Source: a virus
DNA: 64,000 nt
Reading direction: 5' to 3' (one strand)
Virus record (IMG/VR): IMGVR_UViG_3300032893_000001
Coordinates: 1-64,000 of that record
The notes under the pieces: generated by a model
The model's input: the letters and a program-made list of their open reading frames with translations, nothing else
Told to the model about the DNA's origin: nothing
Databases searched by the model: none
Shown: positions 1 through 64,000 of the stretch, piece by piece
Position numbering within the stretch: the first letter of the stretch is position 1
Layout of the letters: every line of letters begins with the position of its first letter
Made by a program: the position numbers and the translations under genes

Positions 1-2163
1 CGCGAACGGCTCTTCGATGAGCGGCGTCGACATCGACGTCGTCGCGTAGAAGCCGTCCGAGTTCTGCTGCGGCGAGAACGTCTCGTTGACGGTGACGACC
101 GAGCCGGAGATCGCGGAGATGTTGTAGTTGTTCGTGTCCGCCGCGATGTTCAAGAAGAGACCCGCCGAGACCGGAATCGCGCCGGTCGGGTCGATGCCCT
201 GCGCGAGCAGGAGCGCGGCGAGGTTCGACACACCCGTGTCGAACGTGAGGCCCGTGTTGCCCACGCTGTTGCCGTTGACGCCGCTGGCGACGAGCGTGTG
301 GACCTTGTGCGTCGGCTTGTCCGGGTTGAACAAGCAGATGCGCTCTCCCTTGTTCGCCGGCGCGCTCATCGTGTCGACGTGGGTCTTGAAGACCTCGGCG
401 ACCGAGCTCTCGTGCGTGAGCGGAACGAGGCCGTAGACCTCGAACGCTTCGAGGTACGTCGCCGCGCGCGTGAAGGCGTCGACAGTACCGTACGGCTCGT
501 TCGCAGCGACCGCGTCGACTCCAAGGCCGGTCACCTGGATGCCCGGACCATTGAGCAGCGCGAAGTACATGCCGAGCGCGAGCGGGTTGTCGGGGGACAC
601 CGGGTCGAGCAGGTTGCCGAGCTGGATGGTGTCGTTGACGCGCAGCAATCCCGGATTGGCGGCCTTCTGCGTGACGTCGAGGCGAAGCGCGTGGTACGCG
701 ACGTACATCGGCGCGCGCCCCGGAAGAAGCGAAGAGGCCGTGGCTGCCTCGACGATCTTGCCGGTCGTGTCGCGCAGGATGCCGAGCTTGAGCAACGCGT
801 TGCCCGAGGTGTCGACGATGAGGTTCGGCGCGGGACGGCCAGTCATCGTAGGCATCGGCTGAAGGTTCTTGGCGACGACGTAGAAGTGCGTACCCGTGAA
901 GGTCGTCAGCACCTCGGTGTTGAGCTTCAAGCGCGCATTGTGCGAACCCGGAGCCACTTGGCTGATGAGGCCGATGTAGACACCATCGACCCAGAGCTCG
1001 TCGCCCGCCTTCGCCGCCATCGGCGAGCCGACGTAGCGAGCGATCTTGACGGTCGGCGTGAGGCCGGAGTCGAGCAGGTTGGTCGGGTAGACCGCCGAGC
1101 CGCCGTAGATCACGATCTCCGAATCCTCGCCGAGCGCGGTCGTGAGACCGTCCTCGCGCAGGCGCGTGCAGGTGAGCACGAGATCGCTGCCGCTGAGCGT
1201 GCACGTCAACCCGTCGAGCGGGTTGAACGCTGCCTGAATCTGCGCCGCCACTGCGGCCGCGCTTCCCGGATTGTTGAAGGTGACCGTCTTCGGCGCGCGC
1301 CCATCCGAGATGATGAGCGTCTTGCCGTCGAGCGAAGCGAAGGTGGGACCACCCGCGCCCGTCACCGTCGCTACTGTCGCAGGCGTCGACACGGAGGTGA
1401 AGTCCTCACCCGACATCTCCACGAACGGGGTCGTGTTGTTGCCGTTGCCGTCGTCGATCGCAGCGACCGCGCCGCCCTTGCGGAGCACGGACGACGTGCG
1501 CAGTGCCTCGAGGAGCGTGTTGGTCGCACCCGTTCCGAGGAACGCGCGGACCGTCGCCGGATCGATGGAGAGCTGCGACATGTTCCCGCGCGGGTCCGGA
1601 AACGCCGTCGTCGGAATGCGCACCTGCCAGCCGGCGTAGCTGCCCGCGCCGAAGCGCGTCTCACCACCCGACAGGAAGCCGAAGGCGGTGAGCACACCTG
1701 CCGTCGAGGCGCCGTCGATCGTGAGGAACTGGCTGTCGCCCGTTCCCGTCGTACGCAGGCGCCACTGCGCAGTGCCAACGAGCTCGGCGTATGCATCCGA
1801 CTCGCCGACGGCCGCGAGCGCCGCGTTGATCATCTGCACGACCGTCGCGGGCGTGTAGGTTCCGCTCGCGAAGGTGACGGTGACATCGACTTGGCCGTTC
1901 ACCGAGAAGAGCAGGTTGCCGTTGAGAGTGTAGACGACCGGCGGTCCGCCGCCCGCCGCGATCGCGGTGAAGACCGCGGGGAGGCTGACGAGTGCTCCCG
2001 TGTTCACGGCTTGCGCGCCGGCTGCGCTGGTGCTCACGGCATCGACGATCTGCTTGCAGGCGCCGACGATGCACGGAACGAGGGTGGGGGTGACGACCGT
2101 CGGGGAGGTGGTCCGGAACTGCTGGATCACCTCGACGCCGGGCTTCGGAAGTTCTGCCGCCAT
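1..2163 (-). CDS. Tail sheath protein (3' end runs off the window)
   Basis: Not in the ORF track because it has no stop inside the window. Hand translation from ATG 2163 gives MAAELPKPGVEVIQQFRTTSPTVVTPTLVPCIVG, the PGVxV...P-x-I-V-G N-terminus typical of sheath proteins. The frame stays open to position 1, has an AAGGAG RBS, and follows the neck genes. Confidence 0.7.
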   Translation of the reverse strand, partial: MAAELPKPGVEVIQQFRTTSPTVVTPTLVPCIVGACKQIVDAVSTSAAGAQAVNTGALVSLPAVFTAIAAGGGPPVVYTLNGNLLFSVNGQVDVTVTFASGTYTPATVVQMINAALAAVGESDAYAELVGTAQWRLRTTGTGDSQFLTIDGASTAGVLTAFGFLSGGETRFGAGSYAGWQVRIPTTAFPDPRGNMSQLSIDPATVRAFLGTGATNTLLEALRTSSVLRKGGAVAAIDDGNGNNTTPFVEMSGEDFTSVSTPATVATVTGAGGPTFASLDGKTLIISDGRAPKTVTFNNPGSAAAVAAQIQAAFNPLDGLTCTLSGSDLVLTCTRLREDGLTTALGEDSEIVIYGGSAVYPTNLLDSGLTPTVKIARYVGSPMAAKAGDELWVDGVYIGLISQVAPGSHNARLKLNTEVLTTFTGTHFYVVAKNLQPMPTMTGRPAPNLIVDTSGNALLKLGILRDTTGKIVEAATASSLLPGRAPMYVAYHALRLDVTQKAANPGLLRVNDTIQLGNLLDPVSPDNPLALGMYFALLNGPGIQVTGLGVDAVAANEPYGTVDAFTRAATYLEAFEVYGLVPLTHESSVAEVFKTHVDTMSAPANKGERICLFNPDKPTHKVHTLVASGVNGNSVGNTGLTFDTGVSNLAALLLAQGIDPTGAIPVSAGLFLNIAADTNNYNISAISGSVVTVNETFSPQQNSDGFYATTSMSTPLIEEPFA

Positions 2164-2165
2164 AG

Positions 2166-2669
2166 TCAGTTGCTCCTTGCCATCTGTTCGTTGGACCTAC
2201 GATCGGCTGCTCGAACGACTTTTCTACAAGTCTCGACGAACTCCTCGTTGGTCATGTCCCACTTGATGCGGTTGACTTGTAGAAGAACCCACTGGAGGTT
2301 CCCATTTACGCTCGCGCCCCCGCGAGACTTCGGAATGATGTGATCGATGCTGGCAGTAGCACCGGGGATCAAAGTCTCTCCGGTAATGGCGCACTGCCCT
2401 TTCTGCTCCTCCCACAAGCGCTGAAGAAGAGCGATGCCCTTCCCATTCCCCAGCCCATGGGGAACTCCCACATTCTTGAGCCAGTGCTTGAAGCAGAAAA
2501 TGCCGACCTCTGCGGACTTTCGACACGATGGACACTGCCCTCGCGCCACACGCTTGGCGTAGTAGCGTCGGTTGTCCCTGCGCTGCTTCTCCAGGCATAC
2601 AAAGCAGCGTCGACCAGACGTTGCCGTCGGCTTTCCGCAGCCTTTTACGCAAAGAGTCGTGGAGTCCAT
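2166..2669 (-). CDS. Free-standing HNH endonuclease with N-terminal Cys clusters (putative homing endonuclease)
   Basis: QCAITG...SIDHIIPKSRGG...NLQWV...N HNH motif; CxxC pairs; visibly more A/T-rich than flanking genes. Confidence 0.85.
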   Translation of the reverse strand: MDSTTLCVKGCGKPTATSGRRCFVCLEKQRRDNRRYYAKRVARGQCPSCRKSAEVGIFCFKHWLKNVGVPHGLGNGKGIALLQRLWEEQKGQCAITGETLIPGATASIDHIIPKSRGGASVNGNLQWVLLQVNRIKWDMTNEEFVETCRKVVRAADRRSNEQMARSN

Positions 2670-3623
2670 TCAGACCTTCACCGTGGTCGTTGCGACCGGG
2701 GTTGAATCACATTCTTTCACGTCGGTGCCGGATATGGGAAGGACCGCCCCCTGAAGATTGAGAAAGGTCTTGTTGCCGATACCCGGAGGACGAAGTCCGT
2801 ACGGACCCGTGCGCGCGCGGCGGATGACCACCTGCTGCGCCGGGTTGAGGGGATGCGCCGCCATCGGAAGCGCGTTCGGATCGGGCGCTCCCGGCGCAAA
2901 CGGCCCAGGACGCGTCGTCACCTCGAGGAACGGCGGATTGCCGCCGGCACCAATCGACGGCGCCATCCCAGGACGAATCGGGCACGGCTGCATCATCGAA
3001 AGAGCAAGCTGCACGTTCTGGATGATGCCCGTTGCGAGCGGCGTACGCGCGCTCGTTCGATAGAACTGGTACGGCGACGTCACTGATGTGCAGAACCACT
3101 CGTCAGCACCATCTCCCTCGATGATCGCTCCTGCGGCGCTCGGCGAGCCCACTTGGATGTTGCGTCCGACGTCGTAGAAGCCCTGCTTCATCAGCAGGTC
3201 TCGAAGAAGCCAGATGTGCTCCGCCGTCACCCACGCAAGATGCTCGCTCTCGAGGTCGCTGCGCGAGCAGCAGTTGATGACCATCGTGCCTGGAATCAGC
3301 AACGACTTGATCTTCCGACCCGTGGCGAAGTCGTACTGGTCCATGTCGTCGAAGCCGAGGTGATGGAATCCGATCGGCGCGCGCGTGAAGGTGATGCACG
3401 GGCGCATGTTGAGCGTCTCGACCTTGATCGGCGACTCGGCGGAGATGAAGAGCTCGGTCGATTGGTCGTCCGACTCCCAGTGGTACTGCCCGCGAGGGGC
3501 GGAGTAGAAGAGTCCCTGTACGAACGACACGTACAAGAAGCGCACGTGCTGGAGCGGGTTGTACTTGAAGCTACTCTCCGGCAGCTCCCCGTGCGGCTCG
3601 ACTCTGGGATTCTTCGTAGGCAT
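2670..3623 (-). CDS. Virion structural protein, probable tail terminator/completion protein
   Basis: 317 aa with genome-typical codon use, between the neck genes and the sheath; function inferred from position only. Confidence 0.45.
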   Translation of the reverse strand: MPTKNPRVEPHGELPESSFKYNPLQHVRFLYVSFVQGLFYSAPRGQYHWESDDQSTELFISAESPIKVETLNMRPCITFTRAPIGFHHLGFDDMDQYDFATGRKIKSLLIPGTMVINCCSRSDLESEHLAWVTAEHIWLLRDLLMKQGFYDVGRNIQVGSPSAAGAIIEGDGADEWFCTSVTSPYQFYRTSARTPLATGIIQNVQLALSMMQPCPIRPGMAPSIGAGGNPPFLEVTTRPGPFAPGAPDPNALPMAAHPLNPAQQVVIRRARTGPYGLRPPGIGNKTFLNLQGAVLPISGTDVKECDSTPVATTTVKV

Positions 3624-3951
3624 GGCGCAAGAGCTCCTTGTACTTCTTCATCACCTTGGCGGACTGCACTGCACCTGCCAGACCTCCGAGAACGCCGAGA
3701 GCGGGTGGAAGGTACTCGGTTGGAACCGGGTGCCCGAACAGCCGCTGACTCGCGAGATCTGCACCGTACCCCAATAGCTTACCAGCTCCGTACCCAAGGC
3801 CAGTTCCCGCAGCGATCGTTCCTGCTCCAAGTAGCCCTGCGAGCATCGTGTCCTTCGTAAGAGGAACGCCGGCAGACGGCATCTCCTCCGCGAGCTTCAC
3901 GGGTTCGGGAGCGACCTCGGGCAGGTACTCGAACAGGAACGGAAGGCTCAT
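3571..3951 (-). CDS. Small glycine-zipper protein
   Basis: GLLGAGTIAAGTGLGYGAG and LGVLGGLAGA segments after a VKLA motif; ATGA-coupled to the upstream gene. Confidence 0.6.
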   Translation of the reverse strand: MSLPFLFEYLPEVAPEPVKLAEEMPSAGVPLTKDTMLAGLLGAGTIAAGTGLGYGAGKLLGYGADLASQRLFGHPVPTEYLPPALGVLGGLAGAVQSAKVMKKYKELLRHAYEESQSRAARGAAGE

Positions 3952-4862
3952 TGCCCGAAGTCTCCGGGATTCGGGATGCTGTTTCTGTAGAGCGAGAAGA
4001 TGTTGGGGATCTCCTCTTTCAAGAAGTTCTCGAGGTTCATCGGCATCGTGTAGTTGCGCGGCGGCTCGAAGTAGATGTCCTGAAGTGCCTCGTCGAGCTT
4101 GAGAGGAATCTCGAACTCGATGTCACGCGGAGGCACTTCGTGAAGCTGCACTTCCTGATGCACCGTCGCACGCAGGTGTTCGGTCGAAGAAACAGAAACG
4201 ACGTGCCAGCGGCGGTTCTCGGACTCGATGATCAAGTCACGCGGCTTGAGCGGCGGGTAGTACCCCAAGCGGGCAGTCGTATTCGACTGCTGCTGCGGCC
4301 CGACGTTCGACGTCTGCTCGCTCTTCGCGGAGGGGTCGACCTGCATCCACACCTCGATCGGAGAGAGGTACCCGCGAACGAACCCCGTGTCGTAGCAGCG
4401 CACGCAGCGCGATCGGGTGCGCTTCTTCAACGTCGGACTCCAGCAGTCGCATCGCTGTCCGAACGTGCGTGCAGGAAGAACCCAGCAGCGGCGACCTGCG
4501 TACTCGTGGAAGAGAAGCTGGATGTGCCGTCGGAGCTCGAGAGCAATCAAGTCGGGAGTGGGCTCGAGCGTGACAGGACCGAACGTCTTCGTATCGCCAC
4601 TCGGAACGTGCGTGACGAGAAGCTGGTAGTGCAGCATCCGCCATCGGTCGCCGACGTAGATGGCGTTGTCGATGAAGAAGAATCGATCGCTGAAGGGCTC
4701 GGTCAGCTTGTCGAACGGCCCGCTCGGTGACTCGGAACGAAGAAGCTGGAAGGTGTAGTCGAGGACATCTTCCGACGTGTCTCCGATCGACCACGACACC
4801 TGATTCAGCGCGTTGTCGAGCGACCGAACCAGGAAGTCGTTGATGGTGATCGAGACGGGCAT
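3948..4862 (-). CDS. Neck/head-closure-like protein with Zn-binding insertion
   Basis: GQRCDCW...RCVRCYDTGFVRGY Cys motif followed by PxLKPRDLII...RRWHV, which resembles head-closure beta-barrels; neck-region position. Confidence 0.5.
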   Translation of the reverse strand: MPVSITINDFLVRSLDNALNQVSWSIGDTSEDVLDYTFQLLRSESPSGPFDKLTEPFSDRFFFIDNAIYVGDRWRMLHYQLLVTHVPSGDTKTFGPVTLEPTPDLIALELRRHIQLLFHEYAGRRCWVLPARTFGQRCDCWSPTLKKRTRSRCVRCYDTGFVRGYLSPIEVWMQVDPSAKSEQTSNVGPQQQSNTTARLGYYPPLKPRDLIIESENRRWHVVSVSSTEHLRATVHQEVQLHEVPPRDIEFEIPLKLDEALQDIYFEPPRNYTMPMNLENFLKEEIPNIFSLYRNSIPNPGDFGQ

Positions 4863-4864
4863 CG

Positions 4865-5353
4865 CTACCTTCCAGTAGCCATCTGCGAACGCATCGCAGT
4901 GACCTGCGGAATCGAAGAAGCACGAGGCGCGCTGAGCTGTCCGGACACGGGGCTGCCGAGCTGGCCCGAGTTCATCATGAAGTTGCGGAACGCTTCGTCC
5001 AATCCACCAAAGCGGCGTTGATCGCCGAGGATGCCCTGCGCGAGGGCATGCGGCGCGAAGCCCTCCTGCGTGACCAGCGGGTGCTGTTCGATCATCTGCT
5101 GGTACTGCGCCGGGAGCGACTTGAAGATGCCCTTCTGCTCCTGCACTGACTGCATGGTGAGCTGCGGCGGACGGACGCTCGAGGGCACACTCGAAGGCGC
5201 GTTCGTTCCTGCTGACGCCAGGGTGGGTGACTGCCCCGTGCGCGACGCGTTCCCGCTGACGACGTGCTGTTCGGACTGCGGCACGCGCGAGAGCTGAACG
5301 ACCGAATCGGCTTTGGTGGGCGGACCCGCGGGAGCGAGCTCGCCCGTCAGGCT
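4865..5353 (-). CDS. -1 frame extension of the 5347-6660 protein (track ORF 4865-5284)
   Basis: The frame is open from upstream of a C_CCA_AAA slippery site. The first start codon (GTG 5284) has no SD. Confidence 0.6.
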   Translation of the reverse strand, partial: SLTGELAPAGPPTKADSVVQLSRVPQSEQHVVSGNASRTGQSPTLASAGTNAPSSVPSSVRPPQLTMQSVQEQKGIFKSLPAQYQQMIEQHPLVTQEGFAPHALAQGILGDQRRFGGLDEAFRNFMMNSGQLGSPVSGQLSAPRASSIPQVTAMRSQMATGR

Positions 5354-5371
5354 TTTGGGCTTGCGACTCCT
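5317..5371 (-). other. Programmed -1 ribosomal frameshift signal (SD + C_CCA_AAA + hairpin)
   Basis: AGGAG (5371-5367), in-phase heptamer CCCAAAA (5359-5353), 7-nt spacer, then hairpin GGGCG-A-GCUCGC-UCCC-GCGGGU-C-CGCCC. Confidence 0.65.
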
Positions 5372-6660
5372 GCCGACGCTAGCGTTCCTTCCGGCTGTCG
5401 GAAGGCCGCCGAGATCGGCCCCTGACGAACCGTTCCAGGAGGTGCACCTGACCCGAGAAGCCCCGCGGGCGCGCCGCCTCGAGCCTTCACTCGATCAGCC
5501 AGGTCTGCCGATGCGCGCAGCCCGCGCACCTCGGTTTCCGCCGCGCGCGCCGCGCGCATCGCCTGCCGCCCACTGAGAGCAGCACCTGCACCGAGCGCTT
5601 TACGGAGCGGGGCGCCACGCGCCATCTGCTCGGCGACGTTGCCGCCTACATGCCCCGCCACGCCACCGAGCGCCGCGCCGCCGAGCGCGCCCGCGAGCAT
5701 CCCGCCGGGGTGCCAGCCGCGATCGTCGTGCCCACCCATGAGCGCGCCGCCGGCGGCTCCGAGACCCGCGCCGACCAGCGCCTTGGTCCCCTGGGGTCCG
5801 AGCTTCGAGAAGACGTTGCTCGCCGCCTGGCCGATGCCTGGAGGCAGCGAGAAGGCCAGCTTCTCCGCATCCGCGTGCGCGAGCTTCTTGGCCAGGTCCT
5901 CCGCCACCTTGCGGCTCGGGAAGGGGTCTGCGACCGCCTCGAGGCGCGGCCGCGCGCGCCCGATTGCCGTCGCCTCCGCGTTCAAGTCGCGCGCGCGAGG
6001 AAGCGAGCCGGGCTTGAACTTGACCGCCGTCTGCTTGGTCGCCTGCGCCGCGCCACGCAGTTTGCCCATCAGAGCAGGGTCCATCGCCGTCTTGCGCATG
6101 CGCTCTTTGGCGTCCTCGAGGGAAGCCGAGCTCAGCTTCAATCCCGGAGACCCGACCGGGCGGTTGTGCACCGCCTCGGTGTTGTCGAGCTCCTCCGCGC
6201 CGACAGCGCCGGCGCCTTGGGAGCCGGTCAGCTCGGGGGCCGGCGGCGTGTTCGGCTGCGCAGCCGCTGCCGCGGCGGTGTGCGCCGCCTCCTCCTCGAT
6301 CTGCGCGAGCTGGAGCTCGAGCAGCCGCTTCTGGAGACGCACCTGATCTTCCTGCGTGTACAAGCTGTCCATCGACGGCTGCTGAAGTCGGTGCTGGATG
6401 CGCTGCGCGTCGAGCTGGAGCTCTTGCTGCTCGAGCGCGACGGCCTGTTCGAAGAGAGGCGTTCCCTTGAAACGATCGAGCCAGCAAGCGACCTTGCCGT
6501 CGACAGGAGCGCACTCGTTGAACGCGAGCTTCTCGCCGTTGGCGAGAGCCTCGAGCTCGTGGCGCGGGAGCTTCTTCAAGTCCTCGATGAAGGCGCGCTT
6601 CTCTTGCTCGGCCTTCGACATGCGGTGAGCCGCGAGAAGAAAATGGTCGAGCACGGTCAA
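5347..6660 (-). CDS. Putative inner-head protein with coiled coil, K-x-A motifs and glycine zipper
   Basis: 437 aa; EKRA, EKLA (x2), RKTA, RKVA, KKLA; GAGLGAAGGALMGG and GALGGAALGG; GGGAGG RBS. Confidence 0.75.
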   Translation of the reverse strand: MTVLDHFLLAAHRMSKAEQEKRAFIEDLKKLPRHELEALANGEKLAFNECAPVDGKVACWLDRFKGTPLFEQAVALEQQELQLDAQRIQHRLQQPSMDSLYTQEDQVRLQKRLLELQLAQIEEEAAHTAAAAAAQPNTPPAPELTGSQGAGAVGAEELDNTEAVHNRPVGSPGLKLSSASLEDAKERMRKTAMDPALMGKLRGAAQATKQTAVKFKPGSLPRARDLNAEATAIGRARPRLEAVADPFPSRKVAEDLAKKLAHADAEKLAFSLPPGIGQAASNVFSKLGPQGTKALVGAGLGAAGGALMGGHDDRGWHPGGMLAGALGGAALGGVAGHVGGNVAEQMARGAPLRKALGAGAALSGRQAMRAARAAETEVRGLRASADLADRVKARGGAPAGLLGSGAPPGTVRQGPISAAFRQPEGTLASAGVASPKA

Positions 6661-9191
6661 CCTCCCATCAGAGTCTTGATGTCACCGGGCGCGCGCTGAA
6701 GTCGGCCCACCAGCGCGGGACCGAGACTCGCACCCATGCTTGCACCGCCGAGAGCTGCCATCGCCGTAGAAGCACCAGGGAACTTCTCCCCAGCCTCCGC
6801 CAGACCAAGCCGCGCTTTGCGCTGCGCCTGCATCATCGCTTCACCGAACGATCCCGCAGGCGTCTTCTCGTCCGCCGCGACCTCCTGACGAAGCTTCTCC
6901 GAGCCGCCGTGGATGTTGGCCGCCTGAAGACCTCCCATCAGTGCCGCGCCACCAAGCGCGTACGGAGCCTTAGACGTGAGCATCTGCTTCGCTCCGTGAA
7001 GCGCGCCCTTGGCGAGGTCCTTCACGCTCGCGCTCTTGAACTGGTCACCCGTCTGCGGGCGGTTCTGATCTTGCTGCCCGACCGTGCGTCCCGGTTGACC
7101 ACTCGCGCCCGAGTCTGGGCTTTCGGTCGGACCCGGAGTCGTCGTTCCACCTTCGGGGGGCGCTGCCGACGGAGTGTTGCCCGCGCTCGGTGCCTGCGCC
7201 GCCGGACCCTGCTGCTGAAGGCTGGTCGCCGGCTCACCACCAGACCCCATACCGCCGGTGTTCGAACCGCTGTCATCACCAGCGATCTCCCGCAGCGTCT
7301 GCTTCAACTTCTGAAGCGCCGCCGTCGTGTCGTTCGCGAGCTGACGGCTCTGAAGCGCCGAGTTGTTCGCCTGCACCGTCTGCATCAACGCGCGCGTCGT
7401 CGCATCGTTCGACATCTGCGTCTGCTGCTGCACCGCGTTCTGGAGCTCCGCAAGCTGCTGCGCCTGCTGCTCCTTCTCCTGCTGCGCCGCCTGGAGCGCC
7501 TGCTCCATCTGCTTCTGCTGCTCGGCGAGCGCGCGCGAGCGCTCCATGTAGAAGGCCGCTTCGTTGGCGCCCTGCTGCTGCTGAAGCATCTGCTCTTGCC
7601 CGAGCAGATTCATCGTGTCCTCGAACGCCTGCTTGATGCCGCCGAGCTTCTTCTTGGTGCGGCGCGTGTCGACCTCACGTCCGACGGTCTTGCCCGCCTT
7701 GCCGCCCAAGTGCTGCCCGAGTGCAGCCGCTGCGATCGACGGCAAAGAACCACCCGGCTTGCCCGCGTAGAAGCCACCGGTCGCGCCGAGAATGCGGCCG
7801 ATCACGTCGCCGTAGAGCTCACCGCGCATTCCCTCCGTCTGCCGCGCGCGCGCCGCGAGCCCCGCATCCGCGCGCTCGTGGCCCCTCGAGACGGCGTCGG
7901 CCTTGGCGAGCTTCTTCCAGAGCGGAATCGATCCCTCTTTTCCGAAGTCGAGGCCGCCCAGCCCCATGTCGTCCCCGCCTCCACCACCGCCTCCGCCACC
8001 ACGACGAGGAGCGGGCGAGCTGAGGTCCGCCTTGGTCGTCTCCTTGCCCGTGTAGCTGCCGATGGCCGGAAGCTGGACCTGGAGCTGCTGAACGGGTTGC
8101 TCGACACGGCCTGTGTCTCCCGCCGTTCCGGGAATCGCCGACATCGGGCGCCAGTCATAGCCGCCGCCGATGCCCGCTTTCTTCTCGGTAGCAGCACGAA
8201 CGCGCTTCAGCCCCAGCACCTCTTCAGCAGTTCGCTTTGCTGCATCCGCCTTCTGCGCAACGGGTCCCGTAGGGCCACGATGCTTGGCCACGACACGTCC
8301 CATCGCGTTCTGGAAGTCGCGCACACGACTTTCTTTGGCTCCGCGATTGATGGCACGAGCAACTCGATCCTTCACCCACGTGTGCGAAACCGCCATCTTG
8401 GCGCTCGCGTTCTTGAGGAAGTCCTCCATCATCGCGGTCGCGTCGCCGTGCTGATCGAAGTTGCCCGAGCCGCGCTTGCGCATCACGCGCACGTGCTCGG
8501 CGAACTTCGCCATGGCTTCCTTCTTCTCGATCGCCGGCGGCATCGTGCCGCTTGCGTCCGGATTGTTGGTCGCTGGAGTGCGCTGCTGCGGCTGCGGGGC
8601 CGCAGGAGGTTGCGCCGCCGCCATCGGTTGCATCGACATCGACGGAGTGTTCGGAAGCATCTGCCAGAGCTCGTCGAGGTGCTCTTGCTCTTTGGTGAGG
8701 TACTCCTCGACCTTGTACTTCGCCGGGTTCTCTCCGAGCATCGAGTGCAGCACGCGCCACTTGGCGATGCCTTCCTGCTCCATGCGGATCATCGTGTTGA
8801 TGATCGCCGACGGATCGGTCGCCGGCGGCGGCGCCGGGATGTCGTTGAGCTGCGAAGGACCACCGAGAACAGCGAGACGACGAAGCAGCCAGTCGGCGTG
8901 CTCGATCTCGTCCTCGGAGTGATCTTCGAACTCTTCTGCGATCGCGAAGTGCGACAAGTCGCGGAGCGACTGCGCGTACGTCTTGTACGCGTACATGGTC
9001 TTGAACTCGTTCTCGACCATCTGCACGAGCAGAGGAAGAACCTGCTCGACAGGCGCTTCGAACTGCCCCTCGAGGCCGCCGGTCTCGTCCGGGGGATCGA
9101 GAGGAGCCTGAGCAGCCGTCTTCAGCTTCAGAAAGAAGGCACTCGCCGCTGCGAGCGGGAGGTCTCCGACGATGTTGCGTTCGAACGACAT
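6657..9191 (-). CDS. Large modular head protein with N-terminal ferritin-like di-iron domain, coiled coil and glycine zippers (844 aa)
   Basis: Start reassigned to ATG 9191 (GAGGAG RBS; the track's extension overlaps 9199-9699). E...ExxH...E...ExxH ligand pattern (ENEF, EDEIEH, MEQEG, KEQEH) and many K-x-A motifs. Confidence 0.75.
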   Translation of the reverse strand: MSFERNIVGDLPLAAASAFFLKLKTAAQAPLDPPDETGGLEGQFEAPVEQVLPLLVQMVENEFKTMYAYKTYAQSLRDLSHFAIAEEFEDHSEDEIEHADWLLRRLAVLGGPSQLNDIPAPPPATDPSAIINTMIRMEQEGIAKWRVLHSMLGENPAKYKVEEYLTKEQEHLDELWQMLPNTPSMSMQPMAAAQPPAAPQPQQRTPATNNPDASGTMPPAIEKKEAMAKFAEHVRVMRKRGSGNFDQHGDATAMMEDFLKNASAKMAVSHTWVKDRVARAINRGAKESRVRDFQNAMGRVVAKHRGPTGPVAQKADAAKRTAEEVLGLKRVRAATEKKAGIGGGYDWRPMSAIPGTAGDTGRVEQPVQQLQVQLPAIGSYTGKETTKADLSSPAPRRGGGGGGGGGDDMGLGGLDFGKEGSIPLWKKLAKADAVSRGHERADAGLAARARQTEGMRGELYGDVIGRILGATGGFYAGKPGGSLPSIAAAALGQHLGGKAGKTVGREVDTRRTKKKLGGIKQAFEDTMNLLGQEQMLQQQQGANEAAFYMERSRALAEQQKQMEQALQAAQQEKEQQAQQLAELQNAVQQQTQMSNDATTRALMQTVQANNSALQSRQLANDTTAALQKLKQTLREIAGDDSGSNTGGMGSGGEPATSLQQQGPAAQAPSAGNTPSAAPPEGGTTTPGPTESPDSGASGQPGRTVGQQDQNRPQTGDQFKSASVKDLAKGALHGAKQMLTSKAPYALGGAALMGGLQAANIHGGSEKLRQEVAADEKTPAGSFGEAMMQAQRKARLGLAEAGEKFPGASTAMAALGGASMGASLGPALVGRLQRAPGDIKTLMGG

Positions 9192-9198
9192 GGACTCC

Positions 9199-9699
9199 TC
9201 ACTCGAAGGTGTAGACGACGTGCATGTTGTCGTTGACCGAGTACGCGAAGCCGAAGTACGGCGGCGTCGGCGTGCCATACGGTGTGCCGTAGACCTTGCC
9301 GATCGTGTCGTTGCCGGTGTCGAAGCCGAGAACCGCGTTGGCCGTTCCCGTCTTGTCGATGGTGATGCCGTTCGCCGGCGAGGACTCGACGATGACCAAG
9401 TGGCCTTCGAACTGGCGGACCTTGACGCCCGCGATCGCTCCCTCGATCTGCGACTTGATCTCCTTGAAGAGGAGCTTGCCGCCTGGGTTCGCACCCGCGA
9501 TGAAGGTGCACGTGCCTGCGGGGCCAGGCGCCTTCGTCTTGAAGGTCAGCCCGACGAGCGGAGGGATGTCGCGCTGACCGCCGCCACCCTGAGCGATCGT
9601 CTGCGCGAAGTACGAGACGTCGCCGCCGACAACGGCGCCGTTCAGGAACATGTTGAGCTCGTCGAGCTCGCGGAACTTGTTGACCTTCCAAATCGCCAT
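9199..9699 (-). CDS. Virion structural protein
   Basis: 166 aa, GAGGA RBS, strong GC3 bias, in the head operon. Confidence 0.6.
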   Translation of the reverse strand: MAIWKVNKFRELDELNMFLNGAVVGGDVSYFAQTIAQGGGGQRDIPPLVGLTFKTKAPGPAGTCTFIAGANPGGKLLFKEIKSQIEGAIAGVKVRQFEGHLVIVESSPANGITIDKTGTANAVLGFDTGNDTIGKVYGTPYGTPTPPYFGFAYSVNDNMHVVYTFE

Positions 9700-9706
9700 G
9701 GTGTCC

Positions 9707-10207
9707 TCAGTAGGCTGCGTAGGTGGCGTTGACGGCCCAGAGCTCCGAGTGCACGCCGCTGTTCGACGGACCCAAGATGCCCTCGATGTTGAGAGCGACC
9801 TTCACGCGTTGCTTGAGCTGATCGGTGTACGACTTGTAGTACTGGAGCCAGGATAGCAGCAACGGGGCCTTGTCGTTGACGCCCACGTTGATGCCGCCGG
9901 TCGAGTAGTTGATGTGGTTGCGGATCTGAAGAAGAGCGACCGACTCGATGAGCGAGATGACCGTCATGCGGCGCAGAAGGGCGTGCTGGTTGCGCATGAG
10001 CATCTCCTCGAGGGACATCGAGGTGAAGTGCGGCGTGCCGTTGAAGTCGGAGAGGGCATCGAGAATCGACCAAGCGATCTGCCGATCGCTCGACTCCTCT
10101 CCACGCACGATGCGGTTCAACTCAGGGAGGTCCCGCATGTACAGGCGCACGTCCTGTACGAAGTTCCTCATCGTTTGAGTGACCCCAGGAATGCCCTCGA
10201 GCGACAC
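9707..10207 (-). CDS. Head-tail adaptor/neck-like protein
   Basis: 166-aa helical protein (DVRLYMRD...N...SDRQI) downstream of the capsid gene; GGAGG RBS. Confidence 0.55.
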   Translation of the reverse strand: MSLEGIPGVTQTMRNFVQDVRLYMRDLPELNRIVRGEESSDRQIAWSILDALSDFNGTPHFTSMSLEEMLMRNQHALLRRMTVISLIESVALLQIRNHINYSTGGINVGVNDKAPLLLSWLQYYKSYTDQLKQRVKVALNIEGILGPSNSGVHSELWAVNATYAAY

Positions 10208-10210
10208 GCG

Positions 10211-10831
10211 TCACCTCCGCGATTTCTTCTCGACGTACTCGACCTCGTCTGCGTCCACGTCCGCCAAGTCCTCGAGAGAAGGACCGCCGAACATGTTCGT
10301 ACTCGCCGGCTGCTCCTCCGAAGCCTTCGCCTCGATTTTCTTCTTCGGAACGTACGGGGCGTTCGGCGGAAGAGCGGGAACGATGTGCCCCTCTTTGACC
10401 GGAGGAGGAAGCGGCGCAGGCACCGGCTCCTTCGACAAGATCTCCGGCCTCGCGAGAGGATCGACCGCGAGCTCGTTGGACAGATCGAGCTTGCGGAACG
10501 TGCGACCGATGGGAAGGTCGTTGTGCGCCGAGTCCGGAAGCCGTTCGGGGTGCAGCTTCGGATCGGGCGTCTTCTGCTTCGGCGCCAGGTGCAGCAGATC
10601 GACGGGTTCTCCCGTCGGCAGCTTGACCTCGAGAACACCGTCCCTCTCGAGCTGCTTGAGCGTTTCGAGATTGCGACTCAGCTCTTCCTCGCTGATGACC
10701 GTCGGACGCCCCGGTACGAGGCGGCGCTGGGTGTCGAGAACGAACTGCGTGCGGCGCACATGCGTCGGCTGCGTCGCGCGCAGCGTGCGCGTCTTGAGCG
10801 AGCGGACCGTGCTGTGAAGGCAGTACTCCAT
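10211..10831 (-). CDS. Hypothetical protein (206 aa)
   Basis: Start reassigned to ATG 10831 (GGAGAG RBS), just after the capsid terminator. Confidence 0.65.
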   Translation of the reverse strand: MEYCLHSTVRSLKTRTLRATQPTHVRRTQFVLDTQRRLVPGRPTVISEEELSRNLETLKQLERDGVLEVKLPTGEPVDLLHLAPKQKTPDPKLHPERLPDSAHNDLPIGRTFRKLDLSNELAVDPLARPEILSKEPVPAPLPPPVKEGHIVPALPPNAPYVPKKKIEAKASEEQPASTNMFGGPSLEDLADVDADEVEYVEKKSRR

Positions 10832-10841
10832 AGACTCTCCG

Positions 10842-10885
10842 AAAAAGCACAAGGCGCCGGCACCTGCCGGTACCGACGCCTCGTG
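10842..10885 (-). terminator. Intrinsic terminator after major capsid gene
   Basis: 16-bp stem CACGAGGCGTCGGTAC/GTGCCGGCGCCTTGTG (with G-U pairs), loop CGGCAG, then CTTTTT. Confidence 0.75.
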
Positions 10886-10922
10886 AGTTGCGCCAGACCG
10901 CCGTGGCCTGACGGTGTCCCGC

Positions 10923-12044
10923 TCAGTACTGGTTGACCTGCGGGAACTGGAGGCCCGTGTCGACGCGGTTGTTGACCGCACCGAGCGCGTCCTCGGCGAC
11001 CGGGATGAAGCTCGAGAGCAGCCCATCCGCGTTGTTCGACGTCGCGTCGGCCGAGTAGAGCTCGAGTTTGCGCACCGCCGCGATGTTGATGATCCCCATA
11101 CCGATGTCCTCCCACGCCTGGAAGGTGATCATGTTGGCGATCTTGTCGATGTAGAACTTCGAGTTGTTCAGGACGTAGAACTTCCCGAAGAACTCCGGGC
11201 GGGTGAAGCAGTACACGTTGCCCGCGCGGAGGATGTCCGTCTTGACCGTGCGGATGTACGCGCGGCCGAGCAGCGTGTTGTACTTGTACCCGTCGACCGC
11301 CGTCTCCGACTGGAGGCGATCGCCGAAGTCCTCGACCGTCCACTGAAGGAGGTCGTCCCAGTCGACTTCCGTCATCAGGACGCGCTCCGAGCGGAGGCGG
11401 TTGCCGTCGAGCAACTTGAAGAGGTTGACGAGGTCCGGGCGCTGGATCGGGCGCACGGTCGCGTCGTTCTTGCCGGCGTTGCGCGCGAGCTCGCCCTTGC
11501 GGACGGAGAACTCGACGACGGCGCCCGCGTTGATGTTCGACCAGTTCAGCGAGGTGATCGTGCCGCCGTTCGCTTCCTGCTGGAGCGCTTGGACGGCCGC
11601 CTCGATGTTGATCGTGAACTCGCGGTCCTCGATCTCCTGGATGTCCTTCACCGAGTTGTCCTCGATGATCTTGGTGATGGGCATCTCGTAGGCGAGAAGC
11701 TCCTGCTCCGTCTTCTGGAACATCTCCGAGGAGATGGTGAAGAAGGCGACCTCGGCCTTCGCACCGCGGATGAAGCGGGCGGTGGGCTGACCGCGGAACG
11801 AGATCGAGAGCGCGCGGCTCTGCGGCTCGACGTCCACGATCTTGACGAGGGTGTCGTGGTTGACGCTGCGCTGGCAGTCGGCGCGGGTGACCTGCTCGGG
11901 AGGAAGAACTTTCCTCGCGTAGGACACTTCGCGGAGACGATCACGGACGTACGAACCGCCGTACTCTGCGATCTTCTCCTTGCCTTCCTGCGTGCCCAGC
12001 TTCTGGGTGAACAGGTCGTTGAGGACTCGTGCGGGGACACTCAT
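10923..12044 (-). CDS. Major capsid protein (HK97-type)
   Basis: 373 aa with very strong codon bias and a purine-rich RBS; follows protease/scaffold/decoration genes and is followed by a terminator; N-terminal EKIA motif. Confidence 0.8.
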   Translation of the reverse strand: MSVPARVLNDLFTQKLGTQEGKEKIAEYGGSYVRDRLREVSYARKVLPPEQVTRADCQRSVNHDTLVKIVDVEPQSRALSISFRGQPTARFIRGAKAEVAFFTISSEMFQKTEQELLAYEMPITKIIEDNSVKDIQEIEDREFTINIEAAVQALQQEANGGTITSLNWSNINAGAVVEFSVRKGELARNAGKNDATVRPIQRPDLVNLFKLLDGNRLRSERVLMTEVDWDDLLQWTVEDFGDRLQSETAVDGYKYNTLLGRAYIRTVKTDILRAGNVYCFTRPEFFGKFYVLNNSKFYIDKIANMITFQAWEDIGMGIINIAAVRKLELYSADATSNNADGLLSSFIPVAEDALGAVNNRVDTGLQFPQVNQY

Positions 12045-12086
12045 GGTCTTCTCCTTCTCCTTCTTGTTGCCGCTCTGGCGTCCCGC

Positions 12087-12614
12087 TTACGAGCGGTACC
12101 CGGAGATGAAGCGGAGCTTGTTGCCGTTGCTCGCCGGAAGGCGGGTGACGTACCCGACGATCGGCGCCGAATCTCCCGCGCCACCGTGGCCGACGAGGCC
12201 GCAGTAGAAGCGAGAACCGAGCTGGATCGACGACACCTTCACGGGCTGGAGCACCGTGGTGATCGCCGCACCCGAGCCCACGACGAGCGAGGCGTCGTAG
12301 ATGCGCGTGTCGAACTCGTACGCGCCGAGGAAGATGACCGGCATCTTGCGGCCTGCCATCGCCTGGACGTCGTAACGACCGCGCTCCGCCCACAGCGGGA
12401 AGCAGCGCACAGTGGCGCCGTTGCCCGCCGCAGCGATGCTCGCGCCGCGAATGAGCTGGTAGCTCGAGTTGAGCGTCATCCACTCGCCGTCGACCGTCCC
12501 CGTGGTGGCGTTCGTGGGGTCGGCCAACGTCGGATCGGCGAGCGGGAAATCCCTCCGGTGGAGCGGAAGGATGTCCGTCACCGGCTCGAAATTGATCCTC
12601 TGGACCGTCGACAT
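12087..12614 (-). CDS. Capsid decoration/cement-like protein
   Basis: 175 aa, beta-rich, directly upstream of the capsid gene; GGAGG RBS. Confidence 0.55.
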   Translation of the reverse strand: MSTVQRINFEPVTDILPLHRRDFPLADPTLADPTNATTGTVDGEWMTLNSSYQLIRGASIAAAGNGATVRCFPLWAERGRYDVQAMAGRKMPVIFLGAYEFDTRIYDASLVVGSGAAITTVLQPVKVSSIQLGSRFYCGLVGHGGAGDSAPIVGYVTRLPASNGNKLRFISGYRS

Positions 12615-12649
12615 GATGATTTCCTCCTAGAACCGATGTTCAGCCGAAC

Positions 12650-13003
12650 TCAGCCGCCCGTGAGGAACGACTCCAAGTCGGAGCCGCCCACGTGAGACTG
12701 GTTGTCGTTGGTGAGCGAAGCGAGCTTCCGTCCCATGTCGGGACCGACGAGGTTCACTGCGTTCTTGATCTCCCCGAGCTTGCCGCTTTCGGCCATCTTC
12801 TCGAGGTTCGTCACGAGTTGCTCGAAGGGCTCGTTGCTGATGCCCTTGCTCTGCATCTCGTGAGCGACTTTCTCCGCCTCCGCACGGCGCTCGTACTGAG
12901 CGACCTTCGTGCGAAGCTCGTCGCGCTCGGCCGTGACCGAACGCAGCGCGGTGGCAGCGTCGTTGAGGACTTCTGCGACCTTGTCGTGGCTGATCTTCTC
13001 CAT
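12650..13003 (-). CDS. Small coiled-coil scaffold-like protein
   Basis: 117 aa; EKIS, DKVA, EKVA, EKMA, RKLA motifs. Confidence 0.65.
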   Translation of the reverse strand: MEKISHDKVAEVLNDAATALRSVTAERDELRTKVAQYERRAEAEKVAHEMQSKGISNEPFEQLVTNLEKMAESGKLGEIKNAVNLVGPDMGRKLASLTNDNQSHVGGSDLESFLTGG

Positions 13004-13013
13004 GGTCCCTTCC

Positions 13014-14279
13014 TCACGCCGTCGGGTTGGTCTGCTCGTCGAGCAGGGTCTCGAGGAGAGCGCGCGCAGCCGCGACCTTCACGCCGCCGTTCGCACTGCC
13101 GAACTTGGTGCCCGCCTGCGCGGTGCTGTCGAACGCCGCGCGGAGCGTGCTGTCGGTCTGCGACGACAGAGCCGGCTCGTCGAGCCACTTCTTCATGTCG
13201 CTCTTCGGACCAGACTTGGCCTGCCCCTTGGTGTAGTTGATGGCCGCCTGGTTCGAGCCGACGAGCTCGGTGTTCGGACCGGGCTTGCCGCCGGCGGGCG
13301 CGCCGCCCGCTTCACCCGCAGCGCTGGTCTCCGGCGGAACGGCGGGACCCGCCGAGATGTGCGCCGGGTTGATCGCGTCCTCGGCCTTCTTGCTGATGCC
13401 GAGGCGCGCGAGGTTGCCTTCGAGGAGAGCAGACGCCTTCTTCTCGGGCTTGCACTCGCACGCGGTCTTGTCCTTGCCGCACTTCTCGCACTTCTCCGCG
13501 GCGACCTTCTTCAGGCCGAGGCGCGCGAGGTTGCTCTCGAGCAGATCTGCCGAGGCCACCTTCTGCGGGGTGTGCCCCGGCGTCGAGTGGTGCTCGTTCG
13601 TCTCGAGCGCGTTGGCAGCCTGATCCGACGGGCGCACCTTCTCGGTGCCCGGCTTGTGCGGCGGCTGCTGATGCGCCTGACCCTTGTGGTCCGGAAGCGA
13701 CGTCGATGCGGTCGCGTGCGACACCTCGAGCGCACCGGGTCCCTTGCCGGGAGCCTGGATGTGCTCGGTGATGTGCGCCGGCGGCGCGGCGCTGGCCGCG
13801 CTCTTGTGGAACTCGCTCGCGAGGAACTCGAGAGCGCCGGCGAGCTTGTCGACGTACTCCGTCGGCACCGACATCTCTTGCTCCAGTGCGCTCGCGGTCT
13901 TCTCCCCCGAGAGGTTCTCCGCCTGACGACGGGCCTCTTCGCTGATGCGCGCACGGGAGATGGAGCCAGCCTGCGCTGCCTTGACCAGGTCCTGAAGCGA
14001 CGGTTTCGATGCCATCCCTGTTCCGTTCATGATTGACCCGTACTTTGGTGGTAGCGACTTCTGAGAGACTGCGCCAGCATCAGGTGCTGGCATCGAGCCC
14101 GAGTTCACTCGGGTGAAGTTGTTCCGATGGGCCATTCCAGTTGGCCCCCGCTTCCCCGGCGCAAGTCGCGAGACGATCTGCGGCTGCGGAAGCGGAGAAG
14201 ATCCCGCTGCGGACAGGAGTGAGCCTCCCGAGGATTCCCCCTCGGCTTGCTTGCGCATGGCTGCACTCCCATCCCACAA
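13014..14279 (-). CDS. Low-complexity scaffold/inner-head protein
   Basis: Ala/Gly/Pro-rich; about ten K-x-A motifs; duplicated LLExNLARLG segment; AAGGAG RBS. Start uncertain. Confidence 0.65.
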   Translation of the reverse strand: MWDGSAAMRKQAEGESSGGSLLSAAGSSPLPQPQIVSRLAPGKRGPTGMAHRNNFTRVNSGSMPAPDAGAVSQKSLPPKYGSIMNGTGMASKPSLQDLVKAAQAGSISRARISEEARRQAENLSGEKTASALEQEMSVPTEYVDKLAGALEFLASEFHKSAASAAPPAHITEHIQAPGKGPGALEVSHATASTSLPDHKGQAHQQPPHKPGTEKVRPSDQAANALETNEHHSTPGHTPQKVASADLLESNLARLGLKKVAAEKCEKCGKDKTACECKPEKKASALLEGNLARLGISKKAEDAINPAHISAGPAVPPETSAAGEAGGAPAGGKPGPNTELVGSNQAAINYTKGQAKSGPKSDMKKWLDEPALSSQTDSTLRAAFDSTAQAGTKFGSANGGVKVAAARALLETLLDEQTNPTA

Positions 14280-14292
14280 CGGTCTCTCCTTG

Positions 14293-15096
14293 TCAGCCCT
14301 TGGGCTGCTCCCAGGTCACGGGGTAACCCGCCGCCTCGAGGAGCTCGAGAGCGCGGATCTCCTTGGCCTGCGGGAACTCGGTGGCGGCGGCCACCTTGCT
14401 GTTGTCCTCGTTGAAGCCGAGGGTGAGGACCGCCGACACGCGCGCGGTCGCCTCGTCGCGATCGAAACCGGCCGAGGCCGCTTTCTCGATGGCGAAGGCG
14501 GCAGAGACTTGGGTGAGCGCCGAAGGCGACGCCTTCTTGCTCACGGAGGCTTTCTTCTCCTCCTTCTTCTCTTCCTTCTTCTCCTCGTCCTTCTTCTCTT
14601 CCTTCTCGCCGCCGCCGTCCTTCTTGCCGAGCGCGGCCGCGAGCTGCGGCGGCATCGCCGCCTCTTTCGAGCCCAGGAAGTCGAAGCCGCCTTCGGAGGC
14701 GATCTTGCGGAGCTCCGCCACGTAGGCGTGCGCCATCTGACGACCGAAGAAGTCGGCCTCGGCGAACTTCGCCTGCGCTTCCTTGGTCTGGAGCCACTCG
14801 TTCATCGCCTGCGCCTCGGCCTTCTTCTCGCCGTGGTGCTTGTGGCCGTGCTGCGCAGCCTTCTTGTCCTTGTGCGCGTGGCCGTGCTCTTTCTTCTCTT
14901 CCTCGCCCGCCGTCTTGGCGAACGTGGCGTTCCAGAGCTCGGTGATCTGGCTGTCGTTCAGCGTGCTCAGGTCGATGCCGTTCTCGGCGGCCATCTTCGC
15001 GAAGAGCTCGGCTTGAGCGACCTTCTCGGCGTCAGCGGTCTGCTGAGGCTGGGTCGTGCCGTACGCGTGCGCGAGGTATTCGTGCATCCCACTCAT
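14293..15096 (-). CDS. Scaffold-like inner-head protein
   Basis: 267 aa; about a dozen K-x-A motifs, K/E tract, His-rich patch; ATGA-coupled to the protease gene. Confidence 0.7.
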   Translation of the reverse strand: MSGMHEYLAHAYGTTQPQQTADAEKVAQAELFAKMAAENGIDLSTLNDSQITELWNATFAKTAGEEEKKEHGHAHKDKKAAQHGHKHHGEKKAEAQAMNEWLQTKEAQAKFAEADFFGRQMAHAYVAELRKIASEGGFDFLGSKEAAMPPQLAAALGKKDGGGEKEEKKDEEKKEEKKEEKKASVSKKASPSALTQVSAAFAIEKAASAGFDRDEATARVSAVLTLGFNEDNSKVAAATEFPQAKEIRALELLEAAGYPVTWEQPKG

Positions 15097-16832
15097 GAGT
15101 GGACTCCTTCATCGAGGGTTGGTGAGTTCCACGTGTTCCTCGAGGGGAGTCCCCTCTCCACGCCGGCGTTCGCCTGTTTGGAGTGGCCGACCTCGTCCAA
15201 GAACGCGTTCTTGAGATAGGCAGCCGACAAGGATGTGAATAGCTCGTTCACGTGGGCCTGTGCAAGTTTCTTGAGACTACCGTCGGAAAGACCGGAGCGA
15301 TCGATCATGTCCTGCACTTCAGGAACGAGATGAAGAATCGCTTGGCGATAGCCGTTGTACGCACTCCCAATCTTACGCAGCAGATCTGACGAATGGGAAG
15401 AATCTGTTTTTCGGGCTACCGGCGACCCCTTCCCAATGATGACCAAAACCCGCTTCTCGATGGCAGGTCCGAAGGCAGATCGATCGGAAAGAAGCGGGAG
15501 AAGCAGCTTCGCGAGCGCGGAGTGAAAGAGGTCGGAACGAAGGGAAACGGGGTCCGTTTCTTCGCTCTTTGGAAAGACGACTCCACGTTGCTCGAGATCG
15601 TCCGCGACGTCTTTTTGACCTCCGCGAACGAGGATGATCCGCTGGAACTCCTTCGGTCGAAGAACCATACCGAGCCCAGTGGTCGTAGAGAGCGCTTCAC
15701 CAAGCGGACGCGACGCAAGCGCATCGAGCACCTCCTCGGGTAGATCCGGCTCGTGACGAGTGAGCAGCGGAACAGCCTTGCCAGCGAACTGCGAGGGGAC
15801 CGTGTCTTTCACGATCTCGCTCTTCTTCAGCTTCGCGGCTTTCCCGAGGAAGGCCATCTTGAACGCGTCTTCTTCAGAAGCGCTCGCAGTCTTTTCTTCT
15901 TGTTCGTCTTCTTCGACGTACCCGAGCTTCTCTGCGATTTCCGCTGAGGGCAACGACCACAATTTGCTCTCGCCGTCGGCGATCTTCATCATCACCTTCG
16001 CCGTCTTGTCGGCACCGATGAAGACGAAGCTGATGTCGAAGAACTTCGGGTAGTCGTTGTAGACGAAGACCTTTCGTCCGTCGGACAAGATCTTGTTCAT
16101 CGAGCCGCGCGCGTGCTCGCAGTAGTCGGCGCGCGTGATCGACAAGCCGCGGATGCCCTTGCCGTTCTTCGCCTTGAGCTGCTTGTGAACCTCGAGGATT
16201 GCCTCTCCGGGCGTACGATGACGATCCTTCTTGAACGTCGCCATCGCCTTTCGGTACGCCTCCCAGTCGAGGCAGATCGAACACGTATCGAAGGGAACCT
16301 TGCAGCCCATCGAAACGTCCGGGAAGTGTCCGGCCTTGAGTTTGTCCCAGACGCCCGTACCGCCGAACTGGTCGCACTTGTCCTTGTCGACGCGGGTGAC
16401 CAATTCGACGCGCTTCATCCGGTTGTTCCAGAGAGCGAGCTCGACTTCTCCGAAGGCGCGCGTCGCGTCCTTGTTCCGATGGTGCGCGTACGGGTGCGCC
16501 AAGTAGAACGTCGGGTAGCCGTAGCCCCACGTCTTGGCCTTCTCGCGATCAAGCAGCGGATTGCCGCTCCAGTCATCCGGAGCGTGGATGAGCGCAGCCT
16601 CGGGGAAGTAGTCGCCGTTGACGTTCGAGCCCCAGAACTCGCCAGCACCCATCGCGTTCAGCAGAACGTACTGCGCGTCGCTGCGTGGACGAAGCGTGTG
16701 GATGTAACGAACGACTTCCGGCAACAAGTCAGGAGACGCGACCTTCTCGAGGTACTCATCGGCACGCGTGAACAGCGGGATCGCCGCTGGCCCGTACGCC
16801 GCATGACTCGAGAAGAAGCTCGTCTTGATCAT
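15093..16832 (-). CDS. Capsid maturation (prohead) protease, HK97/herpes assemblin-like fold
   Basis: NxNGDxF, HHRN (candidate catalytic His), DVSMG (candidate catalytic Ser), CSIC Zn insert and FFDISFVFIGAD; lies upstream of scaffold and capsid genes. Confidence 0.8.
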   Translation of the reverse strand: MIKTSFFSSHAAYGPAAIPLFTRADEYLEKVASPDLLPEVVRYIHTLRPRSDAQYVLLNAMGAGEFWGSNVNGDYFPEAALIHAPDDWSGNPLLDREKAKTWGYGYPTFYLAHPYAHHRNKDATRAFGEVELALWNNRMKRVELVTRVDKDKCDQFGGTGVWDKLKAGHFPDVSMGCKVPFDTCSICLDWEAYRKAMATFKKDRHRTPGEAILEVHKQLKAKNGKGIRGLSITRADYCEHARGSMNKILSDGRKVFVYNDYPKFFDISFVFIGADKTAKVMMKIADGESKLWSLPSAEIAEKLGYVEEDEQEEKTASASEEDAFKMAFLGKAAKLKKSEIVKDTVPSQFAGKAVPLLTRHEPDLPEEVLDALASRPLGEALSTTTGLGMVLRPKEFQRIILVRGGQKDVADDLEQRGVVFPKSEETDPVSLRSDLFHSALAKLLLPLLSDRSAFGPAIEKRVLVIIGKGSPVARKTDSSHSSDLLRKIGSAYNGYRQAILHLVPEVQDMIDRSGLSDGSLKKLAQAHVNELFTSLSAAYLKNAFLDEVGHSKQANAGVERGLPSRNTWNSPTLDEGVHS

Positions 16833-17419
16833 TCGCGGCCGGACGGCACGTGGAAGTACTCGCTTCCGCCACGACCGTGCTCTCCTTCCGGGCGACGACG
16901 GGTAGCTTGCTGCTGCTCCCGCATGTGCGCCTTGGTGCCCTCCATCACGCCGCCGCCGGCGCTGTGAAGAAAGGCTTCGCCGATCTCCGACTCGGGAAGA
17001 GCCTTGCGGTGCGACAGCGCTTCGATGAGCGCGCCACCAGCGCTGTCCGGGCGCAACATCATCATGCGGCGCATGTACGTACCCGCGATCATCGGGTCCT
17101 TGGTGAACTCCGGATTGATCGTGCGCAGAGAGCTGAAGGACTCGTTGAACTCCTTCGGGCGCGTCGCCAGGAACTCGTGCAGGTCCGCGTTGAATGAAGA
17201 TCCCATCATCGCTCGGAAGTCACGACCCTTGGTGACTGCATCCCAAATCTTCGAAGCGGCGACGCCAGCACCTGCGATCGCGGCGCCGGCGACGGCGGTT
17301 CCCGCACCGGTTGCGGCCGCTCGACCGACCTGCTGCCCGAATCCACGAAGACCATCGAGCGGACCCGCCGCCGTCTTCGTCCCGTGCTTCTCCGCCAAGT
17401 ACTTCTCGAGAGGGTTCAT
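16829..17419 (-). CDS. Glycine-zipper inner-head protein
   Basis: TKTA motif followed by GAGTAVAGAAIAGAGVAA. Confidence 0.65.
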   Translation of the reverse strand: MNPLEKYLAEKHGTKTAAGPLDGLRGFGQQVGRAAATGAGTAVAGAAIAGAGVAASKIWDAVTKGRDFRAMMGSSFNADLHEFLATRPKEFNESFSSLRTINPEFTKDPMIAGTYMRRMMMLRPDSAGGALIEALSHRKALPESEIGEAFLHSAGGGVMEGTKAHMREQQQATRRRPEGEHGRGGSEYFHVPSGRE

Positions 17420-17425
17420 GTTGCC

Positions 17426-18733
17426 TCAGTAGCCCATGGGGAAGGGGTAGCCGCTGTACTGGTACGCGAGCTCTTGGCTCTTTTGCTGATACTCCGGCGT
17501 GCCGGGAATGAACGACTTCAGTGTCTGGCCGACAGGAGAAGCGCCGAGCGCAGAGAGGTGCTGCGCGCCGCGGACCGCAGCGAGTCCACCGATAGCGTGC
17601 GGAATATGCGTGACCGCTCCGCCAGCGATTCTGCCCATGGTCTCGGCCGCGGAGCTTCCGGGGCCGAAAAGCAGGTCGCCCACGGCCCTACCGCCTTTTC
17701 CCACGAGCTTTCCGCCCTCCTCGAAGGTGTCAACCACACTTCGAAGCAGGCCAGGACGCGGCATTTTCGGTGCGGCCTCCTTCACGCCAGCGATCTCCGC
17801 CAGCTTGTCGTAGAAGGCCGAAACGCGCTCCGGCGTCGCCTTGCGCAAGAAGCTCACGGTCTCGTCCAACGCGAGCTTGGTCTGCTCTCGGGTCTCGCGG
17901 ACCGCCGCGAGCTTGTCGAGCGTCTCGCAGAACTCGGTCATCGTCACGACGAGCGGATGCTGCTCGTTGACCATCCGGTGCTCGCTGGCGGTCTTGCTGA
18001 TCGAGTCGTCGACGTCGATGAGGGTGCGGAAGACCTCCTCCTGCACGAGGCGCGGTCCGATCATCTCGAATGCCGTCTTGACATAGAGGGGGTCAGCGAC
18101 GAACGGCGCCCACGCCTGAACCACCTCCCCGAGCGTCGTGCCCGACATGGCCGCCTGCTTGACGTGCCCGTAGAGCTGCTCCGCGAGGTCCATGTACATG
18201 CCCTCGAGACCGCTGAGGACCGACGTCTCGTGCTCGTAGAGCGACGCAAGCTTGTCCTTCAGCTCGATCACTTCCCCGAACGGGTTGTGCTGCACCATCG
18301 CCGCTTCGGGGCGAGAGAGTGCCGAAGCGAATGCCTCTTCGGCTGCGGCCGACGCGACCTTCGTCTCCGCCGGAGGTGACGCGTAGTCGAGCATCCCACG
18401 GTCGTAAGTCGACCCACCTCCGCCATCGTTCAGGTCCTGAAGGACCGCGGCCGGATCTGCCGGGCCGCCCTGGAACTCGATGACGCGATGGGGCGAGCCT
18501 TCTTTCTTGAACTCGGTCAAGTACGCGGTCGTGTTGGCGAACTCGACGACGCGACGAACTTGCTCCGGAGAAAGCCCCGCGTGCTTGACGGTCTCGACCA
18601 CTGCTTGCGTCAGGTCACCGTCGCCGCGCGTGTAGAGATCGGCTGCTTTCTTGCCGAAAGCTTCGAGCTCTTCTCCCGAAATCGGACGAGCGTGCGATTG
18701 TTGAAGGAGGCTCTGAAACGGAAGGTCGTGCAT
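17426..18733 (-). CDS. Inner-head protein with K-x-A motifs and C-terminal Gly-rich tail
   Basis: 435 aa; KKA, KHA, KVA, KLA (x3), KQA, KTA (x2), KEA. Confidence 0.7.
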   Translation of the reverse strand: MHDLPFQSLLQQSHARPISGEELEAFGKKAADLYTRGDGDLTQAVVETVKHAGLSPEQVRRVVEFANTTAYLTEFKKEGSPHRVIEFQGGPADPAAVLQDLNDGGGGSTYDRGMLDYASPPAETKVASAAAEEAFASALSRPEAAMVQHNPFGEVIELKDKLASLYEHETSVLSGLEGMYMDLAEQLYGHVKQAAMSGTTLGEVVQAWAPFVADPLYVKTAFEMIGPRLVQEEVFRTLIDVDDSISKTASEHRMVNEQHPLVVTMTEFCETLDKLAAVRETREQTKLALDETVSFLRKATPERVSAFYDKLAEIAGVKEAAPKMPRPGLLRSVVDTFEEGGKLVGKGGRAVGDLLFGPGSSAAETMGRIAGGAVTHIPHAIGGLAAVRGAQHLSALGASPVGQTLKSFIPGTPEYQQKSQELAYQYSGYPFPMGY

Positions 18734-18768
18734 CCGGCACTCCAGTCGTGAGATAGCTAAGGAATAGC

Positions 18769-19515
18769 ATGGGCTCTTCGAGCAAGGGAAGGCAACGAAC
18801 CGACGACGACCTGCTGACCAAAAAAGAGGCAGCCGAGCACCTCGGGGTTTCGAACGCGATCATTCGCCGCCTGGTCTCTCAAGGCGTTCTCGAGGTCGTA
18901 CAGGTTCGTGGCAAGCAGTACTTCTACCTCTCCGACGTGAACGCAGCCGCGCACGTTCTCTCGCGTGGGATCAACGTCGTCACCGCCAACCAAAATGCGC
19001 TGCGAGCTCTGGCGGGGATCAGCCGGCTCGAGCGACGTCTCAACGACATCGCCTTCGTTTTCGGAACGCGGTACGACACTCCGCCGTTGAACGAAGATCG
19101 TGTTCTGAAGACGTGGGAGAAAGTACACGAGTCCTTGCACCTTCGCTTCGACGCCTTGACCGCCTCCGAAGTGATGGAGTGGGCGCGCTTCTTCTACGAG
19201 ATCGACACCGGATTCCTTTTCCTGGCGAGCCACGTCCTCGAGACGGATGAGCCCTGGGAGCCGTTTGTGCAGCTCGCGAATCTCATTCGAAGGAACGCGC
19301 CCGAGTACCCGCTGCCCGAAGTGCGTGTCGCCTACAACTACTTCGCGGCTGCTGCTCGCTTCATGGAGAACTGCGCCTACCTGCACTGCCGACAAGCCAA
19401 GGGGCCGCGAAAAGCAGACCGGATTTTTCCGACCGTCGATGGCGACCTCGTCAGCTCCTTGCTCAGCCTGATTCACCTTGCCGACAGCAAGGACCCGAAG
19501 TCCGCCGTGCACTAG
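18769..19515 (+). CDS. Helix-turn-helix (excisionase/MerR-like) DNA-binding protein
   Basis: LLTKKEAAEHLGVSNAIIRRLVSQGVL...YFYLSDV N-terminal HTH; AAGGA RBS. Confidence 0.75.
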   Translation: MGSSSKGRQRTDDDLLTKKEAAEHLGVSNAIIRRLVSQGVLEVVQVRGKQYFYLSDVNAAAHVLSRGINVVTANQNALRALAGISRLERRLNDIAFVFGTRYDTPPLNEDRVLKTWEKVHESLHLRFDALTASEVMEWARFFYEIDTGFLFLASHVLETDEPWEPFVQLANLIRRNAPEYPLPEVRVAYNYFAAAARFMENCAYLHCRQAKGPRKADRIFPTVDGDLVSSLLSLIHLADSKDPKSAVH

Positions 19516-21308
19516 CCCTGATTCACCGGGCCAGAGTAGACCGACATCATCGGCCCGCGGTTCTGATCTTCACGCAGCGGCGCGATGATGTCGGGACGCG
19601 GGAACTTGATGCACGAGGCGAGGAAGCAGTAGAGCAGGGAGTGGAAAGAGTCGTCCGGCCTGTCGGGGCCGTGGTCGTACTGGATCATTCGGAGCGTCTC
19701 GTTGTACTCCGAGTGGATGTTGCACATGTCCTGCGCGAACGGCTGCTTGAACTCCTCCCAGCGAGGAAACTCGAAGACGTTGCTGCGCTTGATCGCGTTG
19801 AAGATGTCGCTCATCACCTCGGTACGAAAGACCTTGTAGCGGCGCAACTTCGCGTCGAACTCGACCTTGCGCTTGGCACGCGCCATGTACTGAAACTTCG
19901 CAAGACGGTTCGGACCAAACTTGCGGGTGAGGTGGTCGTTGCGGTCGAAGCCGCCACCGTAGTCGGCGCCGATGATGAGCACACGGAAGTCGTTCAAGAT
20001 CTCATCGAGCGTACGAAGCTGGAGCTGCGGATCGAGCTCGACGCCCGTGAAACGATGCATGTAGATGACGCGGAACTTCATGTTTACGTACGTGCCGAGT
20101 GTCAGCACGGTGTACGTGTTCTCGCCCGTACCCCAATCGAGACCGGCGAAGACTGGATTGTCGACGGCCTTCTCCTTGTACTTCTCGAGAGTGTCCGGAT
20201 GCATCGTGATGTCCGACCGGCAGCACGCCTGCACCTGCGCCATCGTGAGCGGTCGCATGCCTGAGTCGTACGAGAGCCCGAGAACCTCGTTGTAGAACTT
20301 GTCACGAGGATAGCGCTCGTAGTCGAGAAGAATCTCTTCCCACGGCTTCCACGGAACCATGAGCTGCGGAATGCGGTAGCTCTCGAACGGCGCGTTCTCG
20401 ACCTGCCCCGCCCAGACCGCATCTGGATGCTGCGCGTAGATCTGGCCTCCGCACTTCTCGCAGATGAGGCTCGTCCTGCCGATGTTTCGTTCACCGAGGA
20501 TGTTCCAGTAGCGACCACCTTCTCCTCCGTGATGATCGCACGGAACCATCCACTCGCCCTGTGTCGACTGCTGCGCGCGGTAGTACTCGATGTTGTTGTC
20601 GAGACTCTTCGGAGTACCGGCGTAGACGAACTGCCGCCATCGCTTGGGTGCGTGACCCGTGCACTGCTCGATGACAGGAACGTTGTCCGAGAGAATGTCC
20701 TGGAACTCGTCGAGCAGTAGCATCCATGCAGGGATACCGCGGGTGCGGTCTGCGTTGAGGAAGGCGTTGCGCAACGTGATCTTCGACCAGTTGCTGAACT
20801 GCTTCTCGAAGACGTTCTGCGAGAGTGCACGGTTAGTGAAGCCACGCAGAATGTCGCTGGTCTCGATCGGCTCCTTCAGACGATCTGTCGAGAACGTCTT
20901 GGTCTGCGTCGACGTCGGGGAGACGTAGAGGACCTTGAAAGAGGGGACCAGGCAGCAGTACGCGATCGCGCGGTTGCCAAGAAGAGTGGACTTCTCGACC
21001 TGACGGCCCGTGCAGAGAAGGATGCGTCGCGACGACGTGTCGTACGGCATTCGAAGATGACGCCGGCCTTCGAAGGAGAAGTTCTTGAAGCCGGGAAGAC
21101 CATCCTCCCGAGGCATGCGAAAGGCCGCCTCGGTGAACTGGGAAATCGTGACGGACAGACGTCGATCGACAGGCCCCTTCTTCTCGAGTCCATCGAAGAT
21201 GTTTTCGACGACTACAGGCTCCGCAAAGAAGGCAGCCTCCTCGGCGCTGTCATCGAGCGGGTCCTCGTCGACGCTCGGCTCCGACTGCTCTACAGTCTCA
21301 TCAACCAA
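19512..21308 (-). CDS. terL: Terminase large subunit (gpA-like)
   Basis: Walker A-like TGRQVEKS, Walker B LLLDEFQD, motif III GTP, RNase H-type GLDWG and DDSFH; TTG start with GGAGG RBS. Confidence 0.9.
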   Translation of the reverse strand: MVDETVEQSEPSVDEDPLDDSAEEAAFFAEPVVVENIFDGLEKKGPVDRRLSVTISQFTEAAFRMPREDGLPGFKNFSFEGRRHLRMPYDTSSRRILLCTGRQVEKSTLLGNRAIAYCCLVPSFKVLYVSPTSTQTKTFSTDRLKEPIETSDILRGFTNRALSQNVFEKQFSNWSKITLRNAFLNADRTRGIPAWMLLLDEFQDILSDNVPVIEQCTGHAPKRWRQFVYAGTPKSLDNNIEYYRAQQSTQGEWMVPCDHHGGEGGRYWNILGERNIGRTSLICEKCGGQIYAQHPDAVWAGQVENAPFESYRIPQLMVPWKPWEEILLDYERYPRDKFYNEVLGLSYDSGMRPLTMAQVQACCRSDITMHPDTLEKYKEKAVDNPVFAGLDWGTGENTYTVLTLGTYVNMKFRVIYMHRFTGVELDPQLQLRTLDEILNDFRVLIIGADYGGGFDRNDHLTRKFGPNRLAKFQYMARAKRKVEFDAKLRRYKVFRTEVMSDIFNAIKRSNVFEFPRWEEFKQPFAQDMCNIHSEYNETLRMIQYDHGPDRPDDSFHSLLYCFLASCIKFPRPDIIAPLREDQNRGPMMSVYSGPVNQG

Positions 21309-21598
21309 TGTTTCCTCCGCAGAAGACTGACGACCCGTACACGCTCTTGCAGAACGTGCTCGGCTCCTTGGGAAGAGCCGGAGGGGGATTTCGTCAGGAT
21401 GTTCTTGTCGACACCGAAGATCAAGAACTTCGGGTCACGGTAGGGTTGACGGATTCCATTCCGAAGCCCGCCCGAGACGCTCTTCGCACCTACCTGCGCG
21501 AGTACGCGAAGGAGTCTGGGTGGTGCGTCAAAAACATCAGTCTGAAGCGCGCCTACGTTCGCTTCAGGTTGCGCAAGGCATCCGACAAGGATTCGTGA
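21308..21598 (+). CDS. Hypothetical protein (96 aa)
   Basis: Fills the gap between terL and 21553-21981 on the opposite strand; protein-like composition. Confidence 0.45.
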   Translation: MFPPQKTDDPYTLLQNVLGSLGRAGGGFRQDVLVDTEDQELRVTVGLTDSIPKPARDALRTYLREYAKESGWCVKNISLKRAYVRFRLRKASDKDS

Positions 21599-21981
21599 AG
21601 CTTCTCGTAGAACTTCTCGACGAAGCCTTCCGGGTTGAGCGTGTTCCCTGCGAAGCCGTAGGCACGCATCCACCAAGAGTCGATGCCGAGCTCCTTGATG
21701 TGAGCTGCCTTCAGCCGCGGGTAGCTGACCTTGAAGTAGTTGCGCGCGACTTCGTCCAGGCACTCCGGGAAGGACCCCTCCCAATAGCCGACGTAGTCCG
21801 CGACGCCGCTCTTCGGAAGAAAGAAGTGGAACACGAAGTCGTCGTCGATGATTGCAACCTCGGCGACGAAGCTCGAGTACTTCTCGATACGCACGAAGTT
21901 CGGAGGCGCGATGCCGAGCTGCGGTTCTTTCGAGATGACGTCCGGGACGTCATTTCCCTGCACTTCGTAGGATTCATTCAT
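21553..21981 (-). CDS. Hypothetical protein
   Basis: 142 aa, genome-typical codon use, overlaps the upstream stop. Confidence 0.65.
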   Translation of the reverse strand: MNESYEVQGNDVPDVISKEPQLGIAPPNFVRIEKYSSFVAEVAIIDDDFVFHFFLPKSGVADYVGYWEGSFPECLDEVARNYFKVSYPRLKAAHIKELGIDSWWMRAYGFAGNTLNPEGFVEKFYEKLHESLSDALRNLKRT

Positions 21982-22912
21982 GGGGATCTTTCTCCGTCAC
22001 GACAGACGCAAGATCCACCGTATGCTCTCCGTTGCTGACTGCCAAGACGTACGGCATCTTCTGCGTGTCGGTGCGAAGAGTGATCGCCTCGAGCTGCGCT
22101 CGCAGGCTGTCCTCCGGACGCTCTTTCTGCTCGTTGAGCTCACCGAGCATCTTGATGCTGTGCGTCCAGTTGAGCGCGCGACGGTCCGCATCCGGAACGC
22201 GCGAGATGGATTCCTCGTAGACACGGAGAATCATCATCGCGCGCGAGTACGACATCGCGGTGCTGATGTCGATATTGGCAGGCATCATGCCCAAGGAGAT
22301 CTGCCCAAGCAACGCAGAGAAGTGCGAGCGCGGCGTGTTGGCAGCAATCCAACGCGGGTCGCTGTAAAGACTCGAGCTCAACGCCTTGCCCTGCAACTCG
22401 ATCTCTTTGTTGCTGCTCTCCTTGGCGCGCAGGTAGCGAAGCTTGATGATGCCGCGGAGCTCCGTCGTGTCGACGAGCCGCACGTCCCAGTAGAACCAGC
22501 GGTACCGCTCGACCGCCGCGGGCGTCGCGTCGGGAACGTAGTAGTAGCGTCGAAGCTGATCTGCGATGGCGTTCGCAGGCGCTTCGAAGATGAGCGCTAC
22601 CTCGATGAACTCCTTGGCGCGCGCGTTATCGAGGATGGAGTACATCGGGGCCATCTCTCGAGGATCTCCTTGGAAGAGCTCGAGGACGCCTGCATCTCGT
22701 ACCAAGTTGAACGAGTCGCAGTGCCGCCTGCTCCTCGGGTTGAACCCGTCCGGCAGTGCATTGAACTGCTGACGGAGGCCATTCAGGTACGCGTCGCCGA
22801 GGCAGTCGAGCCCTTGAGCTTCGAGGATTCCGCGGATCTCGGCGTTGTCTCGTTCGGGGTTGTCGAGGAGCAGGTAGCGGATGTACCGCTCGCAAGGGCT
22901 GTGTCGGATCAT
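21974..22912 (-). CDS. Hypothetical protein, possible terminase small subunit
   Basis: 312-aa helical protein two genes upstream of terL; function is positional inference. Confidence 0.5.
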   Translation of the reverse strand: MIRHSPCERYIRYLLLDNPERDNAEIRGILEAQGLDCLGDAYLNGLRQQFNALPDGFNPRSRRHCDSFNLVRDAGVLELFQGDPREMAPMYSILDNARAKEFIEVALIFEAPANAIADQLRRYYYVPDATPAAVERYRWFYWDVRLVDTTELRGIIKLRYLRAKESSNKEIELQGKALSSSLYSDPRWIAANTPRSHFSALLGQISLGMMPANIDISTAMSYSRAMMILRVYEESISRVPDADRRALNWTHSIKMLGELNEQKERPEDSLRAQLEAITLRTDTQKMPYVLAVSNGEHTVDLASVVTEKDPHE

Positions 22913-25155
22913 TACTCTTTGTTGAAGGCCACGACGTTGAGGCCCTCGATGGTGTTCTCGAGACCGCGGATCGCGCGCTCGAGAGCGTTCGCGGGCAACT
23001 CACGCATGCCCAAACGCGCCGCGATCAAGAGCTCGCAGAGCTTGTTCTGCGTCTCGTCGAGCTGCGGCAGATAGGTGACGAAGGTCATCATGTTCTCTGG
23101 GTTGATGAACCCGAGGCTGAGAACGTTGTCGACGGCTGCCGGGTCCGGAATGCTCGCGGCTTCCTTCACCAGGTTCTGGCGAAGATTCGGCAGCTTCTGA
23201 AGAACGTCGTGCGCCTTCTTCAACATCGCGGCCTTCACTTCCTCCGCCGGTTCGAGGACGCGGCTCACGCTGACCTCGATCGGCTCTTGGAATTGAATCG
23301 CCTCACCGACCTTCTGAATGGCGTACTGCGGGTCGACGCCGAGGCCGCTCAGCACGAACATGACTTGATCGATGTCGATGAAGCTGCGTTCGTCCGAAGC
23401 GATCTTCTCGACGGGCGCGCCCGAGATGTCGAAGACGTTGCTGCCGCCCGCGCGCACCCACACACTGCCCACTGCGGACGCGTGCGCTTCTTTGCTGAAC
23501 TGCTCGGGATGCTCAGCCAAGGACACCGCCTCGGTCTGCTCGAGAGGAAGCCAGCGGAAGCTGTCCGGAACGACGACGTGATCTTCGTCGGCCATCGTGA
23601 TGCGCTGCACTCCAGGCTGGACGACGATCGCCACCTGGCGACCATCCATCGTCTCGGCCATGAGCTCCGCGCCTTCTTCAGGCGAGGTGACGCTCGTGGT
23701 GATCGTGAGAGGCACCGTCGCCTGCGCCGCACCATTCGGCAAGACCTGGTAGAACACGCCGTGCCCACGAGGACGGCCTTCCATCAGGCTGGCACCGTCG
23801 GCGACGCGGATACCTGCGATCTCCCCCTGCACGACCGAGTGCGAGCCGTTGGTGAAGAGGGTCATCGGCAGAGGCATGCCGTCGAGATCGAGCAGGTTCG
23901 GGAAGCAGAAGCCCACGAGCTGCTTGCCGTCGTCGGTCTGCACCCGGTAGATGCCGTAGTCCTTGACGAGCTCCGGGCGATCGGCCTCCGGCGCGTCAGA
24001 ACCGATGGCAGCCTCGTCCGCCATGGTGATCGAGCCGTGCTTGTCGATGAGCATGGCACCGTCGAGACCAACGAGCTCGACGACTTGTCCGCGATCGAGT
24101 GCGCGCTCCGTGGGCTGCCACATCTTGTGACTCGCCGTCTTGATGGTGTACCCACCGCCGCTCGCTCTGGAGATCTGCACCGCTGAGGGATGGATGGCTG
24201 CCGCCAGCTTCTCCCCACGCGCCTTCAGATCTTGCGGCACGTACCCGGCGAGAACGGAGATCGCGGCTTGCGTTGCAGTCTTGTTCAGCGCGAACGCAGC
24301 TTTGGTACGCGGCTCGGTGACCTCCGAGAGGAACCGGTTGAAATCCTGCTCGTTGATGGTGGGCAGGATGGTCGCAAGAATCGAAGCCGCTTTCGGCATC
24401 ACCGACGTCGCGCGCTGGGCAGCGATGTTGGCTCCCGTCAGGTACTTCTGTCCCTTCGCAGCCGCGGCTCCGCCTTCCTGAACGAGCTGAGCGCCGCGCC
24501 CCATCATCGACTTCGAGGCACGAGCGAGCGCCTGCGGGGCTTTCTGCTGCTTCAGGTACGAACCGATGGTACTCGGGTTGAGCGCCGTCTTCTCCGCCGC
24601 GGTCTTCATGCCGCCGCACTTCTCCTTGGCAGCTCCCTCTTTGCCCATGCCGGCGGTCATCACCGCGCCGCCGCCACCGAAGCCGTAGTTCTGACGGTAC
24701 GGCGGGTAGAGCTGGGAGATCATCGACTGGTCGCCCGGCGTGCGGCTCGTCACGTCGAAGAGCTGCGGGCGGAAGAGCGACTGGCGAAGACGACGCTCGG
24801 TGAGCGGCAGCATCTTCGACTGCTCGGTGATGAGAACGTCGAAGGGCTGGAGCTTGCCCTCCTTGATGATGATCGGAATGCGAACGTTGCGAACGCCCGC
24901 CGCCTGCATCATCGGAGATCCCTGCTCGCCTTGGATCTCGGTCTTGTTGCTCACTTCGATGTGACCGAAGCCGAAGCGCTGCTCTGCGTCGACGCGGTCC
25001 ATGACGACGTCCGGCATGAAATCCGCGACGTACGGTACCTGCTTGTAGAGCTCCTGAAGAATCTCCGTCGGCCACTCCGCGGGGTCTTCGGGAAGCATTA
25101 CCTCCGCGGTGGCGGTCTTCTGGAAATCGATTCGAGAGTCGAGAAACAGCTCCAT
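22912..25155 (-). CDS. Large head-associated protein with K-x-A motifs
   Basis: Start reassigned to ATG 25155 (GGAGAG RBS); QKTA, MKTA, EKTA, NKTA, IKTA, EKLA, SKEA, EKIA, VKEA. Confidence 0.7.
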   Translation of the reverse strand: MELFLDSRIDFQKTATAEVMLPEDPAEWPTEILQELYKQVPYVADFMPDVVMDRVDAEQRFGFGHIEVSNKTEIQGEQGSPMMQAAGVRNVRIPIIIKEGKLQPFDVLITEQSKMLPLTERRLRQSLFRPQLFDVTSRTPGDQSMISQLYPPYRQNYGFGGGGAVMTAGMGKEGAAKEKCGGMKTAAEKTALNPSTIGSYLKQQKAPQALARASKSMMGRGAQLVQEGGAAAAKGQKYLTGANIAAQRATSVMPKAASILATILPTINEQDFNRFLSEVTEPRTKAAFALNKTATQAAISVLAGYVPQDLKARGEKLAAAIHPSAVQISRASGGGYTIKTASHKMWQPTERALDRGQVVELVGLDGAMLIDKHGSITMADEAAIGSDAPEADRPELVKDYGIYRVQTDDGKQLVGFCFPNLLDLDGMPLPMTLFTNGSHSVVQGEIAGIRVADGASLMEGRPRGHGVFYQVLPNGAAQATVPLTITTSVTSPEEGAELMAETMDGRQVAIVVQPGVQRITMADEDHVVVPDSFRWLPLEQTEAVSLAEHPEQFSKEAHASAVGSVWVRAGGSNVFDISGAPVEKIASDERSFIDIDQVMFVLSGLGVDPQYAIQKVGEAIQFQEPIEVSVSRVLEPAEEVKAAMLKKAHDVLQKLPNLRQNLVKEAASIPDPAAVDNVLSLGFINPENMMTFVTYLPQLDETQNKLCELLIAARLGMRELPANALERAIRGLENTIEGLNVVAFNKE

Positions 25156-25166
25156 GAGGCTCTCCG

Positions 25167-25781
25167 TCAAACGGTGACGAACAGAAACTGCATGCCCGTG
25201 AAGGCGCCAGGGTCCTTGGTCAAAAGCATAACACCCGAGACCGTATCGAAGGGAAGGAAGCCGTCGGCGCCGAAGTTGTAACTCGCGAGCTCGCCCTGCA
25301 ACGTAGCCAACGAGATGCCGCTCCAGCCGTACCCGACGACAGGCCCCGCTCCAATAGCAGCGTTGAGCTGCGCGAGGAAGTTCACTCCCGCCAAACGAAC
25401 GCCAAGCGTCAAGTCGATGAGTGCATTGATGCCACCGATCTTCACGGACAGCGCAGCAGCGAGTCCGAGAGACGCAGAGATCTGAATGCTCAGCGGAGGA
25501 AGTCCAAGAGCAAGAGACGCGGACAGGCTTGCCACGATCGAAAGAGCGCTGGAGATCGTTGCTTTGAGCAACGCGATTGGGTCAGCGAACTGAACGGAGA
25601 AGTTCACCTGCGCCTTGAACTGTCCGACGAAGTCTGCCTTGAGCGCACCGATACCGAACGGGTCGGTGAGCATCAAGTTGAGCTGCGCGAGTAGTGGCGC
25701 GAGGGCTGTCGCTGACGCAGCGGCTCCAACGTTGATGGAGCCTAGGGGGACTGGCCCGACGGTCTTTTGGAAAGCCGACAT
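25167..25781 (-). CDS. Hydrophobic Ala/Leu-rich protein
   Basis: 204 aa with long apolar helices, next to the spike gene. Confidence 0.6.
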   Translation of the reverse strand: MSAFQKTVGPVPLGSINVGAAASATALAPLLAQLNLMLTDPFGIGALKADFVGQFKAQVNFSVQFADPIALLKATISSALSIVASLSASLALGLPPLSIQISASLGLAAALSVKIGGINALIDLTLGVRLAGVNFLAQLNAAIGAGPVVGYGWSGISLATLQGELASYNFGADGFLPFDTVSGVMLLTKDPGAFTGMQFLFVTV

Positions 25782-25877
25782 TTAGTTTTGCCAGATTACC
25801 ACAGGAGAACGCATCAAGACCTGGACGGCAGCCTGAAGTAGCCGAGGATTGTGCCGAAGGCTCCACCCTGAAAAAAA

Positions 25878-27203
25878 TCAGCCTAGCAAATTCGGGTTCC
25901 CACTGATGATGCTGCCTTGTACTCCCGTCGGGATCGTGATGAAGCCCGCGAGAGGAACACCAGGCTGAATCGGACCGGCCGTGATTTGAAGGATACAAGG
26001 GGCGCCCAGCGGCGGCATGCCAAGTCCGACGCCTCCTTGAATCGCGTCGCCTTGTCGTGCGACAGGCGTCGTGCCCTGTTGCAGACGAACGATGTCCCCC
26101 TTGATCTCCGTCGAGGGGCCGCCGTTGATCGTTGCGCCATCCGTCGCGGTCATGGAGATCGTCTTCGCGCTGAAGTCGAACGAGTCTCCGATGCTGACCT
26201 TCACCTTCTTTCCGAACTCGAAGTACGCGCTGCCCTTCGATCGGAGGAAGACGTTGCCAGCCTTGTCGAAGTAGAAGCGCAGAGAGACCTGCTTGACGAC
26301 GCCGCCGTTGACGACGTCTCCGCTCACGGTCTTGAAGCCCTGCTGCGCGAGCGTGACTTCGTAGACGATGATCGGATCGAACCCAAGGTTGCTCTGCGCA
26401 TCCGCTCCGCTCGAGCCTGCATCTTCGCCCACCGGATTGAAGATCTTGCCCTTCGCGATTCGAAGATCGGCGTACTTGTCGTTGGCGTAGAGACGGTACG
26501 TCTGCATCTCCTGTGCGGGCGGATTCTGCACTGAAGGACCTTCTTGAATCCCCCACGAGACAGAACCGCCGACGTTCTGGTGTTCGTAGGCACCAGAGAG
26601 ATCGAGAATCTTGTTGCCGATCGGAATGTAGATGCGCTTCGCAATTTCCGTCGCGCCGATCTCGATCACGCCGCCTCGATGCAACGTGATGAAGTTGCCA
26701 TCGCGCGTTCGCAGAAAGATGTCGCCGGGCTTCGCAGGCGGTCGACCTGCGTCGAAGCGTGCGTCGACGTTCGGATAGGGAACCGTCCCACCGCGCGACC
26801 GCGTACCCGCAGGAGCGTCTTGATCGTCGACGTTGTCTGGGTTCGCCGTTTGGCTTCCCTGCTGCGTCGTCACGATGGACTGATTCGGGTCGTTCATCTT
26901 CGCGGTCGCGTTGGCCGTCTCCATCGGCGCGACGAACGACTGAACGTAGGGGGGAGAGCTGTCACTCGGCAGGCAAAGCATGACCACGGCACCGACTTCA
27001 GGCATGACGTAGATGCCCTCGCCGTTGTTGTAATGGAGGTACGCCGCCGCAACCTGCACGTCCAAGTAGTACTTGCGGTCGAACTGCGTGATGACGTCGA
27101 CCGTCCAGTTCACCATGTTCACGTTCAGAACACGACCATGCACGATCTCCGCGGGGTCGTTCCCCGCGCGGTGGTGCAGCGTAGTTCGAAACCGTTTCGC
27201 CAT
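25878..27203 (-). CDS. Baseplate hub/spike protein (gpV/gp5-like) with PAAR-like C-terminus
   Basis: OB-fold-like GRVLNVN...VDV...MPEVGAVV; beta-repeat region; VARQGD...GSIISG tip-like ending. Confidence 0.7.
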   Translation of the reverse strand: MAKRFRTTLHHRAGNDPAEIVHGRVLNVNMVNWTVDVITQFDRKYYLDVQVAAAYLHYNNGEGIYVMPEVGAVVMLCLPSDSSPPYVQSFVAPMETANATAKMNDPNQSIVTTQQGSQTANPDNVDDQDAPAGTRSRGGTVPYPNVDARFDAGRPPAKPGDIFLRTRDGNFITLHRGGVIEIGATEIAKRIYIPIGNKILDLSGAYEHQNVGGSVSWGIQEGPSVQNPPAQEMQTYRLYANDKYADLRIAKGKIFNPVGEDAGSSGADAQSNLGFDPIIVYEVTLAQQGFKTVSGDVVNGGVVKQVSLRFYFDKAGNVFLRSKGSAYFEFGKKVKVSIGDSFDFSAKTISMTATDGATINGGPSTEIKGDIVRLQQGTTPVARQGDAIQGGVGLGMPPLGAPCILQITAGPIQPGVPLAGFITIPTGVQGSIISGNPNLLG

Positions 27204-27206
27204 GAG

Positions 27207-30200
27207 CTAGTAATGGTGCGGCGCGACCGCAGGCGTCTTTCCATGCGCCTTGGTGGAAGTAGCCAAGCCGAACTCGGCGCCGTACGCAACACCTGGAATC
27301 GGGTGAGCTCCGTGGATGTGCGAAGCCAGCCCCATCGAGGCCGCTTCCATCAACGTGTTGCGCAACCGCTGGTGCTGAAGCTTGGCCATCCAGTCTTCTT
27401 GCAGCGACAGCGGGAGCATGTCTACTCCCTGAAGAACCGGTTCGTGCAAGATCGGCTGCTTGCCTTTGAGCTCCGTGTCGTTGATCTTGCGGATCATCGA
27501 CGTCGGGTAGAACTCGCCGCGGAGAACGTGCGGGTGGTCACCAGGGTCCTGGACCTTGGTGAGGTTGCTCATCGACTTGACCAGCGTCTCCACCGCGCGA
27601 CGACGAAGCCCCTCGTCCTTGTACAAGTCGTAGATGCTGGCGGCGAGATGGTTCTGCACCTTCTCGATCGACTTCGTCGCCCGGTACAAGTCGTGCGGGT
27701 TGACGTACGTACGATTCGGATCGGAGAGCACTTGCCCTGCGTCGACGTGCAGACCAACCTCCGGCGGCTGCCATCCGACGTAGCTCTTGGCCGTACGGTC
27801 CGCATGCGGCAAGTCTTCGTGGAGCGGCATGCCGCCAGCGTCGCGACCGACGTGGTGCGGCTGCCCGTTCACCCAGATTTTCACGCCGGTCGGGTCTTTC
27901 TCGATGCGCTCGATCTTTCCACTCGTCATCGCCACCGTCGCGGCGTTGGGAATCTTCCTCGGCAGCTTGGTGAGCTGTTCGAAGCGAGCGAACTGGTTCA
28001 AGATCTTCGAGCCGCCACCAGCCTCCTGCACGCCGCCGGTGTGGAAGCTCTTGAGCGTGAGCTGCACCGCGCGCTCTCCAACTGCCTGCGCGGCCATGAC
28101 GCCGACGTTCGTACCTAGAGGATGCAGAGCGCCGTTGACCGAGGGGCCGACGTCCATCTGGCAGAGGCCCTTCGGCATCTCGCACTTGAGCGGGCTACGA
28201 ACAACGACACGCGCGTTCTTGTCCGCCGCTCGAATCTGAGCGACGAGGTCCGGCGTGAGCAGCGTATTGCGGGGAATGTGCAGGTTGCCTGCCTTGAAGT
28301 CCTGCGCGAGGTAGCGATCGTGCACGTCCTTCTCGCCGATGGACAACGATACACCGTTGTGGGTACCGCAGTCGTGCCCCTCGACCATCATGTTCATCGA
28401 GGTATTCATCAGGAGCTTCGAGATGGCGCCCGGCTCTTGAACCTCTTGCACCTTCATGACGGCGCCTCGACGCGCGCCATGGAGCTGCGTCCAGTAGCCT
28501 GCGAGATCGAGTCCTTCGGCGTAGCTCTTGGTCACGGGCGTCGGAATGAAGCGGTCCGCCGAGTCCTTGAGAATCATCGGCGCCAAGACCATCTGCTTGT
28601 ACTGGTCCCAGCTCGGCTTCACGCCGGCGGCCTGCATCAGGAACAAATTCGACGGGTGCGCCGACATCGTGTCCGTGTGCGCCTTCTTCATATCGTCGGA
28701 CGCCTTGATCCAGGCATCGACAGAGCGACGCTCCTTCTCTGCCTCGGAGATGTTCATCGCGTGGATCGCATCAACCTTCTTCTGCGCTTCGCCCAAGACC
28801 CGACCGCGCGCTGCCTTGTCCGGCGTCACGTCATCGAGGGACAACGAATGCGTGCCGATCGGCAACCACTTGTCCTTCACCAGGTCCGTCTTGATGAGGC
28901 CGAAGGACGCTCCGTTGCCGATATCCTTGATGTCGTTGACGATGCGACCGAACTCGTGTCGATGGTTGTTGCCCACGTCCGTGAGCAAAGAATCGAGCCC
29001 TTTCTTGTCGATCTTGAAGGAGAAGTCGGTGAGCATCTTCTGCTGCATCGCCTCCGGCAGCGCCGACGCAAGAAGAACTCGACCAGGCGTCGTCTTCTTT
29101 CCCTTCATCGTCACCACGTCGGTGTAGCTCACAACGCCACGACGAAGAGCGTCTGCGACCTCCGCAGGGCTAGAAAAGAGATGCTTCGTCTCGTTCCCGA
29201 CGAGGGACAGCTTGTACAGCCCGAGCGCGCTCTCTAGCGTCGGTTGGTACATGACCTTGCCGGACGCCTCGTTGAAGATGTTGTTCGACGGGAACATCTT
29301 CTCTGCTTCTCGAACAGCTTCGCTGCTGATGGGAACGAACATCGCCATCGTGTCGCCGTCGAAGTCCGCGTTGTACCCACCCGTAACGAGCGGGTGGATC
29401 TGAATCGCACTTCCGTGAACGAGGCGGGGCTTGAACGCCTGGACGGAGTACTTGTGCAGCGCGGGGTCGCGCTTCAGCAGGACGGGGCGCTCGCTCATGA
29501 CGTGCTCGAGCGCGTGCCACACCGTGGGATCGTCCTTGCCCTTGTGTACGTCGGACAAGAGCTTCTGCGCTTCGAGCGGATTCTTCGCGAGGCCCTGAAG
29601 CACAAGCTGACGAACGACGAACGGTCGAAAGAGCGTGAGAGCGGCGTCCTTCGGAACGCCGACCTCGTCGAGGCCGAGAGCCGGCTCTGGAACGATCGTC
29701 GAGCGCATGGTCAGATCTTGTCGACGGGTGATCAGCGTCTTCTGGAAGAACCCTTCCTTCGGCTGCGACCCCTTGATCTGCTCGAGCAGCCCGCGCTCCT
29801 TGCGCTCACGGTTGAGTGAGCCGACGCCGACCAGCGCCTTGATGCCATCGTAGTAGTCGTCACGGAGCTTCTGCTTGCGCTTGTCCGTGAGGTTGGCCTG
29901 AAGAACCGGGTCCTTCAGCTTGTCGTTGACCTGTGCGAACTGAGCGTAGAGCCCGTTCACGTCCTCGTACTTCACGTTGCCATCCTGCATCACCGTCAAT
30001 GGGCGAATGACCGGAGGCAAGATCGGAAGGTTGTGCAAGATGTACGCTTCCGACGGCTTCAGATCGAGCTGATGAAGCGCCTCGAGGTACTTCACGCGCT
30101 TGAGCGAAGAGTCGAGCTTCGACGCAGATGCTGTGCGCAGCTCTCGACGAGCTCGTTGAAGTTCACCGGGAACCTCGATGCGATCGAGTAGCATCTTGAT

Positions 30201-33200
30201 GCCCGCGCCGCCGGCGACTCCATCCTTCGCAGAGACGATCTTGAACGTCGTCGGATGAACGCCGAGCTCACCGGAGACGACTCCATCGAAGTTCTTCTGG
30301 GTCAGCCCCGTCAAGCTCTTGATCGCGTTCTCGAACACCGGGTTCGGAACAGGCTCCGCAAGCTTGATGTGCGACCACTTCGTGCCGCCGTGCCCTCCCG
30401 TGACCTTCTCATCGAAGAGCCCGCCCGGCATCGGCTTGAGCTCTCCCGTCTTGTCCGCCTTCGCGCGAACGAGCTTGCCAGCGTCCTTCAGCTCACCGCC
30501 CGACATCGACAGAATGTGCTTGTCCGTCAACGGGGACAGCACGAGGTTGCTGCCATGCTTCTCGATGTTGATGCCCGCGCCCTTGAGCATCTCGGTGAAC
30601 TTGTGGAAGGCGAACGTCGGCTTCGGAGGAGGAAGCGCAGTCCCTTCTTGAATCGCCTTCCACACGTCGATGTGCTGTGAAGGCCAACGCTTGGCCTCGT
30701 TCGATTGGGGATCGGTGCCTTCGCTCTTCCACGTCTGCATCTCGCGGATGTTCGCTCGAGCTCCGTGCGCCAGCATCGCGTACAAGCCGAGTGCACCAAG
30801 ACTCTGCCCACCTGCGTGACCGCCACTCGAGGGCTGAAGATTCATGTCGTAGCCCTCGGAGCCAGGCATGCCCGGCAAGTTCATGCCGGAGCGGACCGAG
30901 AGCTTCTTCTCGACTTGATGCACGAGCTTCAGCATGTACTGCGGACCGGTGAGGGCCTTGCCGAGAGACTTCTTCGTGATCGGGTCGAAGAGCTCCTCGG
31001 TATCACTGATGCCATGCTGCTTCAGATCGCTTTTCACCTTCTCGAGGTAGTCGGGCGTCTTCGCATCGAAGTTCTTGACCACGTAGGGCTTGCCGGTCTT
31101 TTCGGCGATCTTCGCCGCAGCAGTCTCGAGCATCTGCCCGATGTTCATACGACCGGGAACGCCCGACGGGTTCAGCAGCACGTCGACGGGCTTGCCGCTC
31201 TTGTCGTGCGGCATCTCGTGGTTCGGCAAGATCATCGTGACGATGCCCTTGTTGCCGTATCGCCCCGCCAACTTGTCGCCGACCTGCATCGGCTCCGTGG
31301 TTCGCACGTGGACCGTGATCTTGTCCGGGCCGCGGTGAACACCGACGACCTCGCCTTCGAACTCGGAATCCCAACGAACGGAGCTGTCCGTGTGGTGTCC
31401 TAGTACGTGCTTGCGCATGGCAGCGAGTCCGGTTCGATCTTTCACCTCGAAGGGGCGCATCGCCACAATCAGTGGATCGCCAGGATGAACCTTCTGTCCG
31501 ACGCGAACGACGCCCTTGTCGTCGAGCTTGTCGAACTGCTTCGAGTTGAAGACGCCAGGGTGCTGCTGGTTGAACTGCTTGGGATCGAAGACGACGTTGT
31601 CGATCTTGTCGAGACTGTGCTTGTGCAGGTGCAAGCTGGACAACTTGTCCGCCGCGGCCTGGCTGATGACCACGCCGTCCTCGAAGTTGTACCCCTTGAA
31701 TGGCACGTACGAGACGCGCAGGTTCGTACCGAGCGCAAGCGCTCCGCCCTTGGAGAAGTTGGTGTCCGCGAGAACTTGCCCTGTCTTCACGTGCTGACCG
31801 ACGCTGACTGTCGGCGTCGAGTGAAGGACGCTCTTCGCGTCGTTGAGCGGGTAGTAGTGGTACGTCTGCACCTCGTGATCCACACCGTTCTTGTCCGTGA
31901 CGATCACGCCATCCTTGAGCAGCTTCTTGACCGTCCCATCGACAGGAGAACGTTGCGACGTCTGATGCCCAAGAACGCGCTCGAAGGTGTCGATGCCTTC
32001 TGCTGCGACACCCGACGATACCTGCACCAACGGAGCCTCGCGGTTGACGAGGGAGATCGCTTGCTCCATGTGGCGGCTCGCCATTCCCGCGCGGCCGCCC
32101 GAGTTGTTCCCCAAGAAGGGAATGAGGTTCGACGTCAGGTTGAAGAGCTGGCTCGAGTGCCGCAGAACGTAGTCCGCTTCTTGAAGCTTGCCTTCCTCGA
32201 TCTTGTTGCCCTTGCCCACCATCTTTACGCGGCCGGAGGTGGCGTGGGGCTTTCCATCTTTCCACTCGACCTGGTCCGGCAGCGCGACACGACTCACAGC
32301 AAAAGTGTCTGGGCCGATGTCCTCGATACGCCCAGTCTTCATGTTGTAGAGCGGGATTCTCGCTTCGTTGCCGATCTTCTTCACGCCAAGAGGCAGGCGC
32401 AGCGTTACCCCTGTCTTCTCTCCTTCCGGAGTGTTGATGGGATCGAGGAACCCGATGTGCGAAGGATTGATCATCTTCGCTTCGTTGTTGACACTGCGCT
32501 CCGTTTTGATGCCGCCAGGACCCATGATCGTGGTCTGCATCGCTGAAGACGCCATCTCGAGAGGGTTGATCTGACTGGCTGCTCGAGAGACTGCGGCTCC
32601 CGTAAAGAACTGTCGAATGGGCTCGTTGAAGACGTCGAATTTGACGACGTCGCGAATGCCGCTGACGCGTTGGCTGTTGAGCTGCCGCTGCACCTTCTGA
32701 GTAATCGGGCGCGCGACGCGACGAAGAGCGTCCTGCGCATAGTCGCCAACCGTCCTCAAATTCTTGAAGGTCAAAGAGTCGCGATCATCCTCTGGAGCGC
32801 CCGCCTGCACCTTGAGGAGCTTCTTAGTTGCAAGATGAAGAGCGTCCCCCGTCACGTGGTCGAATCGCTGACCGAGTGTGCGTTCCGTGACCTCGGGTAG
32901 AAGCCTGGACTCCTGCATCGTGTGGAACAGTAACTCCTCGACTTCCTTCCGAGACGTCGCCGGTTTGCCCGTAGTCGTCTTGTAGAACTGCTCGAGTGTT
33001 CCTGCCGTACGCTTAGCGTTCTTATTCGCGCTGAAGATCTCCTTACCCCACGACTTCTCGAGGTCGTCGTCACTCACCCCCATCGTCTTGAGGAGCGGGT
33101 AGATTGGAAGCTTGGCCTTCTTGTACTTGACGGTGAACTGCTTCGAAGCGGGATCGAAGATGATGTCAAAGCTGCTTCGACTAACGACGTTGAACTTCGC

Positions 33201-33593
33201 GTTCAGTTCCCCGTTGTCTTGCCGACGAACGTAGACACCCGGCTTGAGCTGCCACTGGTTGTCGACCTGGTACTCCTGCCCATCGACGATGTAGCTGTAG
33301 CGCTCGGTCGGCCGAGGGAGCTCCATCAGACGAACGCGTTTCTGGTCGATGACCTTGTTCGTGTCGTTGTCGCGCAGCGACATCGTGGCGTAGACCGGCA
33401 CCGCCCACGTCTTGCCGTCGATCTTCGCTTGGTGCTGCGAGCGAATGTCATTCGAGCGAAGGTTGTCTTCCACGTCGATGTTGTCGAGGTGAAGCGACAG
33501 CGTGCGCCCTCGGATCGGGAAGTGCGTCTTCACGGTGTCGACGACGTGGGAGCGCAGGTCTTCGAATGCTTCGTCGGGGTTCAGGTAGGCCAT
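27207..33593 (-). CDS. rpoBC: DNA-directed RNA polymerase, fused beta-beta' single chain (2128 aa)
   Basis: Beta motifs (TPEG, GYNFEDG, GDKLAGRYGNKG, LNPSGVPGRMNIGQ, YMLKLVH) followed in the same frame by beta' motifs (LPPVIRP, RDPALH, NADFDGD, GARRG, AAQAVGE...LKSFHTGG). Confidence 0.95.
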   Translation of the reverse strand: MAYLNPDEAFEDLRSHVVDTVKTHFPIRGRTLSLHLDNIDVEDNLRSNDIRSQHQAKIDGKTWAVPVYATMSLRDNDTNKVIDQKRVRLMELPRPTERYSYIVDGQEYQVDNQWQLKPGVYVRRQDNGELNAKFNVVSRSSFDIIFDPASKQFTVKYKKAKLPIYPLLKTMGVSDDDLEKSWGKEIFSANKNAKRTAGTLEQFYKTTTGKPATSRKEVEELLFHTMQESRLLPEVTERTLGQRFDHVTGDALHLATKKLLKVQAGAPEDDRDSLTFKNLRTVGDYAQDALRRVARPITQKVQRQLNSQRVSGIRDVVKFDVFNEPIRQFFTGAAVSRAASQINPLEMASSAMQTTIMGPGGIKTERSVNNEAKMINPSHIGFLDPINTPEGEKTGVTLRLPLGVKKIGNEARIPLYNMKTGRIEDIGPDTFAVSRVALPDQVEWKDGKPHATSGRVKMVGKGNKIEEGKLQEADYVLRHSSQLFNLTSNLIPFLGNNSGGRAGMASRHMEQAISLVNREAPLVQVSSGVAAEGIDTFERVLGHQTSQRSPVDGTVKKLLKDGVIVTDKNGVDHEVQTYHYYPLNDAKSVLHSTPTVSVGQHVKTGQVLADTNFSKGGALALGTNLRVSYVPFKGYNFEDGVVISQAAADKLSSLHLHKHSLDKIDNVVFDPKQFNQQHPGVFNSKQFDKLDDKGVVRVGQKVHPGDPLIVAMRPFEVKDRTGLAAMRKHVLGHHTDSSVRWDSEFEGEVVGVHRGPDKITVHVRTTEPMQVGDKLAGRYGNKGIVTMILPNHEMPHDKSGKPVDVLLNPSGVPGRMNIGQMLETAAAKIAEKTGKPYVVKNFDAKTPDYLEKVKSDLKQHGISDTEELFDPITKKSLGKALTGPQYMLKLVHQVEKKLSVRSGMNLPGMPGSEGYDMNLQPSSGGHAGGQSLGALGLYAMLAHGARANIREMQTWKSEGTDPQSNEAKRWPSQHIDVWKAIQEGTALPPPKPTFAFHKFTEMLKGAGINIEKHGSNLVLSPLTDKHILSMSGGELKDAGKLVRAKADKTGELKPMPGGLFDEKVTGGHGGTKWSHIKLAEPVPNPVFENAIKSLTGLTQKNFDGVVSGELGVHPTTFKIVSAKDGVAGGAGIKMLLDRIEVPGELQRARRELRTASASKLDSSLKRVKYLEALHQLDLKPSEAYILHNLPILPPVIRPLTVMQDGNVKYEDVNGLYAQFAQVNDKLKDPVLQANLTDKRKQKLRDDYYDGIKALVGVGSLNRERKERGLLEQIKGSQPKEGFFQKTLITRRQDLTMRSTIVPEPALGLDEVGVPKDAALTLFRPFVVRQLVLQGLAKNPLEAQKLLSDVHKGKDDPTVWHALEHVMSERPVLLKRDPALHKYSVQAFKPRLVHGSAIQIHPLVTGGYNADFDGDTMAMFVPISSEAVREAEKMFPSNNIFNEASGKVMYQPTLESALGLYKLSLVGNETKHLFSSPAEVADALRRGVVSYTDVVTMKGKKTTPGRVLLASALPEAMQQKMLTDFSFKIDKKGLDSLLTDVGNNHRHEFGRIVNDIKDIGNGASFGLIKTDLVKDKWLPIGTHSLSLDDVTPDKAARGRVLGEAQKKVDAIHAMNISEAEKERRSVDAWIKASDDMKKAHTDTMSAHPSNLFLMQAAGVKPSWDQYKQMVLAPMILKDSADRFIPTPVTKSYAEGLDLAGYWTQLHGARRGAVMKVQEVQEPGAISKLLMNTSMNMMVEGHDCGTHNGVSLSIGEKDVHDRYLAQDFKAGNLHIPRNTLLTPDLVAQIRAADKNARVVVRSPLKCEMPKGLCQMDVGPSVNGALHPLGTNVGVMAAQAVGERAVQLTLKSFHTGGVQEAGGGSKILNQFARFEQLTKLPRKIPNAATVAMTSGKIERIEKDPTGVKIWVNGQPHHVGRDAGGMPLHEDLPHADRTAKSYVGWQPPEVGLHVDAGQVLSDPNRTYVNPHDLYRATKSIEKVQNHLAASIYDLYKDEGLRRRAVETLVKSMSNLTKVQDPGDHPHVLRGEFYPTSMIRKINDTELKGKQPILHEPVLQGVDMLPLSLQEDWMAKLQHQRLRNTLMEAASMGLASHIHGAHPIPGVAYGAEFGLATSTKAHGKTPAVAPHHY

Positions 33594-33610
33594 TGCGGGT
33601 GCTCTTGAGC

Positions 33611-33640
33611 AAGTTACCCCACGCGCAGAACGTCGAGCAA
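33611..33640 (-). promoter_or_regulatory. Sigma70-like promoter candidate for the RNAP gene
   Basis: TTGCTC-N18-TAACTT, ending 17 nt before the ATG. Confidence 0.4.
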
Positions 33641-33664
33641 GACGAGTGCAGACGCAGGAACAAG
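33637..33664 (+). promoter_or_regulatory. Candidate phage promoter GCAA-N16-GGAACAAG
   Basis: One of four copies found at plus-strand operon starts. Confidence 0.5.
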
Positions 33665-33718
33665 AACTATGGCGAAAAACATCGCGTTCGCCGCAAAAAC
33701 GCAGCGTTGGAGAATTTG

Positions 33719-33847
33719 ATGACGAACTGCCCGATCGAGCCCGGCGACAACGCCGGCAAGAGGTTCGAAGAGATCATCGACCGGCTGTTTTGGAACGATG
33801 AAGACGTGGACGACGAGTGCGACGAGGAAGACCAAGAGGAGGACTGA
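33719..33847 (+). CDS. Small acidic peptide (42 aa)
   Basis: MTNCPIEPG...DEDVDDECDEEDQEED; GGAGA RBS; TGATG-coupled on both sides. Confidence 0.45.
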   Translation: MTNCPIEPGDNAGKRFEEIIDRLFWNDEDVDDECDEEDQEED

Positions 33848-33925
33848 TGCTGCATCTTTTTGGCTGGGCGCTCTTGTTCGGATTCCTTCACGGCCTGCGG
33901 GCCTGGATGCTGGAGAGGCTGCGCC

Positions 33926-34525
33926 ATGATCGTACACCCTGAACAGGAAAGAAGCCGCTTCACTACGTGCGGCGGGCGGATGCTGGAGGAAACCTTCGGC
34001 CTTGTCGGCGTCAAGGTGACAGACCCGCTACGGGCCGACCGGCAGTGGACGCTGGACGGCGTCTACCTGCCGGTGCGCGGAAGGCTCGTCGGTGGCATCC
34101 GCGCGCACGCCACCGATCAGAAGGGCTTCGCGTCGTTCATCAACCAGCGTGACCTCGAGGTCCTCCTTGGAGTCGGTCAACCGGGGACGTACTGCCGATG
34201 GCTCGGGCAGGACTACGTCGACCCGCTCGACAAGGAACGTTGGTTCGGATTCGTGATGGATGACGATGACCTGACCGACGACCTGTACGCGCGTGAGCAA
34301 GAAATGCGGCTTGTGCAGGAAGAAGTAACGGGAGCGGTGCTCTTGCCTGAAGGAGTCGAGCTCACGAGGCGAATCCACCTCAGCCCCGGAGTCGATTGCG
34401 AAGAGCTCCTGTTGTTCGCAGGAGAGCAGTGGTTCGAGAACGGCGTTCCAGACTTCCGCGTCGAGACCGCGGAGTTGCGCTGGCGACGCGTAGAAAGGAT
34501 TGCAGTCGAATGGCGGAGAATCTAA
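33926..34525 (+). CDS. Hypothetical protein
   Basis: ATG 33926 after GGAGAGG; typical codon use. Confidence 0.65.
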   Translation: MIVHPEQERSRFTTCGGRMLEETFGLVGVKVTDPLRADRQWTLDGVYLPVRGRLVGGIRAHATDQKGFASFINQRDLEVLLGVGQPGTYCRWLGQDYVDPLDKERWFGFVMDDDDLTDDLYAREQEMRLVQEEVTGAVLLPEGVELTRRIHLSPGVDCEELLLFAGEQWFENGVPDFRVETAELRWRRVERIAVEWRRI

Positions 34526-35142
34526 CGCACGGACCTTTTGAAGAAGAAGACGAAGAGGAGGAAGAAGAAGGGCACCCAACCGAGCTCGTCTGCCTTCACT
34601 GCATGGAGCGCATCGTCACCGGGGAGGACGTCGCGCTGTTCCAACTCGTCGAGCCTTGGCTGTCGAAAGAGGACGGCGAGGTGAAGTACTTGATCCTCCG
34701 AGACGACAACGACGAACCTCTCGTCGAACCGGTCTTCTTCGACTTCAGTTGCTACGAAGAACTGGAAGAAACGATTCGAGAGCAACTCGAAGACGAGCCG
34801 CCGAACGTCGAGACGCACAGCGTTCTCGAGTGCGACTACTGCGGAGACAGCATTCGAATGGGCGAACGGTGCATCGCCGTCGACATCGGAGAAGTCGCCT
34901 TCTCTCCGAGAACGCCGACGCTGAAAGGCGTCTGCTCCCCCACCACGACGTTTCTCGCCGCAGAAGGGGACCTATGGGTTGCCTGCCTGACGTGCGCTCG
35001 GCGTTTCCTTTCAGCAGCAGGAATCGAAGACTCCGATCTCGAGAACACCCTTGCGCAGGGAAGGGAATGCAAGGAATGCACGGCAACGAAGTGCTGGCGA
35101 CACGGCCGCTGCATGTGCCGCTGCCATTGGAGGCCCACGTGA
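34510..35142 (+). CDS. Cys-rich protein with tandem Zn-finger-like repeats
   Basis: CLHCMERIVTGE and CDYCGDSIRMGE repeats; C-terminal CKEC...CMCRCH. Confidence 0.7.
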   Translation: MAENLTHGPFEEEDEEEEEEGHPTELVCLHCMERIVTGEDVALFQLVEPWLSKEDGEVKYLILRDDNDEPLVEPVFFDFSCYEELEETIREQLEDEPPNVETHSVLECDYCGDSIRMGERCIAVDIGEVAFSPRTPTLKGVCSPTTTFLAAEGDLWVACLTCARRFLSAAGIEDSDLENTLAQGRECKECTATKCWRHGRCMCRCHWRPT

Positions 35143-35435
35143 GTGGGCAGGGCAAGTTCCTCGCCACTCGGATGGCGCGGAACCCGTACGGGGTGACGGA
35201 CCATGTCGTCGAGCGCTTCATGGAGCGCTGGCTCGACAGCCGTCACCTCTACAAGCAAGAGGTGCGCAACCACATCAACCAGCAGATTGCAGCGGCGTTC
35301 AAAGACGGAACGGTGCTCGTCAACTACGACGGCAAGAACAAGGTTCCGATCTCCTTCATGGGCGTTGACGGGTGGGCCATCGTGGACTCCGCCGGCAACG
35401 TCGTCACCGTCTACACGAAGAACGAGGACAAGTAA
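35139..35435 (+). CDS. Small protein, DUF4258/RelE-like fold candidate
   Basis: TDHVVERFMER...GNVVTVY pattern; GTGA overlap with the upstream gene; GGAGG RBS. Confidence 0.5.
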   Translation: MSGQGKFLATRMARNPYGVTDHVVERFMERWLDSRHLYKQEVRNHINQQIAAAFKDGTVLVNYDGKNKVPISFMGVDGWAIVDSAGNVVTVYTKNEDK

Positions 35436-36649
35436 TGCACACCGTCGAAGATGTGATCCGAGTTGCCATCTCCGTTCCCCTCGGAGACCCGAACGATCCG
35501 AACTGCATGTGGGGGTTGCCGTTGCTCATCTGGGGGAATCCGGGCATCGGCAAGTCCTCCCGCATCAAGAAGCTTGCGGCGCTTCTGCAAACGTACGCGG
35601 GCGTCGTCCTGCCGGCAGGACGTCTTCCCGAGGACTTCGCGGGACTCGCAGTGCAGGATGGCAAAGGGGGCGTCAACCTCGTCAGCATCCTGATGGCGGT
35701 GCGTGAGCTCGTGGAGATCGGCGAGGGCATCTTGTTCCTCGACGAGATCAACACCGCCCGCAGCGCCGTTCAGTCCACACTTCTTGGCGTCGTACTGGAC
35801 CGACGGTCTGGCGACGTCGAGATTCCTGGCAAGGTTCGTATCATCGCAGCCGCCAACCCTGTCGAGACCAGCGCCGGCGGCCACCCGCTCGAAGCTCCTC
35901 TCGCCAATCGGTTCATCCATTACGAGATGGACAAGCCGACGGCTCGCGAATGGGGAAACTACGTGCTCGGCGTCAAGAACGAGGAGGAAGACGTCACGCC
36001 TCTCTACGACATCGAGACGAAGATCAAAGAGAACTGGGCGAGGGCGTGGCTCGAGGTTGCACCTGTCTTCGTGGGCTACGCAGAAAGGTTCCCGAAGGCC
36101 CTCGAGGACATTCCCGATGCGGGCTCTACAGAGCGAAGCAAAGCGTTCCCGACCGCGCGCACGATGGAATGGGCCGTCCGCGCAGCAACGACGTGCCGCA
36201 TCCTGAACATCGGCGGGCAGCTCGAGTCCGTCATGCTCAAAGCGTGCATCGGCGCTGGTGCACGTGACGAGTTCCTCGCCTACCGCCGCGACTTGAAGCT
36301 GCCTTCTCCGAAGCAGGTCTTGAGCGAAGGCTTCGAGCCGGACAAACGCCTCGATCGCAACTACGTCGTGTACATCTCTCTCGCTGCGTACATCACTGGA
36401 CTTCCGCACAAGCAGGCGCAGGTCGACGCGGTGCTGAAAGCATGGCCGATTCTCCAACGTGGCTGCGAGGCTGGCTTCGCCGATCTCGTCTACCCCGCGG
36501 CGGTCGAGCTCGTGAACAAGAACCTGAGCTCTCTCGGTGGAGAGAAACTGGCGAAAGCATCCGAGCCGGTGATCGGACGATTCGGAGATCGTCTGATGAA
36601 GAACGCGAAGAAGATCTACGACTACAACAAGAACAAGGAGGCCGTATGA
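35435..36649 (+). CDS. MoxR-like AAA+ ATPase
   Basis: GNPGIGKS Walker A, LFLDEIN Walker B, AAANP, PLANRF. Confidence 0.9.
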   Translation: MHTVEDVIRVAISVPLGDPNDPNCMWGLPLLIWGNPGIGKSSRIKKLAALLQTYAGVVLPAGRLPEDFAGLAVQDGKGGVNLVSILMAVRELVEIGEGILFLDEINTARSAVQSTLLGVVLDRRSGDVEIPGKVRIIAAANPVETSAGGHPLEAPLANRFIHYEMDKPTAREWGNYVLGVKNEEEDVTPLYDIETKIKENWARAWLEVAPVFVGYAERFPKALEDIPDAGSTERSKAFPTARTMEWAVRAATTCRILNIGGQLESVMLKACIGAGARDEFLAYRRDLKLPSPKQVLSEGFEPDKRLDRNYVVYISLAAYITGLPHKQAQVDAVLKAWPILQRGCEAGFADLVYPAAVELVNKNLSSLGGEKLAKASEPVIGRFGDRLMKNAKKIYDYNKNKEAV

Positions 36650-37842
36650 GCGTAGAAGACGAGCTGCTCATGCTCGGTCGAGTGTACGTGCAGGCGCACG
36701 CGCCCTACTTCGGTAGGGCCGTGCTCAGCCTGATTCCACACGCCGAGCGTCGCGTTCCCACGCTCGGCGTCACGCCAGGCATGATCCTCTACTACAACCC
36801 CGACTACCTGCGGAAGCTGGAGTCGGAGAAGAGAATCGGTACGCGTCTCTGGCATGAAGTACAGCACGTGTTGCGGCACTCCTTCACACGATTGATCGGG
36901 GTCAACCAGCGCATCGCGAACATCTGCGAGGACCTCGCCATCAACACGACAGGAAGGCACGACCCCGCGTGGGACTTCTCTCCTGACGGATTGCTCCCCG
37001 AGAAGTACGGCCTTCCCGTGGACCTGACTGCCGAGGAGTACTACGCACTGGTGCCGCCGAGTGCGGCGAACGAGGAAGTGAGCGCATGCGCAGGGCAATG
37101 CGGCGGCGTTGCCGGTAACGCGAGCAACGACGAGCTCGAGAAGGAACTCGACGAGCTGTACGGACGAGAGGAATCCGAAGTCGAGCAGATCAAACAGCAG
37201 GTTGCCGACGACATCATCCGTCACGAGAAGACGCATGGAACGATTCGCGGTGGCTGGTCTCAGTGGGCAAAAGCGATTCTCGCGCCGTCCACGATCCGGT
37301 GGCAGACCTTCTTCCAGAACACCATCCGCGCATGCGTCAGCAAGTTGTCGTACGGCGACAGCGACTACTCGATGGCGCGCCCTTCTCGTCGCTCGTATGG
37401 AATGCCTCCCGGACCCTTCCGTCCTGGTCTGGTTGGGGAGGAGATCGAGTTCGCGATCGTGCTCGACACGAGCGGTTCGATGGATATCGACCGACACATC
37501 AAGCCGTGCCTCCGAGAAGCGCGCGGCATCATCATGCAGTCAGGCGCAGAGGACGCCTGGTTCATTCAAGCCGACGCGATGTACGACGAACGCATCCGTC
37601 GCGTACGCGCCTCAGAGCTCGTCGAAGTGGAGATCGTTGGGCGTGGTGGAACGGACTTTCGTCCCGCCATCGAACGAGCTCAACGCCTTCATCCAAAGCC
37701 TTCCATTCTCATCTACCTGACCGACGGGTACGGTCCCGCACCCGATCGAGCACCGGCCGGGATGGAAGTCATCTGGTGCTTGGTCGGAGAACAAGTAAAG
37801 GAGCCAGCGACATGGGGTCACGTCGTTCGCGTTCCGAAGTGA
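36646..37842 (+). CDS. Metallopeptidase-like (HExxH) + VWA domain protein (DUF2201-like)
   Basis: WHEVQH...DLAIN; DTSGSM MIDAS, GGTDF, LTDG; partner of the AAA ATPase. Confidence 0.85.
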   Translation: MSVEDELLMLGRVYVQAHAPYFGRAVLSLIPHAERRVPTLGVTPGMILYYNPDYLRKLESEKRIGTRLWHEVQHVLRHSFTRLIGVNQRIANICEDLAINTTGRHDPAWDFSPDGLLPEKYGLPVDLTAEEYYALVPPSAANEEVSACAGQCGGVAGNASNDELEKELDELYGREESEVEQIKQQVADDIIRHEKTHGTIRGGWSQWAKAILAPSTIRWQTFFQNTIRACVSKLSYGDSDYSMARPSRRSYGMPPGPFRPGLVGEEIEFAIVLDTSGSMDIDRHIKPCLREARGIIMQSGAEDAWFIQADAMYDERIRRVRASELVEVEIVGRGGTDFRPAIERAQRLHPKPSILIYLTDGYGPAPDRAPAGMEVIWCLVGEQVKEPATWGHVVRVPK

Positions 37843-38606
37843 AAAACAACGAGGTGCTCTTCAAAGTGCGCTGCAACGGAGAAGAGCACACCGTTCGTTT
37901 TCGAGGGCATCGCGTCACGCTTCTCGATCATCCAGGCGTTCGACTGAAGACACTGGCGGCCGAAGTCGACATGATGGAACAGTCGAAGATAGAACAGTCA
38001 TCTTGCTTGGAGATCGTAGGCGCTCTTCTCTGCGGTGGTAGCTACTTCGCCGCGTTGAAGGACCGCATCGACATTCCGCACCTTCTTGAAGGAAACGAAC
38101 CTCGAGAGGTTAGGAATACGAGGTACGTACGAAGAACGACAGTGTTCGACCCACTCGAGGGTCGACGCTTCCTACGCCCTTCGCCGTTCGTACTTGCAAA
38201 GGCACGGGAGGTACTCGAACGCTGGCAGCTTCGTTCGACGCCAAACGTCGGGCACGACGTCAAGATCTACTCAGTTCCCTTCCTCACAAGAGGAGAGATC
38301 GTTGTAACCTGCACGAAAAGAGGAGCCTATCCAAACGAGGTCAAGATCGCTGCCAAGCTCGATGCGCGACGAGCGAAGTGGAGGCAGGTCGTCGCTGTCA
38401 GCCTCGACGAAGCATCCTGGGCTCGAATCTACCTGCGGTGCGGAGGGCTCATCGAAGGAAAGTACTTCGTGACGCAGCTCGTGAAAGAACGATCGCCGTT
38501 CGATCTTCGCGTGCGGTACGCGTACCAATCCAGGGGGTACAAGATCGCAACCGGAGAAGGAAACATCCGTCTCGGCAGCGACGGAGTGTGGCGACTCGTT
38601 GGTTGA
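37839..38606 (+). CDS. Hypothetical protein
   Basis: GTGA-coupled start (VKNNEVLF...); ends at a terminator. Confidence 0.6.
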   Translation: MKNNEVLFKVRCNGEEHTVRFRGHRVTLLDHPGVRLKTLAAEVDMMEQSKIEQSSCLEIVGALLCGGSYFAALKDRIDIPHLLEGNEPREVRNTRYVRRTTVFDPLEGRRFLRPSPFVLAKAREVLERWQLRSTPNVGHDVKIYSVPFLTRGEIVVTCTKRGAYPNEVKIAAKLDARRAKWRQVVAVSLDEASWARIYLRCGGLIEGKYFVTQLVKERSPFDLRVRYAYQSRGYKIATGEGNIRLGSDGVWRLVG

Positions 38607-38634
38607 AAGCAGGGCCTTCTGGCCCTGCTTTTTT
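38606..38634 (+). terminator. Intrinsic terminator
   Basis: AAAGCAGGGCC-TTCT-GGCCCTGCTTTTTT between convergent operons. Confidence 0.8.
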
Positions 38635-38639
38635 AGCCC

Positions 38640-40691
38640 TCAGACGAGCGTCGTCATTCTACGCGGCGATCGCTGCTCAGGAAGCGGTCGCATGTCGACG
38701 CCCCCCTGCGAGCCGGCCATGATCTGCTCCTTGTCCTTCTGGAGCTGCTTCAGATACTGCCCCGTGAGCGCGGCGAGATCGGGGCTCGTGGTCTGGAGAT
38801 TCTGAAGGGCCATCTGCTGCATCGCAGGGTCGAGGTGCGAGATCTGCTGGGCGTACGACATCGCCATGCTAGGCAAGTCGACGTTCTGCTGCCCGCTCTG
38901 TTGCATGTTCTGCTGGCGTCCGAGACGGCTAGAGATCGCGCTGTGGAACTCTTGATCCGGCGTCGGTGCTTCCAAGAGTGCGCTTCCGGGCGGCAGCGGA
39001 GAGGCTTGGGGATCGGTGAGGTCTGCCGGCGCGCCCGCCGCGGCGGCCTGCTGACCACCAGGCGTTCCTGCCCCCAACTGGTCCTGAGCTCCGGGCTCTC
39101 CTGGCGCGGGTCCCTGCTGCATCGCCTGCTGCTGCACCTGCTGCGCCTTGGCTTGGTACTTGGCCATGACGAGAGACGACTCGCCCTGGATCTCAGCCAT
39201 CGCGAGCTGCTGCGTCTTGGTTGCTTCGAGACGCGTCTTCGTCTCCTTCAGCATCAGCTTGTTCTCCTCCTCTTGCGAGAGGTCGGAGTCCGCGAGCAGC
39301 GTCGAGTCGCTGATCTTGTTGAGCTGGTTGAACTGGAGCATCAGCGACTTGCGCTGGATGTCGTCGGCCATCTTGAAGGGCTTGAAGCGCCCCTTCGCCA
39401 TCGGCCAATCGAGGAAGTTGGAAACCTCCTGCATGACGAATCGGAACAGATGCTTGTGGCGCAACACGTAGCCGATGAAGGCATTTTCGAGCATGCGCAT
39501 CGACACGTTCGTCCCCGCGTAGGACAAGCCACCGAACACGAACTCGCGGGGCACTCCCATGCCAACGACGATCTGCTCGCTCCACTGCTGGATCTCGGGC
39601 GTCAGCATGAGCGCCTTGCCGTCACCACCGATGGTCTGGTTGCCCACCGGCAAAGGCAGGATGGGGATGTAGTTGTTGTCGTATCGCCAACGACCGATCT
39701 CGGTCGCGACATGATCGCGCCAGTCGACAAGGTTGATGCTCGTGAAGGGATCGGCGGTACCGGCGGCAGGCTGCGGAAAGAGGATGCGCAGCGGCACGAT
39801 GTGCTCGAGCAGGATTGCCTCCTGCGCCTTCTTCATGAGCTGAAGGTAGTACGTGTCCTTCAGGACAGGCAGAAGAAGAGGGATGCCCCATCCTCGATCC
39901 TGCGTAGCGAGCGACGGACGACGAAGATGGAAGACCTTGTCCTTCGCGAGGACGAGTCCCTTCTGCTCCTTCAGCGCCTGGATGAAGATCTGCGGGATGG
40001 TCTCGACCACTTCCTTGCGACCGATGATGATGTCGTTCCGGATGACCGCGGGGATCGTGTAGAAGTACGTGTAGTCGCCGGTGAGGTCGTTGTAGAGGAT
40101 CTCCATGTCCTCCGGGTTCCAGCGAATGAGCTTCACGCCGCTCGGGTTCTTCAAGTACAAGTCCGTGACGATCGCATCACCCGTCGTGTGGCAACCAGGG
40201 CACGCGAGCCGGAACGAGTAGTTCGTGAAGACCCAGTGGTTGCGGCAACGGTTCGCAACCTCGCGCCAACCGCACGTCGCGCAGCGCAGGTACTTGTGGA
40301 AGTTGTAGCCGATGCTGATGAACGCGTTGCCGTAGGCGAAGTAGTCGAGTCCGACCTCCACCTGAAAGGCGCGGTACTGAAGATGGTCTTGGAAGAAGTC
40401 CATCCAGCGATCTTTGGTGCGCGCGTCGTCGTGATCGATGATGAGGTCTGTGACGGGGTACTCACTCATCTTGAAGACGACCGCGTTGATCAACGGGTTC
40501 GTCAAGAAGTAGTACCGGCACCAACGGAACATCTGCTTGACCGTGACGGGCAAGTAGGTGTGCGCGACGTCGAAGAACGGCGAGGGGTAGTTGACTCCCT
40601 GGACAGGGCTGCCCTGAATGCGGCCGCGCGTCTGCGAGAAGCGGAAGGCGTTCGCCGGACCGCCGACACCCATGCCGCCTGCCATCGTCAT
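38640..40691 (-). CDS. Portal protein with Zn-ribbon insertion and Gln-rich C-terminus
   Basis: NPLINAVV, DYFAYGNAF, HLRRP...WGIP, GMGVPREF portal-like motifs; CATC...CPGC insertion. Confidence 0.8.
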   Translation of the reverse strand: MTMAGGMGVGGPANAFRFSQTRGRIQGSPVQGVNYPSPFFDVAHTYLPVTVKQMFRWCRYYFLTNPLINAVVFKMSEYPVTDLIIDHDDARTKDRWMDFFQDHLQYRAFQVEVGLDYFAYGNAFISIGYNFHKYLRCATCGWREVANRCRNHWVFTNYSFRLACPGCHTTGDAIVTDLYLKNPSGVKLIRWNPEDMEILYNDLTGDYTYFYTIPAVIRNDIIIGRKEVVETIPQIFIQALKEQKGLVLAKDKVFHLRRPSLATQDRGWGIPLLLPVLKDTYYLQLMKKAQEAILLEHIVPLRILFPQPAAGTADPFTSINLVDWRDHVATEIGRWRYDNNYIPILPLPVGNQTIGGDGKALMLTPEIQQWSEQIVVGMGVPREFVFGGLSYAGTNVSMRMLENAFIGYVLRHKHLFRFVMQEVSNFLDWPMAKGRFKPFKMADDIQRKSLMLQFNQLNKISDSTLLADSDLSQEEENKLMLKETKTRLEATKTQQLAMAEIQGESSLVMAKYQAKAQQVQQQAMQQGPAPGEPGAQDQLGAGTPGGQQAAAAGAPADLTDPQASPLPPGSALLEAPTPDQEFHSAISSRLGRQQNMQQSGQQNVDLPSMAMSYAQQISHLDPAMQQMALQNLQTTSPDLAALTGQYLKQLQKDKEQIMAGSQGGVDMRPLPEQRSPRRMTTLV

Positions 40692-41665
40692 ACTTGCGTC
40701 TCCGGCGGATAGCCCGAAGCACGGGCCGTCATGATCGTTTCACTGGGGGTCGACTGACCGGGTCCCTTGGTGAGGTCGCTAGCCTCCACGGGGTGCGGTC
40801 CGTACGAGCGGAAGTTCGGTGGTGCGTTCTTGTGAAAGAGCTTGCCCGCGGCGATATCGACGCCCTTGCCCGCCGCGCGGCCAAGATGACCCGTCGCTTC
40901 TTGGAGAACCTGCCCTGCACCAAAGGGCATCAAGCCACTCGCGAGACCTCCAACGAGGGTGCCCGTGGTGTACCCGAGCTGCTCTCCCTTGCCTCCGTCA
41001 GGAGCCGGTGAGAGTGCTGCCTGCGCGACGCCAAGGGCGGGGAGACCAAGCATCAGCGCCTTGCTCGCGGGACTTGCTCCTGCGATCTGCGCGTGCGCTC
41101 CACGATAGACGGTCGGCAGGATACCGTGCGCCTTCATCGACTTCACGACGCCTGGCAGATTCGTAAGCCCCCACTCTTCGGCGCTTCGTGTCGCCTTGAG
41201 CGCATCCTGCGCGCGCCCCCACTCTTTGGACGCTTGCTCGACCGCTTCGGGAGCACCACTTCGCTGCGCTTTGAGAACGGCCCGGCGTGCCTTGACCGCT
41301 GCCACCTCGGATGGGTACGCGCCCGCGTGCATGGTTCGCAGCGTCTCCCCCTCGGGCATGTGCCCCGTCAATCCGTGCAGCTCGCGAAGACCAAAGCGGG
41401 ACACCGCCTGGCGCGCGCGCAACGGAAGAGCGGCACCGATTCCCAAGCCGCCGAGACCACCTGCGAGAGCGCCCCGTGCCGCCGCACCGGTACCAGACTC
41501 TTCTGGATTTCCGCCCGTCAGGTGCCGCAGGTAGTTGACACCACCGCCCGTGAGCGCCCCCAGAACACCGAGCGTCGCGGCCGAACCAACACGCGGGTTC
41601 ACCCTCGCGAGCTTCTTCAGCTCGTCGGCGAACGACTGCATCATCGATTCGTTCATGCGCGTCAT
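40688..41665 (-). CDS. Glycine-zipper protein
   Basis: FADELKKLA N-terminus followed by several GxxxG segments. Confidence 0.65.
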   Translation of the reverse strand: MTRMNESMMQSFADELKKLARVNPRVGSAATLGVLGALTGGGVNYLRHLTGGNPEESGTGAAARGALAGGLGGLGIGAALPLRARQAVSRFGLRELHGLTGHMPEGETLRTMHAGAYPSEVAAVKARRAVLKAQRSGAPEAVEQASKEWGRAQDALKATRSAEEWGLTNLPGVVKSMKAHGILPTVYRGAHAQIAGASPASKALMLGLPALGVAQAALSPAPDGGKGEQLGYTTGTLVGGLASGLMPFGAGQVLQEATGHLGRAAGKGVDIAAGKLFHKNAPPNFRSYGPHPVEASDLTKGPGQSTPSETIMTARASGYPPETQV

Positions 41666-42468
41666 GCGGTCTGCACCAGGCAGAGCTGGGCCTTCAGCCT
41701 GTTCCTACTTTCGGTCAAGAAGTCATGCGCAGTCAACATCCTCCGAAGCTGCTCCGCCTCTGAAGTCTGCGCACTGGGGGCTTTACCGCTGACACGAACA
41801 CTCGGCCACGCCTTCTTCACTGCATCGAGGTCGATGTCGACGTTGGTCGTATCGATGATCGCAAGCCTGTCGACGGGAGGCTGCGGAACGAACATGCCCT
41901 CGTGGCGATGCACAACGCCGAGGAACAACCGCACCTCTTCTGACCAAGAGACGTCTTCACGGACACGGTTGGCGACGTCGACCGCGGCCATCGCTTGAGC
42001 AACCGTCGGCGCCTGCATGACCTCGAAGTCCGGGAAGAGAGAGTTGAACGGGTGCACGCACCAGTTGAAGACTTCCCACTGCTCCCAGAAAGAGTCGACG
42101 AGATGAAGCGTCTTCATCGCCATCGCCTTCGAGAAGTTCAGGTCGCTGATCGTCCCGAAGTCCTGTCCCGCACGAAGCTGCACCGTTTCCGGTTCCCACT
42201 CGAGCCACTCCGGACCGTACTTCTGAAGCAGCGCCAGATCCACGATCACCGGATGCGTCTCGGGGTGCGCCAGCAGCGTACGCGCAGTCACGCGCGTAAC
42301 CACTGCTGAAACCGGGGGAGACGAAGTAGCTTCGGGCGCACCCGTCGTTTCGAGCTCGGGAGTCGACTCGTCGAAAGACGCAGCAGGCCCGCGCTCCACG
42401 TCAGCCCGGCTGACGGACTGGAGTACCTTCAGAAGCTCCGCATCGTAGCTGGGGAGCGACGGCATCAA
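41662..42468 (-). CDS. Hypothetical virion-associated protein
   Basis: 268 aa (EWLEWEPET motif), coupled within the portal operon. Confidence 0.65.
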   Translation of the reverse strand: MMPSLPSYDAELLKVLQSVSRADVERGPAASFDESTPELETTGAPEATSSPPVSAVVTRVTARTLLAHPETHPVIVDLALLQKYGPEWLEWEPETVQLRAGQDFGTISDLNFSKAMAMKTLHLVDSFWEQWEVFNWCVHPFNSLFPDFEVMQAPTVAQAMAAVDVANRVREDVSWSEEVRLFLGVVHRHEGMFVPQPPVDRLAIIDTTNVDIDLDAVKKAWPSVRVSGKAPSAQTSEAEQLRRMLTAHDFLTESRNRLKAQLCLVQTA

Positions 42469-43397
42469 CCACTTCCAGGCGCACCCGAGTGCTGTTCGCG
42501 CGCCATGTTCGCCAGAATACGGCGCTGCGCGAGCGGCAGAGACTTGAAGATGCCGACGGGGTCCTTGCGGAACTCTTCGGCCATGTCGTCGCTGAAGGTC
42601 CCCTTGACCAAGGGCAACCGCTTCATCGCGAGGTACTCGAGGTCGGCCTCGGTGACGTGGATGTTGCCGATGACCTCACTGAAGGTCGCGGTCTTCTCGA
42701 AGCCGTAGGTCGAGTAGTACGGATCGGGCACATCGCGGTCGTAGCAGAACTCGAGGCCCGCCGTCTTGTCGAACTCGCTGAGCGTGAGGCAGAACATCTC
42801 CGGCTCGAGCTGCTCACGAACGGCCGCCAGCTTGTCGAGAGCCGCCGTGAACTTGCCCGGTTCGAGAAGAGAACGACGCGCGTCGAGGGCGACCTTGATC
42901 TCCTCGACGGGAGCGTACTTCTCCGAACCGTACTTGCGGACCTCGTCGGACACCGGGATGCCGAGCTCCGACGCGCGCTTGACGAGGTTGCAGCAGTACT
43001 CGTGTCGATCGGGAGGCGCCATGCGCTTGCCGAACTCGTCGAAGTACGCCGCGGCGGCTTTGACCTGCGCGTAGCTGTCCAAGGGGTAGCGCGCACCCAG
43101 CGCGTACGTGCTGGCCTTCTTCTCCTGCACCTTCTTCGGGGGCTCGAAACCAGCAACGTCGACGTGCGGCTGAAGAAGGCGCATCTGCGGCAGCTTGCCT
43201 GGATGCTTCCCCTTGATCTCCGTGTTCGTCTCCGGCAGGATGCCTTCCTCTCCGCGGTGACCGTTCTTGCCCTTGACCAGGTGTCCGATCGCCGCTGTCT
43301 TCTTCGCAACGACCGCCTTGGTCGTCGTCGAGGTGTCCGTACTCTCCGCCGGCATCGTATGCGTGTTCGCGAGCTCTGCTTGTTTCATGGTGCTCAT
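42465..43397 (-). CDS. Head-associated protein with K-x-A motifs and a DUF6582-like repeat
   Basis: Start reassigned to ATG 43397 (ATGA overlap); YALGARYPLDSYAQVKAAAAYF; KQA, KTA (x3), KKA, KRA, KLA. Confidence 0.65.
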   Translation of the reverse strand: MSTMKQAELANTHTMPAESTDTSTTTKAVVAKKTAAIGHLVKGKNGHRGEEGILPETNTEIKGKHPGKLPQMRLLQPHVDVAGFEPPKKVQEKKASTYALGARYPLDSYAQVKAAAAYFDEFGKRMAPPDRHEYCCNLVKRASELGIPVSDEVRKYGSEKYAPVEEIKVALDARRSLLEPGKFTAALDKLAAVREQLEPEMFCLTLSEFDKTAGLEFCYDRDVPDPYYSTYGFEKTATFSEVIGNIHVTEADLEYLAMKRLPLVKGTFSDDMAEEFRKDPVGIFKSLPLAQRRILANMAREQHSGAPGSG

Positions 43398-43927
43398 CCT
43401 TGAATCGTGGGCGCCATCTGGCCGCTGATGTTGCGAAGTTTGCCGCCGATCTCCTTCGCGGTCTGACCGACGCCGTACGCCGTCATCGCGCCACTCAGCG
43501 CGCTCATCGGATTCTTGGCAGCCCACCCCAGCCCCTTTCCCAAAAGACCACCGACTCCTTTGCCGGCGGCTCCAAGCAAGGAACCTCCGATGCCTGCTGC
43601 CTTGTACCAGCTTTCGGCGGTGAGCAGGTTGCGCGCAGCAGCTTTCTGCGCTTCCTTCGGCAGCTTGGCGGCGGTCTTGGAAAAGTAGAGCATTGAGAGC
43701 GCGACGTTGCCTGGATCGACGCACGCGAACTTGCGAAGCGTCACGTCACCATCGCGGAGAACGAGCGCGAAGACATCGTCCGGGAGCGAGCGACGCTCTT
43801 CCTCGCTGAGCAAGTGCGCGCTCTTGACGAGCTCCGGCACCTCGAGTCGGCTCGGGAAGATCTCTCGAAAGAGATGCCCGGTGGGGTCGTCGTACACGTC
43901 GAGCAGAAGTCCGCTGAGCTTTTCCAT
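43394..43927 (-). CDS. Head-associated protein with DUF6582-like repeat and Gly-rich tail
   Basis: Start reassigned to ATG 43927 (GGGAG RBS); LSEEERRSLPDDVFAL...RKFACVD. Confidence 0.65.
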   Translation of the reverse strand: MEKLSGLLLDVYDDPTGHLFREIFPSRLEVPELVKSAHLLSEEERRSLPDDVFALVLRDGDVTLRKFACVDPGNVALSMLYFSKTAAKLPKEAQKAAARNLLTAESWYKAAGIGGSLLGAAGKGVGGLLGKGLGWAAKNPMSALSGAMTAYGVGQTAKEIGGKLRNISGQMAPTIQG

Positions 43928-43942
43928 GGCGCTCCCTGTCTG

Positions 43943-43972
43943 AGCGTAATCGGCCAACGGCCGGTACCGCAA
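43943..43972 (-). promoter_or_regulatory. Sigma70-like promoter candidate for the portal operon
   Basis: TTGCGG-N18-TACGCT; same spacing as the candidate upstream of the RNAP gene. Confidence 0.35.
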
Positions 43973-43979
43973 GAATACC

Positions 43980-44008
43980 GCAAAGGTTAGCCGCCGCAGC
44001 GGAATAAG
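43980..44008 (+). promoter_or_regulatory. Candidate phage promoter GCAA-N17-GGAATAAG
   Basis: Intergenic, at the start of the helicase/UDG operon. Confidence 0.5.
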
Positions 44009-44046
44009 GGAAACGAACAACCGGGCATAGACCCAGGAGGACAAGA

Positions 44047-44589
44047 ATGAACCAAACGACGGTGCAGACCACTCAGCAGCCCGAGTGCTACGGCAAGATC
44101 TGGGACCAAAGCGCGGTCGAGTGCGCCGGCGGCTACGACGCGACCTTCGTGGCACCCAACGGCGCCAAAGTTCGCCCGCGCTGCGATTACTTCGACTCCT
44201 GCAAGATCCGAACAGCTCTGGCGAAAACCGAGGCGCAACAGCGCGCGCTGGTGGCCCCCTCGAGCCTGATCCGTCCGCAGCAGCCGGCGGCGCCGTATGC
44301 TCCACGATTCCAGCAGCCGCCTCCGATGCAGATGACTCCCCAAGCAGCGCCTCCGCCGGCGTACCCGAACCCGCACTATCCGTACCCAATCGTGGTCAGC
44401 CAGCCGGTGCAGATGATGCCGACCAACTACGGAATCCCTGCGTACCTGACCGTTCCGGAAGAGAGGCGGTCTGGTGAGCACTTCCTCGCTCCACTTGGAC
44501 GCGAGATGCTTCGTGCAGGCGGCAAGGCTCTCGGGCATGCGTTCGCAGCCTGGCTCGATCACAACGCGTTCAGCAAGAAGGAAGAATGA
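44047..44589 (+). CDS. Cys4 (Zn-finger-like) protein with Pro/Gln-rich region
   Basis: CYG...C...CDYFDSC; AGGAGG RBS. Confidence 0.7.
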   Translation: MNQTTVQTTQQPECYGKIWDQSAVECAGGYDATFVAPNGAKVRPRCDYFDSCKIRTALAKTEAQQRALVAPSSLIRPQQPAAPYAPRFQQPPPMQMTPQAAPPPAYPNPHYPYPIVVSQPVQMMPTNYGIPAYLTVPEERRSGEHFLAPLGREMLRAGGKALGHAFAAWLDHNAFSKKEE

Positions 44590-46292
44590 ACAAGCTCTCC
44601 GATCGAGGGTACCTGGATACGAATCTCTGGGTACCCAAAGTCCACTTCAACGTTGAGGGCGTGAAGCGCGCCCTCACGTTCTCGTACTTGGAGGGGAAGG
44701 ACCGTATCCCCACGGATCTCCCCCTCTACCGAGAGACGGCAGATCATCTGGTCGTGCCGCGTGAGTTCTGGCCGCGCGACCAACTTCCGTTCGAGATCGT
44801 CGATTGCCGACCGCAGCGCTACTCGCGCTCTCCTGTTCGGAGTCGCATCACGCTGGACCACAAAAGGCAGAACGACGGCTCCCTCATTCCCACTGGCAGC
44901 GACGTTCAACGCAAGTCGGTCGATGCGTTGATGAGCGCGCGCGGTGGCATTCTCCAACTTGCCTGCGGTAAGGGCAAGACAGTCGTCTTCCTGGAGGTCA
45001 TTGCTCGTTCGGGCATGCCAGGACTGATCGTGGTCGATAACACGCAGCTTCTCGAGCAGTGGTCGGAGGCGATCTCCACCTTCTTGGATGTTCCTGGCGG
45101 CGTCGGCCTCATTCAAGAGCAGACGTTCGACTGGAAGAAGTGGGTCGTGCTCTCGACATACCAAACCCTCGCAAGACGCGCAGCCGACATGCCAGAAGAA
45201 GTTCGTCGGTGGTTCGGCATCATCGGCTGGGACGAGGCGCATCACGTCAACGCACCGACGTTCTCTCGAAGCGCAGACTTGTTCTACGGGCGCCGGTACG
45301 GTCTCACCGCGACACCCGAACGAGAAGATGGCCTGCACGTCATCCACGAGTTCCACTTCGGCAAGGTTCTCTACCGAGACCTCGTTCAGGAGATGCGTCC
45401 ACGCATCTACTTCACGTACACAGGACTCGAGTTGAACATGCAAGACCCTGCGGTGGTCGACGCGACTTGCACGGACAACGGTGAGCTGCACCTGTCCAAG
45501 CTCGCCGTCTACTTCGGACAGTGGCGCCCGCGCCTCGACTTCATCCAGAACGAGATCCGCAACGCCCTCGCGCAAGACCGAAAGATCCTCGTGCTCTCGA
45601 ACTCCATCGACGAGCTCGTGAATCTACTCGCGCTCTGGAATGGCAACACGGAGCTCTACACCGACATCAGTGTCGATCCGAGCGAGGTCGGAGAGACCGT
45701 GCAACCGCAACGCCTCGACGATGTCGCTCTTGCGAAGATGCTGACGGCCATCAGCAATCTCGAGACGGCGTTGCAAGACGCGTCACTCGACAAGGACGTC
45801 TTCGAAGGGCTCGAGAAGGAGATCGCGATCTACAAGAGCACCATCAAAGCGCATGAGGTGTTCGAGAAAGTCGAAGCCCTTCGACGGAAAAAGCAACGTG
45901 AGTACATCGCTCGAACCCTGCGTAAGGACAGTGACGCAGGACTGATGATTCACCGTGTCGATCCGAAGCATCGGATGAAGATGCTCAAGGAGAAGAGGGT
46001 CACCTTCGCCATCATGAAGTACGGCAAGGAGGGCCTCGACAACCCCGCGCTCGACACCGTGATCATTCTCGAGCCGATGAGCTCGAAGAACATGCTTCAG
46101 CAGGTGATGGGCCGAGTTCTCCGTCACAAGGAAGGAAAGAAAGCACCGGTCGTCGTGGTGCTAGAAGACAACATCGGGCCGATGATCGGCATGTGCCAGA
46201 AGATGCGGAAGCACCTTCGACAGTGGCCTATCGACGACGGCGGTCCGTACGAGTACGAGCTACTGAACTACCCCAAAGGAAGAAAACGATGA
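44586..46292 (+). CDS. Superfamily 2 helicase (DEAH; UvsW/XPB-like)
   Basis: ACGKGKT, DEAHH, GLTATPER, QQVMGRVLR. Confidence 0.9.
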   Translation: MNKLSDRGYLDTNLWVPKVHFNVEGVKRALTFSYLEGKDRIPTDLPLYRETADHLVVPREFWPRDQLPFEIVDCRPQRYSRSPVRSRITLDHKRQNDGSLIPTGSDVQRKSVDALMSARGGILQLACGKGKTVVFLEVIARSGMPGLIVVDNTQLLEQWSEAISTFLDVPGGVGLIQEQTFDWKKWVVLSTYQTLARRAADMPEEVRRWFGIIGWDEAHHVNAPTFSRSADLFYGRRYGLTATPEREDGLHVIHEFHFGKVLYRDLVQEMRPRIYFTYTGLELNMQDPAVVDATCTDNGELHLSKLAVYFGQWRPRLDFIQNEIRNALAQDRKILVLSNSIDELVNLLALWNGNTELYTDISVDPSEVGETVQPQRLDDVALAKMLTAISNLETALQDASLDKDVFEGLEKEIAIYKSTIKAHEVFEKVEALRRKKQREYIARTLRKDSDAGLMIHRVDPKHRMKMLKEKRVTFAIMKYGKEGLDNPALDTVIILEPMSSKNMLQQVMGRVLRHKEGKKAPVVVVLEDNIGPMIGMCQKMRKHLRQWPIDDGGPYEYELLNYPKGRKR

Positions 46293-46795
46293 ACGAAGAC
46301 AACGCACTCTGGGCAGTCGTACGCGCCGCTAGCGGCGATCTCTACCTGATGAACATCATCTCCGTGTTCGACGAGGAAGGGCAGCCGATCGTGAGCACGT
46401 CTCTGAAAGAGACGGTGATGAAGCAGTTCATGAAAGGCCGGCTCGTCCTGAAGGCGCTGCCCGCTCACGAGTACGCCGTGTCCCTCGGGCCGTCGCCCGA
46501 AGGCGGCATCGTGAAGAGGAGCTTCGTGACGCCGCTCGGAACGACGCTCGGCAGCCCACCGCTCTACCTGAAAGATGTCGCCTCGATCTACTTCGTCGAG
46601 GACATGGACGAATCCGACAAGAAGGTCCACCAAAGCTACATCGAAGAAGCGGCACGGACCATCGAGCACGCACGGCAAGCAGGAGGTCCTTCGAAAGAAA
46701 CGGCAGGGTCGCCTCTGATGATGCCGCAGATGCCGCCGGGCATGTCGATGGCGCAGCTCGCGCAGATGATGCGAGGGCAGGGTCCGAAACCGTGA
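46289..46795 (+). CDS. Hypothetical protein
   Basis: ATGA-coupled start MNEDNAL. Confidence 0.65.
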   Translation: MNEDNALWAVVRAASGDLYLMNIISVFDEEGQPIVSTSLKETVMKQFMKGRLVLKALPAHEYAVSLGPSPEGGIVKRSFVTPLGTTLGSPPLYLKDVASIYFVEDMDESDKKVHQSYIEEAARTIEHARQAGGPSKETAGSPLMMPQMPPGMSMAQLAQMMRGQGPKP

Positions 46796-47673
46796 TGGAC
46801 GCCCGCAAGTCGCTGCACGTGCTGAACCAGGAGTGGTCGAACTGCACGCGCTGTGAACTTGGCACGCACCGGATGGCGGTGAACGGCGAGATGGTCTTCG
46901 GAGAGGGTGAGCCTCGTGCCATCCTCTTCGTTGGCGAAGGCCCTGGAAAGAACGAAGAACGCCAGGGCCGGCCGTTCGTTGGAGAGTCGGGAGGAATCTT
47001 CCGCACTGTCCTCAGCCAATTCCGGTTCGACAAGTTCTACGTGACCAACGTCGTAGCGTGCCGTTCTTGCACGCCGATGACGACGGCAGACGGCTCTCCG
47101 ATGTTCGGCAAGTCGTTCGGCAAACGCCCCCCGATGCCGCTATACCGAGACGAGCCGCCGTCTGCCGTAGCCGTGTCTGCTTGCTTGCCGCGGCTGCTCG
47201 AAGAGATCTATCTCGTCGACCCCGTGCTGATCGTCAGTCTTGGAGCAAAAGCCGCTGAAGCACTGACCGGCAAGGCAGTCGCGATCACCCAGGAGAGGGG
47301 CAAGGAGCGACACATCACCATTCCAGGAGCGTCGCATCGTGCGTCGCTCACAGAGAAGAAGGGTGCCTGGATTCGAAAGATCGGGGGCAAGACTGTTGCC
47401 CCGACGGAACCGAACGAGGTCCGCTACCTTCTTCTTCCAACGCTGCACCCTGCGTACGTCCTACGATCGCTGTCGGACAAGCGCAACAACAGCGCGCTAC
47501 GCCAGTTCGCTTCCGACATCCGAAAAGCGGTGCGCATCTACGAGCAGTACATGGTCGAGGTGTTCGGTGTCACCGTAACGACGAACAGCAACGCAACGGA
47601 CGAGCAGATCGAGGAAACGATCGACAACCTGCGCGAGCGGGAGGAGGACGAGGATCAATATGGCCAAGGGTAA
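46792..47673 (+). CDS. Uracil-DNA glycosylase, family 4
   Basis: CTRC, GEGPGKNE, GRPFVG, TNVVAC, HPAYVLR. Confidence 0.9.
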   Translation: MMDARKSLHVLNQEWSNCTRCELGTHRMAVNGEMVFGEGEPRAILFVGEGPGKNEERQGRPFVGESGGIFRTVLSQFRFDKFYVTNVVACRSCTPMTTADGSPMFGKSFGKRPPMPLYRDEPPSAVAVSACLPRLLEEIYLVDPVLIVSLGAKAAEALTGKAVAITQERGKERHITIPGASHRASLTEKKGAWIRKIGGKTVAPTEPNEVRYLLLPTLHPAYVLRSLSDKRNNSALRQFASDIRKAVRIYEQYMVEVFGVTVTTNSNATDEQIEETIDNLREREEDEDQYGQG

Positions 47674-48109
47674 CGCGCGAACTCCGAAGACCGTCGTCGA
47701 CATCAAAGAGATCCCGGAGGTCGAGCAGCTCCTCGAAACCGAGAAGAAAATTCAGGAGCTCATCGACAGCAACCCGGACTTCTACAAGAAGCTCGCGGAG
47801 CTGGTCGAAGAGCGCAACACGTACTTGCAAGCCGCCGAGAAAGTCGTTCGTGCCAGCGGCGTCTCCTGCGGACCGTTCAACAAGCTCTCGGAGACTGTCG
47901 ACATCGACGTCGAGAAACTCTTCGACGAGCTCGGACCGGACGGCTTCGCAGAAGTCGGTGGCTACACCGAGAAGGTGACCACGTACAAGCTCGATCGCAC
48001 GCGGTTCATCTCCCACCTCGAGGCAGGGCACGTTCCGCAGGAAGTCAAAGAGACCTGCGTCGGCGTGAAGCGTAGCTACAAGAAGCCGGAGACGTACAAG
48101 CTGCCATGA
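47660..48109 (+). CDS. Hypothetical protein
   Basis: 149 aa, GAGGA RBS, typical codon use. Confidence 0.7.
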   Translation: MAKGNARTPKTVVDIKEIPEVEQLLETEKKIQELIDSNPDFYKKLAELVEERNTYLQAAEKVVRASGVSCGPFNKLSETVDIDVEKLFDELGPDGFAEVGGYTEKVTTYKLDRTRFISHLEAGHVPQEVKETCVGVKRSYKKPETYKLP

Positions 48110-48435
48110 TGAACTACAGCAAATCGATCACCGACCTCGACGGCAACGAGATCAAACGAGAAGGAGGAGCCATCAAGAACGACCGCGTACGTGACCTCCT
48201 CGGCGACGAGAAGGCGCAGGTCGAAGTTCTCGTTGGCACGACACTGGGCTTCGGTGAAGCGAAGGTACACGTCGCAGTCCGCCTGACGTGCAACCAGGAC
48301 GAGGCCACCGTCTTCGAAGCGGGAGAGATTGCCTACCGCACGGCGAAAGAGATCGCTCGAAGCAGCCTCGACGATCTCGCGCCGCCTCTTCCGAACATCG
48401 CTGCATCACCTCCGCCGGCAGGCACCCCCCGATGA
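48106..48435 (+). CDS. Hypothetical protein
   Basis: ATGA-coupled, 109 aa. Confidence 0.65.
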   Translation: MMNYSKSITDLDGNEIKREGGAIKNDRVRDLLGDEKAQVEVLVGTTLGFGEAKVHVAVRLTCNQDEATVFEAGEIAYRTAKEIARSSLDDLAPPLPNIAASPPPAGTPR

Positions 48436-48782
48436 GAAAAGGCACGCTCAAGCCAAACGCGCTCGCGATCGCAAGCCTCGAAGCCGACTTCATCAACCCG
48501 CCAACGGGGAAGATGACGGCGAAGGCCGCCTTCGTGAATCTGGAAACGGGCGCAACGCACGGATGGACGACGCACCAGACCTGGTCCCCGTCGACCATTC
48601 AAAAACTTCGCGAGTTGAAGGACGCGATGGAGGCAGACATGGCCGCCGCCCACTTCCTCGAGGCGGGCATCGAAGAACCCGGCGGAATCACGATGCCTGC
48701 CACCTCTTCGCGCGTCGTTTCGCCTGGCGGACTCGGGGAACACCTGGATAGTCAAGGAGAAGACGCCGAATCGATTGCATGA
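48432..48782 (+). CDS. Hypothetical protein
   Basis: ATGA-coupled start MRKGTLKP. Confidence 0.65.
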   Translation: MRKGTLKPNALAIASLEADFINPPTGKMTAKAAFVNLETGATHGWTTHQTWSPSTIQKLRELKDAMEADMAAAHFLEAGIEEPGGITMPATSSRVVSPGGLGEHLDSQGEDAESIA

Positions 48783-48880
48783 GGCGCGCGTCGGTTGACT
48801 TCTTCGATGCCCTCGAGCATCGTGAGCAGTCCACGGAGCGCGCGTCATGATCTACCCCCAGACGCACTGACGACGGAAAA

Positions 48881-48917
48881 AGAAGGGCGGCCGCAAGGTA
48901 CGCCCTTCTCCTTTTTT
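48881..48917 (+). terminator. Intrinsic terminator
   Basis: AGAAGGGCG...CGCCCTTCT followed by CCTTTTTT. Confidence 0.75.
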
Positions 48918-48937
48918 CTACCCCCGAGACGACCGAC

Positions 48938-48964
48938 GCAACTCTGCGCGCCACCCGGTATAAG
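48938..48964 (+). promoter_or_regulatory. Candidate phage promoter GCAA-N15-GGTATAAG
   Basis: Directly after a terminator and before the replicative helicase gene. Confidence 0.5.
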
Positions 48965-48999
48965 GGCTGCGCGCAGGACAACTATTGCAAGGAGGCACC

Positions 49000-50412
49000 A
49001 TGGCTCACATCGAGATGCAGCTACTCAGCCGCATCGTACGAACAGGCGCCCTCGCCGCTGCCCTCGACTGGGGTATCGTCCCGAACGACTTCCGTACCAC
49101 GGAAGGCCGCGGGCTGTTCGTCAACATCCTTGGCTACTGGCGTGCGAACGACACGCAGGGTGCCATCCCCGGCCCCTTTCTCATCAAGGAGGCGTACCCG
49201 ACCTTCGAATTTTGTGATGACCCGTCGATGACGACGGAGGCGCTTTGTACCGAAGTTCGAAAGAACCGTCTCGCACTCGAAATGAAGGAGTACATCGGCA
49301 ACCGTCTGGAGGACATCGACGTCGACCCGATGGGGGCACTCAACAGCCTCGTCAGCGAGTTGCAACGACTACAGAACGTCGGGTTGAAGAACTACGACTC
49401 CCACTTCGATGACGCGATGGAGGAGCTCCTTCTTCGCTACAAGAACGCCAAGGACGGCGTAGGCAACTCCTCGCTGCTCTGGCCATGGGAACCGTTCAAC
49501 GAGCAGACACTCGGCATCCAAGAGGACGACTACATCGTTCTGTACGGTCGACCGAAGAGCATGAAGTCCTTCGTGTTGTCCGCGATGGCTGCGAGCGCAT
49601 ACGACCAGGGAAAGAAGGTGCTCGTCTACACGAAGGAGATGCCCGCTTGGCAGCTCTTCCGCCGAGTCGGAGCCTTCATCGCTCGCCTGCCATACAGCGA
49701 GCTTCGTCTTGGCCGCTTGAGCCCAGAAGACGAGCAGAAGCTCAACGATCTCTACATGATGGTCAGAGAGCAATCGAAGGCCACGCAGGGTAGCCACAAC
49801 ATCATCTGCATCTCGGGACGTGACGCTCCTGCGGGTCAGGACAGCATGTCGTGGGTCCGCAGCAAGGTCGACAAGTACCAACCAGACATCGTCTTCATCG
49901 ATGGCCTGTACCTGATGAGCGCCGATGGCAAACCCGGTAAAGACCACGAGCGTGTCGCCTCGATCTCTCGAGCAGCACGCGACATGGTCCTCGGAACGCG
50001 CATCCCGCTCGTCGCTACGATGCAAGCCAACCGCAACGCGGCGAAGCACAACAACGCGGAGCTCGACGAGATCGCGTACTCCGACGCCATCGGACAAGAC
50101 GCAACGGTGGCTATTCGTTGCATCAACGATCGATCGGATGAGCATCCGACCGTGTCACTGGTCATCGGTGGCTCCCGCGAGTTCAAGCTCCACGGAGTCA
50201 AGATCAACGCGCGCCCCTGCGTCGACTTTTCATTCAACCGCGAGATGACGGAGAAGGAAATCTCCAAGGCCGCTGAGAAAGACGCTGAGGGTGGCGAAGA
50301 CGAAAAGAAGAAGAAAGCGATCACGCGGCAGCCCGTGACGAAGATGAACAAGGACAACGTTCCGACCTCCACCATCTCCGAGGTCAAGGAAAACATCAAA
50401 GACATCGTATGA
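49000..50412 (+). CDS. DnaB-like replicative helicase
   Basis: AAGGAGG RBS; variant Walker A GRPKSMKS, IVFIDGLYLM, QANR, SDAIGQDA. Confidence 0.85.
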   Translation: MAHIEMQLLSRIVRTGALAAALDWGIVPNDFRTTEGRGLFVNILGYWRANDTQGAIPGPFLIKEAYPTFEFCDDPSMTTEALCTEVRKNRLALEMKEYIGNRLEDIDVDPMGALNSLVSELQRLQNVGLKNYDSHFDDAMEELLLRYKNAKDGVGNSSLLWPWEPFNEQTLGIQEDDYIVLYGRPKSMKSFVLSAMAASAYDQGKKVLVYTKEMPAWQLFRRVGAFIARLPYSELRLGRLSPEDEQKLNDLYMMVREQSKATQGSHNIICISGRDAPAGQDSMSWVRSKVDKYQPDIVFIDGLYLMSADGKPGKDHERVASISRAARDMVLGTRIPLVATMQANRNAAKHNNAELDEIAYSDAIGQDATVAIRCINDRSDEHPTVSLVIGGSREFKLHGVKINARPCVDFSFNREMTEKEISKAAEKDAEGGEDEKKKKAITRQPVTKMNKDNVPTSTISEVKENIKDIV

Positions 50413-51389
50413 CCATCAACACCGAAGTCCTCGACGTCGTCTCGAAGTTCCTGGACGGCGCACGACGAAGCGGCCCTGACAACGTCATGGCCATCTGCCC
50501 CTTCCACGTGAAGGCGGAAACAGGACTTCCGGAGAAGACGCCGTCGTTCGCAATCTCGCTCACGACAGGCTTGTGGATGTGCCACGCCTGCCACGAGAAG
50601 GGGAACCTTCGAACGTTCCTGCGGGACATCGGCGTTCCCGGCAAGACGATCGACACGTTCTACAAGCCGTTGCTCGAGCAGATCGAGGAGCGTGCAGCGC
50701 GGCAGACTCGCAAGGCTCAGCGCATCTTCAGCGGCCTGACCAGCGGTGTTCTCGAGGAGAGCAGTCTCGGTCTCTTCGAGCATTGCCCGCTGTCCCTCCT
50801 CGAGGAGGGCTTCTCCGAAGACACGCTGAAGCACTTCGACGTCGGCTACGACACGAAGAACAACCGTATCACGTTTCCTATCCGGGACATCCTCGGGCGA
50901 CTTGTCGGCATCAGTGGCAGAGCGACGATGGACGATCACCCGCGGTACAAAGTGTACTCGGAGAAGGAATACAAGGCTTGGGGACTGACGCCCATCTCCA
51001 CGGACAAGAGTCACATTCTCTGGAACGCGGAGCGCGTCTACCCCGAGTCCTGGTTCGACAAGTCACCTGCCATTCTCGTGTGCGAAGGATTCAAGGCGTG
51101 CATGTGGTCATGGCAGGCCGGCTTCAAGAACACCGTAGCGCTGATGGGGTCCTTCCTTTCCCCGTACCAGCGCGCGGTACTTGAGCGCATGGGTGGTGCG
51201 GTCTACTTGTTTCTCGACAACGACGAGGCTGGACAGAAAGGAGTCATGCAGATCAGCCGACGGCTCGCCCGGACCCTGCGGGTGCGCGTCGTGCAGTACG
51301 AAGAACGTCAACCAACCGACCTGAGCCCACAACAAGTCCAAGAGGCCGTCTCGAAGGCGGTGGACTACATCGGGCCGATAGAGAGGTAA
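50409..51389 (+). CDS. DnaG-like primase
   Basis: CPFH...CHAC Zn finger; TOPRIM CEGF and LDNDEAG. Confidence 0.9.
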   Translation: MTINTEVLDVVSKFLDGARRSGPDNVMAICPFHVKAETGLPEKTPSFAISLTTGLWMCHACHEKGNLRTFLRDIGVPGKTIDTFYKPLLEQIEERAARQTRKAQRIFSGLTSGVLEESSLGLFEHCPLSLLEEGFSEDTLKHFDVGYDTKNNRITFPIRDILGRLVGISGRATMDDHPRYKVYSEKEYKAWGLTPISTDKSHILWNAERVYPESWFDKSPAILVCEGFKACMWSWQAGFKNTVALMGSFLSPYQRAVLERMGGAVYLFLDNDEAGQKGVMQISRRLARTLRVRVVQYEERQPTDLSPQQVQEAVSKAVDYIGPIER

Positions 51390-51391
51390 CA

Positions 51392-52570
51392 ATGTTCGGA
51401 AAAGATCCCACCAGGCTGGGCCGTGTGCCCGCTTTCGGTGGCTCGCTCAACCAGCGCGCTACCGCTTTCAAGGACCATTCGCGTGGACCGCGCACGACCC
51501 GTGGCCGTCGCTTCAGCGACGAGTACAAGCCGCCCATGGGTCCTCACGCACTCGACGTCGGCCGCCTGCTTCCCGGCAACTACACCGTGCAGATCGCCGG
51601 TGACGAGAAGGGCGAAAGCCTCGCAGAGGTGCAACTCGAGTTCTTCCCGTTCGTCGAGCACTTCGACGGACGCACGAACAAGTCCAGCGTCTGCTCGGGT
51701 GGTCCGCTGCACAACTTCAAGGGCAAGCGGGACGACTGCCGCGGATGCGACATGTTCTACGAGGGCCTCGGAGCACCGAAGGGGACGACGAAGCGCATGT
51801 CGAAGCGCGACATGTTCGTCTTCAACTTCTTGCACATGGCTCCGTACCACAAGGTGGAGTCGCTCGATCAGAACACGGGGCAGATCCGCGTGAACGAGCG
51901 TGGCGAGCCCTACTACGACTGGCATCCGTGCGAAGGTCGAACCTGCACGGCGTGCAAGGCCGGCAAGGAGACGAAGCACGGGCGTGTGCGCCCCTGGCCG
52001 ATGGGGTACTCGCACTTCAACACGCTGATCGAGGCGTACAACCCGCTCGTGGGCAACTCGTGCGCAAGCTGCGGCACCAAGAACAGCATCCGGTCCATCG
52101 CCTGGGTGTGCCCCGTCGAAGGCTGCGGCGAGGCGATCATCGACCTCTCGACCACCACCATGACCGACGCGGACATCGCGAAGATCGTGATGCGAGAAAT
52201 CGAGTGCCCGGCCTGCAAGAACCGAGTGATGGCGCAGGAGATGTACGAGTGCACCGCATGCGGCAATGCGCGCCGTGCCTCGATCTTCGACGTCAACATC
52301 CACGTTCAGCGCATCAACAACTCGAAGGAGGGGGGCAACCAGACGACGCTCATGGTGACGGACTGGTCACACCCCTGCCCGATCGATCCATCGTTCACGG
52401 AGATCGCAAAGCCGCTGCCTCTCGACAAGATGTACGCTCCGACGCCCCTCGAGGTGCAGGATCGTCTCTTCGAGGCGCAGGGCGCAGGACCCGTCACGAA
52501 CCAGGGGTACCGCCCGTACGGCGGCGGACAACCCGTCGGTGGACCGCAGGGACCCAACTACGGACACTGA
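51392..52570 (+). CDS. Multi-CxxC protein, putative ssDNA-binding protein
   Basis: Between primase and polymerase; strong codon bias; at least six Cys pairs. Function is inference. Confidence 0.55.
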   Translation: MFGKDPTRLGRVPAFGGSLNQRATAFKDHSRGPRTTRGRRFSDEYKPPMGPHALDVGRLLPGNYTVQIAGDEKGESLAEVQLEFFPFVEHFDGRTNKSSVCSGGPLHNFKGKRDDCRGCDMFYEGLGAPKGTTKRMSKRDMFVFNFLHMAPYHKVESLDQNTGQIRVNERGEPYYDWHPCEGRTCTACKAGKETKHGRVRPWPMGYSHFNTLIEAYNPLVGNSCASCGTKNSIRSIAWVCPVEGCGEAIIDLSTTTMTDADIAKIVMREIECPACKNRVMAQEMYECTACGNARRASIFDVNIHVQRINNSKEGGNQTTLMVTDWSHPCPIDPSFTEIAKPLPLDKMYAPTPLEVQDRLFEAQGAGPVTNQGYRPYGGGQPVGGPQGPNYGH

Positions 52571-52578
52571 GCACAACG

Positions 52579-52611
52579 AGCCCGCGCTGAGGAATCGGCG
52601 CGGGCTTTTTT
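52579..52611 (+). terminator. Intrinsic terminator
   Basis: AGCCCGCGCTGA-GGAA-TCGGCGCGGGCT followed by TTTTT. Confidence 0.8.
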
Positions 52612-52626
52612 CTTTCTGGAGGATGA

Positions 52627-54576
52627 ATGGCCTGGAACATCTCGATGCCAGACGCCGAGTGGTACACCTCGGAGACCGATCGACGAGCGCTGATGCAGAT
52701 CGTGCAAGAGGTGAAAGAGAAGAGTGTCGTTGCGATCGACACCGAGACGACCGGCCGCAACTACATGCGGGACATCCCGTTGTACTGGTCGATCTCCTAC
52801 GAGACGGACATGCCCGGCCGCTTCCGTCGCATTTGCATGCGCTCCGACACGATGCAGTTCTTCCGCGAGTCCTTCAAGGACGAGAAGAAGGAGTGGGTCT
52901 TCGCGAACGCGAAGTACGACATGCACATGTTGTACAACGTCGGCATCGAGTTGAAGGGCACGATCTGCGACACCCAGGTCATGCACGCGCTGCTCTATGA
53001 AGAGGAAAGCCACTCGCTCGAGAACATGGCCCGCCAAGTCCTGGGGTGGACATGGAAGGACGACTTCAAGACTGGCTTCAAGAAGGAAGGCCCGAAGGCG
53101 TTCCTCACGCGTCTCGAACAAGAAGACGTAGGTCGTCTTGCCGAATACGCTTCGAACGACGCGTACGGCACCCTCTTCATCCGCAACAAGCTGAAGAAGG
53201 AGCTCGAGGAAGCTATCACCTGGAGCCTCTACCCCGAGTTGTACGACACGCTGCACGACGTCTTCTACAAGATCGAGTCGCCGTTCACGCGGGTGCTCTG
53301 GAAGTGCGAACGCAACGGATTCTTCATCGACGAGGAGTACCTGAAGGCTGCCGACGTTCCCGTGACCGCGGAGCTCCAAAGAATCGAACGAGAGATCGTG
53401 AAGATGGTCGGGCGGCCCTTCAACACCAACAGCTCGATGCAGCTTCGCCAGTACTTCTTCGAGGAAAAGAAGTACCGTCCCCTGAAGCTCACCAAGGGGG
53501 GCAAGACAGGAAAGAAAGAGCCGTCGACGGACTTCGACACGCTCGAGTTTCTAGCGGGCGAGTACCGAGACCCGGTTGCGGAGCTGATGCTCAAACAGCG
53601 TGACCTCAGCAAGCTGAAGGGCACGTACATCGACGGCATCCGTGACCACCTCGACCAGTGGGGGCGCGTTCACTACAAGTTCAACCAAGACGTCGCGCGA
53701 ACTGGTCGTCTTTCCTCTTCGGAGATCAACTGCCAGAACATCCCGCGCCCCGACACGGACAAGTACCGCATCCGCCGTGCGTTCATCTCAGAGCCGGGGA
53801 ACAACCTGATCGTCGCCGACTACGAGCAGCTCGAGATGCGTCTGCTGGCTGCCGCGGCCCTCGAGAAGGACATGATCGACATCTTCCTCAAGGGATGGGA
53901 CATCCACATGGGCAACGCCTCGCTCGTGTTCAACATCCCGTACGAAGACCTGGAGAAGGCCAAGAAGGTCGACAAGAAGGTCAAAGCCGGCGAGCTGCCC
54001 GAGGCGGAGATGACGGACTACTACCGCAAGTGCCTGGAGGCGAGGCAGCACGTCAAGACCATCGGCTTCGGTCTCAACTACGGCATGAAGGAGAAGAAGC
54101 TCGCCAACGACCTGCGTATCACGAAGGAAGAGGCCATCAACCTGATCAACAGGTACATGGACCGCTACCCTGCGGTGAAGAAGTTCTACGCGGACAGCAT
54201 CGGCGTTGTACGGCAAACGGGGTACGCGTACACGCTGTTGGGACGTCGTCGCTTCCTGCCCGAGATCAACTCCACGCAGAACGACATCCGCTGGCGTGCA
54301 GAGCGGCAAGCATCCAACGTTCCGATCCAGGGCACTGCGGCTGACGTCGTGAAGATGGCCATGATTCTCTGCGATCAAGCCAACCTCGTCGACGAGTACG
54401 GCTTCCACATGCTGCTTCAGGTTCACGACGAGCTCGCCTTCGAAGGTCCAGAGGAGACGACGGAGGAGTGCCTGAAGGTCATCAAGGAGATCATGGAGGA
54501 CTCGCTGCCGACCAAGCTCGCGGTTCCACTCGAGGTCTCCATCGGTAAGGGCAAAAGCTGGATGGATGCGAAGTGA
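52627..54576 (+). CDS. polA: DNA polymerase family A with 3'-5' exonuclease
   Basis: DTETTG, NAKYD, YASND exonuclease motifs; TGRLSS, ADYEQLEMR, KTIGFGLNYG, QVHDEL. Confidence 0.95.
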   Translation: MAWNISMPDAEWYTSETDRRALMQIVQEVKEKSVVAIDTETTGRNYMRDIPLYWSISYETDMPGRFRRICMRSDTMQFFRESFKDEKKEWVFANAKYDMHMLYNVGIELKGTICDTQVMHALLYEEESHSLENMARQVLGWTWKDDFKTGFKKEGPKAFLTRLEQEDVGRLAEYASNDAYGTLFIRNKLKKELEEAITWSLYPELYDTLHDVFYKIESPFTRVLWKCERNGFFIDEEYLKAADVPVTAELQRIEREIVKMVGRPFNTNSSMQLRQYFFEEKKYRPLKLTKGGKTGKKEPSTDFDTLEFLAGEYRDPVAELMLKQRDLSKLKGTYIDGIRDHLDQWGRVHYKFNQDVARTGRLSSSEINCQNIPRPDTDKYRIRRAFISEPGNNLIVADYEQLEMRLLAAAALEKDMIDIFLKGWDIHMGNASLVFNIPYEDLEKAKKVDKKVKAGELPEAEMTDYYRKCLEARQHVKTIGFGLNYGMKEKKLANDLRITKEEAINLINRYMDRYPAVKKFYADSIGVVRQTGYAYTLLGRRRFLPEINSTQNDIRWRAERQASNVPIQGTAADVVKMAMILCDQANLVDEYGFHMLLQVHDELAFEGPEETTEECLKVIKEIMEDSLPTKLAVPLEVSIGKGKSWMDAK

Positions 54577-55001
54577 ACAAGAAGCAACTCGACCAGCGCA
54601 TCGCAGCCGTGACGAACTACTCCACGCAGGAAGTTGCGGCGATCACCTCGACGTTCTTGAGGCTGATCGTCCACGACCTCCTGCGTGGAGAACGCGTCTA
54701 TCTGCCTACCCTCGGGAAGTTTCGAATGAAGGGCGAAGTCACCGCGTTGCGGGTATCCTTCTCTCGTTCGAAGAACTTCAAAAAGAACCTCCAGGAGCAC
54801 CTGGGGCAACACGGAGCGAGACCCATGCAGAAGTACGGCGTAGACGAGACCACGGGGCAGGACCAAGAGAAGCTCGAGAAGCGAGCTGCCCAGGGTTGCC
54901 CGATGTGCGGCGGCAAGGTGGAGAGGCAGGGCAACCTGTTGATTTGCTCGAGCTGCGGCACCCAGCCCTTCGAGGGCATCCCCGGCACCGGTAGCAAGTA
55001 G
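54573..55001 (+). CDS. HU/IHF-like protein fused to a C-terminal Zn ribbon
   Basis: MNKKQL...GERVYLPTLGKF...VSFSRSKNFK HU signature; CPMCG...CSSCG. Confidence 0.7.
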   Translation: MNKKQLDQRIAAVTNYSTQEVAAITSTFLRLIVHDLLRGERVYLPTLGKFRMKGEVTALRVSFSRSKNFKKNLQEHLGQHGARPMQKYGVDETTGQDQEKLEKRAAQGCPMCGGKVERQGNLLICSSCGTQPFEGIPGTGSK

Positions 55002-55021
55002 CTCGAGCGAGAAGGAACAAG
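54994..55021 (+). promoter_or_regulatory. Candidate phage promoter GCAA-N16-GGAACAAG
   Basis: Upstream of recA, followed by an 8-bp hairpin GACACCCC/GGGGTGTC (55031-55056). Confidence 0.5.
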
Positions 55022-55084
55022 ACTGCCGCAGACACCCCGCTACACCTGGGGGTGTCGAGCTGCGCTTTTGCCCAAAGGAAGATC

Positions 55085-56290
55085 ATGAGCAAGAAAGACG
55101 ACATCCTCGAGAAGAAGAAGCGCATCAACGCGCTCGTGAACAAGATCAACGCCAAGGCCAAGAACAAGGTCGTTTGCTTCGCCAGCGAAGTACCGAACCC
55201 CTACATCCTTCGCTACCCCACGGGGTGCATGCAGCTCGACATCGATCTTGGAGGCGGCTTCCCCGCCGGCGGCATGAGCGTCATCTCCGGACCGGACGGC
55301 GCCGGCAAAACGATGCTGCTCTACCGCACGATGGCGATGCACCAACGCATCTTCGGGAACGCGTCGGCGATCGCTCTCGCTCCCATCGAGTTCCTCCCCG
55401 ACTACTTCTTCATGCGCCACTGCGGCGTCGACATCGCCATTCCGGACGAGATGATCGACCAAGCGCAAGAGATCCGAGAAGGTCGAGGGCTTCCTCTCTA
55501 CACGAAGGAGGAGATCAAGTCCTTCAAGTCGCAGACCGGCGAGTTCTTCATCATCCGCGGGGACACCGGCGAGAAGGTGCTGGACATCATCCTCGACTGC
55601 TTCGCATCCAAGGAGTTCGGCATCATCGGCATCGACTCCATCAACTCCTTCCAAAGCGGCGCAGAAGCCGGAACGGAGAGCCTCGAGGACAACGTGCAAC
55701 AGGCTGCGAGCGCGAGCGTTCTCACGCGCTTCACCAAGCGGTACCACCCGTTGACGCTCGGAATCGAAGGCGTCAACCACACCGCGATCTTGGCCACGGG
55801 ACAAGTCCGCGCCAACCGTGACCGCGCCAACGCGCCGTCGGCGATGCAGAAGTACATCAAGCAGTACCAAGAGGTGATGCCCTGGGCGATTCGTCACGCT
55901 GCGCTGCTGCGTGTGCTCATCTGGCCGGGTGAGAAGCTCCGCCAGAAGAGCGGCGAGAACAAAGGCGAGCAGCTCGGACGCACGCTTCAGTGGGACATCA
56001 GCAAGGGCAAGGCGGGCACGCACGACGGCATTCGTGGAGAAGCCGACTTCACCTACGAGCGTCTCTTGGATGACTACCACACGATCGTCCAAGCCGGTGT
56101 CTCGCAAGGCGTCATCCGAGAAAAGGCGGGCATGCTGTCCGTCGTACGCAAGGAAGATGGAGCGATCCTGCGCGAGAAGATCCCCGGCGTCGATACCTTC
56201 GTCAAAGACTTGCAGTCGAACGTCGAGTTCGAACTCGCAGTTCGACAGGAGATCTTGGCGGCTGCGGGGCACCTGTGCACCTACCGCTGA
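55085..56290 (+). CDS. recA: RecA-like recombinase
   Basis: PTG...LDIDLGGGFPAG, GPDGAGKT, IGIDSI, GQVR; start ATG 55085 after AAGGA. Confidence 0.85.
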   Translation: MSKKDDILEKKKRINALVNKINAKAKNKVVCFASEVPNPYILRYPTGCMQLDIDLGGGFPAGGMSVISGPDGAGKTMLLYRTMAMHQRIFGNASAIALAPIEFLPDYFFMRHCGVDIAIPDEMIDQAQEIREGRGLPLYTKEEIKSFKSQTGEFFIIRGDTGEKVLDIILDCFASKEFGIIGIDSINSFQSGAEAGTESLEDNVQQAASASVLTRFTKRYHPLTLGIEGVNHTAILATGQVRANRDRANAPSAMQKYIKQYQEVMPWAIRHAALLRVLIWPGEKLRQKSGENKGEQLGRTLQWDISKGKAGTHDGIRGEADFTYERLLDDYHTIVQAGVSQGVIREKAGMLSVVRKEDGAILREKIPGVDTFVKDLQSNVEFELAVRQEILAAAGHLCTYR

Positions 56291-56769
56291 CCGTTCGGCT
56301 CGACAAGCAACCCGACGGCGTCTACGTGGACGTCGTCGGGGAGGGCGTCCAAGACCGCATCGGACCGTTCAACGTCAACGACCCGAGCCAACTTCTTCAG
56401 GCAGTGCTCTCCCGACCAGAACAAGAGGGGCTTGGCACACCGTCACGACGCATGCTGAAACGCGCGCGCCGCACCGAGAAGGGGATCGCGGAGGACGTCG
56501 GGGGCAAGCAACAAAAGAACTCCGGCGCACTGCCCTGGGCCAAAGGAGACGTTCGAAAGAAGGGAGAGCTCAGGATCGAGTCCAAGACCACGCGATCGAA
56601 GCAGTACACCGTCACACGACGGGAGCTCGACAAGATTCGTGGCGAGTGTGGCCTTGGCGAGAAGCCAGCCTTCGTCATCACGTTCGTCAACAGAGGCACC
56701 CTTCGAGAAGAAGACAAGTGGGTGCTCATCCCCTACGAGGACTGGCGTGCAACTCACAAAAATCGCTGA
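56275..56769 (+). CDS. PD-(D/E)xK nuclease, Holliday junction resolvase-like
   Basis: E...SGA...KGDV...IESKTT motif. Confidence 0.65.
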   Translation: MHLPLTVRLDKQPDGVYVDVVGEGVQDRIGPFNVNDPSQLLQAVLSRPEQEGLGTPSRRMLKRARRTEKGIAEDVGGKQQKNSGALPWAKGDVRKKGELRIESKTTRSKQYTVTRRELDKIRGECGLGEKPAFVITFVNRGTLREEDKWVLIPYEDWRATHKNR

Positions 56770-57553
56770 TCTTCAGCAGCCTGGCGTCGCTCTGATGGAA
56801 CAACAGGCGATGCAACTCGGACGGATCTTCGAGGACTTCCTCGAGAACTACCCGGACGACAGCCACACCCGAGCCGCAGGCATCCATGCATCCGAGCTCT
56901 GCACGTGCAAACGGCAGGTGGTCTACTCGCTCTTCAACACAGAGAAGAAGGGAGCAGTTCCACTGCCCTTCCGCAAGCGGTTCAACGTAGGTCATGCAAT
57001 CCACAGCATGCTCCAGAAGGACTTCGACCTGATGTCGAGGCACAGTCGAGGCAAGCTGCACTTCCAAGAAGAAGTGTCCGTCAACGACACTGAGATCGCC
57101 AAGCGGCTCTGCATCACGTCGAGCTGCGATGGCGTCTTCACCTTCTACGATGACACCGCATCCCCCATTCTTCGCGTCGGGCTCGAGATCAAGTCGGCTT
57201 CTCCCGACGACTTCGACAAGCTCAAGAAGCCGAAGGAGAAACATGTCGAGCAGGCGCACGTCTACATGGCGTGCCTCGACTTGCCGCTGATGTGGTTCTT
57301 GTACTGGAACAAGGGCAACCAGAACATGACGCCGTCGGTGACTCCGTTCCTCATTCGCTTCAACGAGAGGCTGTGGGGCAGTCTCGAGCAGCGCGCGAAA
57401 GAGTGCCTCGAGATGGCGGACAAGGAGGAGCTACCCGAAAGAGAGGAAGGGCAGCACTGCCGGTGGTGCAAGTACGCCTGGACGTGCAACCCGACAACCG
57501 TGACACCGCAACGACAGAACAGGCGGCCGCAACCGATTCTCGGCCGCAGATAG
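56747..57553 (+). CDS. Cas4-like PD-(D/E)xK exonuclease with Fe-S cysteines
   Basis: ASELCTCKR, GHAIH, CDG, EIKS, QAHVYM, CRWCKYAWTC; GTG 56747 after GAGGA. Confidence 0.8.
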   Translation: MQLTKIADLQQPGVALMEQQAMQLGRIFEDFLENYPDDSHTRAAGIHASELCTCKRQVVYSLFNTEKKGAVPLPFRKRFNVGHAIHSMLQKDFDLMSRHSRGKLHFQEEVSVNDTEIAKRLCITSSCDGVFTFYDDTASPILRVGLEIKSASPDDFDKLKKPKEKHVEQAHVYMACLDLPLMWFLYWNKGNQNMTPSVTPFLIRFNERLWGSLEQRAKECLEMADKEELPEREEGQHCRWCKYAWTCNPTTVTPQRQNRRPQPILGRR

Positions 57554-57562
57554 AGAGGAGAG

Positions 57563-58690
57563 ATGCAACAGATGGCGATGTTCGAAGCAGACGCATCCGC
57601 GTTCACGCAGGGTCCGGTTCCTGCCATTCCGTCCAAGGGGCGCGCGCGCCTCGAGGAGATCATCACACGTGGGCGCAGCCGCGCCGCAAAGGTGATGGAG
57701 TACGTCGAAACTCTCCAGCCCGTCGACAAGCTGGTGAAGGTCAACAAGCTCGAGTTCGAGCTCGCGACCAAGAAGACCGGGGACAGGCTGCAAATGCTCC
57801 TGCCGGACGACACGGCGGTCACGCTTCACCGCAATGCTCTCGGACAGGCCGCCGAGCGCGCCAAGATTCCGATGGTGTTCGTGAACCACCTGATGGAGAA
57901 GGGGAGCTGGGGGATCGAGCTCCTCGCATCAAACTTCAACGAGCTCCTCGGGCACGTCGACGAGAAGGCGCTCGTGCGAATCGTCAACGACGACGCACGG
58001 GGCTTCCTCTCGGATCGGTACCGCCGCCTCGACTCACGCCCGCTGGTCGACGCGTTCGCGCGCTCCTGCGCGAAGGTCGGCGCGTTGCCCTACGAGGGGT
58101 ATGTCACCGACACGAAGGTCAGCATCCAGGCACTCATCCCGAAGGTCTACGAGCCGGTGGCCGGGGAGATCATGGCGTACGGCGCGACCTTCGAGAACAG
58201 CGACTTCGGCAACGGGGCGCTGAACGTCAGCTTCTTCCTGCTCCGCCTCGTTTGCCTCAACGGCATGATCGGCGAGACCAGCATGCGTCAGGTCCATCTC
58301 GGCAAGCGCCTCACCGAGGACGTCGACTGGTCCGTGCGCACGCAGAAGCTCGACATGAAGACCGTTCTCTCCGGCGTCGAGGACATGGTCATCGGACAGC
58401 TCGCCGAATCCCGCATCGAAGAGATGCAAGCGCACGTTCGCAAAGCGCACGAGAGGAAGCTCGACGACGCGAGTCGCAAGAGCGTCCTCGACATGCTCAA
58501 GCGCTTCATGAACAAGGGAGAGCTCGACAAAGCGATCTCCAAGTTCAACGAGCCGGACGTCGAGCTGCTGCCGCCGGGGAACACCATGTGGCGCATGTCG
58601 AACGCCATCTCATGGCTCGCGGGTGAGACGGAAGACGAAGAGCGCAAGCTCGAGCTCCAGCGGTTGGCAGGCAAAGTCCTACCGTCGTGA
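57563..58690 (+). CDS. DUF932-like protein
   Basis: RGFLSDRYRRLD, NSDFGNGAL, RLVCLNGM, RQVHLG motifs. Confidence 0.7.
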   Translation: MQQMAMFEADASAFTQGPVPAIPSKGRARLEEIITRGRSRAAKVMEYVETLQPVDKLVKVNKLEFELATKKTGDRLQMLLPDDTAVTLHRNALGQAAERAKIPMVFVNHLMEKGSWGIELLASNFNELLGHVDEKALVRIVNDDARGFLSDRYRRLDSRPLVDAFARSCAKVGALPYEGYVTDTKVSIQALIPKVYEPVAGEIMAYGATFENSDFGNGALNVSFFLLRLVCLNGMIGETSMRQVHLGKRLTEDVDWSVRTQKLDMKTVLSGVEDMVIGQLAESRIEEMQAHVRKAHERKLDDASRKSVLDMLKRFMNKGELDKAISKFNEPDVELLPPGNTMWRMSNAISWLAGETEDEERKLELQRLAGKVLPS

Positions 58691-59148
58691 ACGTCCCAGC
58701 ACTACACGAAGTACTTCACCGCCAGGCCCGCGCAGACGAACGGGCCTGGCGTCAAATCGAACGGAGAATGAACATGATGATGAGCAACGATGGAATGGCA
58801 GGAGTGACGGTCAAGAAGGACGAGCTCCTCACCGTGCTGAAGAAAAACCGCGACGAGCATCGCAACATCTTCCTCGACGCTCAGAAGGGCTACCGCGAAG
58901 ACGCCATCAAGGAGCTCGATCGCATGCTCGCAGAAGCGCGGGATGGCAAAGCGATCCGTCGGCAGATCGTCCTCGTCGAACCGCAGGACCACACCAAGGA
59001 CTACGATCGTGTGATCCGCATGCTGGAGATGTGCACCAAAGACGAGATCTTCATCTCCGAGAGCGAGTTCGCGCAGTACGTTCAAGACGACTGGGGCTGG
59101 AAGCAGCAGTTCACGGCGTCGACGTCTGGGTACACGGGCCGACGATGA
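58687..59148 (+). CDS. Hypothetical protein
   Basis: Coupled ORF; the start may instead be an ATG near 58768. Confidence 0.65.
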   Translation: MNVPALHEVLHRQARADERAWRQIERRMNMMMSNDGMAGVTVKKDELLTVLKKNRDEHRNIFLDAQKGYREDAIKELDRMLAEARDGKAIRRQIVLVEPQDHTKDYDRVIRMLEMCTKDEIFISESEFAQYVQDDWGWKQQFTASTSGYTGRR

Positions 59149-60284
59149 TCATCGGACTCTGCGGCCAAGCGGGCAGCGGAAAGGACACGGTCGCGGACTT
59201 CTTGGTCCGCGACCATAGCTTCGTGAAGGTCGCGCTTGCGGACCCGCTCAAGCGGATCTGCAAGGACGTCTTCGCCTTCACCGACGAGCAGCTCTGGGGG
59301 CCGAGCGCGGAGAGGAACAAGCCGGACAAGAGGTATCCGCGCTCCGACCGCTTCACGTACCCTACGGCGCCTCCTCGTTCGATCTGGTTGCCCATCGACG
59401 ATGCGCACACTCTCATCGACGAGGATGACCTCGCCGTCGTGCTGGAGCACAAGTGGTGCATCAACCGCAAGGAACAAGGTAAGCGCACGGCGTACGTACG
59501 TCGAACCACCGACTCGCTAAAGCTCCATCAGTTGATCATGGGGGAGGCCCCAGAAGGCATGGTCATCGACCACGTCAACGGAGACGGGCTCGATAACCGA
59601 CGCAAGAACCTGCGCTACTGCACGCACGCAGAGAACCATGCGAACGAGGAGAAACGACGAGGCGGGACGTCCGTCTTCAAGGGGGTCGGCCTCGACACCG
59701 ATCGGAACAAGTGGAGCGCCAAGCTCACGGCCTTCGGTAAGACGAAGAACCTGGGGCGCTTCGATACCGAAGAGGAGGCTGCCGTGGCTTACGATACGGA
59801 AGCCAGAAAGGTCTTCGGGGACTTCGCCCGATTGAACAGCGAGATGTTCCTCACACCGAGGTACGCCTTGCAGCAACTTGGGACGGAGTACGGACGGAAC
59901 TGCTACCCGAACGTGTGGGTCGACTACGCCTTGCGCGTGGCGCGCATCCTCAAGGACGGGGGCTTCTACTACGACGCGAAGTCCGGCGTGCGCTTCCTGT
60001 CGCAGTTCGAGTCGCAATTGGACTGGGTGAAGCCGAAGACGGACGTCGTCATCTCCGACGTTCGCTTCCTCAACGAGATCGACGCCATCCGTGCAGCAGG
60101 CGGCATCGTCTGGAAGATCAACCGCCCCGGTGCTGGTCTTCAGGGAGCGTCCGCTCAGCACGCCAGTGAGACTGAACAACTCCTGATTCCTCCGGAGAAG
60201 TTCTACTCCGTGATCGACAACAACGCGACGCTCGATGACCTGCGCAGCCTCGTCGGGCTCGTACTCGAAAGGAGCAGGAGATGA
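59145..60284 (+). CDS. Deoxynucleoside monophosphate kinase interrupted in frame by an HNH-AP2 endonuclease
   Basis: IIGLCGQAGSGKDT, ADPLK...TPRYALQQLGTE, ISDVRFLNE, HASE kinase motifs flanking HNH and AP2 motifs. Confidence 0.85.
   Translation: MIIGLCGQAGSGKDTVADFLVRDHSFVKVALADPLKRICKDVFAFTDEQLWGPSAERNKPDKRYPRSDRFTYPTAPPRSIWLPIDDAHTLIDEDDLAVVLEHKWCINRKEQGKRTAYVRRTTDSLKLHQLIMGEAPEGMVIDHVNGDGLDNRRKNLRYCTHAENHANEEKRRGGTSVFKGVGLDTDRNKWSAKLTAFGKTKNLGRFDTEEEAAVAYDTEARKVFGDFARLNSEMFLTPRYALQQLGTEYGRNCYPNVWVDYALRVARILKDGGFYYDAKSGVRFLSQFESQLDWVKPKTDVVISDVRFLNEIDAIRAAGGIVWKINRPGAGLQGASAQHASETEQLLIPPEKFYSVIDNNATLDDLRSLVGLVLERSRR
59343..59846 (+). mobile_element. In-frame HNH-AP2 homing endonuclease insertion
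   Basis: LHQLIM...IDHVNGDGLDNRRKNLR (HNH) followed by SVFKGV...KWSA...LGRFDTEEEAAVAYD...FARLN (AP2). Boundaries approximate. Confidence 0.8.
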
Positions 60285-60910
60285 CGCAGGAGCGAACGCC
60301 GGTGAACAACGGGGGTGGTCTTCAGATCACCCTCGGCGTGGGCGCACCGCAGTCGAAGCTCGACAAGATCGCGGACACCTTCGCCACGCAGACCGCAATC
60401 GAAGAGGAGCTCGTCAAGATGGGAGTCACGGACCAGCCCAAACCCAACTTCGAGCTCCCCGTCATCACGCGGGAGAACCTGACCACGACGAACAGCAAGG
60501 AGTACACGGACCTGTACGCCAAGCAGCTTGCGTGGTTCAACTACCTGACGCCCATCTTCGCAAGCGTCGAGGTAGCTCTCCTCGAGGCGAAGAACACGTT
60601 CGATCTCACCGAGGCCGCCATCAAGGACGGTCTCTACGAAGAGAACAAGCTCCTGTCGAAGGCCGAGAAGCTCACCAGCGACGAGCTGAAGAACAAGGTT
60701 CTCGTTCATCCATCGTACCAAGAAGCACTTCTCCAGGTGCAGCGGATGACCCAATACAAGATGCGCTTGAAAGCGATGCTCGAGATCGCTGACAGGAACA
60801 TGACAGTCATCTCACGACAAGTGGAGATCCGCCGGCAAGAGATCGAAGGAGGCGTGCACGAAAACAACATGCCCCGGCGCGGCCGACGGTTTCAGCCAAT
60901 CACGAGGTAA
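60281..60910 (+). CDS. Coiled-coil protein, possible recombination mediator
   Basis: 209 aa, helical; weak UvsY-like impression only. Confidence 0.5.
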   Translation: MTQERTPVNNGGGLQITLGVGAPQSKLDKIADTFATQTAIEEELVKMGVTDQPKPNFELPVITRENLTTTNSKEYTDLYAKQLAWFNYLTPIFASVEVALLEAKNTFDLTEAAIKDGLYEENKLLSKAEKLTSDELKNKVLVHPSYQEALLQVQRMTQYKMRLKAMLEIADRNMTVISRQVEIRRQEIEGGVHENNMPRRGRRFQPITR

Positions 60911-60912
60911 GC

Positions 60913-61347
60913 ATGATCCACATGAGGATTCCGGGGCTGCCCCCATCTGCCAACCACGCGTACTTCAATCGAGCGGGCGGCGGGCGGTCCCTAACGAAGG
61001 AGGGACAGAAGTACAAGAACGAAACGGTCTCGTACATAGCACGCAGCTACCCGCTCATGATCGCCAAGGTCCGACAAAACGAACCGTACGTGGTGTACTT
61101 CCGTCTGCACTTCGACCGTCTCGAAACGAAGGACTGGCCAAAGAAGACGAAAAACAGGTACAAGACTCTCGACGCCAGCAACCGCATCAAGCTGCTGGAG
61201 GACTGCGTGAAGGATGCCTGTGGCATCGACGATTCGCAGCACATGATCGTCATCGTCGAGAAGCGACAGGGTCCGCCTTTGACCGAGGTGTTCCTCTGGA
61301 ACACGCAAGAGGAGGTACCACCGATTGGAGAACTACTCGCCCTCTAG
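60913..61347 (+). CDS. rusA: RusA-like Holliday junction resolvase
   Basis: LPPSANH, DASNRIKLLED, GIDDS. Confidence 0.8.
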   Translation: MIHMRIPGLPPSANHAYFNRAGGGRSLTKEGQKYKNETVSYIARSYPLMIAKVRQNEPYVVYFRLHFDRLETKDWPKKTKNRYKTLDASNRIKLLEDCVKDACGIDDSQHMIVIVEKRQGPPLTEVFLWNTQEEVPPIGELLAL

Positions 61348-61705
61348 CTGGGAGAAGTGCAACCACACCGAGCTGCTCCAGGTGTGCCAGCGAGCAGGTA
61401 TTCCTGTCGTGCCGACGTACTCGAAGGAGCAGCTCATCGCTCTACTCGAAGGACTCGAGGAGCCCCAGCAAGACCAGTTCAACGACTTCATCGTCAACAT
61501 GTGGCGAGACGCCATCATGGCGTTCGTCATCGAGTACTGGGCAAGGCTTCGAAGTCAGCTCGTCTGCCCCGCAAAGACGGGTGACCCACGTGCCTGCTAC
61601 GGGTGCGTGGACGCACAAGTCTATGCGTGTCTGGTCGAGAACGAGCAGATGCAACCATTCATCAAAAAGCAGTTGATCGAACTCAAGAGGAAGAAAACGA
61701 CATGA
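61325..61705 (+). CDS. Hypothetical protein with helix-extension-helix-like N-terminus and Cys cluster
   Basis: ELLQVCQRAGI...SKEQLIALL; CPAK...CYGC...C. Confidence 0.6.
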   Translation: MENYSPSSWEKCNHTELLQVCQRAGIPVVPTYSKEQLIALLEGLEEPQQDQFNDFIVNMWRDAIMAFVIEYWARLRSQLVCPAKTGDPRACYGCVDAQVYACLVENEQMQPFIKKQLIELKRKKTT

Positions 61706-62424
61706 CCAGCCCCATCGCTTCGCTGACCCCGCAGAACGCTCCCCGTGACGTCGTGCTTCTCACGCGCGCCGGCCGCTTCGCTCTGCGCAACCTCGCACGC
61801 GCCCTCGGCTTGACGAACAGCGACGACCAGAACGTCGCCTTCATGGGAATGCCGACGGAGAAGCAGGCCGAGGAGATTCTCAAGGCGCTCCAGAACTTCG
61901 ACCGTGCCGGTGGCACTCCCGAGGCACCCGCGGCCGCGCCCCAGCCGACGTTCACGCCTCCGGCGCACGTCAACGGCGCCACTGCCCCGATGATGCCGGC
62001 AGCAATGGTGCCCGCGGCAGCCGCTCCGGCCCCGACGGCAGCAGCTCCGTCCGAAGGCAAGCGCCAGCTTCGTCGCACGCCGCAGAACAACGGGGCACCC
62101 GCCGCGGCCGCTCCGGCCCCGGCTCCTCAACCCGCAGCCCCTGTCCCGACGGTTGCCGCGAGCGTCGACCTGACGCCCGTGCTGACGGCCATCGGCAACC
62201 TCGAGGCCAAGGTCGCCAAGTCCGCCAAGGACGACAAGCGGGAGATCTTGGACGAGCTCGAGTTCCTCCGCAACCAGGTCGCCGTCTGCATGGGGCTGGT
62301 CGTCGTCGGGCTCCAGCAGAACATCGAAGCGTCGACGCAGGACTTGCTCGCCGCTGCGCTCGAGGAGGCTCCTGGCATTCAGGACGCCCTGGTGGCCATG
62401 GGAAAAGCCAAGAAGAAGGGGTGA
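61702..62424 (+). CDS. Pro/Ala-rich linker protein
   Basis: ATGA-coupled start MTSPIAS; strong codon bias. Confidence 0.7.
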   Translation: MTSPIASLTPQNAPRDVVLLTRAGRFALRNLARALGLTNSDDQNVAFMGMPTEKQAEEILKALQNFDRAGGTPEAPAAAPQPTFTPPAHVNGATAPMMPAAMVPAAAAPAPTAAAPSEGKRQLRRTPQNNGAPAAAAPAPAPQPAAPVPTVAASVDLTPVLTAIGNLEAKVAKSAKDDKREILDELEFLRNQVAVCMGLVVVGLQQNIEASTQDLLAAALEEAPGIQDALVAMGKAKKKG

Positions 62425-62475
62425 GCGTTCCGCCGTGGCCTGGTGCCCGGTGGCCGCGCCCCGATGACTTCGGAT

Positions 62476-62517
62476 GAAGGGTGGCCAGGTACCGCGAGGT
62501 ACCTGGCCTTCTTCTTT
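62476..62517 (+). terminator. Intrinsic terminator
   Basis: GGCCAGGTACC-GCGA-GGTACCTGGCC followed by TTCTTCTTT. Confidence 0.7.
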
Positions 62518-62525
62518 GGAGGCGA

Positions 62526-63122
62526 ATGGACACACTCGAATGGTTCAAGAACCTGTGCCGCTACAACGACGGCACCAAAGCACCTCGTGAGCCGCTCTCC
62601 GTTCTGATGAGTGACGGAGACGTCTACACCTTCGGCACGGACTTGTGCTCGATCGTGGTGGCTCATTCTCTTCCCGGAATCGAAAGCGCGCACACGTTCG
62701 AGACAGCGAGCACGACCGAGCCGTTTCAGAAGATTCTCGAGGTCGTACGTGCTGCCCAAGAGCAGAGCAAAGAAGTCGGAGTTCTCGACGCGCTGCTTTT
62801 GAAAGAGATCGTGGGGGAGCCTACGTGGACCAAGGAGGAGGTCGAGGCCATCTGGGAAAAGGAGCAACCGAACGTCTGCATCGGGGACAGCTACTACACG
62901 GTGCCCGTACTCGCGCGAACGTTGGCCGGATGGCAAGAACCCCTGGCGAAGGTCTACCAAGCGCCTGCGTTCTTCATGCGCGAAGGAGGACGAGACGACC
63001 TCCTCATGATTTGCGGCAGCAACTTGCTCGCGCTCTGCGCGCCGTACTGGAAGAGCGATGAGCAGACCAAGCTGCTTACGGTCGAGCTCCCCGAGGGCTG
63101 GTTCGTGCCGAAGAAGGGGTGA
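62526..63122 (+). CDS. Hypothetical protein
   Basis: ATG 62526 after GGAGG. Confidence 0.65.
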   Translation: MDTLEWFKNLCRYNDGTKAPREPLSVLMSDGDVYTFGTDLCSIVVAHSLPGIESAHTFETASTTEPFQKILEVVRAAQEQSKEVGVLDALLLKEIVGEPTWTKEEVEAIWEKEQPNVCIGDSYYTVPVLARTLAGWQEPLAKVYQAPAFFMREGGRDDLLMICGSNLLALCAPYWKSDEQTKLLTVELPEGWFVPKKG

Positions 63123-63135
63123 CCCCCTTCTTTTT
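63111..63135 (+). terminator. Intrinsic terminator
   Basis: AAGAAGGGG-TGAC-CCCCTTCTT followed by TTT. Confidence 0.75.
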
Positions 63136-63147
63136 AGCCCCCGGCGC

Positions 63148-63999
63148 CTACGTTCCTGATGGTTTCGTGGCTCTGACGCGATTTTGCGGCTGCATCGCAG
63201 GCGGAAGAGCGCGATTTGCGCGAGGGTCCGCCAACTGCTCAGCCGACTCCACCCCAGATCGAATACCTCCTGCGAGGTAGGGGGCGCCCACGGTCGGTCC
63301 GGGCTTCCCCGTGGCGTGTGGAGGCACGAATCCCGGCAGCTCACCTACGAGGTCGTGGATGCCGAGAACGTCGCTCAGCGGGCGCTCGAAGAGGCCAGCG
63401 AGGGCAAGCGTATCGGCCACCGCCGCAGCATCCGAAGCCTTACGGAAGAGCTCTCGACCTGACGCGATCGCATCAGAAGCAGCCACGCTGTCGGAGAGGG
63501 AGACGAGAAGCAGCCGGTAGGCATCCGTCTTCGTAAAGTCGCTGACGGTTGCAGCTTCGACGGCTGCGCGCACGTACTCGACCTTGCGCAGCAAGACGTC
63601 TGAGGTCGTGATGCTGTCCGATAGAGAGACGTCCTTCACCTCCGTCTCGGCCAACGAGTCCGTCACCGAGGCAGCGTCTGCGATCGATACAGTGAAGAAA
63701 CGGAAGGGCTGAACAACGAGCGTGTCACTCGTTGCAAGGGCATCTGACGTCGACCTCGACGTCTGCGTACTACGAAGGGCTGCATCCGTCGCCGAGACCG
63801 CGTCCGTCTTACTGCGGAGGTACTGCGCATCTTTCTTCAGCGAGTCCGTCGCCGAGACCGCGTCCGATCGACTGATGTTCTTGGAGCTCGAGCGACTCGT
63901 TACATCCGAGACAGCGATCGAGTCTGAAAGAGAGATGTCTTCGCTCTTGCTCGTTCCCGCTTGAATCGACTCGGTGATGCCGACTGCATCAGTGAGCGG
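63148..63999 (-). CDS. C-terminal part of a repeat-containing structural (fibre-like) protein; start lies outside the window
   Basis: Frame open to the window edge; about 20-aa repeats with core (S/T)D(A/S)(V/I)x(A/V/T)(T/S)D. Confidence 0.65.
   Translation of the reverse strand, partial: PLTDAVGITESIQAGTSKSEDISLSDSIAVSDVTSRSSSKNISRSDAVSATDSLKKDAQYLRSKTDAVSATDAALRSTQTSRSTSDALATSDTLVVQPFRFFTVSIADAASVTDSLAETEVKDVSLSDSITTSDVLLRKVEYVRAAVEAATVSDFTKTDAYRLLLVSLSDSVAASDAIASGRELFRKASDAAAVADTLALAGLFERPLSDVLGIHDLVGELPGFVPPHATGKPGPTVGAPYLAGGIRSGVESAEQLADPRANRALPPAMQPQNRVRATKPSGT
63785..63866. repeat. 22-nt direct repeat at 60-nt spacing
   Basis: TCCGTCGCCGAGACCGCGTCCG at 63785 and 63845, encoding DAVSATD. 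Confidence 0.8.
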
Positions 64000-64000
64000 A

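Follow-up and report, generated by a model that had tools for sequence, protein, structure and literature searches.

A divergent candidate head protease and a conserved Lys-x-Ala motif in the head proteins of an uncultured 185-kb phage

What is the meaning of a three-residue motif that recurs again and again in the head genes of a virus? The window analysed here is a stretch of 64,000 nucleotides from an uncultured 185-kb phage whose genome is complete according to CheckV. In it, Lys-x-Ala (K-x-A) occurs 7, 10, 6, 11, 14, 10, 12, 13 and 11 times in the ORFs at 5347, 6657, 12650, 13014, 14293, 15093, 17426, 22912 and 42465, respectively, in line with an earlier sequence-only reading. That reading proposed that the product of 15093..16832 is a protease that cuts after K-x-A, and that the motif marks the packaged proteins of a polyprotein system. 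We consider it likely that this gene encodes a divergent capsid-maturation serine protease which cuts head proteins at K-x-A; the rest of the proposal fares differently, as set out below. The protease, its sites and the predicted substrates located below all lie on the minus strand, and arrows mark predicted or known cuts.

Lys-x-Ala in the head module and among relatives

Expected K-x-A numbers were taken from the lysine and alanine content of each protein itself (2000 shuffles), and a second, Poisson test covered 237 genes genome-wide. With composition thus corrected, the proposed difference between head and other genes holds: the pooled head module contains 111 motifs against 53.5 expected (z 7.9), whereas the genome outside it has an observed/expected ratio (O/E) of ~1.07. 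Seven of the nine listed genes stay enriched, while those at 5347 (7 vs 4.6, p 0.14) and 6657 (10 vs 7.1, p 0.16) do not pass; together with 43394..43927, this gives eight proteins with a corrected excess, at O/E 2.1-6.6. Six of the seven genes with the lowest p genome-wide sit in the two head clusters. Terminase (0 vs 1.4) and portal (2 vs 2.5) show no enrichment, and RNA polymerase (12 vs 12.7) is neither enriched nor depleted, in keeping with the lack of motif density noted there by eye. RNA polymerase is thought to be packaged in relatives, and we count its lack of depletion against the explanation favoured here.

In a scan of 1600 gapped dipeptides (a-b, a-x-b, a-xx-b and a-xxx-b), K-x-A came out on top in the head module, followed by CxxC (z 5.2, from 4 occurrences), with the next a-x-b pattern at z 3.7; the controls K-A, K-xx-A, K-xxx-A and A-x-K were not enriched there. 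The same statistic applied to T4 as a positive control ranked L-x-E, which is known from experiments, first in gp22, where [LI]-x-E occurs 16 times against 5.7 expected (O/E 2.8), and found 7 against 2.6 in the protease gp21 (O/E 2.7). The two systems are alike in that a P3-x-P1 motif is over-represented in scaffold and protease to the same degree (T4 O/E ~2.7).

The protease family is matched by 2337 clusters (50% identity), on contigs of 170-200 kb. Across eight protein families with 18-80 orthologues each, K-x-A reaches an O/E of 2.1-4.4, and A-x-K, R-x-A, K-x-S and K-x-G show no enrichment in the six families in which they were run; for orthologues of 42465 and 43394, A-x-K was the only control run (0.47 and 1.74). 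Of 61 related loci, 59 have K-x-A as the first of all 400 a-x-b patterns. In two cultured phages, Arash and Vibrio D69, the syntenic genes show the excess too; the GC content of these phages is unlike that of the present one, and their proteases share ~30% identity with its own. Twenty-nine K-x-A sites are conserved in at least 70% of orthologues, many in 85-99% with flanks that are 20-45% identical, and the lysine and alanine of the motif are far better conserved than others in the same proteins (for lysine in 17426..18733, 0.62 vs 0.24). Site positions turn over, yet density is kept across ~40%-identical orthologues.

Could such an excess simply be a by-product of helices or coiled coils rich in Ala, Lys and Glu, or of shared repeat ancestry, and have no specific function? 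Several carriers are indeed Lys/Ala-rich and probably helical, with weak coiled-coil matches, and the seventh of the lowest-p genes, 63148-66969 (19 vs 7.1), is a case in point: its excess is due to a 20-residue tandem repeat, an unrelated artefact. However, the expectation already derives from the composition of each protein, the reversed, respaced and residue-swapped controls are flat, and neither the selective conservation of motif residues nor a density that persists through positional turnover and differing GC content is what a by-product would leave. We regard this explanation as highly improbable.

A predicted protease of the assemblin and gp21 fold

The gene at 15093..16832 encodes 579 residues, which we read from the predicted fold and the invariant His and Ser as a prohead protease with a helical, scaffold-like C-terminal domain. 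Its product has no Pfam (E≤0.1), PHROG or PDB sequence match; PF03420 (Peptidase_S77) and PF04586 (Peptidase_S78) find nothing in the whole genome, and no S77, S78, ClpP or S49 protease was found elsewhere in this CheckV-complete genome. The AF2 model of the N-domain (pLDDT 88.9), with the protease fold at residues 35-285 (nt 15978-16730), matches the VZV protease 1vzv_A at Z 9.5, T4 gp21 5jbl_A at Z 9.0 and the HCMV protease 8j3s_A at Z 7.0, the next unrelated chain scoring 5.1. Against BFVD, it returned 99 matches at E≤1e-3, many of which carry the annotation prohead protease or COG3740, and the top rows of a Foldseek search of the PDB were nearly all herpes proteases, at weak E-values of 0.07-0.5. 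The model thus agrees with the fold that had been proposed from the letters. The protein is a separate family of that fold, which is not filed in Peptidase_S77/S78 because no profile match rises above the cut-off.

The probable catalytic residues, judged by conservation, are His117/118 (nt 16479-16484) and Ser174 in DVSMG (nt 16305-16319): among 56 homologues of 40-71% identity, H118 and S174 do not vary at all, and conservation of H117 is at least 90%. The VSMG serine singled out earlier thus falls on an invariant residue, and it aligns with T4 Ser140 in an hhalign alignment that is itself not significant (probability 0.1% for the protease profile against T4 gp21). The His-to-Ser spacing is 56-57 residues, vs 55 in T4, and inteins have inserted in clusters at both catalytic motifs (residues 116-117 and 176-184). 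Terminase (19512-21308), protease, the Lys/Ala-rich protein (14293-15096) and capsid (10923-12044) follow one another in a head-module order that is kept in 80 loci; in phage G, the gene for gp19 is found between those for portal and capsid.

How does this protein compare with the characterised enzymes? With T4 gp21 (MEROPS S77; 5JBL), it shares the fold (131 of 165 residues aligned, rmsd 2.8), an H..N-x-D-P and a P-x-V-S motif, and a gene that adjoins those for scaffold and capsid. It differs in that membership of a common sequence profile is not detectable here, in a larger catalytic domain (~250 aa) with a Cys-rich insert (CSIC...C), in its fusion to a helical C-terminal domain of ~290 aa, and in a predicted Lys at P3 and Ala at P1, vs Leu/Ile and Glu in T4. 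The herpesvirus assemblins (MEROPS S21; VZV 1VZV, HCMV, KSHV and pseudorabies virus pUL26N) are the best structural match, and resemble it further in the combination of a protease with a scaffold-like C-terminal part, in conserved sites after the protease domain and near the C-terminus, reminiscent of the R and M sites, and in a predicted cut after Ala and before Ser/Ala, comparable to V/L-x-A↓S. On the other hand, identity to assemblins is only 13-14%, P3 is Lys rather than hydrophobic (the hydrophobic position here being P5), substrates are far more numerous, as are the sites in each of them, and the catalytic residues proposed here are a pair, His and Ser.

True homologues are found in Salmonella phage Arash (gp222) and Vibrio phage D69 (VPHD69_0270), with 30-33% identity at E 1e-31 to 1e-34 and the same gene order; they are shorter (471-491 aa) and annotated as structural or hypothetical, not as proteases. 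In these phages too, hydrophobic-x-K-x-A-(S/A) sites occur in the corresponding neighbours of the protease gene and at the N-terminus of the capsid protein. The Arash virion proteome (PMC10585845) comes from fully tryptic searches in which 85-100% of the homologues was covered, a result that is compatible with cut and with intact proteins alike.

The protease itself contains 10 K-x-A vs 4.5 expected (orthologue O/E 2.2, n=80), and three of these are candidates for self-cleavage. K30-V-A32 (LEKVA↓SP; 16737..16745) is the predicted N-terminal site, at the boundary between leader and folded domain: pLDDT is low for residues 1-33, and the fold begins at ~35. Of 80 orthologues, 97% retain this K-x-A, with flanks 50% identical; in the alignment of 56 sequences, conservation of K30 and A32 is at least 90%, and Arash (LTKQA↓AA) and D69 (LEKSA↓AA) have a site at the same place. 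At K314-T-A316 (EEKTA↓SA; 15885..15893), the analogue of the herpes R site, the protease is predicted to be released from its C-terminal domain; this site lies in a variable linker, which the full-length model shows as unstructured and at low pLDDT, and is kept in 95% of orthologues with gap-rich flanks that are 21% identical. K522-L-A524 (LKKLA↓QA; 15261..15269), ~55 residues from the C-terminus and kept in 81% of orthologues vs 26% flank identity, may be the counterpart of the herpes M site. K276 and K283, inside the protease fold, are probably not cut, and the same applies to K301 in the capsid body.

Predicted substrates in the head

Are the other carriers plausible substrates? The protein encoded directly downstream of the protease, at 14293..15096, is Lys/Ala-rich, 267 aa long and probably a scaffold or core protein; it has 14 K-x-A vs 5.9 expected (orthologue O/E 2.15, n=64), its sites K25, K34, K61, K110 and K234 are 81-98% conserved with flanks of 25-60%, and the syntenic genes have 8 vs 3.0 in Arash (gp223) and 10 vs 2.9 in D69. 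Cutting at K-x-A is predicted to leave peptides of 1-37 aa. The 421-aa head-module protein at 13014..14279 (11 vs 5.3, p 0.01; orthologue O/E 2.08, n=68) has K100, K145 and K297 conserved at 88-97%, and the 117-aa product of 12650..13003 (6 vs 0.9, z 5.8; orthologue O/E 4.4, n=70; K45 and K69 96-97% conserved), probably a coiled coil by its sole family matches, which are weak and to coiled-coil families, is predicted to yield fragments of 10-25 aa.

In the 435-aa protein at 17426..18733, 12 motifs vs 2.5 give the lowest p among the 237 genes (1.3e-5; orthologue O/E 3.9, n=71). All 12 sites fall in the first 320 residues and none in the C-terminal 115, seven are 85-97% conserved with flanks of 27-52%, and the syntenic genes have 10 vs 3.0 (Arash gp220) and 11 vs 3.9 (D69 0268). 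The 752-aa head-module protein at 22912..25170 (13 vs 4.1; orthologue O/E 3.2, n=48; K344, K589 and K669 94-98% conserved) has no family or structure-atlas match, and its sites cluster between predicted intact blocks of 171, 216 and 81 aa. Finally, two neighbouring genes of uncertain start encode a protein of ~310 aa with 10-11 K-x-A (42465..43397, longest ORF to 43724; 10 vs 2.95; orthologue O/E 3.6, n=54, median identity 41%) and one of ~177 aa with 6 (43394..43927, longest ORF to 44389; 6 vs 1.6; orthologue O/E 3.7, n=18).

Other proteins have single motifs near their N-termini, and those pointed out earlier are all present. In the major capsid protein (10923-12044, recognised by matches to phrog_2522 and the Arash capsid protein), a cut at K24-I-A26 (KEKIA↓EY; 11967..11975) is predicted to remove a 26-residue propeptide; a K-x-A in the N-terminal region is found in all 67 capsid orthologues, and Arash and D69 have GL[VT]KEA↓GAAMS at residues 27-29. 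The Gly/Ala-rich 196-aa protein at 16829..17419 has one motif (K15-T-A17) after a short leader, and when its orthologues are aligned, a K-x-A falls opposite residues 1-45 in 53 of 56, with drift in exact position and sequence, vs 1-2 of ~70 for terminase, 12087, 9707 and 21974. The Gly-rich 325-aa protein at 40688..41665, which adjoins the portal gene, has a leader ending ...FADELKKLA↓R (K18), and its orthologues average 0.8 K-x-A per protein, with depleted bodies (O/E 0.32). For the Gly-rich 126-aa protein at 3571..3951, the assignment of K19-L-A21 after a short leader comes from its sequence only. Leaders such as F-x-DEL-x-K-x-A occur on several proteins.

These leaders resemble targeting sequences, and conservation and enrichment alone speak for function, not for proteolysis. 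Might K-x-A then be a repeated short linear motif for docking or assembly, through which scaffold and core proteins attach to one another, to the portal or to the inside of the capsid, with no cut at all? We think this unlikely. The sites flank the catalytic domain, lie in disordered variable linkers and stand at the capsid N-terminus, which has the look of self-processing and propeptide removal; the signature equals the T4 cleavage-motif control in size; the chemistry of replacements fits protease subsites; and a leader can serve as address and cut site at once, as in T4. Sites at either end of the catalytic domain and at the N-terminus of the capsid protein are placed as is typical of a protease, and by analogy K-x-A is most likely where the head protease cuts.

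The cut, the packaging claim and the wider family

Where within the motif would the bond be broken? Its fuller form is hydrophobic-x-K-x-A-(S/A), with P5 being L/F/I/V/M in 61% of cases and P1' being S/A/E in 64%; lysine is replaced mainly by Arg, and alanine by Ser, Gly or Cys. The motif is better established than the bond, its Lys is the most constrained position and is exchanged mainly for Arg, and the HK97 protease cuts after a Lys, so the same protease might recognise K-x-A and cut elsewhere, for example after Lys, in which case Ala and Ser/Ala would be P2' and P3'. Yet in each characterised specificity of this fold (T4 L/I-x-E↓, phiKZ S/A/G-x-E↓, herpes V/L-x-A↓S), P3 and P1 are the positions that are read, and the cut follows the final residue of the motif, the small replacements of Ala are those expected for a small S1 pocket, and Ser/Ala follows Ala as at herpes sites. 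A bond elsewhere is, in our judgement, quite unlikely, and we infer by analogy that it lies after Ala.

A head protease cutting after Ala would act as follows. Inside the assembled prohead, it would most likely recognise hydrophobic(P5)-x-Lys(P3)-x-Ala(P1), cut before Ser/Ala, and free itself at K30-V-A32 and K314-T-A316. It would also be expected to remove the 26-residue capsid propeptide, to clip short leaders from several small Gly-rich proteins, and to reduce six to eight scaffold- or core-type proteins (those at 12650, 13014, 14293, 17426, 22912, 42465 and 43394) to short peptides and a few surviving domains. The cutting itself, and which fragments stay in the virion, are what we infer from these patterns.

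Such multiple processing is familiar. T4 gp21 has gp22, gp23, gp24, gp67, gp68 and internal proteins as its substrates. The proteases phiKZ gp175 and SPN3US gp245 cleave at S/A/G-x-E, as shown by mass spectrometry (PMC5694885, PMC10052503). The predictions made here resemble these last two in that one protease serves many head and internal proteins through a short motif and loses a C-terminal extension by self-cleavage; they differ in that the two giant-phage proteases have Glu at P1, and in that cleavage here is only predicted. The phage also belongs to a different lineage from phiKZ, with a single-chain RNA polymerase and no split phiKZ-type polymerases. What is predicted to be new is the Lys-x-Ala specificity, and the protease was previously unannotated.

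Of the initial proposal, then, the conserved, composition-corrected excess and the protease fold stand, and two elements do not. The term polyprotein does not apply, as separate proteins are each predicted to be cut many times, like T4 gp22. Nor can K-x-A be read as a packaging mark: a cut site alone does not decide packaging, and the leader of gene 138890, outside the window, has K-x-V instead in five relatives. Only the short N-terminal leaders could take part in packaging. Perhaps, as a tentative and rather doubtful extension, K-x-A is address and cut site in one: leaders of the form hydrophobic-x-(D/E)-E-L-x-K-x-A would carry a defined cargo into the prohead before being cut off, a cargo that would include core proteins, the phage sigma factor and small Gly-rich proteins that are membrane-active, and the clade would be the phage protease lineage mechanistically closest to the herpesvirus assemblins. 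If so, Ala↓Ser specificity would mark an uncultured clade of >2300 clusters (50% identity) as an assemblin-like lineage.

To conclude, these results give a probable function and a predicted specificity to a family that is abundant in metagenomes and missing from Pfam and PHROGs. Predictions based on the motif extend to the head proteins that undergo processing, the places where they are cut, the mature N-terminus of the capsid protein and the likely scaffold and core components, which should aid structural and proteomic work on this orphan lineage; the approach, in which an unbiased scan of gapped dipeptides is combined with conservation among orthologues and a positive control from T4, is reusable on other uncultured phages. 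If the Ala↓Ser cut is true, it would parallel the specificity of the herpesvirus assemblins more closely in function than anything so far, and would bear on the shared ancestry of capsid assembly in tailed phages and herpesviruses.

Enrichment of K-x-A in the head module and its relatives

The virus record is a single contig of 184,953 bp (~62% GC, rated complete by CheckV), with the window as its first 64 kb; over the full contig 237 genes were called by codon-usage score as the gene background. Its minus strand encodes the major capsid protein (10923-12044, matching phrog_2522 and the capsid protein of the Salmonella phage Arash), the large terminase (19512-21308), a weakly matched portal (38640-40691), a single-chain beta-beta' RNA polymerase of 2128 aa (27207-33593; phrog_25354, phrog_24349 and RNA polymerase beta families) and the protease candidate (15093-16832, 579 aa). 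An HNH/endonuclease VII-like nuclease (2166-2669, minus strand; phrog_1035, E 2e-15) lies at the edge of the structural block. The sole plus-strand gene within the minus-strand head block, 18769-19515, abuts the large terminase gene and is a candidate small terminase; its product has a MerR/excisionase-type helix-turn-helix at the N-terminus and weakly matches phrog_57 (small terminase subunits).

K-x-A (Lys, any residue, Ala) was counted against the expectation from each protein's own K and A content (2000 shuffles per protein; Poisson genome-wide). With this correction, the head module holds 111 motifs vs 53.5 expected (z 7.9), upholding the contrast between head and other genes that the sequence-only reading had drawn by eye. 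The excess falls on eight proteins, those with most sites being Lys/Ala-rich and encoded next to the protease; they are named by the left coordinate of their genes: 12650 (6 vs 0.9), 13014 (11 vs 5.3), 14293 (14 vs 5.9), 15093, the protease itself (10 vs 4.5), 17426 (12 vs 2.5), 22912 (13 vs 4.1; no usable protein-atlas match), 42465 (10 vs 3.0) and 43394 (6 vs 1.6). Nine dense ORFs had been claimed; the first seven of these eight stand, and 5347 and 6657 drop out (p 0.14 and 0.16 after composition correction). As had been supposed, terminase, portal and RNA polymerase are not dense, all three being at or below expectation, the polymerase without depletion (12 vs 12.7). When all residue pairs at spacings 0-3 were scanned without bias, K-x-A came first in the head module, ahead of CxxC (z 5.2, from 4 occurrences only) and of the runner-up among a-x-b patterns (z 3.7); in the rest of the genome, the same scan did not find it among the top patterns. 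The eight enriched proteins (~3000 aa) contain K-x-A-S 18 times, the remaining ~50,000 aa 14 times.

Two other patterns deserve mention. Across the whole genome C-x-x-C is in excess (59 vs 10.2 expected, z 15), and many small zinc-ribbon-type proteins are therefore encoded. A 1273-aa protein at 63148-66969 (minus strand; 63148-64000 within the window, the remainder running to genome position 66969) also shows a strong K-x-A excess, which we do not count as part of the system since it stems from a 20-residue repeat (V-T-D-x-x-A-R-D-K-Q-A-F-R-A-V-S-D-T-A; ..ARDKQAFRAVSDTA..) present in at least 14 tandem copies; the protein could be a fibre or surface protein.

The excess recurs amongst relatives. 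Over 1600 close homologues of the 15093 protein occur in metagenomes, many on contigs of 170-200 kb, and a profile-free search of 1.8 billion representatives matched 2337 clusters. Orthologues were taken from IMG/VR loci, 80 surrounding the protease gene and 80 the portal gene; gene order is conserved. Their summed observed/expected ratio was 4.4 for 12650, 2.1 for 13014, 2.15 for 14293, 2.2 for 15093, 3.9 for 17426, 3.2 for 22912, 3.6 for 42465 and 3.7 for 43394. The controls A-x-K, R-x-A, K-x-S and K-x-G were not enriched in the first six of these families; for 42465 and 43394, A-x-K was the only control run (0.47 and 1.74). K-x-A ranked first among 400 a-x-b patterns in 59 of the 61 loci that carry at least five of the families.

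Could such an excess simply be inherited? Shared ancestry alone is insufficient, because many sites are 85-99% conserved in orthologue alignments between flanks that are 20-45% identical (K314-T-A316 of the protease, 95% vs 21%), because Lys and Ala within the motif are conserved more strongly than those elsewhere in each protein, because sites shift where alignments break down and yet density is kept, and because the syntenic genes of two cultured phages, Arash and the Vibrio phage D69, show the same excess at ~30% protease identity and lower GC. In the 16829 family an N-terminal K-x-A is present in 53 of 56 members despite drift; the terminase and three other families carry one there in 1-2 of ~70. 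The terminase of the window lacks K-x-A altogether, and its 74 orthologues have 79 vs 143 expected (ratio 0.55); depletion extends to the 9199-9699 family (18 vs 35) and to the body of the 40688-41665 protein (0.32). This may reflect selection against accidental cutting.

The probable protease encoded at 15093-16832

Sequence searches gave the 579-aa product no Pfam, PHROG or (by phmmer and profile) PDB match, matches to designed repeats being dismissed as spurious, and the protein is outside the Pfam S77 and S78 sequence families. An AF2 model of the whole chain was of low quality (pLDDT 56), reaching only Z 4.3 to T4 gp21 in a fold search, and was replaced by a model of the N-terminal 300 residues built with a 56-sequence alignment (pLDDT 88.9, pTM 0.84), in which aa 1-33 form a disordered leader and the fold spans 35 to 285. 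Exhaustive structural comparison of this domain returned VZV protease (Z 9.5), T4 gp21 (Z 9.0; 131/165 residues, rmsd 2.8) and HCMV protease (Z 7.0), the next, unrelated chain scoring 5.1. Against the PDB, Foldseek found herpes proteases and T4 gp21 almost exclusively, with weak E-values; against predicted viral structures it gave 99 matches at E<=1e-3, including many annotated prohead proteases, gp19 of Bacillus phage G and phiRSL1 and PaBG proteins. The herpes-assemblin fold that had been proposed is thus supported by the modelled domain.

H118 and S174 (of DVSMG) are invariant in the 56-sequence alignment, 56-57 residues apart vs 55 in T4. A non-significant hhalign alignment of the family to T4 gp21, used solely for residue correspondence, places N120-x-D122 on N90-x-D92 and S174 on Ser140. 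Candidates for the third catalytic residue are D182, D189, H216 and D266, all invariant. Some 50 homologues carry inteins exactly at HH (116-117) and at VSMG/C and DT/CSIC (176-184), a placement that singles these regions out as the functional core. It is unusual for a capsid protease to host inteins: up to three occur per homologue (for example P0068, P0092, P0101, P0134, P0137), also at ~75 and ~238, and some intein-bearing homologues have Hint and LAGLIDADG domains (PF14528, PF13403, PF14890). As modelled, the enzyme belongs with the T4, phiKZ and herpes proteases by fold and catalytic residues. No S77, S78, ClpP or S49 protease was found in the whole genome, which leaves 15093-16832 as the sole candidate prohead protease.

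Predicted cleavage and candidate substrates

We consider it likely that K-x-A is the cut site of this protease. Cleavage appears to be the best reading of the motif, because the best-conserved sites stand where a self-processing capsid protease would place them: K30 at the junction of leader and fold, K314 in the disordered, variable linker that follows the catalytic domain, K522 near the protease C-terminus, and residues 24-26 of the capsid protein. Assuming a cut after Ala, the 29 conserved sites have L/F/I/V/M at P5 (61%), E/V/D at P4, K at P3 (mostly R when replaced), L/T/V/Q at P2, A at P1 (replaced by S/G/C) and S/A/E at P1' (64%). If every site were cut, the proteins with most sites are computed to yield peptides of 1-40 residues and a few intact domains, though some sites lie inside folded domains and are probably spared. 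The sequence-only reading spoke of a polyprotein, a term that does not fit separate genes whose products are each predicted to be cut many times.

Short leaders ending in K-x-A, through which the motif might address cargo, are found on the 3571, 16829 and 40688 products and, elsewhere in the genome, on those of a sigma-factor gene and its neighbours. The first three (3571-3951, 16829-17419 and 40688-41665) share a layout in which long Gly/Ala-rich hydrophobic stretches of glycine-zipper type follow the leader, and may be membrane-active cargo of the head. The single orthologue found for the sigma gene shares its site, K-T-A-A; searches for related loci that took either the sigma gene or the 1035-aa protein encoded at 138890-141997 of the genome as query found nothing, and the leader of the latter was rejected as a conserved site, being K-x-V in five relatives.

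Cultured relatives and known capsid proteases

In Arash and D69, nearly every site reads hydrophobic-x-K-x-A-(S/A); the capsid N-termini carry GL[VT]KEA↓GAAMS (arrow, predicted cut), and the motif is also present at the protease N-termini. The Arash homologues gp220-gp226 were detected in virions by fully tryptic searches (PMC10585845). The unannotated gp19 of phage G (L083 9719-10621) is homologous to the protease domain (tblastn 2e-11, Foldseek 1.6e-15). K-I-A, K-T-A and K-I-A within the first 55 residues of gp19 suggest that phage G may have the same specificity; the overall signal is weak (gp19 8 vs 2.4, gp21 7 vs 2.8), and no K-x-A site was found in its capsid protein.

The characterised proteases of this fold recognise P3 and P1: L/I-x-E in T4, S/A/G-x-E in phiKZ, V/L-x-A↓S in herpesviruses. 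K-x-A conforms to this pattern, and the Ser/Ala that follows its Ala recalls the herpes A↓S. Calibrated on T4, where L-x-E is the experimentally known motif, the same statistic ranked L-x-E first in gp22 ([LI]-x-E 16 vs 5.7; 7 vs 2.6 in gp21), an excess equal in effect size to that of K-x-A here.

T4, phiKZ and herpesviruses use one prohead protease and a short motif, and the mechanism here, with cleavage predicted, would be the same known strategy. Our literature search found no description of K-x-A specificity, of this protease family or of its substrate set. What is new is a specificity predicted as hydrophobic-x-K-x-A↓S/A, a very large protease family that is recognised here and had no annotation, and a map of its predicted substrates.

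What the first reader, a model, noticed from the sequence alone, without database searches (positions are those of the whole stretch)
8657..9050. Ferritin-like di-iron domain embedded in a K-x-A-punctuated head protein
Seen: a four-helix ferritin/bacterioferritin pattern with intact ligands (ENEF...EDEIEH...MEQEG...KEQEH), bracketed by LKTA upstream and KKEA downstream, four genes from the capsid gene. Inference: maturation would release a ferroxidase-like module inside the head or into the host, for iron handling or oxidative protection of DNA. This parallels encapsulins, HK97-fold shells carrying ferritin-like cargo, but here in a tailed phage.
Basis: partly seen in the sequence, partly recalled or inferred. 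Interest (0 to 1): 0.75.

Follow-up and report, generated by a model that had tools for sequence, protein, structure and literature searches.

The report
Ferritin-like module in phage head polyprotein
An uncultured 185-kb phage encodes, among its head-assembly genes, a long protein whose front end is a genuine ferritin-type iron-binding domain; short Lys-x-Ala motifs, probably cut by the head protease, flank this domain, so it looks like an optional cargo loaded into the capsid, but no experiment has shown this.

Summary
Window 6657-9191 (minus strand) encodes an 844-aa protein. Residues 48-178 (nt 8658-9050) form a ferritin/bacterioferritin-like four-helix bundle (Pfam PF00210, E 9e-15; AlphaFold pLDDT 90). 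All six di-iron ligands are intact and are kept in 74 of 78 homologues.

The K-x-A bracket is real as a position-specific motif:
- 68 of 78 homologues have K-x-A at residues ~24-28.
- 74 of 78 have one in the otherwise hypervariable linker after the domain; 37 are expected by chance.
- Genome-wide, K-x-A is 2.9-fold enriched only in head-block proteins.

A neighbouring gene (15093-16832) is a probable T4 gp21-type prohead protease.

In relatives with 75-89% identical capsid proteins, only 12 of 41 slot genes carry the ferritin domain. The ferritin-less ones keep the same N-terminal leader. The domain is therefore an optional module placed behind a shared leader, analogous to the capsid-targeting sequence of T4 internal proteins.

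Packaging, cleavage and iron chemistry are all inferred. The cultured relative Arash lacks the gene. I rate this a new variant of a known kind. Other agents of this scan had already noted the K-x-A theme elsewhere in this genome.

The parts
6657..9191 (-). Gene for the 844-aa 'slot' polyprotein (P0001): leader, ferritin-like module, variable basic middle, C-terminal module
   Evidence: ORF and translation; GC3 0.75; about 80 homologues of 465-1148 aa; 223 clusters at E<=1e-30; conserved synteny
9114..9191 (-). N-terminal leader, residues 1-26 (consensus ..GIPLxxAAAFFxxLK..K-T-A), candidate capsid-targeting propeptide ending in K24-T-A26
   Evidence: Conserved in homologues; K-x-A present in the leader of 68 of 78; the same leader heads ferritin-less proteins in the same slot
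8658..9050 (-). Ferritin/bacterioferritin-like four-helix di-iron domain, residues 48-178
   Evidence: PF00210 E 9e-15; AF2 pLDDT 90; Foldseek best matches are DPSL/thioferritin, PA4880, mini-bacterioferritin and Bfr; ligand set EEHEEH in 74 of 78
8514..8522 (-). K224-E-A226, the first K-x-A after the ferritin domain (candidate cleavage site at the end of a Pro/Gln-rich linker)
   Evidence: 74 of 78 homologues have K-x-A at +10..+75 after H171, against 37.4 expected; logo P-rich...K-[TQ]-A-[AS]
7905..8513 (-). Hypervariable basic middle segment, residues 227-429 (pI 10.2), ending in K427-L-A429
   Evidence: Covered by only 5-12 of 80 homologues in BLASTP; pI; K-x-A lies just before the C-module in 21 of 30 homologues
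6660..7904 (-). Semi-conserved C-terminal module, residues 430-844: glycine-zipper-like stretches, Gln-rich coiled coil, basic
   Evidence: 30-55% identity in about 30 of 80 homologues; no Pfam, PHROG or Atlas assignment; no transmembrane-grade hydrophobic segment
15093..16832 (-). Candidate prohead protease (N-terminal ~285 aa; invariant H118 and S174 in VSMG) with a conserved E-E-K-T-A-[SA] right after the domain; homologue of Arash gp222
   Evidence: Alignment A3; best structural match T4 gp21 5jbl_A, Z 6.4, then herpesvirus proteases, from a low-confidence model; tblastn to Arash; inteins at the VSMG|C site in relatives
10923..12044 (-). Major capsid protein, with E-K-I-A at residues 23-26
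   Evidence: phrog_2522; homologous to the Arash major capsid protein; K-x-A at residues 24-26 in 44 of 46 distinct relatives
12650..15096 (-). Three scaffold-like head proteins (117, 421 and 267 aa) strongly enriched in K-x-A
   Evidence: 6 observed against 0.9 expected, 11 against 5.3, 14 against 5.9

Best explanation
The gene encodes a modular head-associated polyprotein with four parts. (1) A ~26-residue N-terminal leader is shared by every protein that occupies this genomic slot in related phages. It acts like a capsid-targeting sequence and ends in K-T-A. (2) An acidic (pI 4.5) ~22-kDa ferritin-like module follows. It has a complete bacterioferritin/DPSL-type intrasubunit di-iron centre. 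(3) Next comes a hypervariable basic segment. (4) Last is a basic C-terminal module with glycine-zipper and coiled-coil features. The most likely mechanism is as follows. The leader brings the protein into the assembling prohead core. The phage's gp21-like prohead protease then cuts at [E/D]-K-x-A-[A/S] sites at the module borders and frees the ferritin-like module inside the capsid. There, or in the host after ejection with the DNA, the module binds and oxidises Fe(II), probably consuming O2 or H2O2 as Dps-like proteins do, and so limits Fenton damage to the phage DNA. Shown here: the fold, ligand conservation, motif statistics, synteny, and the optional presence of the domain behind a shared leader. 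Inferred: packaging, cleavage, oligomeric state, iron chemistry and ejection.
For: Fold and active site: PF00210 E 9e-15. The AF2 four-helix bundle has pLDDT 90. Foldseek probability is 1.0 to DPSL 2vzb/2clb, PA4880 8w1e, mini-bacterioferritin 9qq4 and Bfr. E62, E95, H98, E138, E168 and H171, plus Tyr69 at +7 from E62, are at least 95% conserved, and the full set is intact in 74 of 78.

Head context: the gene is the fourth downstream of the capsid gene in an operon whose order is kept in 23 relatives. Its flanking genes are homologous to Arash gp233 and gp234, detected in Arash particles (PMC10585845).

Motif: K-x-A is in the leader of 68 of 78 homologues and after the domain in 74 of 78, against 37.4 expected (binomial p 3e-19, treating the related sequences as independent); it also precedes the C-module in 21 of 30. 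In seven head-block proteins there are 77 K-x-A against 26.3 expected, while the other 177 genes have 191 against 185. Control patterns A.K, KA, K..A and R.A run at 0.5-1.1 times expectation. Ten of 20 head-block proteins have K-x-A within 35 residues of the N-terminus, against 24 of 164 elsewhere (Fisher p 6e-4). The capsid protein has E-K-I-A at residues 23-26.

Protease: 15093-16832 has invariant His and Ser. T4 gp21 is its top structural match (Z 6.4, next 4.2). An EEKTA motif follows the domain directly.

Modularity: only 12 of 41 close relatives carry the ferritin domain, and the ferritin-less slot proteins keep the leader. At least 6 gains or losses are needed on the capsid-protein tree.

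Precedents: the T4 capsid-targeting sequence and gp21 (PMC9026906); SPN3US gp245, which cuts at A-X-E (PMC10052503); a ferritin-like protein in phage G particles (PMC12484599).
Against: There is no proteomic, biochemical or structural datum for any member of this family. The only cultured relatives (Arash, Vibrio phages D69/D148/D181) lack the gene. The Arash 'structural' list has 116 proteins including ribonucleotide reductases, from a sucrose-gradient preparation, so it is not very specific. The K-x-A count in this protein alone is not significant. P0001's own post-domain site (K-K-E-A-M) fits the refined logo poorly. The protease model has pLDDT 55, so the gp21 match is only suggestive. Three divergent members have lost ligands, so metal chemistry is not indispensable. 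A folded 12- or 24-mer cage could not pass through a tail, so ejection and cage formation cannot both hold. The seven enriched proteins were chosen after seeing the counts, and homologues are not statistically independent.
Confidence: 0.5

Rival explanations
1. The protein is a late-expressed auxiliary protein that is not packaged. The ferritin-like domain sequesters iron or detoxifies peroxide in the infected cell cytoplasm, like the Dps-like genes of Lactobacillus phages and 'Gratiaviridae'. On this reading K-x-A is a helix-capping or other sequence habit of these proteins, not a cleavage site.
For: Stand-alone Dps/ferritin-like genes in phages are usually read as oxidative-stress helpers (PMC6669764, PMC8008677). 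The module is accessory, present in 12 of 41 relatives. No virion data exist for it.
Against: It is embedded in and translationally coupled within the head operon, with conserved order. It shares an N-terminal leader with all proteins of the slot. K-x-A enrichment is specific to head-block proteins and to that exact pattern. A fusion to a 600-aa low-complexity basic tail is unexplained for a cytoplasmic enzyme.
Confidence: 0.2
2. The ferritin-like bundle is mainly structural. It would be a stable oligomerising knob that helps build or space the prohead core or inner body, with the metal site vestigial or merely stabilising, and with no iron-handling function.
For: Ligands are lost in P0074, P0077 and P0078 while the protein persists. 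Ferritin-fold proteins are strong self-assemblers. Neighbouring head proteins are scaffold-like.
Against: All six ligands plus the ferroxidase-centre Tyr are kept in 74 of 78 members across 36-70% identity, which argues for selection on the metal site. Most close relatives assemble heads without the domain, so it is not a needed structural part.
Confidence: 0.15
3. The protein is a tail component, either a tape-measure or an ejection-channel protein, and the ferritin domain is a tail-lumen or tip accessory (a 'Ferrojan horse'-type iron display).
For: It is long and has coiled-coil and glycine-zipper segments. Vi01-like phages have a ferritin-like protein discussed as a tail protein (PMC10892097).
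Against: Length varies from 465 to 1340 aa among phages with near-identical capsids, which does not fit a tail ruler. The frameshift gene lies downstream, not upstream. The gene sits between head and neck gene homologues. The leader and K-x-A pattern is shared with capsid, scaffold-like and protease proteins.
Confidence: 0.05

Closest known systems
T4 internal proteins (IPI, IPII, IPIII, Alt) with the capsid-targeting sequence, processed by prohead protease gp21 (PMC9026906)
   Same: A short N-terminal leader is shared by otherwise unrelated, rapidly exchanged proteins encoded among head genes. The leader ends at the protease motif. The protease is of the gp21/assemblin type. The cargo is non-essential and variable between close relatives.
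   Different: The motif here is [E/D]-K-x-A-[A/S], not L/I-x-E. The leader is ~26 aa, not 10. The protein is a multi-module polyprotein with internal sites. The cargo is a ferritin-like di-iron domain. None of the steps is experimentally shown.
Head and ejection proteins of giant phages SPN3US/phiKZ cut by gp245/gp175 at A-X-E or S/A/G-X-E (PMC10052503, PMC7411985)
   Same: These are large phages that package an RNA polymerase and many internal proteins. Many head proteins carry N-terminal propeptides, and propeptides hold several copies of the motif.
   Different: The cleavage motif differs, there is no sequence homology of the substrates, and no ferritin-like substrate is described there.
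DPS-like proteins / thioferritins (S. solfataricus 2clb, B. fragilis 2vzb, P. aeruginosa PA4880 8w1e) and mini-bacterioferritin (9qq4; PMC13168243)
   Same: They share the four-helix bundle with an intrasubunit bacterioferritin-type di-iron site and no fifth helix. They are the best sequence and fold matches.
   Different: Identity is only 20-25%. The Cys pair of thioferritins is absent (the protein has no Cys). Scores are below the NCBIfam DPS cut-offs. The domain is fused to a leader and a 600-aa tail. The dodecamer state is unknown.
Encapsulin nanocompartments with ferritin-like cargo (EncFtn, Flp, M. xanthus EncB/C/D)
   Same: An HK97-fold shell is paired with a ferritin-superfamily protein that carries a short address peptide. 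Two bacterial genome bins (MAGs) that carry the gene are labelled Myxococcales and Deltaproteobacteria, and the encapsulin iron store is a Myxococcus system.
   Different: The address is N-terminal and probably cleaved, not a C-terminal cargo-loading peptide. The fold is a full four-helix monomer, not the two-helix EncFtn. The shell packages a 185-kb genome and has terminase, scaffold-like proteins and a protease.
Stand-alone Dps/ferritin-like genes of phages (Lactobacillus phages, 'Gratiaviridae', phage G gp346, Vi01-like gp217)
   Same: These are phage-encoded ferritin-superfamily proteins. The phage G and Vi01-like proteins were detected in particle proteomes (PMC12484599, PMC10892097).
   Different: They are separate small proteins, mostly in replication or accessory regions, without the leader, the K-x-A borders or the long tail. 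There is no tblastn similarity in 50,697 phage records.

Membership tests
Ferritin-like superfamily, Pfam PF00210 (Ferritin) | Score above the curated gathering threshold | tested here: met
   55.2 bits against a cut-off of 24.5, E 9e-15, profile positions 4-139 of 142; also found in six-frame search of the genome, 57.8 bits
Ferritin-like superfamily, Pfam PF00210 (Ferritin) | Up-down-down-up four-helix bundle with a long B-C loop | tested here: met
   AF2 model pLDDT 90, helices 48-73, 81-110, 127-152, 157-178, loop 111-126; 177 PDB matches at E<=1e-3, all ferritin, Bfr or Dps
Ferritin-like superfamily, Pfam PF00210 (Ferritin) | Di-iron ligands E, ExxH, E, ExxH plus the ferroxidase-centre Tyr | tested here: met
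   E62, E95-x-x-H98, E138, E168-x-x-H171, Y69; kept in 74 of 78 homologues
Bacterioferritin (Bfr) | Heme-ligating Met next to the helix-B Glu (E. coli Met52) | tested here: not met
   Position 96 is Ile; in the family it is L 30, T 22, I 9, M 5
Bacterioferritin / classical ferritin (24-mer) | Short fifth (E) helix and 24-subunit cage | tested here: not met
   The model has no helix after 178, and a Pro/Gln-rich linker follows. The oligomeric state itself is not testable here.
DPSL / thioferritin | Conserved Cys pair beside the di-iron site | tested here: not met
   No cysteine anywhere in P0001
DPSL / mini-bacterioferritin | Dodecameric shell | not testable with these tools
   It would need SEC-MALS or cryo-EM of the module.
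Dps (DNA protection during starvation) | NCBIfam DPS models above cut-off; basic DNA-binding N-terminal tail | tested here: not met
   NF009990 24.8 bits against 158; NF040955 20 bits against 250. The segment before the bundle is acidic and the module has pI 4.5.
Encapsulin ferritin-like cargo (EncFtn/Flp) | C-terminal cargo-loading peptide; adjacent encapsulin shell gene without terminase or portal | tested here: not met
   The domain is N-terminal behind a leader. The locus has a large terminase and a 185-kb genome.
CTS-directed internal head proteins (T4-like logic) | Shared N-terminal leader on divergent proteins encoded among head genes, ending at the protease motif | tested here: met
   The leader is conserved in ferritin-bearing and ferritin-less slot proteins; K-x-A at the end of the leader in 68 of 78
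CTS-directed internal head proteins (T4-like logic) | Presence in virions and removal of the leader by the prohead protease | not testable with these tools
   No cultured member; the Arash supplement holds no peptide-level data and Arash lacks the gene
gp21/assemblin-type prohead serine protease (for 15093-16832) | Assemblin-like fold with a His/Ser catalytic pair | tested here: inconclusive
   Invariant H118 and S174, 56 residues apart. The best of 48,161 chains is T4 gp21, Z 6.4, rmsd 4.3 over 140 residues, then VZV, HCMV and KSHV proteases at Z 2.6-3.9, but the model pLDDT is 55. No Pfam, PHROG or NCBIfam hit.

The most novel reading that the evidence does not exclude
A large clade of uncultured phages, possibly infecting Myxococcota, uses a cleavable N-terminal address to load an active ferritin-like ferroxidase into the capsid. 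This would be a tailed-virus counterpart of encapsulin iron cargo. The address slot would work as a general plug-in site for exchangeable capsid cargo, processed by a protease with a previously undescribed [E/D]-K-x-A specificity.
Probability: 0.3. Interest if true: 0.8.

Novelty: new variant of a known kind. Interest (0 to 1): 0.6.

Why it matters
If the inference holds, this is the first case of a metal-handling enzyme domain addressed into a tailed-phage head by a propeptide. It would be shared by at least 223 sequence clusters in metagenomes. It bears on a question raised in a 2026 paper on HK97-fold evolution (PMC13669383): whether procapsids can co-assemble cargo-like enzymes as encapsulins do. 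It also gives a concrete, testable cleavage motif ([E/D]-K-x-A-[A/S]) and a candidate targeting leader for a whole phage clade that also appears to package its own RNA polymerase and sigma factor. Practically, a natural leader plus protease-site cassette is the kind of tool the T4 capsid-targeting sequence became for loading foreign proteins into capsids. If the inference fails, the gene is still a well-defined new architecture of the ferritin superfamily.

Tried and rejected
- **Homodimer prediction.** The job on residues 27-190 gave no verdict (score 0.41, mark 0.42). It says nothing either way about oligomerisation.
- **Family searches on P0001.** PHROGs gave no family. PADLOC gave only a weak coiled-coil hit to PbeC. 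The protein-atlas search on the C-module scored at most 0.77, with TM below 0.5, so there is no lead.
- **Searches in known phages.** tblastn of the whole protein, and of residues 1-200 at E up to 10, found nothing in 50,697 phage records. Searches of the Arash genome with the protein and with a C-module profile found nothing.
- **Paralogues.** None in the genome.
- **Stand-alone relatives.** Only two proteins of 88-282 aa matched, and both look like fragments of the same family. No cellular donor was identified.
- **Ferritin-less slot proteins.** Pfam found no other domain in ten of them, so I cannot show that alternative enzymatic cargoes use the slot.
- **K-x-A count in P0001 alone.** Not significant. 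I rejected count-based 'punctuation' and relied on position and comparison.
- **Candidate protease.** The AF2 model is of low confidence. PDB sequence search gave only designed helical repeats for its C-terminal part.
- **Arash supplement.** Supplement 2 is an annotation table with no peptides, so it gives no test of cleavage.
- **Tape-measure reading.** Rejected because of the length variability and the gene position.
Full report
**1. What is there**

The window is the first 64 kb of a single 184,953-bp virus record with 62% G+C. Its minus strand between about 2.6 and 33.6 kb is a late/virion block. It holds a 2128-aa fused beta/beta' RNA polymerase, a large terminase (19512-21308) and a major capsid protein (10923-12044, phrog_2522).

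The finding lies in the ORF 6657-9191 (minus strand), 844 aa, stored as P0001. Its ATG at 9191 follows an AGGAG Shine-Dalgarno sequence that overlaps the stop of the upstream gene. Its own stop overlaps the start of the next gene, so it is translationally coupled within an operon. It is the fourth gene downstream of the capsid gene.

**2. The ferritin-like domain is real**

- Pfam PF00210 matches residues 55-182 at E 9e-15, 55 bits against a cut-off of 24.5.
- Sequence search of the PDB gives DPS-like proteins and bacterioferritins.
- An AlphaFold model built on 78 homologues has mean pLDDT 90. It shows four long helices (48-73, 81-110, 127-152, 157-178) and a long B-C loop.
- Foldseek finds 177 PDB matches at E<=1e-3, all ferritin-superfamily cages. 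The best are the B. fragilis and S. solfataricus DPS-like thioferritins, P. aeruginosa PA4880 and the 12-meric mini-bacterioferritin (PMC13168243).
- The six ligands (E62; E95, H98; E138; E168, H171) have bacterioferritin spacing. Tyr69 sits at +7 from the first Glu, as in ferroxidase centres. All are at least 95% conserved, and the complete set is kept in 74 of 78 family members.

The domain is not a bacterioferritin proper. Ile, not Met, occupies the heme-ligand position, and there is no fifth helix. It is not a thioferritin, because the protein has no cysteine. It is not a Dps, because the NCBIfam scores are far below cut-off and the N-terminal segment is acidic. It is a separate branch of the superfamily.

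**3. Architecture and family**

About 80 close homologues and 223 clusters at E<=1e-30 among 1.84 billion representatives all carry the domain at the very N-terminus of proteins of 400-1340 aa. BLASTP coverage shows four parts:
- a conserved part, residues 1-190;
- a hypervariable part, residues ~200-425;
- a semi-conserved C-terminal module, residues ~427-843.

The ferritin module is acidic (pI 4.5). The middle and C-terminal parts are basic (pI 10.2 and 9.3). They hold glycine-zipper-like and Gln-rich coiled-coil stretches but no transmembrane-grade segment. No family library names the C-module.

**4. The K-x-A motif**

Counted in this protein alone, K-x-A is not above chance: 10 observed against 7.1 expected. 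Position tells another story.
- 68 of 78 homologues have K-x-A, mostly K-T-A, at the end of the N-terminal leader.
- 74 of 78 have one 10-75 residues after the last ligand, in an otherwise unalignable Pro-rich linker. Shuffles of that same window predict 37.4.
- 21 of 30 have one just before the conserved start of the C-module.

Across the genome, seven proteins of the late block hold 77 K-x-A against 26.3 expected. These are the three scaffold-like proteins, the candidate protease, and the products of 17426-18733, 22912-25170 and 42465-43724. The other 177 genes hold 191 against 185. In the same seven proteins, the control patterns A.K, KA, AK, K..A, R.A and K.S run at 0.5-1.1 times expectation. 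The context is [E/D]-K-[T/V/L]-A-[S/A].

Half of the head-block proteins (10 of 20) have the motif within 35 residues of the N-terminus, against 24 of 164 elsewhere (Fisher p 6e-4). The capsid protein has E-K-I-A at residues 23-26 in 44 of 46 distinct relatives, and a K-E-A at the same place in Salmonella phage Arash.

This is the pattern expected of a prohead-protease recognition site. Compare L/I-x-E for T4 gp21 (from my own knowledge of the T4 literature; the review PMC9026906 was read only for the capsid-targeting sequence) and A-X-E for SPN3US gp245 (PMC10052503).

Caveats: I chose the seven proteins after seeing their counts, homologues are not independent, and no cleavage has been observed.

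**5. A candidate protease**

The 579-aa product of 15093-16832 is homologous to Arash gp222, which was detected in particles. It has a highly conserved N-terminal domain of ~285 aa with invariant His118 and Ser174 (in V-S-M-G). A conserved E-E-K-T-A-[S/A] follows directly.

Its AlphaFold model is poor (pLDDT 55). Even so, a search of 48,161 PDB representatives puts T4 gp21 first (Z 6.4, 140 residues aligned; next unrelated hit Z 4.2), with three herpesvirus proteases further down.

In relatives the gene carries in-frame inteins directly after V-S-M-G and at two further sites. Inteins typically sit in active sites of essential enzymes. I regard the assignment as probable, not proven.

**6. The domain is an optional module behind a shared leader**

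The capsid protein has 258 relatives in IMG/VR. Among the 80 closest (75-89% identity), 41 loci extend far enough downstream to judge, and only 12 contain the ferritin domain.

The others have, in the same slot, proteins of 440-730 aa with no recognisable domain. The slot lies after the homologue of 9199-9699 and before the homologue of 5347-6660. These proteins begin with the same leader (..G-I-P-L-x-x-A-A-A-F-F-x-x-L-K.., then K-x-A).

On a capsid-protein tree the presence of the domain needs at least six changes, three of them forced by well-supported branches. The ferritin domain is therefore an accessory module, inserted or lost repeatedly just behind a conserved address.

This is the logic of the T4 internal-protein locus. 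There a conserved capsid-targeting sequence heads divergent, non-essential proteins that are packed into the prohead core, trimmed by gp21 and ejected (PMC9026906).

**7. Mechanism proposed, and its limits**

I propose the following sequence:
- the leader targets the protein to the prohead;
- the gp21-like protease cleaves at the K-x-A borders;
- a ~22-kDa acidic ferritin-like protein is released inside the head;
- it oxidises or sequesters Fe(II), protecting DNA in the particle or on entry.

The first three steps rest on comparative inference. The last rests on the conserved ferroxidase-type site.

Against it, or unresolved:
- there is no proteome for any member;
- the cultured relatives (Arash, Vibrio phages D69/D148/D181) lack the gene;
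- the Arash particle proteome is broad, with 116 proteins;
- three divergent members have lost ligands;
- the oligomeric state is unknown.

Rival readings are a cytoplasmic auxiliary enzyme, a purely structural knob, and a tail protein. They are weighed in their own section.

**8. Comparison and novelty**

Phage-encoded Dps/ferritin-like proteins are known (PMC6669764, PMC8008677). Two have been seen in particle proteomes (PMC12484599, PMC10892097). BFVD lists uncultured-phage proteins annotated as prohead protease or Dps whose predicted structures align weakly (Foldseek E about 1e-3 to 3e-2, several with large rmsd) with this model; that the aligned part is a ferritin-like domain is my inference from the model being a ferritin bundle, and I did not examine those entries.

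I found no paper that describes any of the following:
- a ferritin-like domain as a leader-addressed, motif-bracketed module of a head polyprotein;
- its on/off distribution among near-identical phages;
- the K-x-A motif.

The encapsulin parallel is a functional analogy only. Two bacterial genome bins (MAGs) that carry the gene are labelled Myxococcales and Deltaproteobacteria, which is a weak host hint.

Other agents of this scan had already noted the K-x-A theme and the Arash relationship elsewhere in this genome. I used these as leads and tested the motif independently here.

**Verdict**

I rate it a new variant of a known kind, with interest 0.6.

Noticed in passing
L008:6-2747, L012:77-3997, L018:1208-3958 (relatives of window 15093-16832): The candidate prohead protease gene of several relatives carries in-frame Hint/intein-like inserts of about 1 kb. 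One lies directly after the V-S-M-G motif, one after K-V-P-x-D-T, and one after D-Y. L012 has two. The window's own copy is uninterrupted.
   Followed up: partly
window 42465-43724 (-): A 419-aa protein outside the main head block has 11 K-x-A against 3.1 expected, like the head-block proteins. It may be another protease substrate or packaged protein.
   Followed up: no
window 10211-10850 (-): A probable ~210-aa Pro/Lys/Glu-rich gene fills the 715-nt gap between the capsid gene and 9707-10207. My GC3 filter missed it, but relatives have a gene there (L003 2622-3152).
   Followed up: no
L002:591-1241, L003:4043-4561: In some relatives an HNH endonuclease gene sits between the two small genes just upstream of the ferritin-fusion gene. 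The window has none there.
   Followed up: no
window 5347-6660 (-): The next gene (437 aa) also has an N-terminal K-x-A and ends in glycine-zipper repeats (weak Pfam Gly-zipper hits). It travels with the slot gene in all relatives.
   Followed up: partly
P0074, P0077, P0078 (homologues): Three divergent family members have replaced three to five of the six di-iron ligands (for example L-H-S-E-C-H and A-Y-V-E-A-R) while keeping the leader and overall architecture. In these lineages the metal site has decayed.
   Followed up: partly
L102, L103: The only two hits among 185,579 species genomes are contigs in MAG bins labelled Deltaproteobacteria and Myxococcales. This is a weak host clue, and Myxococcus is the organism with the ferritin-type encapsulin iron store.
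   Followed up: no
window 9707-10207 and 3948-4862 (-): Their Arash homologues gp233 and gp234 are adjacent. In this phage three genes lie between them (9199-9699, the ferritin fusion, 5347-6660), so the slot region looks like an insertion relative to Arash.
   Followed up: partly

Follow-up and report, generated by a model that had tools for sequence, protein, structure and literature searches.

A single-chain bacterial-type beta-beta' RNA polymerase gene in the structural block of an uncultured wetland phage

The fused RNA polymerase (RNAP) of Helicobacter and Wolinella is a cellular housekeeping enzyme that operates with alpha2, omega and the host's sigmas, retains its Zn sites and is encoded in a ribosomal-protein gene context. 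Among phages, one RNAP set of the phiKZ/AR9 type is packaged in the virion (PMC7598289, PMC7824862), and the virion also delivers the enzymes of crAss-like phages and P23-45 (PMC10770324). The family studied here includes Salmonella phage Arash (RNAP Gp206 and Gp216, sigma Gp10; PMC10585845) and Vibrio phages D69, D148 and D181, at 31% identity over 94% of the length. The Arash paper names Gp206 subunit beta and Gp216 beta', and the passages of it that we read mention neither a fusion nor missing subunits (PMC10585845). Database records name Arash proteins 'subunit beta'.

We analysed the first 64,000 nucleotides (the window) of a complete 184,953-bp virus genome from an uncultured wetland phage. 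A 2128-codon gene in the window encodes both large subunits of a bacterial-type RNAP as one chain (Table 1). This single-chain design is common to hundreds of uncultured phages and is unstudied so far; we found no paper describing the beta-beta' fusion of this phage family. Taken as a whole, the explanation that we favour, and consider probable, is that this gene specifies the entire catalytic core of an RNAP that is bacterial in type and belongs to the phage; there are no activity, promoter or transcript data for it.

Table 1. Features of the fused RNAP gene and its surroundings (positions in the window)
Feature	Positions	Strand	Basis or remark
Large terminase (TerL) gene	19512..21308	-	Downstream; phrog_675, E 1.6e-51; position conserved
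gp5/gpV-like baseplate spike candidate, 441 aa	25878..27203	-	Downstream; starts 3 nt after RNAP stop
Fused beta-beta' RNAP, whole gene	27207..33593	-	Single open frame; Pfam and solved-beta' matches
beta' module, aa 1013-2128	27210..30557	-	Aligns with E. coli beta' from residue 16; without SI3 and N-terminal Zn ribbon
Second Zn site: C1742, C1804, C1811, with D1814 for fourth Cys	28152..28370	-	E. coli beta' alignment
Catalytic NADFDGD loop, beta' double-psi barrel	29352..29372	-	aa 1408-1414; aligned to E. coli 458-464
beta' clamp helices (coiled coil)	29829..29963	-	Helices 212-228 and 238-256 of beta' model, and alignment
Deleted beta' Zn-ribbon site	30351..30422	-	Gly-rich loop TGGHGGTK in place of ~32 residues
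Junction	30489..30599	-	Last beta strand and first beta' strand, short KHGSN turn between
beta module, aa 1-1012	30558..33593	-	Aligns with E. coli beta up to residue 1339; without SI1 and SI2
beta active-site motif GDKLAGRYGNKG (E. coli GDKMAGRHGNKG)	31245..31280	-	Motif position and E. coli alignment
beta flap-tip counterpart	31389..31451	-	E. coli alignment; modelled as flexible loop; function inferred
Rifampicin-pocket counterpart (E. coli beta 505-537): D516S, H526S, R529Q, S531T	32511..32609	-	beta alignment
Upstream control region	33611..33703	-	Terminator-like hairpin 33683-33703, then TGGGGTAACTT 33611-33621; no function data
Probable portal gene	38640..40691	-	Upstream; weak PHROG match

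Both large subunits in one frame

An earlier note, made from the window alone, had read beta motifs running straight into beta' motifs. We confirm this reading: the open frame has an ATG start and runs intact to its stop, and Pfam domains follow one another in a single chain in the order Rpb2_3 and Rpb2_6 (beta), then Rpb1_1, Rpb1_2 and Rpb1_5 (beta'). Four of these lie above the Pfam gathering score (Rpb2_6, 206 bits; Rpb2_3, 35; Rpb1_2, 105; Rpb1_5, 57), and Rpb1_1 falls below its cut-off (28.2 vs 39.7). Rpb1_1 is the domain that normally holds the Zn ribbon. The chain matches solved bacterial beta' chains in the PDB at E 1e-95 and is 26-30% identical to E. coli beta and beta' over near full length, and it retains the active-site motifs. 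It contains both double-psi barrels, a bridge helix, trigger loop, lid, rudder, clamp helices and flap, the bridge-helix and trigger-loop sequences aligning with those of E. coli beta'. The beta barrel lysine motif GDK..GNKG is found at aa 772-783 and an NP.GVP.RMN motif at aa 806-820. The catalytic NADFDGD is intact at the place where the earlier note had put it, and its aspartates (D411, D413 and D415 in the numbering of alignment A1) are invariant in the family. In structure models, both halves are confidently predicted to fold as bacterial beta and beta', with a pLDDT of 88 and a TM of 0.72-0.74 to solved bacterial beta for the first module, and a pLDDT of 90, a pTM of 0.86 and a TM of 0.82 to solved bacterial beta' for the second.

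At the junction, the beta C-terminal-like FTEMLKGAGINIEK (aa 999-1012, 30558-30599) is followed by the beta' N-terminal-like LSPLTDKHILSMSGGEL (aa 1019-1035, 30489-30539). The model places two adjacent strands here (aa 1008-1013 and 1016-1021), and beta joins beta' directly via a tight turn at the usual meeting point of the two subunits. Such a fusion could be an assembly or sequencing artefact hiding a stop or frameshift between two genes, which the earlier note had named as the finding that would refute it. We found no evidence in favour of an artefact and give it virtually no credence. The junction is conserved without gaps in 110 relatives and is common to Arash and D69, contigs of three wetland runs span it with 0 differences, and all of the complete related IMG/VR loci (~60) are one open frame; the possibility of an artefact is thereby refuted, independent contigs and over 100 relatives alike being free of stops and frameshifts at this point. 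The chain in the complete IMG/VR loci measures 2061-2217 aa or, in longer forms that probably carry inteins, 2517-3008 aa, and 109 of the 148 new 50%-cluster representatives are at least 2000 aa long.

The enzyme had also been described as streamlined, about 600 aa shorter than E. coli beta plus beta'. The difference itself holds, at 621 aa (E. coli, 1342 + 1407 = 2749 aa), but "streamlined" is an overstatement because most of these residues are E. coli insertions. The lineage-specific SI1 (~119-130 aa), SI2 (105 aa) and SI3 (~168 aa) are absent here and make up ~400 of the "600 missing residues". The beta' part, at 1116 aa, is only ~45-80 aa below minimal bacterial beta' (PDB chains of 1161-1199 aa).

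Zinc sites and partner subunits

The Zn-ribbon ligands in E. coli beta' are C70, C72, C85 and C88. Profile alignment to solved beta' leaves a gap of ~32 residues exactly at this ribbon, and none of the representatives with the GGLFD motif has three or more Cys within the next 60 residues. The gap upholds the proposed deletion of the ribbon, although GLFDEKVTGG (aa 1058-1067) does not lead directly into WSHIKLAEP (aa 1073-1081) as had been stated, since five residues, HGGTK, intervene. CQMD does replace CxxC at the second Zn site (aa 1811-1814). The chain's only three Cys align to E. coli beta' C814, C888 and C895, with Asp1814 at the position of C898. Of 110 relatives, 104 have Cys as the fourth ligand of this site and 6 have Asp; judged by this alignment, CQMD is a derived quirk of these 6 close relatives and the family norm remains Cys4, metal binding being inferred only. 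Three Cys in 2128 aa compares with 22 in E. coli beta plus beta' and places the RNAP among the most Cys-poor large proteins of the phage genome. Loss of the Zn ribbon and a purge of all Cys outside the second Zn site would suit a protein that survives outside the cell and passes through the tail.

The absence of alpha and omega genes, noted earlier for the window, extends to the whole 184,953-bp genome: neither alpha (PF01193, PF01000) nor omega (PF01192) gave a Pfam match, and the controls matched in 14 of 14 genomes. This result rests on Pfam models and does not exclude very diverged analogues or the use of host subunits. A sigma gene is likewise missing from the window, as had been claimed, but the genome carries a single one elsewhere (146911-147657, minus strand), ~115 kb from the RNAP gene, and the enzyme is therefore not sigma-less. 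The 248-aa sigma has Sigma70_r3 and r4 above Pfam cut-offs; its region 2 does not reach the Pfam model. At E <=1e-16 its only cultured-phage relatives are in Arash, D69, D148 and D181, the same cultured phages that hold this RNAP; a fliA sigma of a Microcystis phage is matched weakly (E 4e-4). Homologues of both sigma and RNAP occur on contigs of 192242, 197661, 133539 and 178566 bp.

In bacteria, the beta flap tip docks sigma region 4 and the beta' clamp helices dock sigma region 2. In the phage model the pLDDT of the flap tip is <50 at aa 719-731. Prediction of a complex between the RNAP and the phage sigma gave an ipSAE of 0.32 against 0.02 for the best control, with runs agreeing in at least 47% of contacts and a partner pLDDT of at least 67. 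We take this as weak support. Of the 80 solved complexes 58 attained the ipSAE mark for a complex, as did 2 of the 110 mismatches, and values <=0.60 came from only 7 of the 80; additionally, a like complex has a solved structure, and the pass may reflect memorisation by the prediction model.

We propose, with good confidence, that the phage's own sigma-70-family factor, co-inherited with the RNAP, would direct the enzyme to promoters. We put forward as only a little better than an even bet that covalent tethering would replace the alpha-dimer assembly platform, and alpha and omega would therefore be dispensable. Alternatively, the phage chain could recruit host alpha2 and omega, and possibly host sigma, in the cell to form a hybrid enzyme. 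Its bacterial architecture and retained omega-contacting beta' C-terminal region are compatible with this, no alpha or omega substitute has been identified in the phage, and the natural beta-beta' fusions of Helicobacter still function with alpha and omega (PMC9696931). Likely hosts, however, span Salmonella, Vibrio and Myxococcota, making retained interfaces with many host alphas less likely at only 26-30% identity to any host core, and the phage has a co-inherited sigma of its own. We regard a hybrid as possible but on the unlikely side, and retain the tethered chain with the phage sigma as the preferred form of the enzyme.

Gene neighbourhood and probable delivery with the virion

The data support placement of the RNAP in the portal-to-terminase structural block of the phage, the virion block of the earlier note, with TerL and portal on either side. 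Related loci retain the order portal - RNAP - spike - TerL at 40-84% identity, and Arash has it too; portal homologues lie upstream of the RNAP gene in both, and a spike homologue comes after it in nearly all related loci. The RNAP gene does end 3 nt from the next gene, but the claim that this is a baseplate spike rests on language-model features only, by which it resembles gp5/gpV spikes, and searches of Pfam, PHROGs and PDB sequences gave no match. On the upstream side, TGGGGTAACTT ends 17 nt before the RNAP ATG, and the control region contains no Shine-Dalgarno sequence. The hairpin and promoter-like element just upstream allow timing of the RNAP gene apart from the structural operon.

Two Myxococcota MAGs have contigs carrying this gene, and a cellular rpoB-rpoC, captured recently or taken from a co-assembled bacterial contig, could be invoked to explain it. 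On other contigs, however, the same MAGs hold an ordinary separate rpoC with ~60% identity to that of E. coli. The RNAP gene has terminase, portal and spike genes around it, not the ribosomal-protein genes that, with placement in a cellular clade, the earlier note would have taken as refutation; its GC content does not depart from that of the remaining phage genome, and solved beta' chains from different bacterial phyla resemble the protein about equally. In a small tree the family and Arash/D69 stand apart from E. coli, Staphylococcus and a Myxococcota MAG (support 0.906), and the RNAP does not group with cellular beta'. Cellular origin is refuted at the level tested, and we see almost no chance of it.

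As a further step of the mechanism, we find it rather likely that the RNAP is made with the structural genes, packed in the capsid and delivered with the DNA; it would then begin phage transcription independently of the host core enzyme. Packaging is likely on the basis of synteny, Cys depletion and a non-stringent Arash proteome, but is not shown. Within the family, presence in particles is known from Arash alone: RNAP chains and sigma belong to the most abundant proteins of its particle preparations, and an RNAP chain ranks first by spectral count, ahead of the capsid protein (PMC10585845). The proteome comprises 116 of 272 proteins and includes ribonucleotide reductases, primase and kinases; the preparation is therefore not stringent, and the authors offer carry-over as an alternative (PMC10585845).

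Carry-over would also be expected if the RNAP and sigma were made after infection from host-transcribed genes and took over middle or late transcription, akin to the phiKZ-type non-virion RNAPs. The many obviously non-structural enzymes in the Arash proteome would fit this, as would the hairpin and promoter-like element of the RNAP gene and the lack of any recognisable N-terminal targeting or cleavage leader, the N-terminus aligning with the start of beta. Moreover, Cobetia phage Carin-5, Yersinia phage YerA41 and Rhizobium phage RHph_TM30 hold bacterial-type beta, beta' and sigma genes in replication modules. We nevertheless consider a non-virion enzyme unlikely: the family's RNAP gene always lies between portal and spike/terminase on the structural strand, there is a single RNAP per genome, the extreme Cys depletion is common to other giant, probably virion, proteins, and the Arash chain outranks the capsid protein. 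Delivery with the virion thus remains our preferred reading. Judging from sequence, rifampicin probably does not inhibit the enzyme, since conservation of the drug pocket is lost; across 66 diverse relatives, the His526 column is filled most often by G, S, A or D, which account for 53 of the 66.

Relation to known RNA polymerases

The signature of the family is a covalent junction with TFA..KF / GG-LFD-..-TGG and no Zn ribbon. Arash and D69 have the same Zn-ribbon deletion and a sister position in the tree, the Arash RNAP gene adjoins the portal, and the sigma is orthologous in Arash, D69, D148 and D181. These cultured phages have a further break in beta' near aa 1505, which yields 1525 + 606 aa with several genes or homing endonucleases between the two parts, whereas the whole RNAP is one chain in this phage and most uncultured relatives.

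The rpoB-rpoC fusion of Helicobacter and Wolinella (Zakharova et al. 1998, 1999, cited in PMC9696931) is likewise one bacterial-type polypeptide. The phage fusion differs in being phage-borne, in lacking alpha and omega genes and in its deleted Zn ribbon, and is inferred from sequence and a small-sample tree to be of independent origin. Carin-5, YerA41 and RHph_TM30 likewise encode bacterial-like large subunits, with an adjacent sigma gene in Carin-5. Their subunits are unfused, encoded in replication modules and only 24-25% identical over full-length matches, and they branch apart from the fusion family in the tree (small sample).

The phiKZ/AR9 RNAPs (PMC7598289, PMC7824862) are also phage two-barrel enzymes homologous to beta and beta' and without alpha or omega. 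They consist of 4-5 polypeptides in two paralogous sets, are very diverged and have no sigma-70 homologue, whereas here there is one chain in one copy, with full-length bacterial similarity and a sigma-70-family partner. The crAss-like enzymes, that of Thermus phage P23-45 (a tape-measure-fused virion RNAP, PMC10770324) and YonO likewise hold both barrels in one polypeptide, but are minimal, with only the barrels recognisable and no sigma. As the earlier note had argued, the wetland phage enzyme is distinct both from the phiKZ type, which is split, and from the crAss type, which is very diverged, combining a single chain with the full bacterial domain set.

The beta-beta' chain

The RNA polymerase (RNAP) gene is a single ORF of 2128 codons with an ATG start, and its product carries the beta domains Rpb2_3 and Rpb2_6 in the first half and the beta' domains Rpb1_1, Rpb1_2 and Rpb1_5 in the second (Pfam). 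All motifs quoted in the earlier note were found where it had placed them. The 236-kDa chain matches solved bacterial beta' chains at E 1e-95 and aligns by BLAST with E. coli K-12 beta and beta' over near full length at 26-30% identity; BLAST blocks were used for the beta N-terminus, where a global alignment was misaligned. Relative to E. coli, we observe that the beta active-site motifs, NADFDGD loop, bridge helix, trigger loop, lid, rudder and clamp helices are all retained. The predicted folds of both halves resemble solved bacterial chains, with the flap-tip counterpart (aa 719-731) disordered in the model. At the level of sequence and predicted fold the chain is a competent catalytic core, its activity being inferred.

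Coordinates of the features discussed (genome positions unless marked aa)
Feature	Position	Strand	Remarks
Large terminase (TerL)	19512-21308	-	flanking, same strand as RNAP
RNAP gene	27207-33593	-	
RNAP beta half	aa 1-1130		66-sequence alignment; mean pLDDT 88.0, pTM 0.77; TM 0.72-0.74 to solved bacterial chains
RNAP beta' half	aa 1000-2128		66-sequence alignment; mean pLDDT 90.0, pTM 0.86; TM 0.82 to solved bacterial chains
Region of terminator-like hairpin	33611-33703	-	
107-aa ORF	33614-33937		upstream of RNAP gene
Opposite-strand block	35372-37842	+	
Probable portal	38640-40691	-	flanking, same strand as RNAP
Helicase	44586-46292		
Giant ORFs, 1035-1341 aa	63148-66969	-	zero Cys
	91053-95078		zero Cys
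	138890-141997		zero Cys
	156496-160116		zero Cys
Sigma-70-family gene	146911-147657	-	beyond the window
Copy of GCAA-N19-GGGATAAGA	147676-147704	-	beyond the window

At the junction, E. coli beta 1339 is the last aligned residue and the alignment to E. coli beta' starts directly after it at residue 16, with the tails of both subunits trimmed. The AlphaFold model has a short turn here, linking the final strand of beta (aa 1008-1013) to the opening strand of beta' (aa 1016-1021) right beside it. An artefactual fusion can be excluded, and the single chain described in the earlier note is genuine: the junction is well conserved without gaps in 110 close relatives, the same junction is found in Salmonella phage Arash and Vibrio phage D69, and Logan contigs from three wetland runs span it with 0 differences (two runs are perhaps the source sample, and the third is from a different sample and study).

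The enzyme had been called streamlined, at about 600 aa below E. coli beta plus beta'. This label is fair and the deficit is 621 aa, but most of it consists of E. coli-specific insertions, with SI1 (about 119-130 aa), SI2 (105 aa) and SI3 (about 168 aa) all absent; the beta' module of 1116 aa is only modestly shorter than the shortest solved bacterial beta' (1161-1199 aa). What the chain has truly lost is chiefly the Zn ribbon, both subunit tails and some of the beta lobe region. The N-terminal Zn ribbon of beta' is indeed deleted as claimed, leaving a Gly-rich loop in its place, and none of the GGLFD-bearing representatives has ≥3 Cys in the 60 residues after this motif. The altered second Zn site, read previously as CQMD, was also borne out: the chain's only three Cys match three of the four ligand positions, with Asp1814 at the remaining one. 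Asp occupies this position in 6 of the 110 close relatives; family members typically have four Cys at the second site and hardly any elsewhere (median 4 per ~2100 residues, against 22 in E. coli beta plus beta'). What chiefly marks out this member is that its subclade is predicted to retain the second Zn site, with Asp as the fourth ligand in this phage.

Where bacterial beta has the rifampicin pocket, the phage chain is not conserved (D516S, H526S, R529Q, S531T), and G, S, A and D, the commonest residues in the His526 column, account for 53 of 66 diverse relatives. Because the substitutions fall at D516, H526, R529 and S531, the classical resistance positions, the polymerase is probably insensitive to rifampicin, a prediction from the alignment.

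We found many relatives of the fused protein. A word-indexed search listed 120 clusters of fused 2119-2171-aa proteins (56-84% identity) on contigs of up to 200 kb, and an exhaustive HMMER search gave 150 representatives of 50%-identity clusters (35-59% identity), with 109 of the 148 new ones at least 2000 aa long. In complete related loci the RNAP is always a single open frame, 2061-2217 aa long or, in longer forms, 2517-3008 aa. In many relatives (P0017, P0041, P0052, P0063, P0080, P0092, P0094 and others), insertions lengthen the chain to 2472-3008 aa or more; since several of these relatives contain the LAGLIDADG domain PF14528, the insertions are probably inteins. Alignment breaks recur in relatives at aa ~1413-1416 (within NADFDGD), ~1462 and ~1852 (beside FHTGG).

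The nearest cultured relatives are Arash and Vibrio phages D69, D148 and D181 (31% identity), in which the chain is split once more, near aa 1505 of the RNAP studied here, whereas ours is unsplit. Between the two parts, the Vibrio phages have small ORFs or homing endonucleases (D69 12551-13190) and Arash has 4.7 kb of genes on the opposite strand (12503-17274), and for this reason the second beta' split looks secondary to an ancestral full fusion.

Sigma factor, missing subunits and putative control elements

The earlier note saw no alpha, omega or sigma gene in the window. For alpha and omega this holds genome-wide, as no homologue was detected by Pfam searches whose controls matched in 14/14 genomes; a sigma factor, however, is encoded elsewhere in the genome. 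This single sigma-70-family gene has regions 3 and 4 above Pfam cut-offs; the Sigma70_r2 model has no match in the genome, and region 2 is discernible by eye, not by model. A search for T7-type RNAP (PF00940) was uninformative, its controls also going unmatched. At E 1e-16 or better, the only cultured-phage relatives of this sigma are in Arash and the three Vibrio phages, with one weak match (E 4e-4) to a Microcystis phage sigma, and its metagenomic homologues lie on contigs that match those of the RNAP homologues in size. Since the same cultured phages and same-sized contigs hold both, sigma and polymerase are co-inherited.

Complex prediction for sigma and the beta' clamp region gave an ipSAE of 0.32 against 0.02 for the best control, with at least 47% of contacts in common between runs and partner pLDDT of at least 67. 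Of 80 solved complexes, 58 attain that mark, as do 2 of 110 mismatched pairs, but values of 0.60 or less are seen in just 7 of the 80 solved. This support is weak only, and the pass may reflect mere likeness, since sigma-core complexes have already been solved.

The RNAP chain would use the phage sigma, an inference in which we have considerable confidence. Additionally, beta-beta' tethering would stand in for the alpha platform, which we infer with only a slight leaning in its favor. Natural fusions in Helicobacter keep alpha, but they show tethering to be tolerated (PMC9696931).

Some 90 nt ahead of the RNAP start there is a hairpin that resembles a terminator and has a T-run, and downstream of this hairpin is TGGGGTAACTT, which ends 17 nt before the ATG. 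The gene has no Shine-Dalgarno sequence and may have its own short-leader transcript, for which there are no expression data. The broad motif GG-N-A-Y-A-A-G is not enriched ahead of gene starts, and TG-N-GG-TAWYYT, proposed for the RNAP gene, is not called a class because it has just 4 occurrences genome-wide. A sharp promoter-like class is formed by GCAA-N19-GGGATAAGA, with 11 exact copies in the genome and with GGAG following after about 7-9 nt; the listed copies are oriented with the local genes. They are confined to genome 119-164 kb and 178.6 kb, with one immediately ahead of the sigma gene and none ahead of the RNAP gene, and the polymerase that reads them is unassigned.

Genomic setting and probable virion packaging

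The virus record (184,953 bp, rated complete, with the window as its first 64 kb) contains one RNAP match. Across 69 IMG/VR loci and one MAG contig (40-66% identity), we observe a conserved order of portal, variable block, RNAP, spike homologue, two further genes and TerL. The earlier note put the RNAP 3 nt upstream of a baseplate spike gene: the 3-nt spacing from the RNAP stop is correct, but the likeness to gp5/gpV spikes comes from language-model features only, and the candidate has no match in a PDB sequence search. Most neighbor genes have no PHROGs or Pfam match. The opposite-strand block between the portal and RNAP genes encodes a MoxR-like AAA+ ATPase, whose Walker A motif reads GNPGIGKSS, as well as a protein of 466 aa. 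The latter matches phrog_1314 (labelled 'HNH endonuclease') but by eye looks VWA/metallopeptidase-like; many relatives have homologues at the equivalent position, again on the strand opposite RNAP. The 107-aa ORF was rejected as a small subunit on its noise-like composition and lack of a homologue in related loci, and both the helicase and the 441-aa spike candidate were rejected as homologues of Arash Gp217.

The Cys-poorest large proteins of the phage are the RNAP (0.14% Cys) and four giant Cys-free ORFs, compared with about 1.4% in a crude ORF set. These giant proteins are probably virion proteins, and the RNAP resembles them in its Cys depletion. In the Arash proteome, the RNAP protein Gp206 has the top spectral count and its partner Gp216 and sigma Gp10 are also detected (PMC10585845). 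The same 'structural proteome' (Table 2) includes 116 of 272 proteins, among them ribonucleotide reductases, dNMP kinase, primase and RNA ligases, and the authors themselves raise carry-over; their re-annotation of 88 proteins as structural (PMC10585845) is probably too generous. The Arash proteome supports packaging without proving it. Together with the conserved place in the structural block, the presence of only one RNAP in the genome and the Cys depletion, it makes virion packaging the best reading, one that we consider reasonably likely.

A joint reading, which remains tentative, is that of a self-sufficient bacterial-type holoenzyme of two proteins, one beta-beta' chain and one sigma. 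It would not need alpha or omega since tethering would replace the platform, and it would travel inside the capsid and be threaded through the tail, with Zn-ribbon loss and Cys purge as adaptations to unfolding, export and refolding. If this reading is true, no simpler sigma-dependent RNA polymerase of cellular type is known, and besides the N4 and phiKZ types there would be a third way, independent of both, of arriving at a virion RNAP.

Origin and comparison with known phage polymerases

A tree of the beta' N-terminal half, built from 25 sequences over 371 columns (MAFFT and FastTree), sets the fused family together with Arash/D69 apart from cellular and other phage beta' with support of 0.906, leaving E. 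coli, Staphylococcus, a Myxococcota MAG, Rhizobium phage TM30, Carin-5 and YerA41 outside. The tree is unrooted and rests on a small sample; within it the RNAP does not belong to an ordinary cellular clade, and placement in one, with ribosomal-protein neighbours, would have refuted the earlier note. This separation, the roughly equal similarity to solved beta' chains across phyla and the uniform GC of the gene with the remaining phage rule out a recent capture, as far as sequence can tell. Phage-family contigs occur in two Myxococcota MAGs that have an ordinary rpoC of their own (CALFEQ010000137.1 and JBMOIG010000394.1); binning alone is weak evidence, and this is only a weak hint of Myxococcota as the host group.

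We found no description of the fused family in the literature searched. Reviews of phage multisubunit RNAPs cover split, sigma-less enzymes only, and in a survey of 224 jumbo phages the RNAP-bearing ones are said to be without sigma. The available passages of the Arash paper do not mention the fusion or the absent subunits (PMC10585845). The family opens to direct test whether tethering can substitute for the alpha assembly platform, what roles the beta' Zn ribbon and second Zn site play, and how an enzyme of this size is packed and delivered. Such an RNAP, compact, made of one chain, programmable by sigma and probably insensitive to rifampicin, would also be useful as a tool for orthogonal transcription.

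Known cellular-type RNAPs of phages are either much-split and sigma-less (phiKZ, AR9) or barely recognizable single chains (crAss-like, P23-45). The enzyme described here differs from both, as the earlier note had proposed: unlike the former it is one chain with a sigma-70-family partner, and unlike the latter it has a nearly complete bacterial core. This third form, without alpha or omega, is spread over hundreds of uncultured large phages and cultured Salmonella and Vibrio phages.
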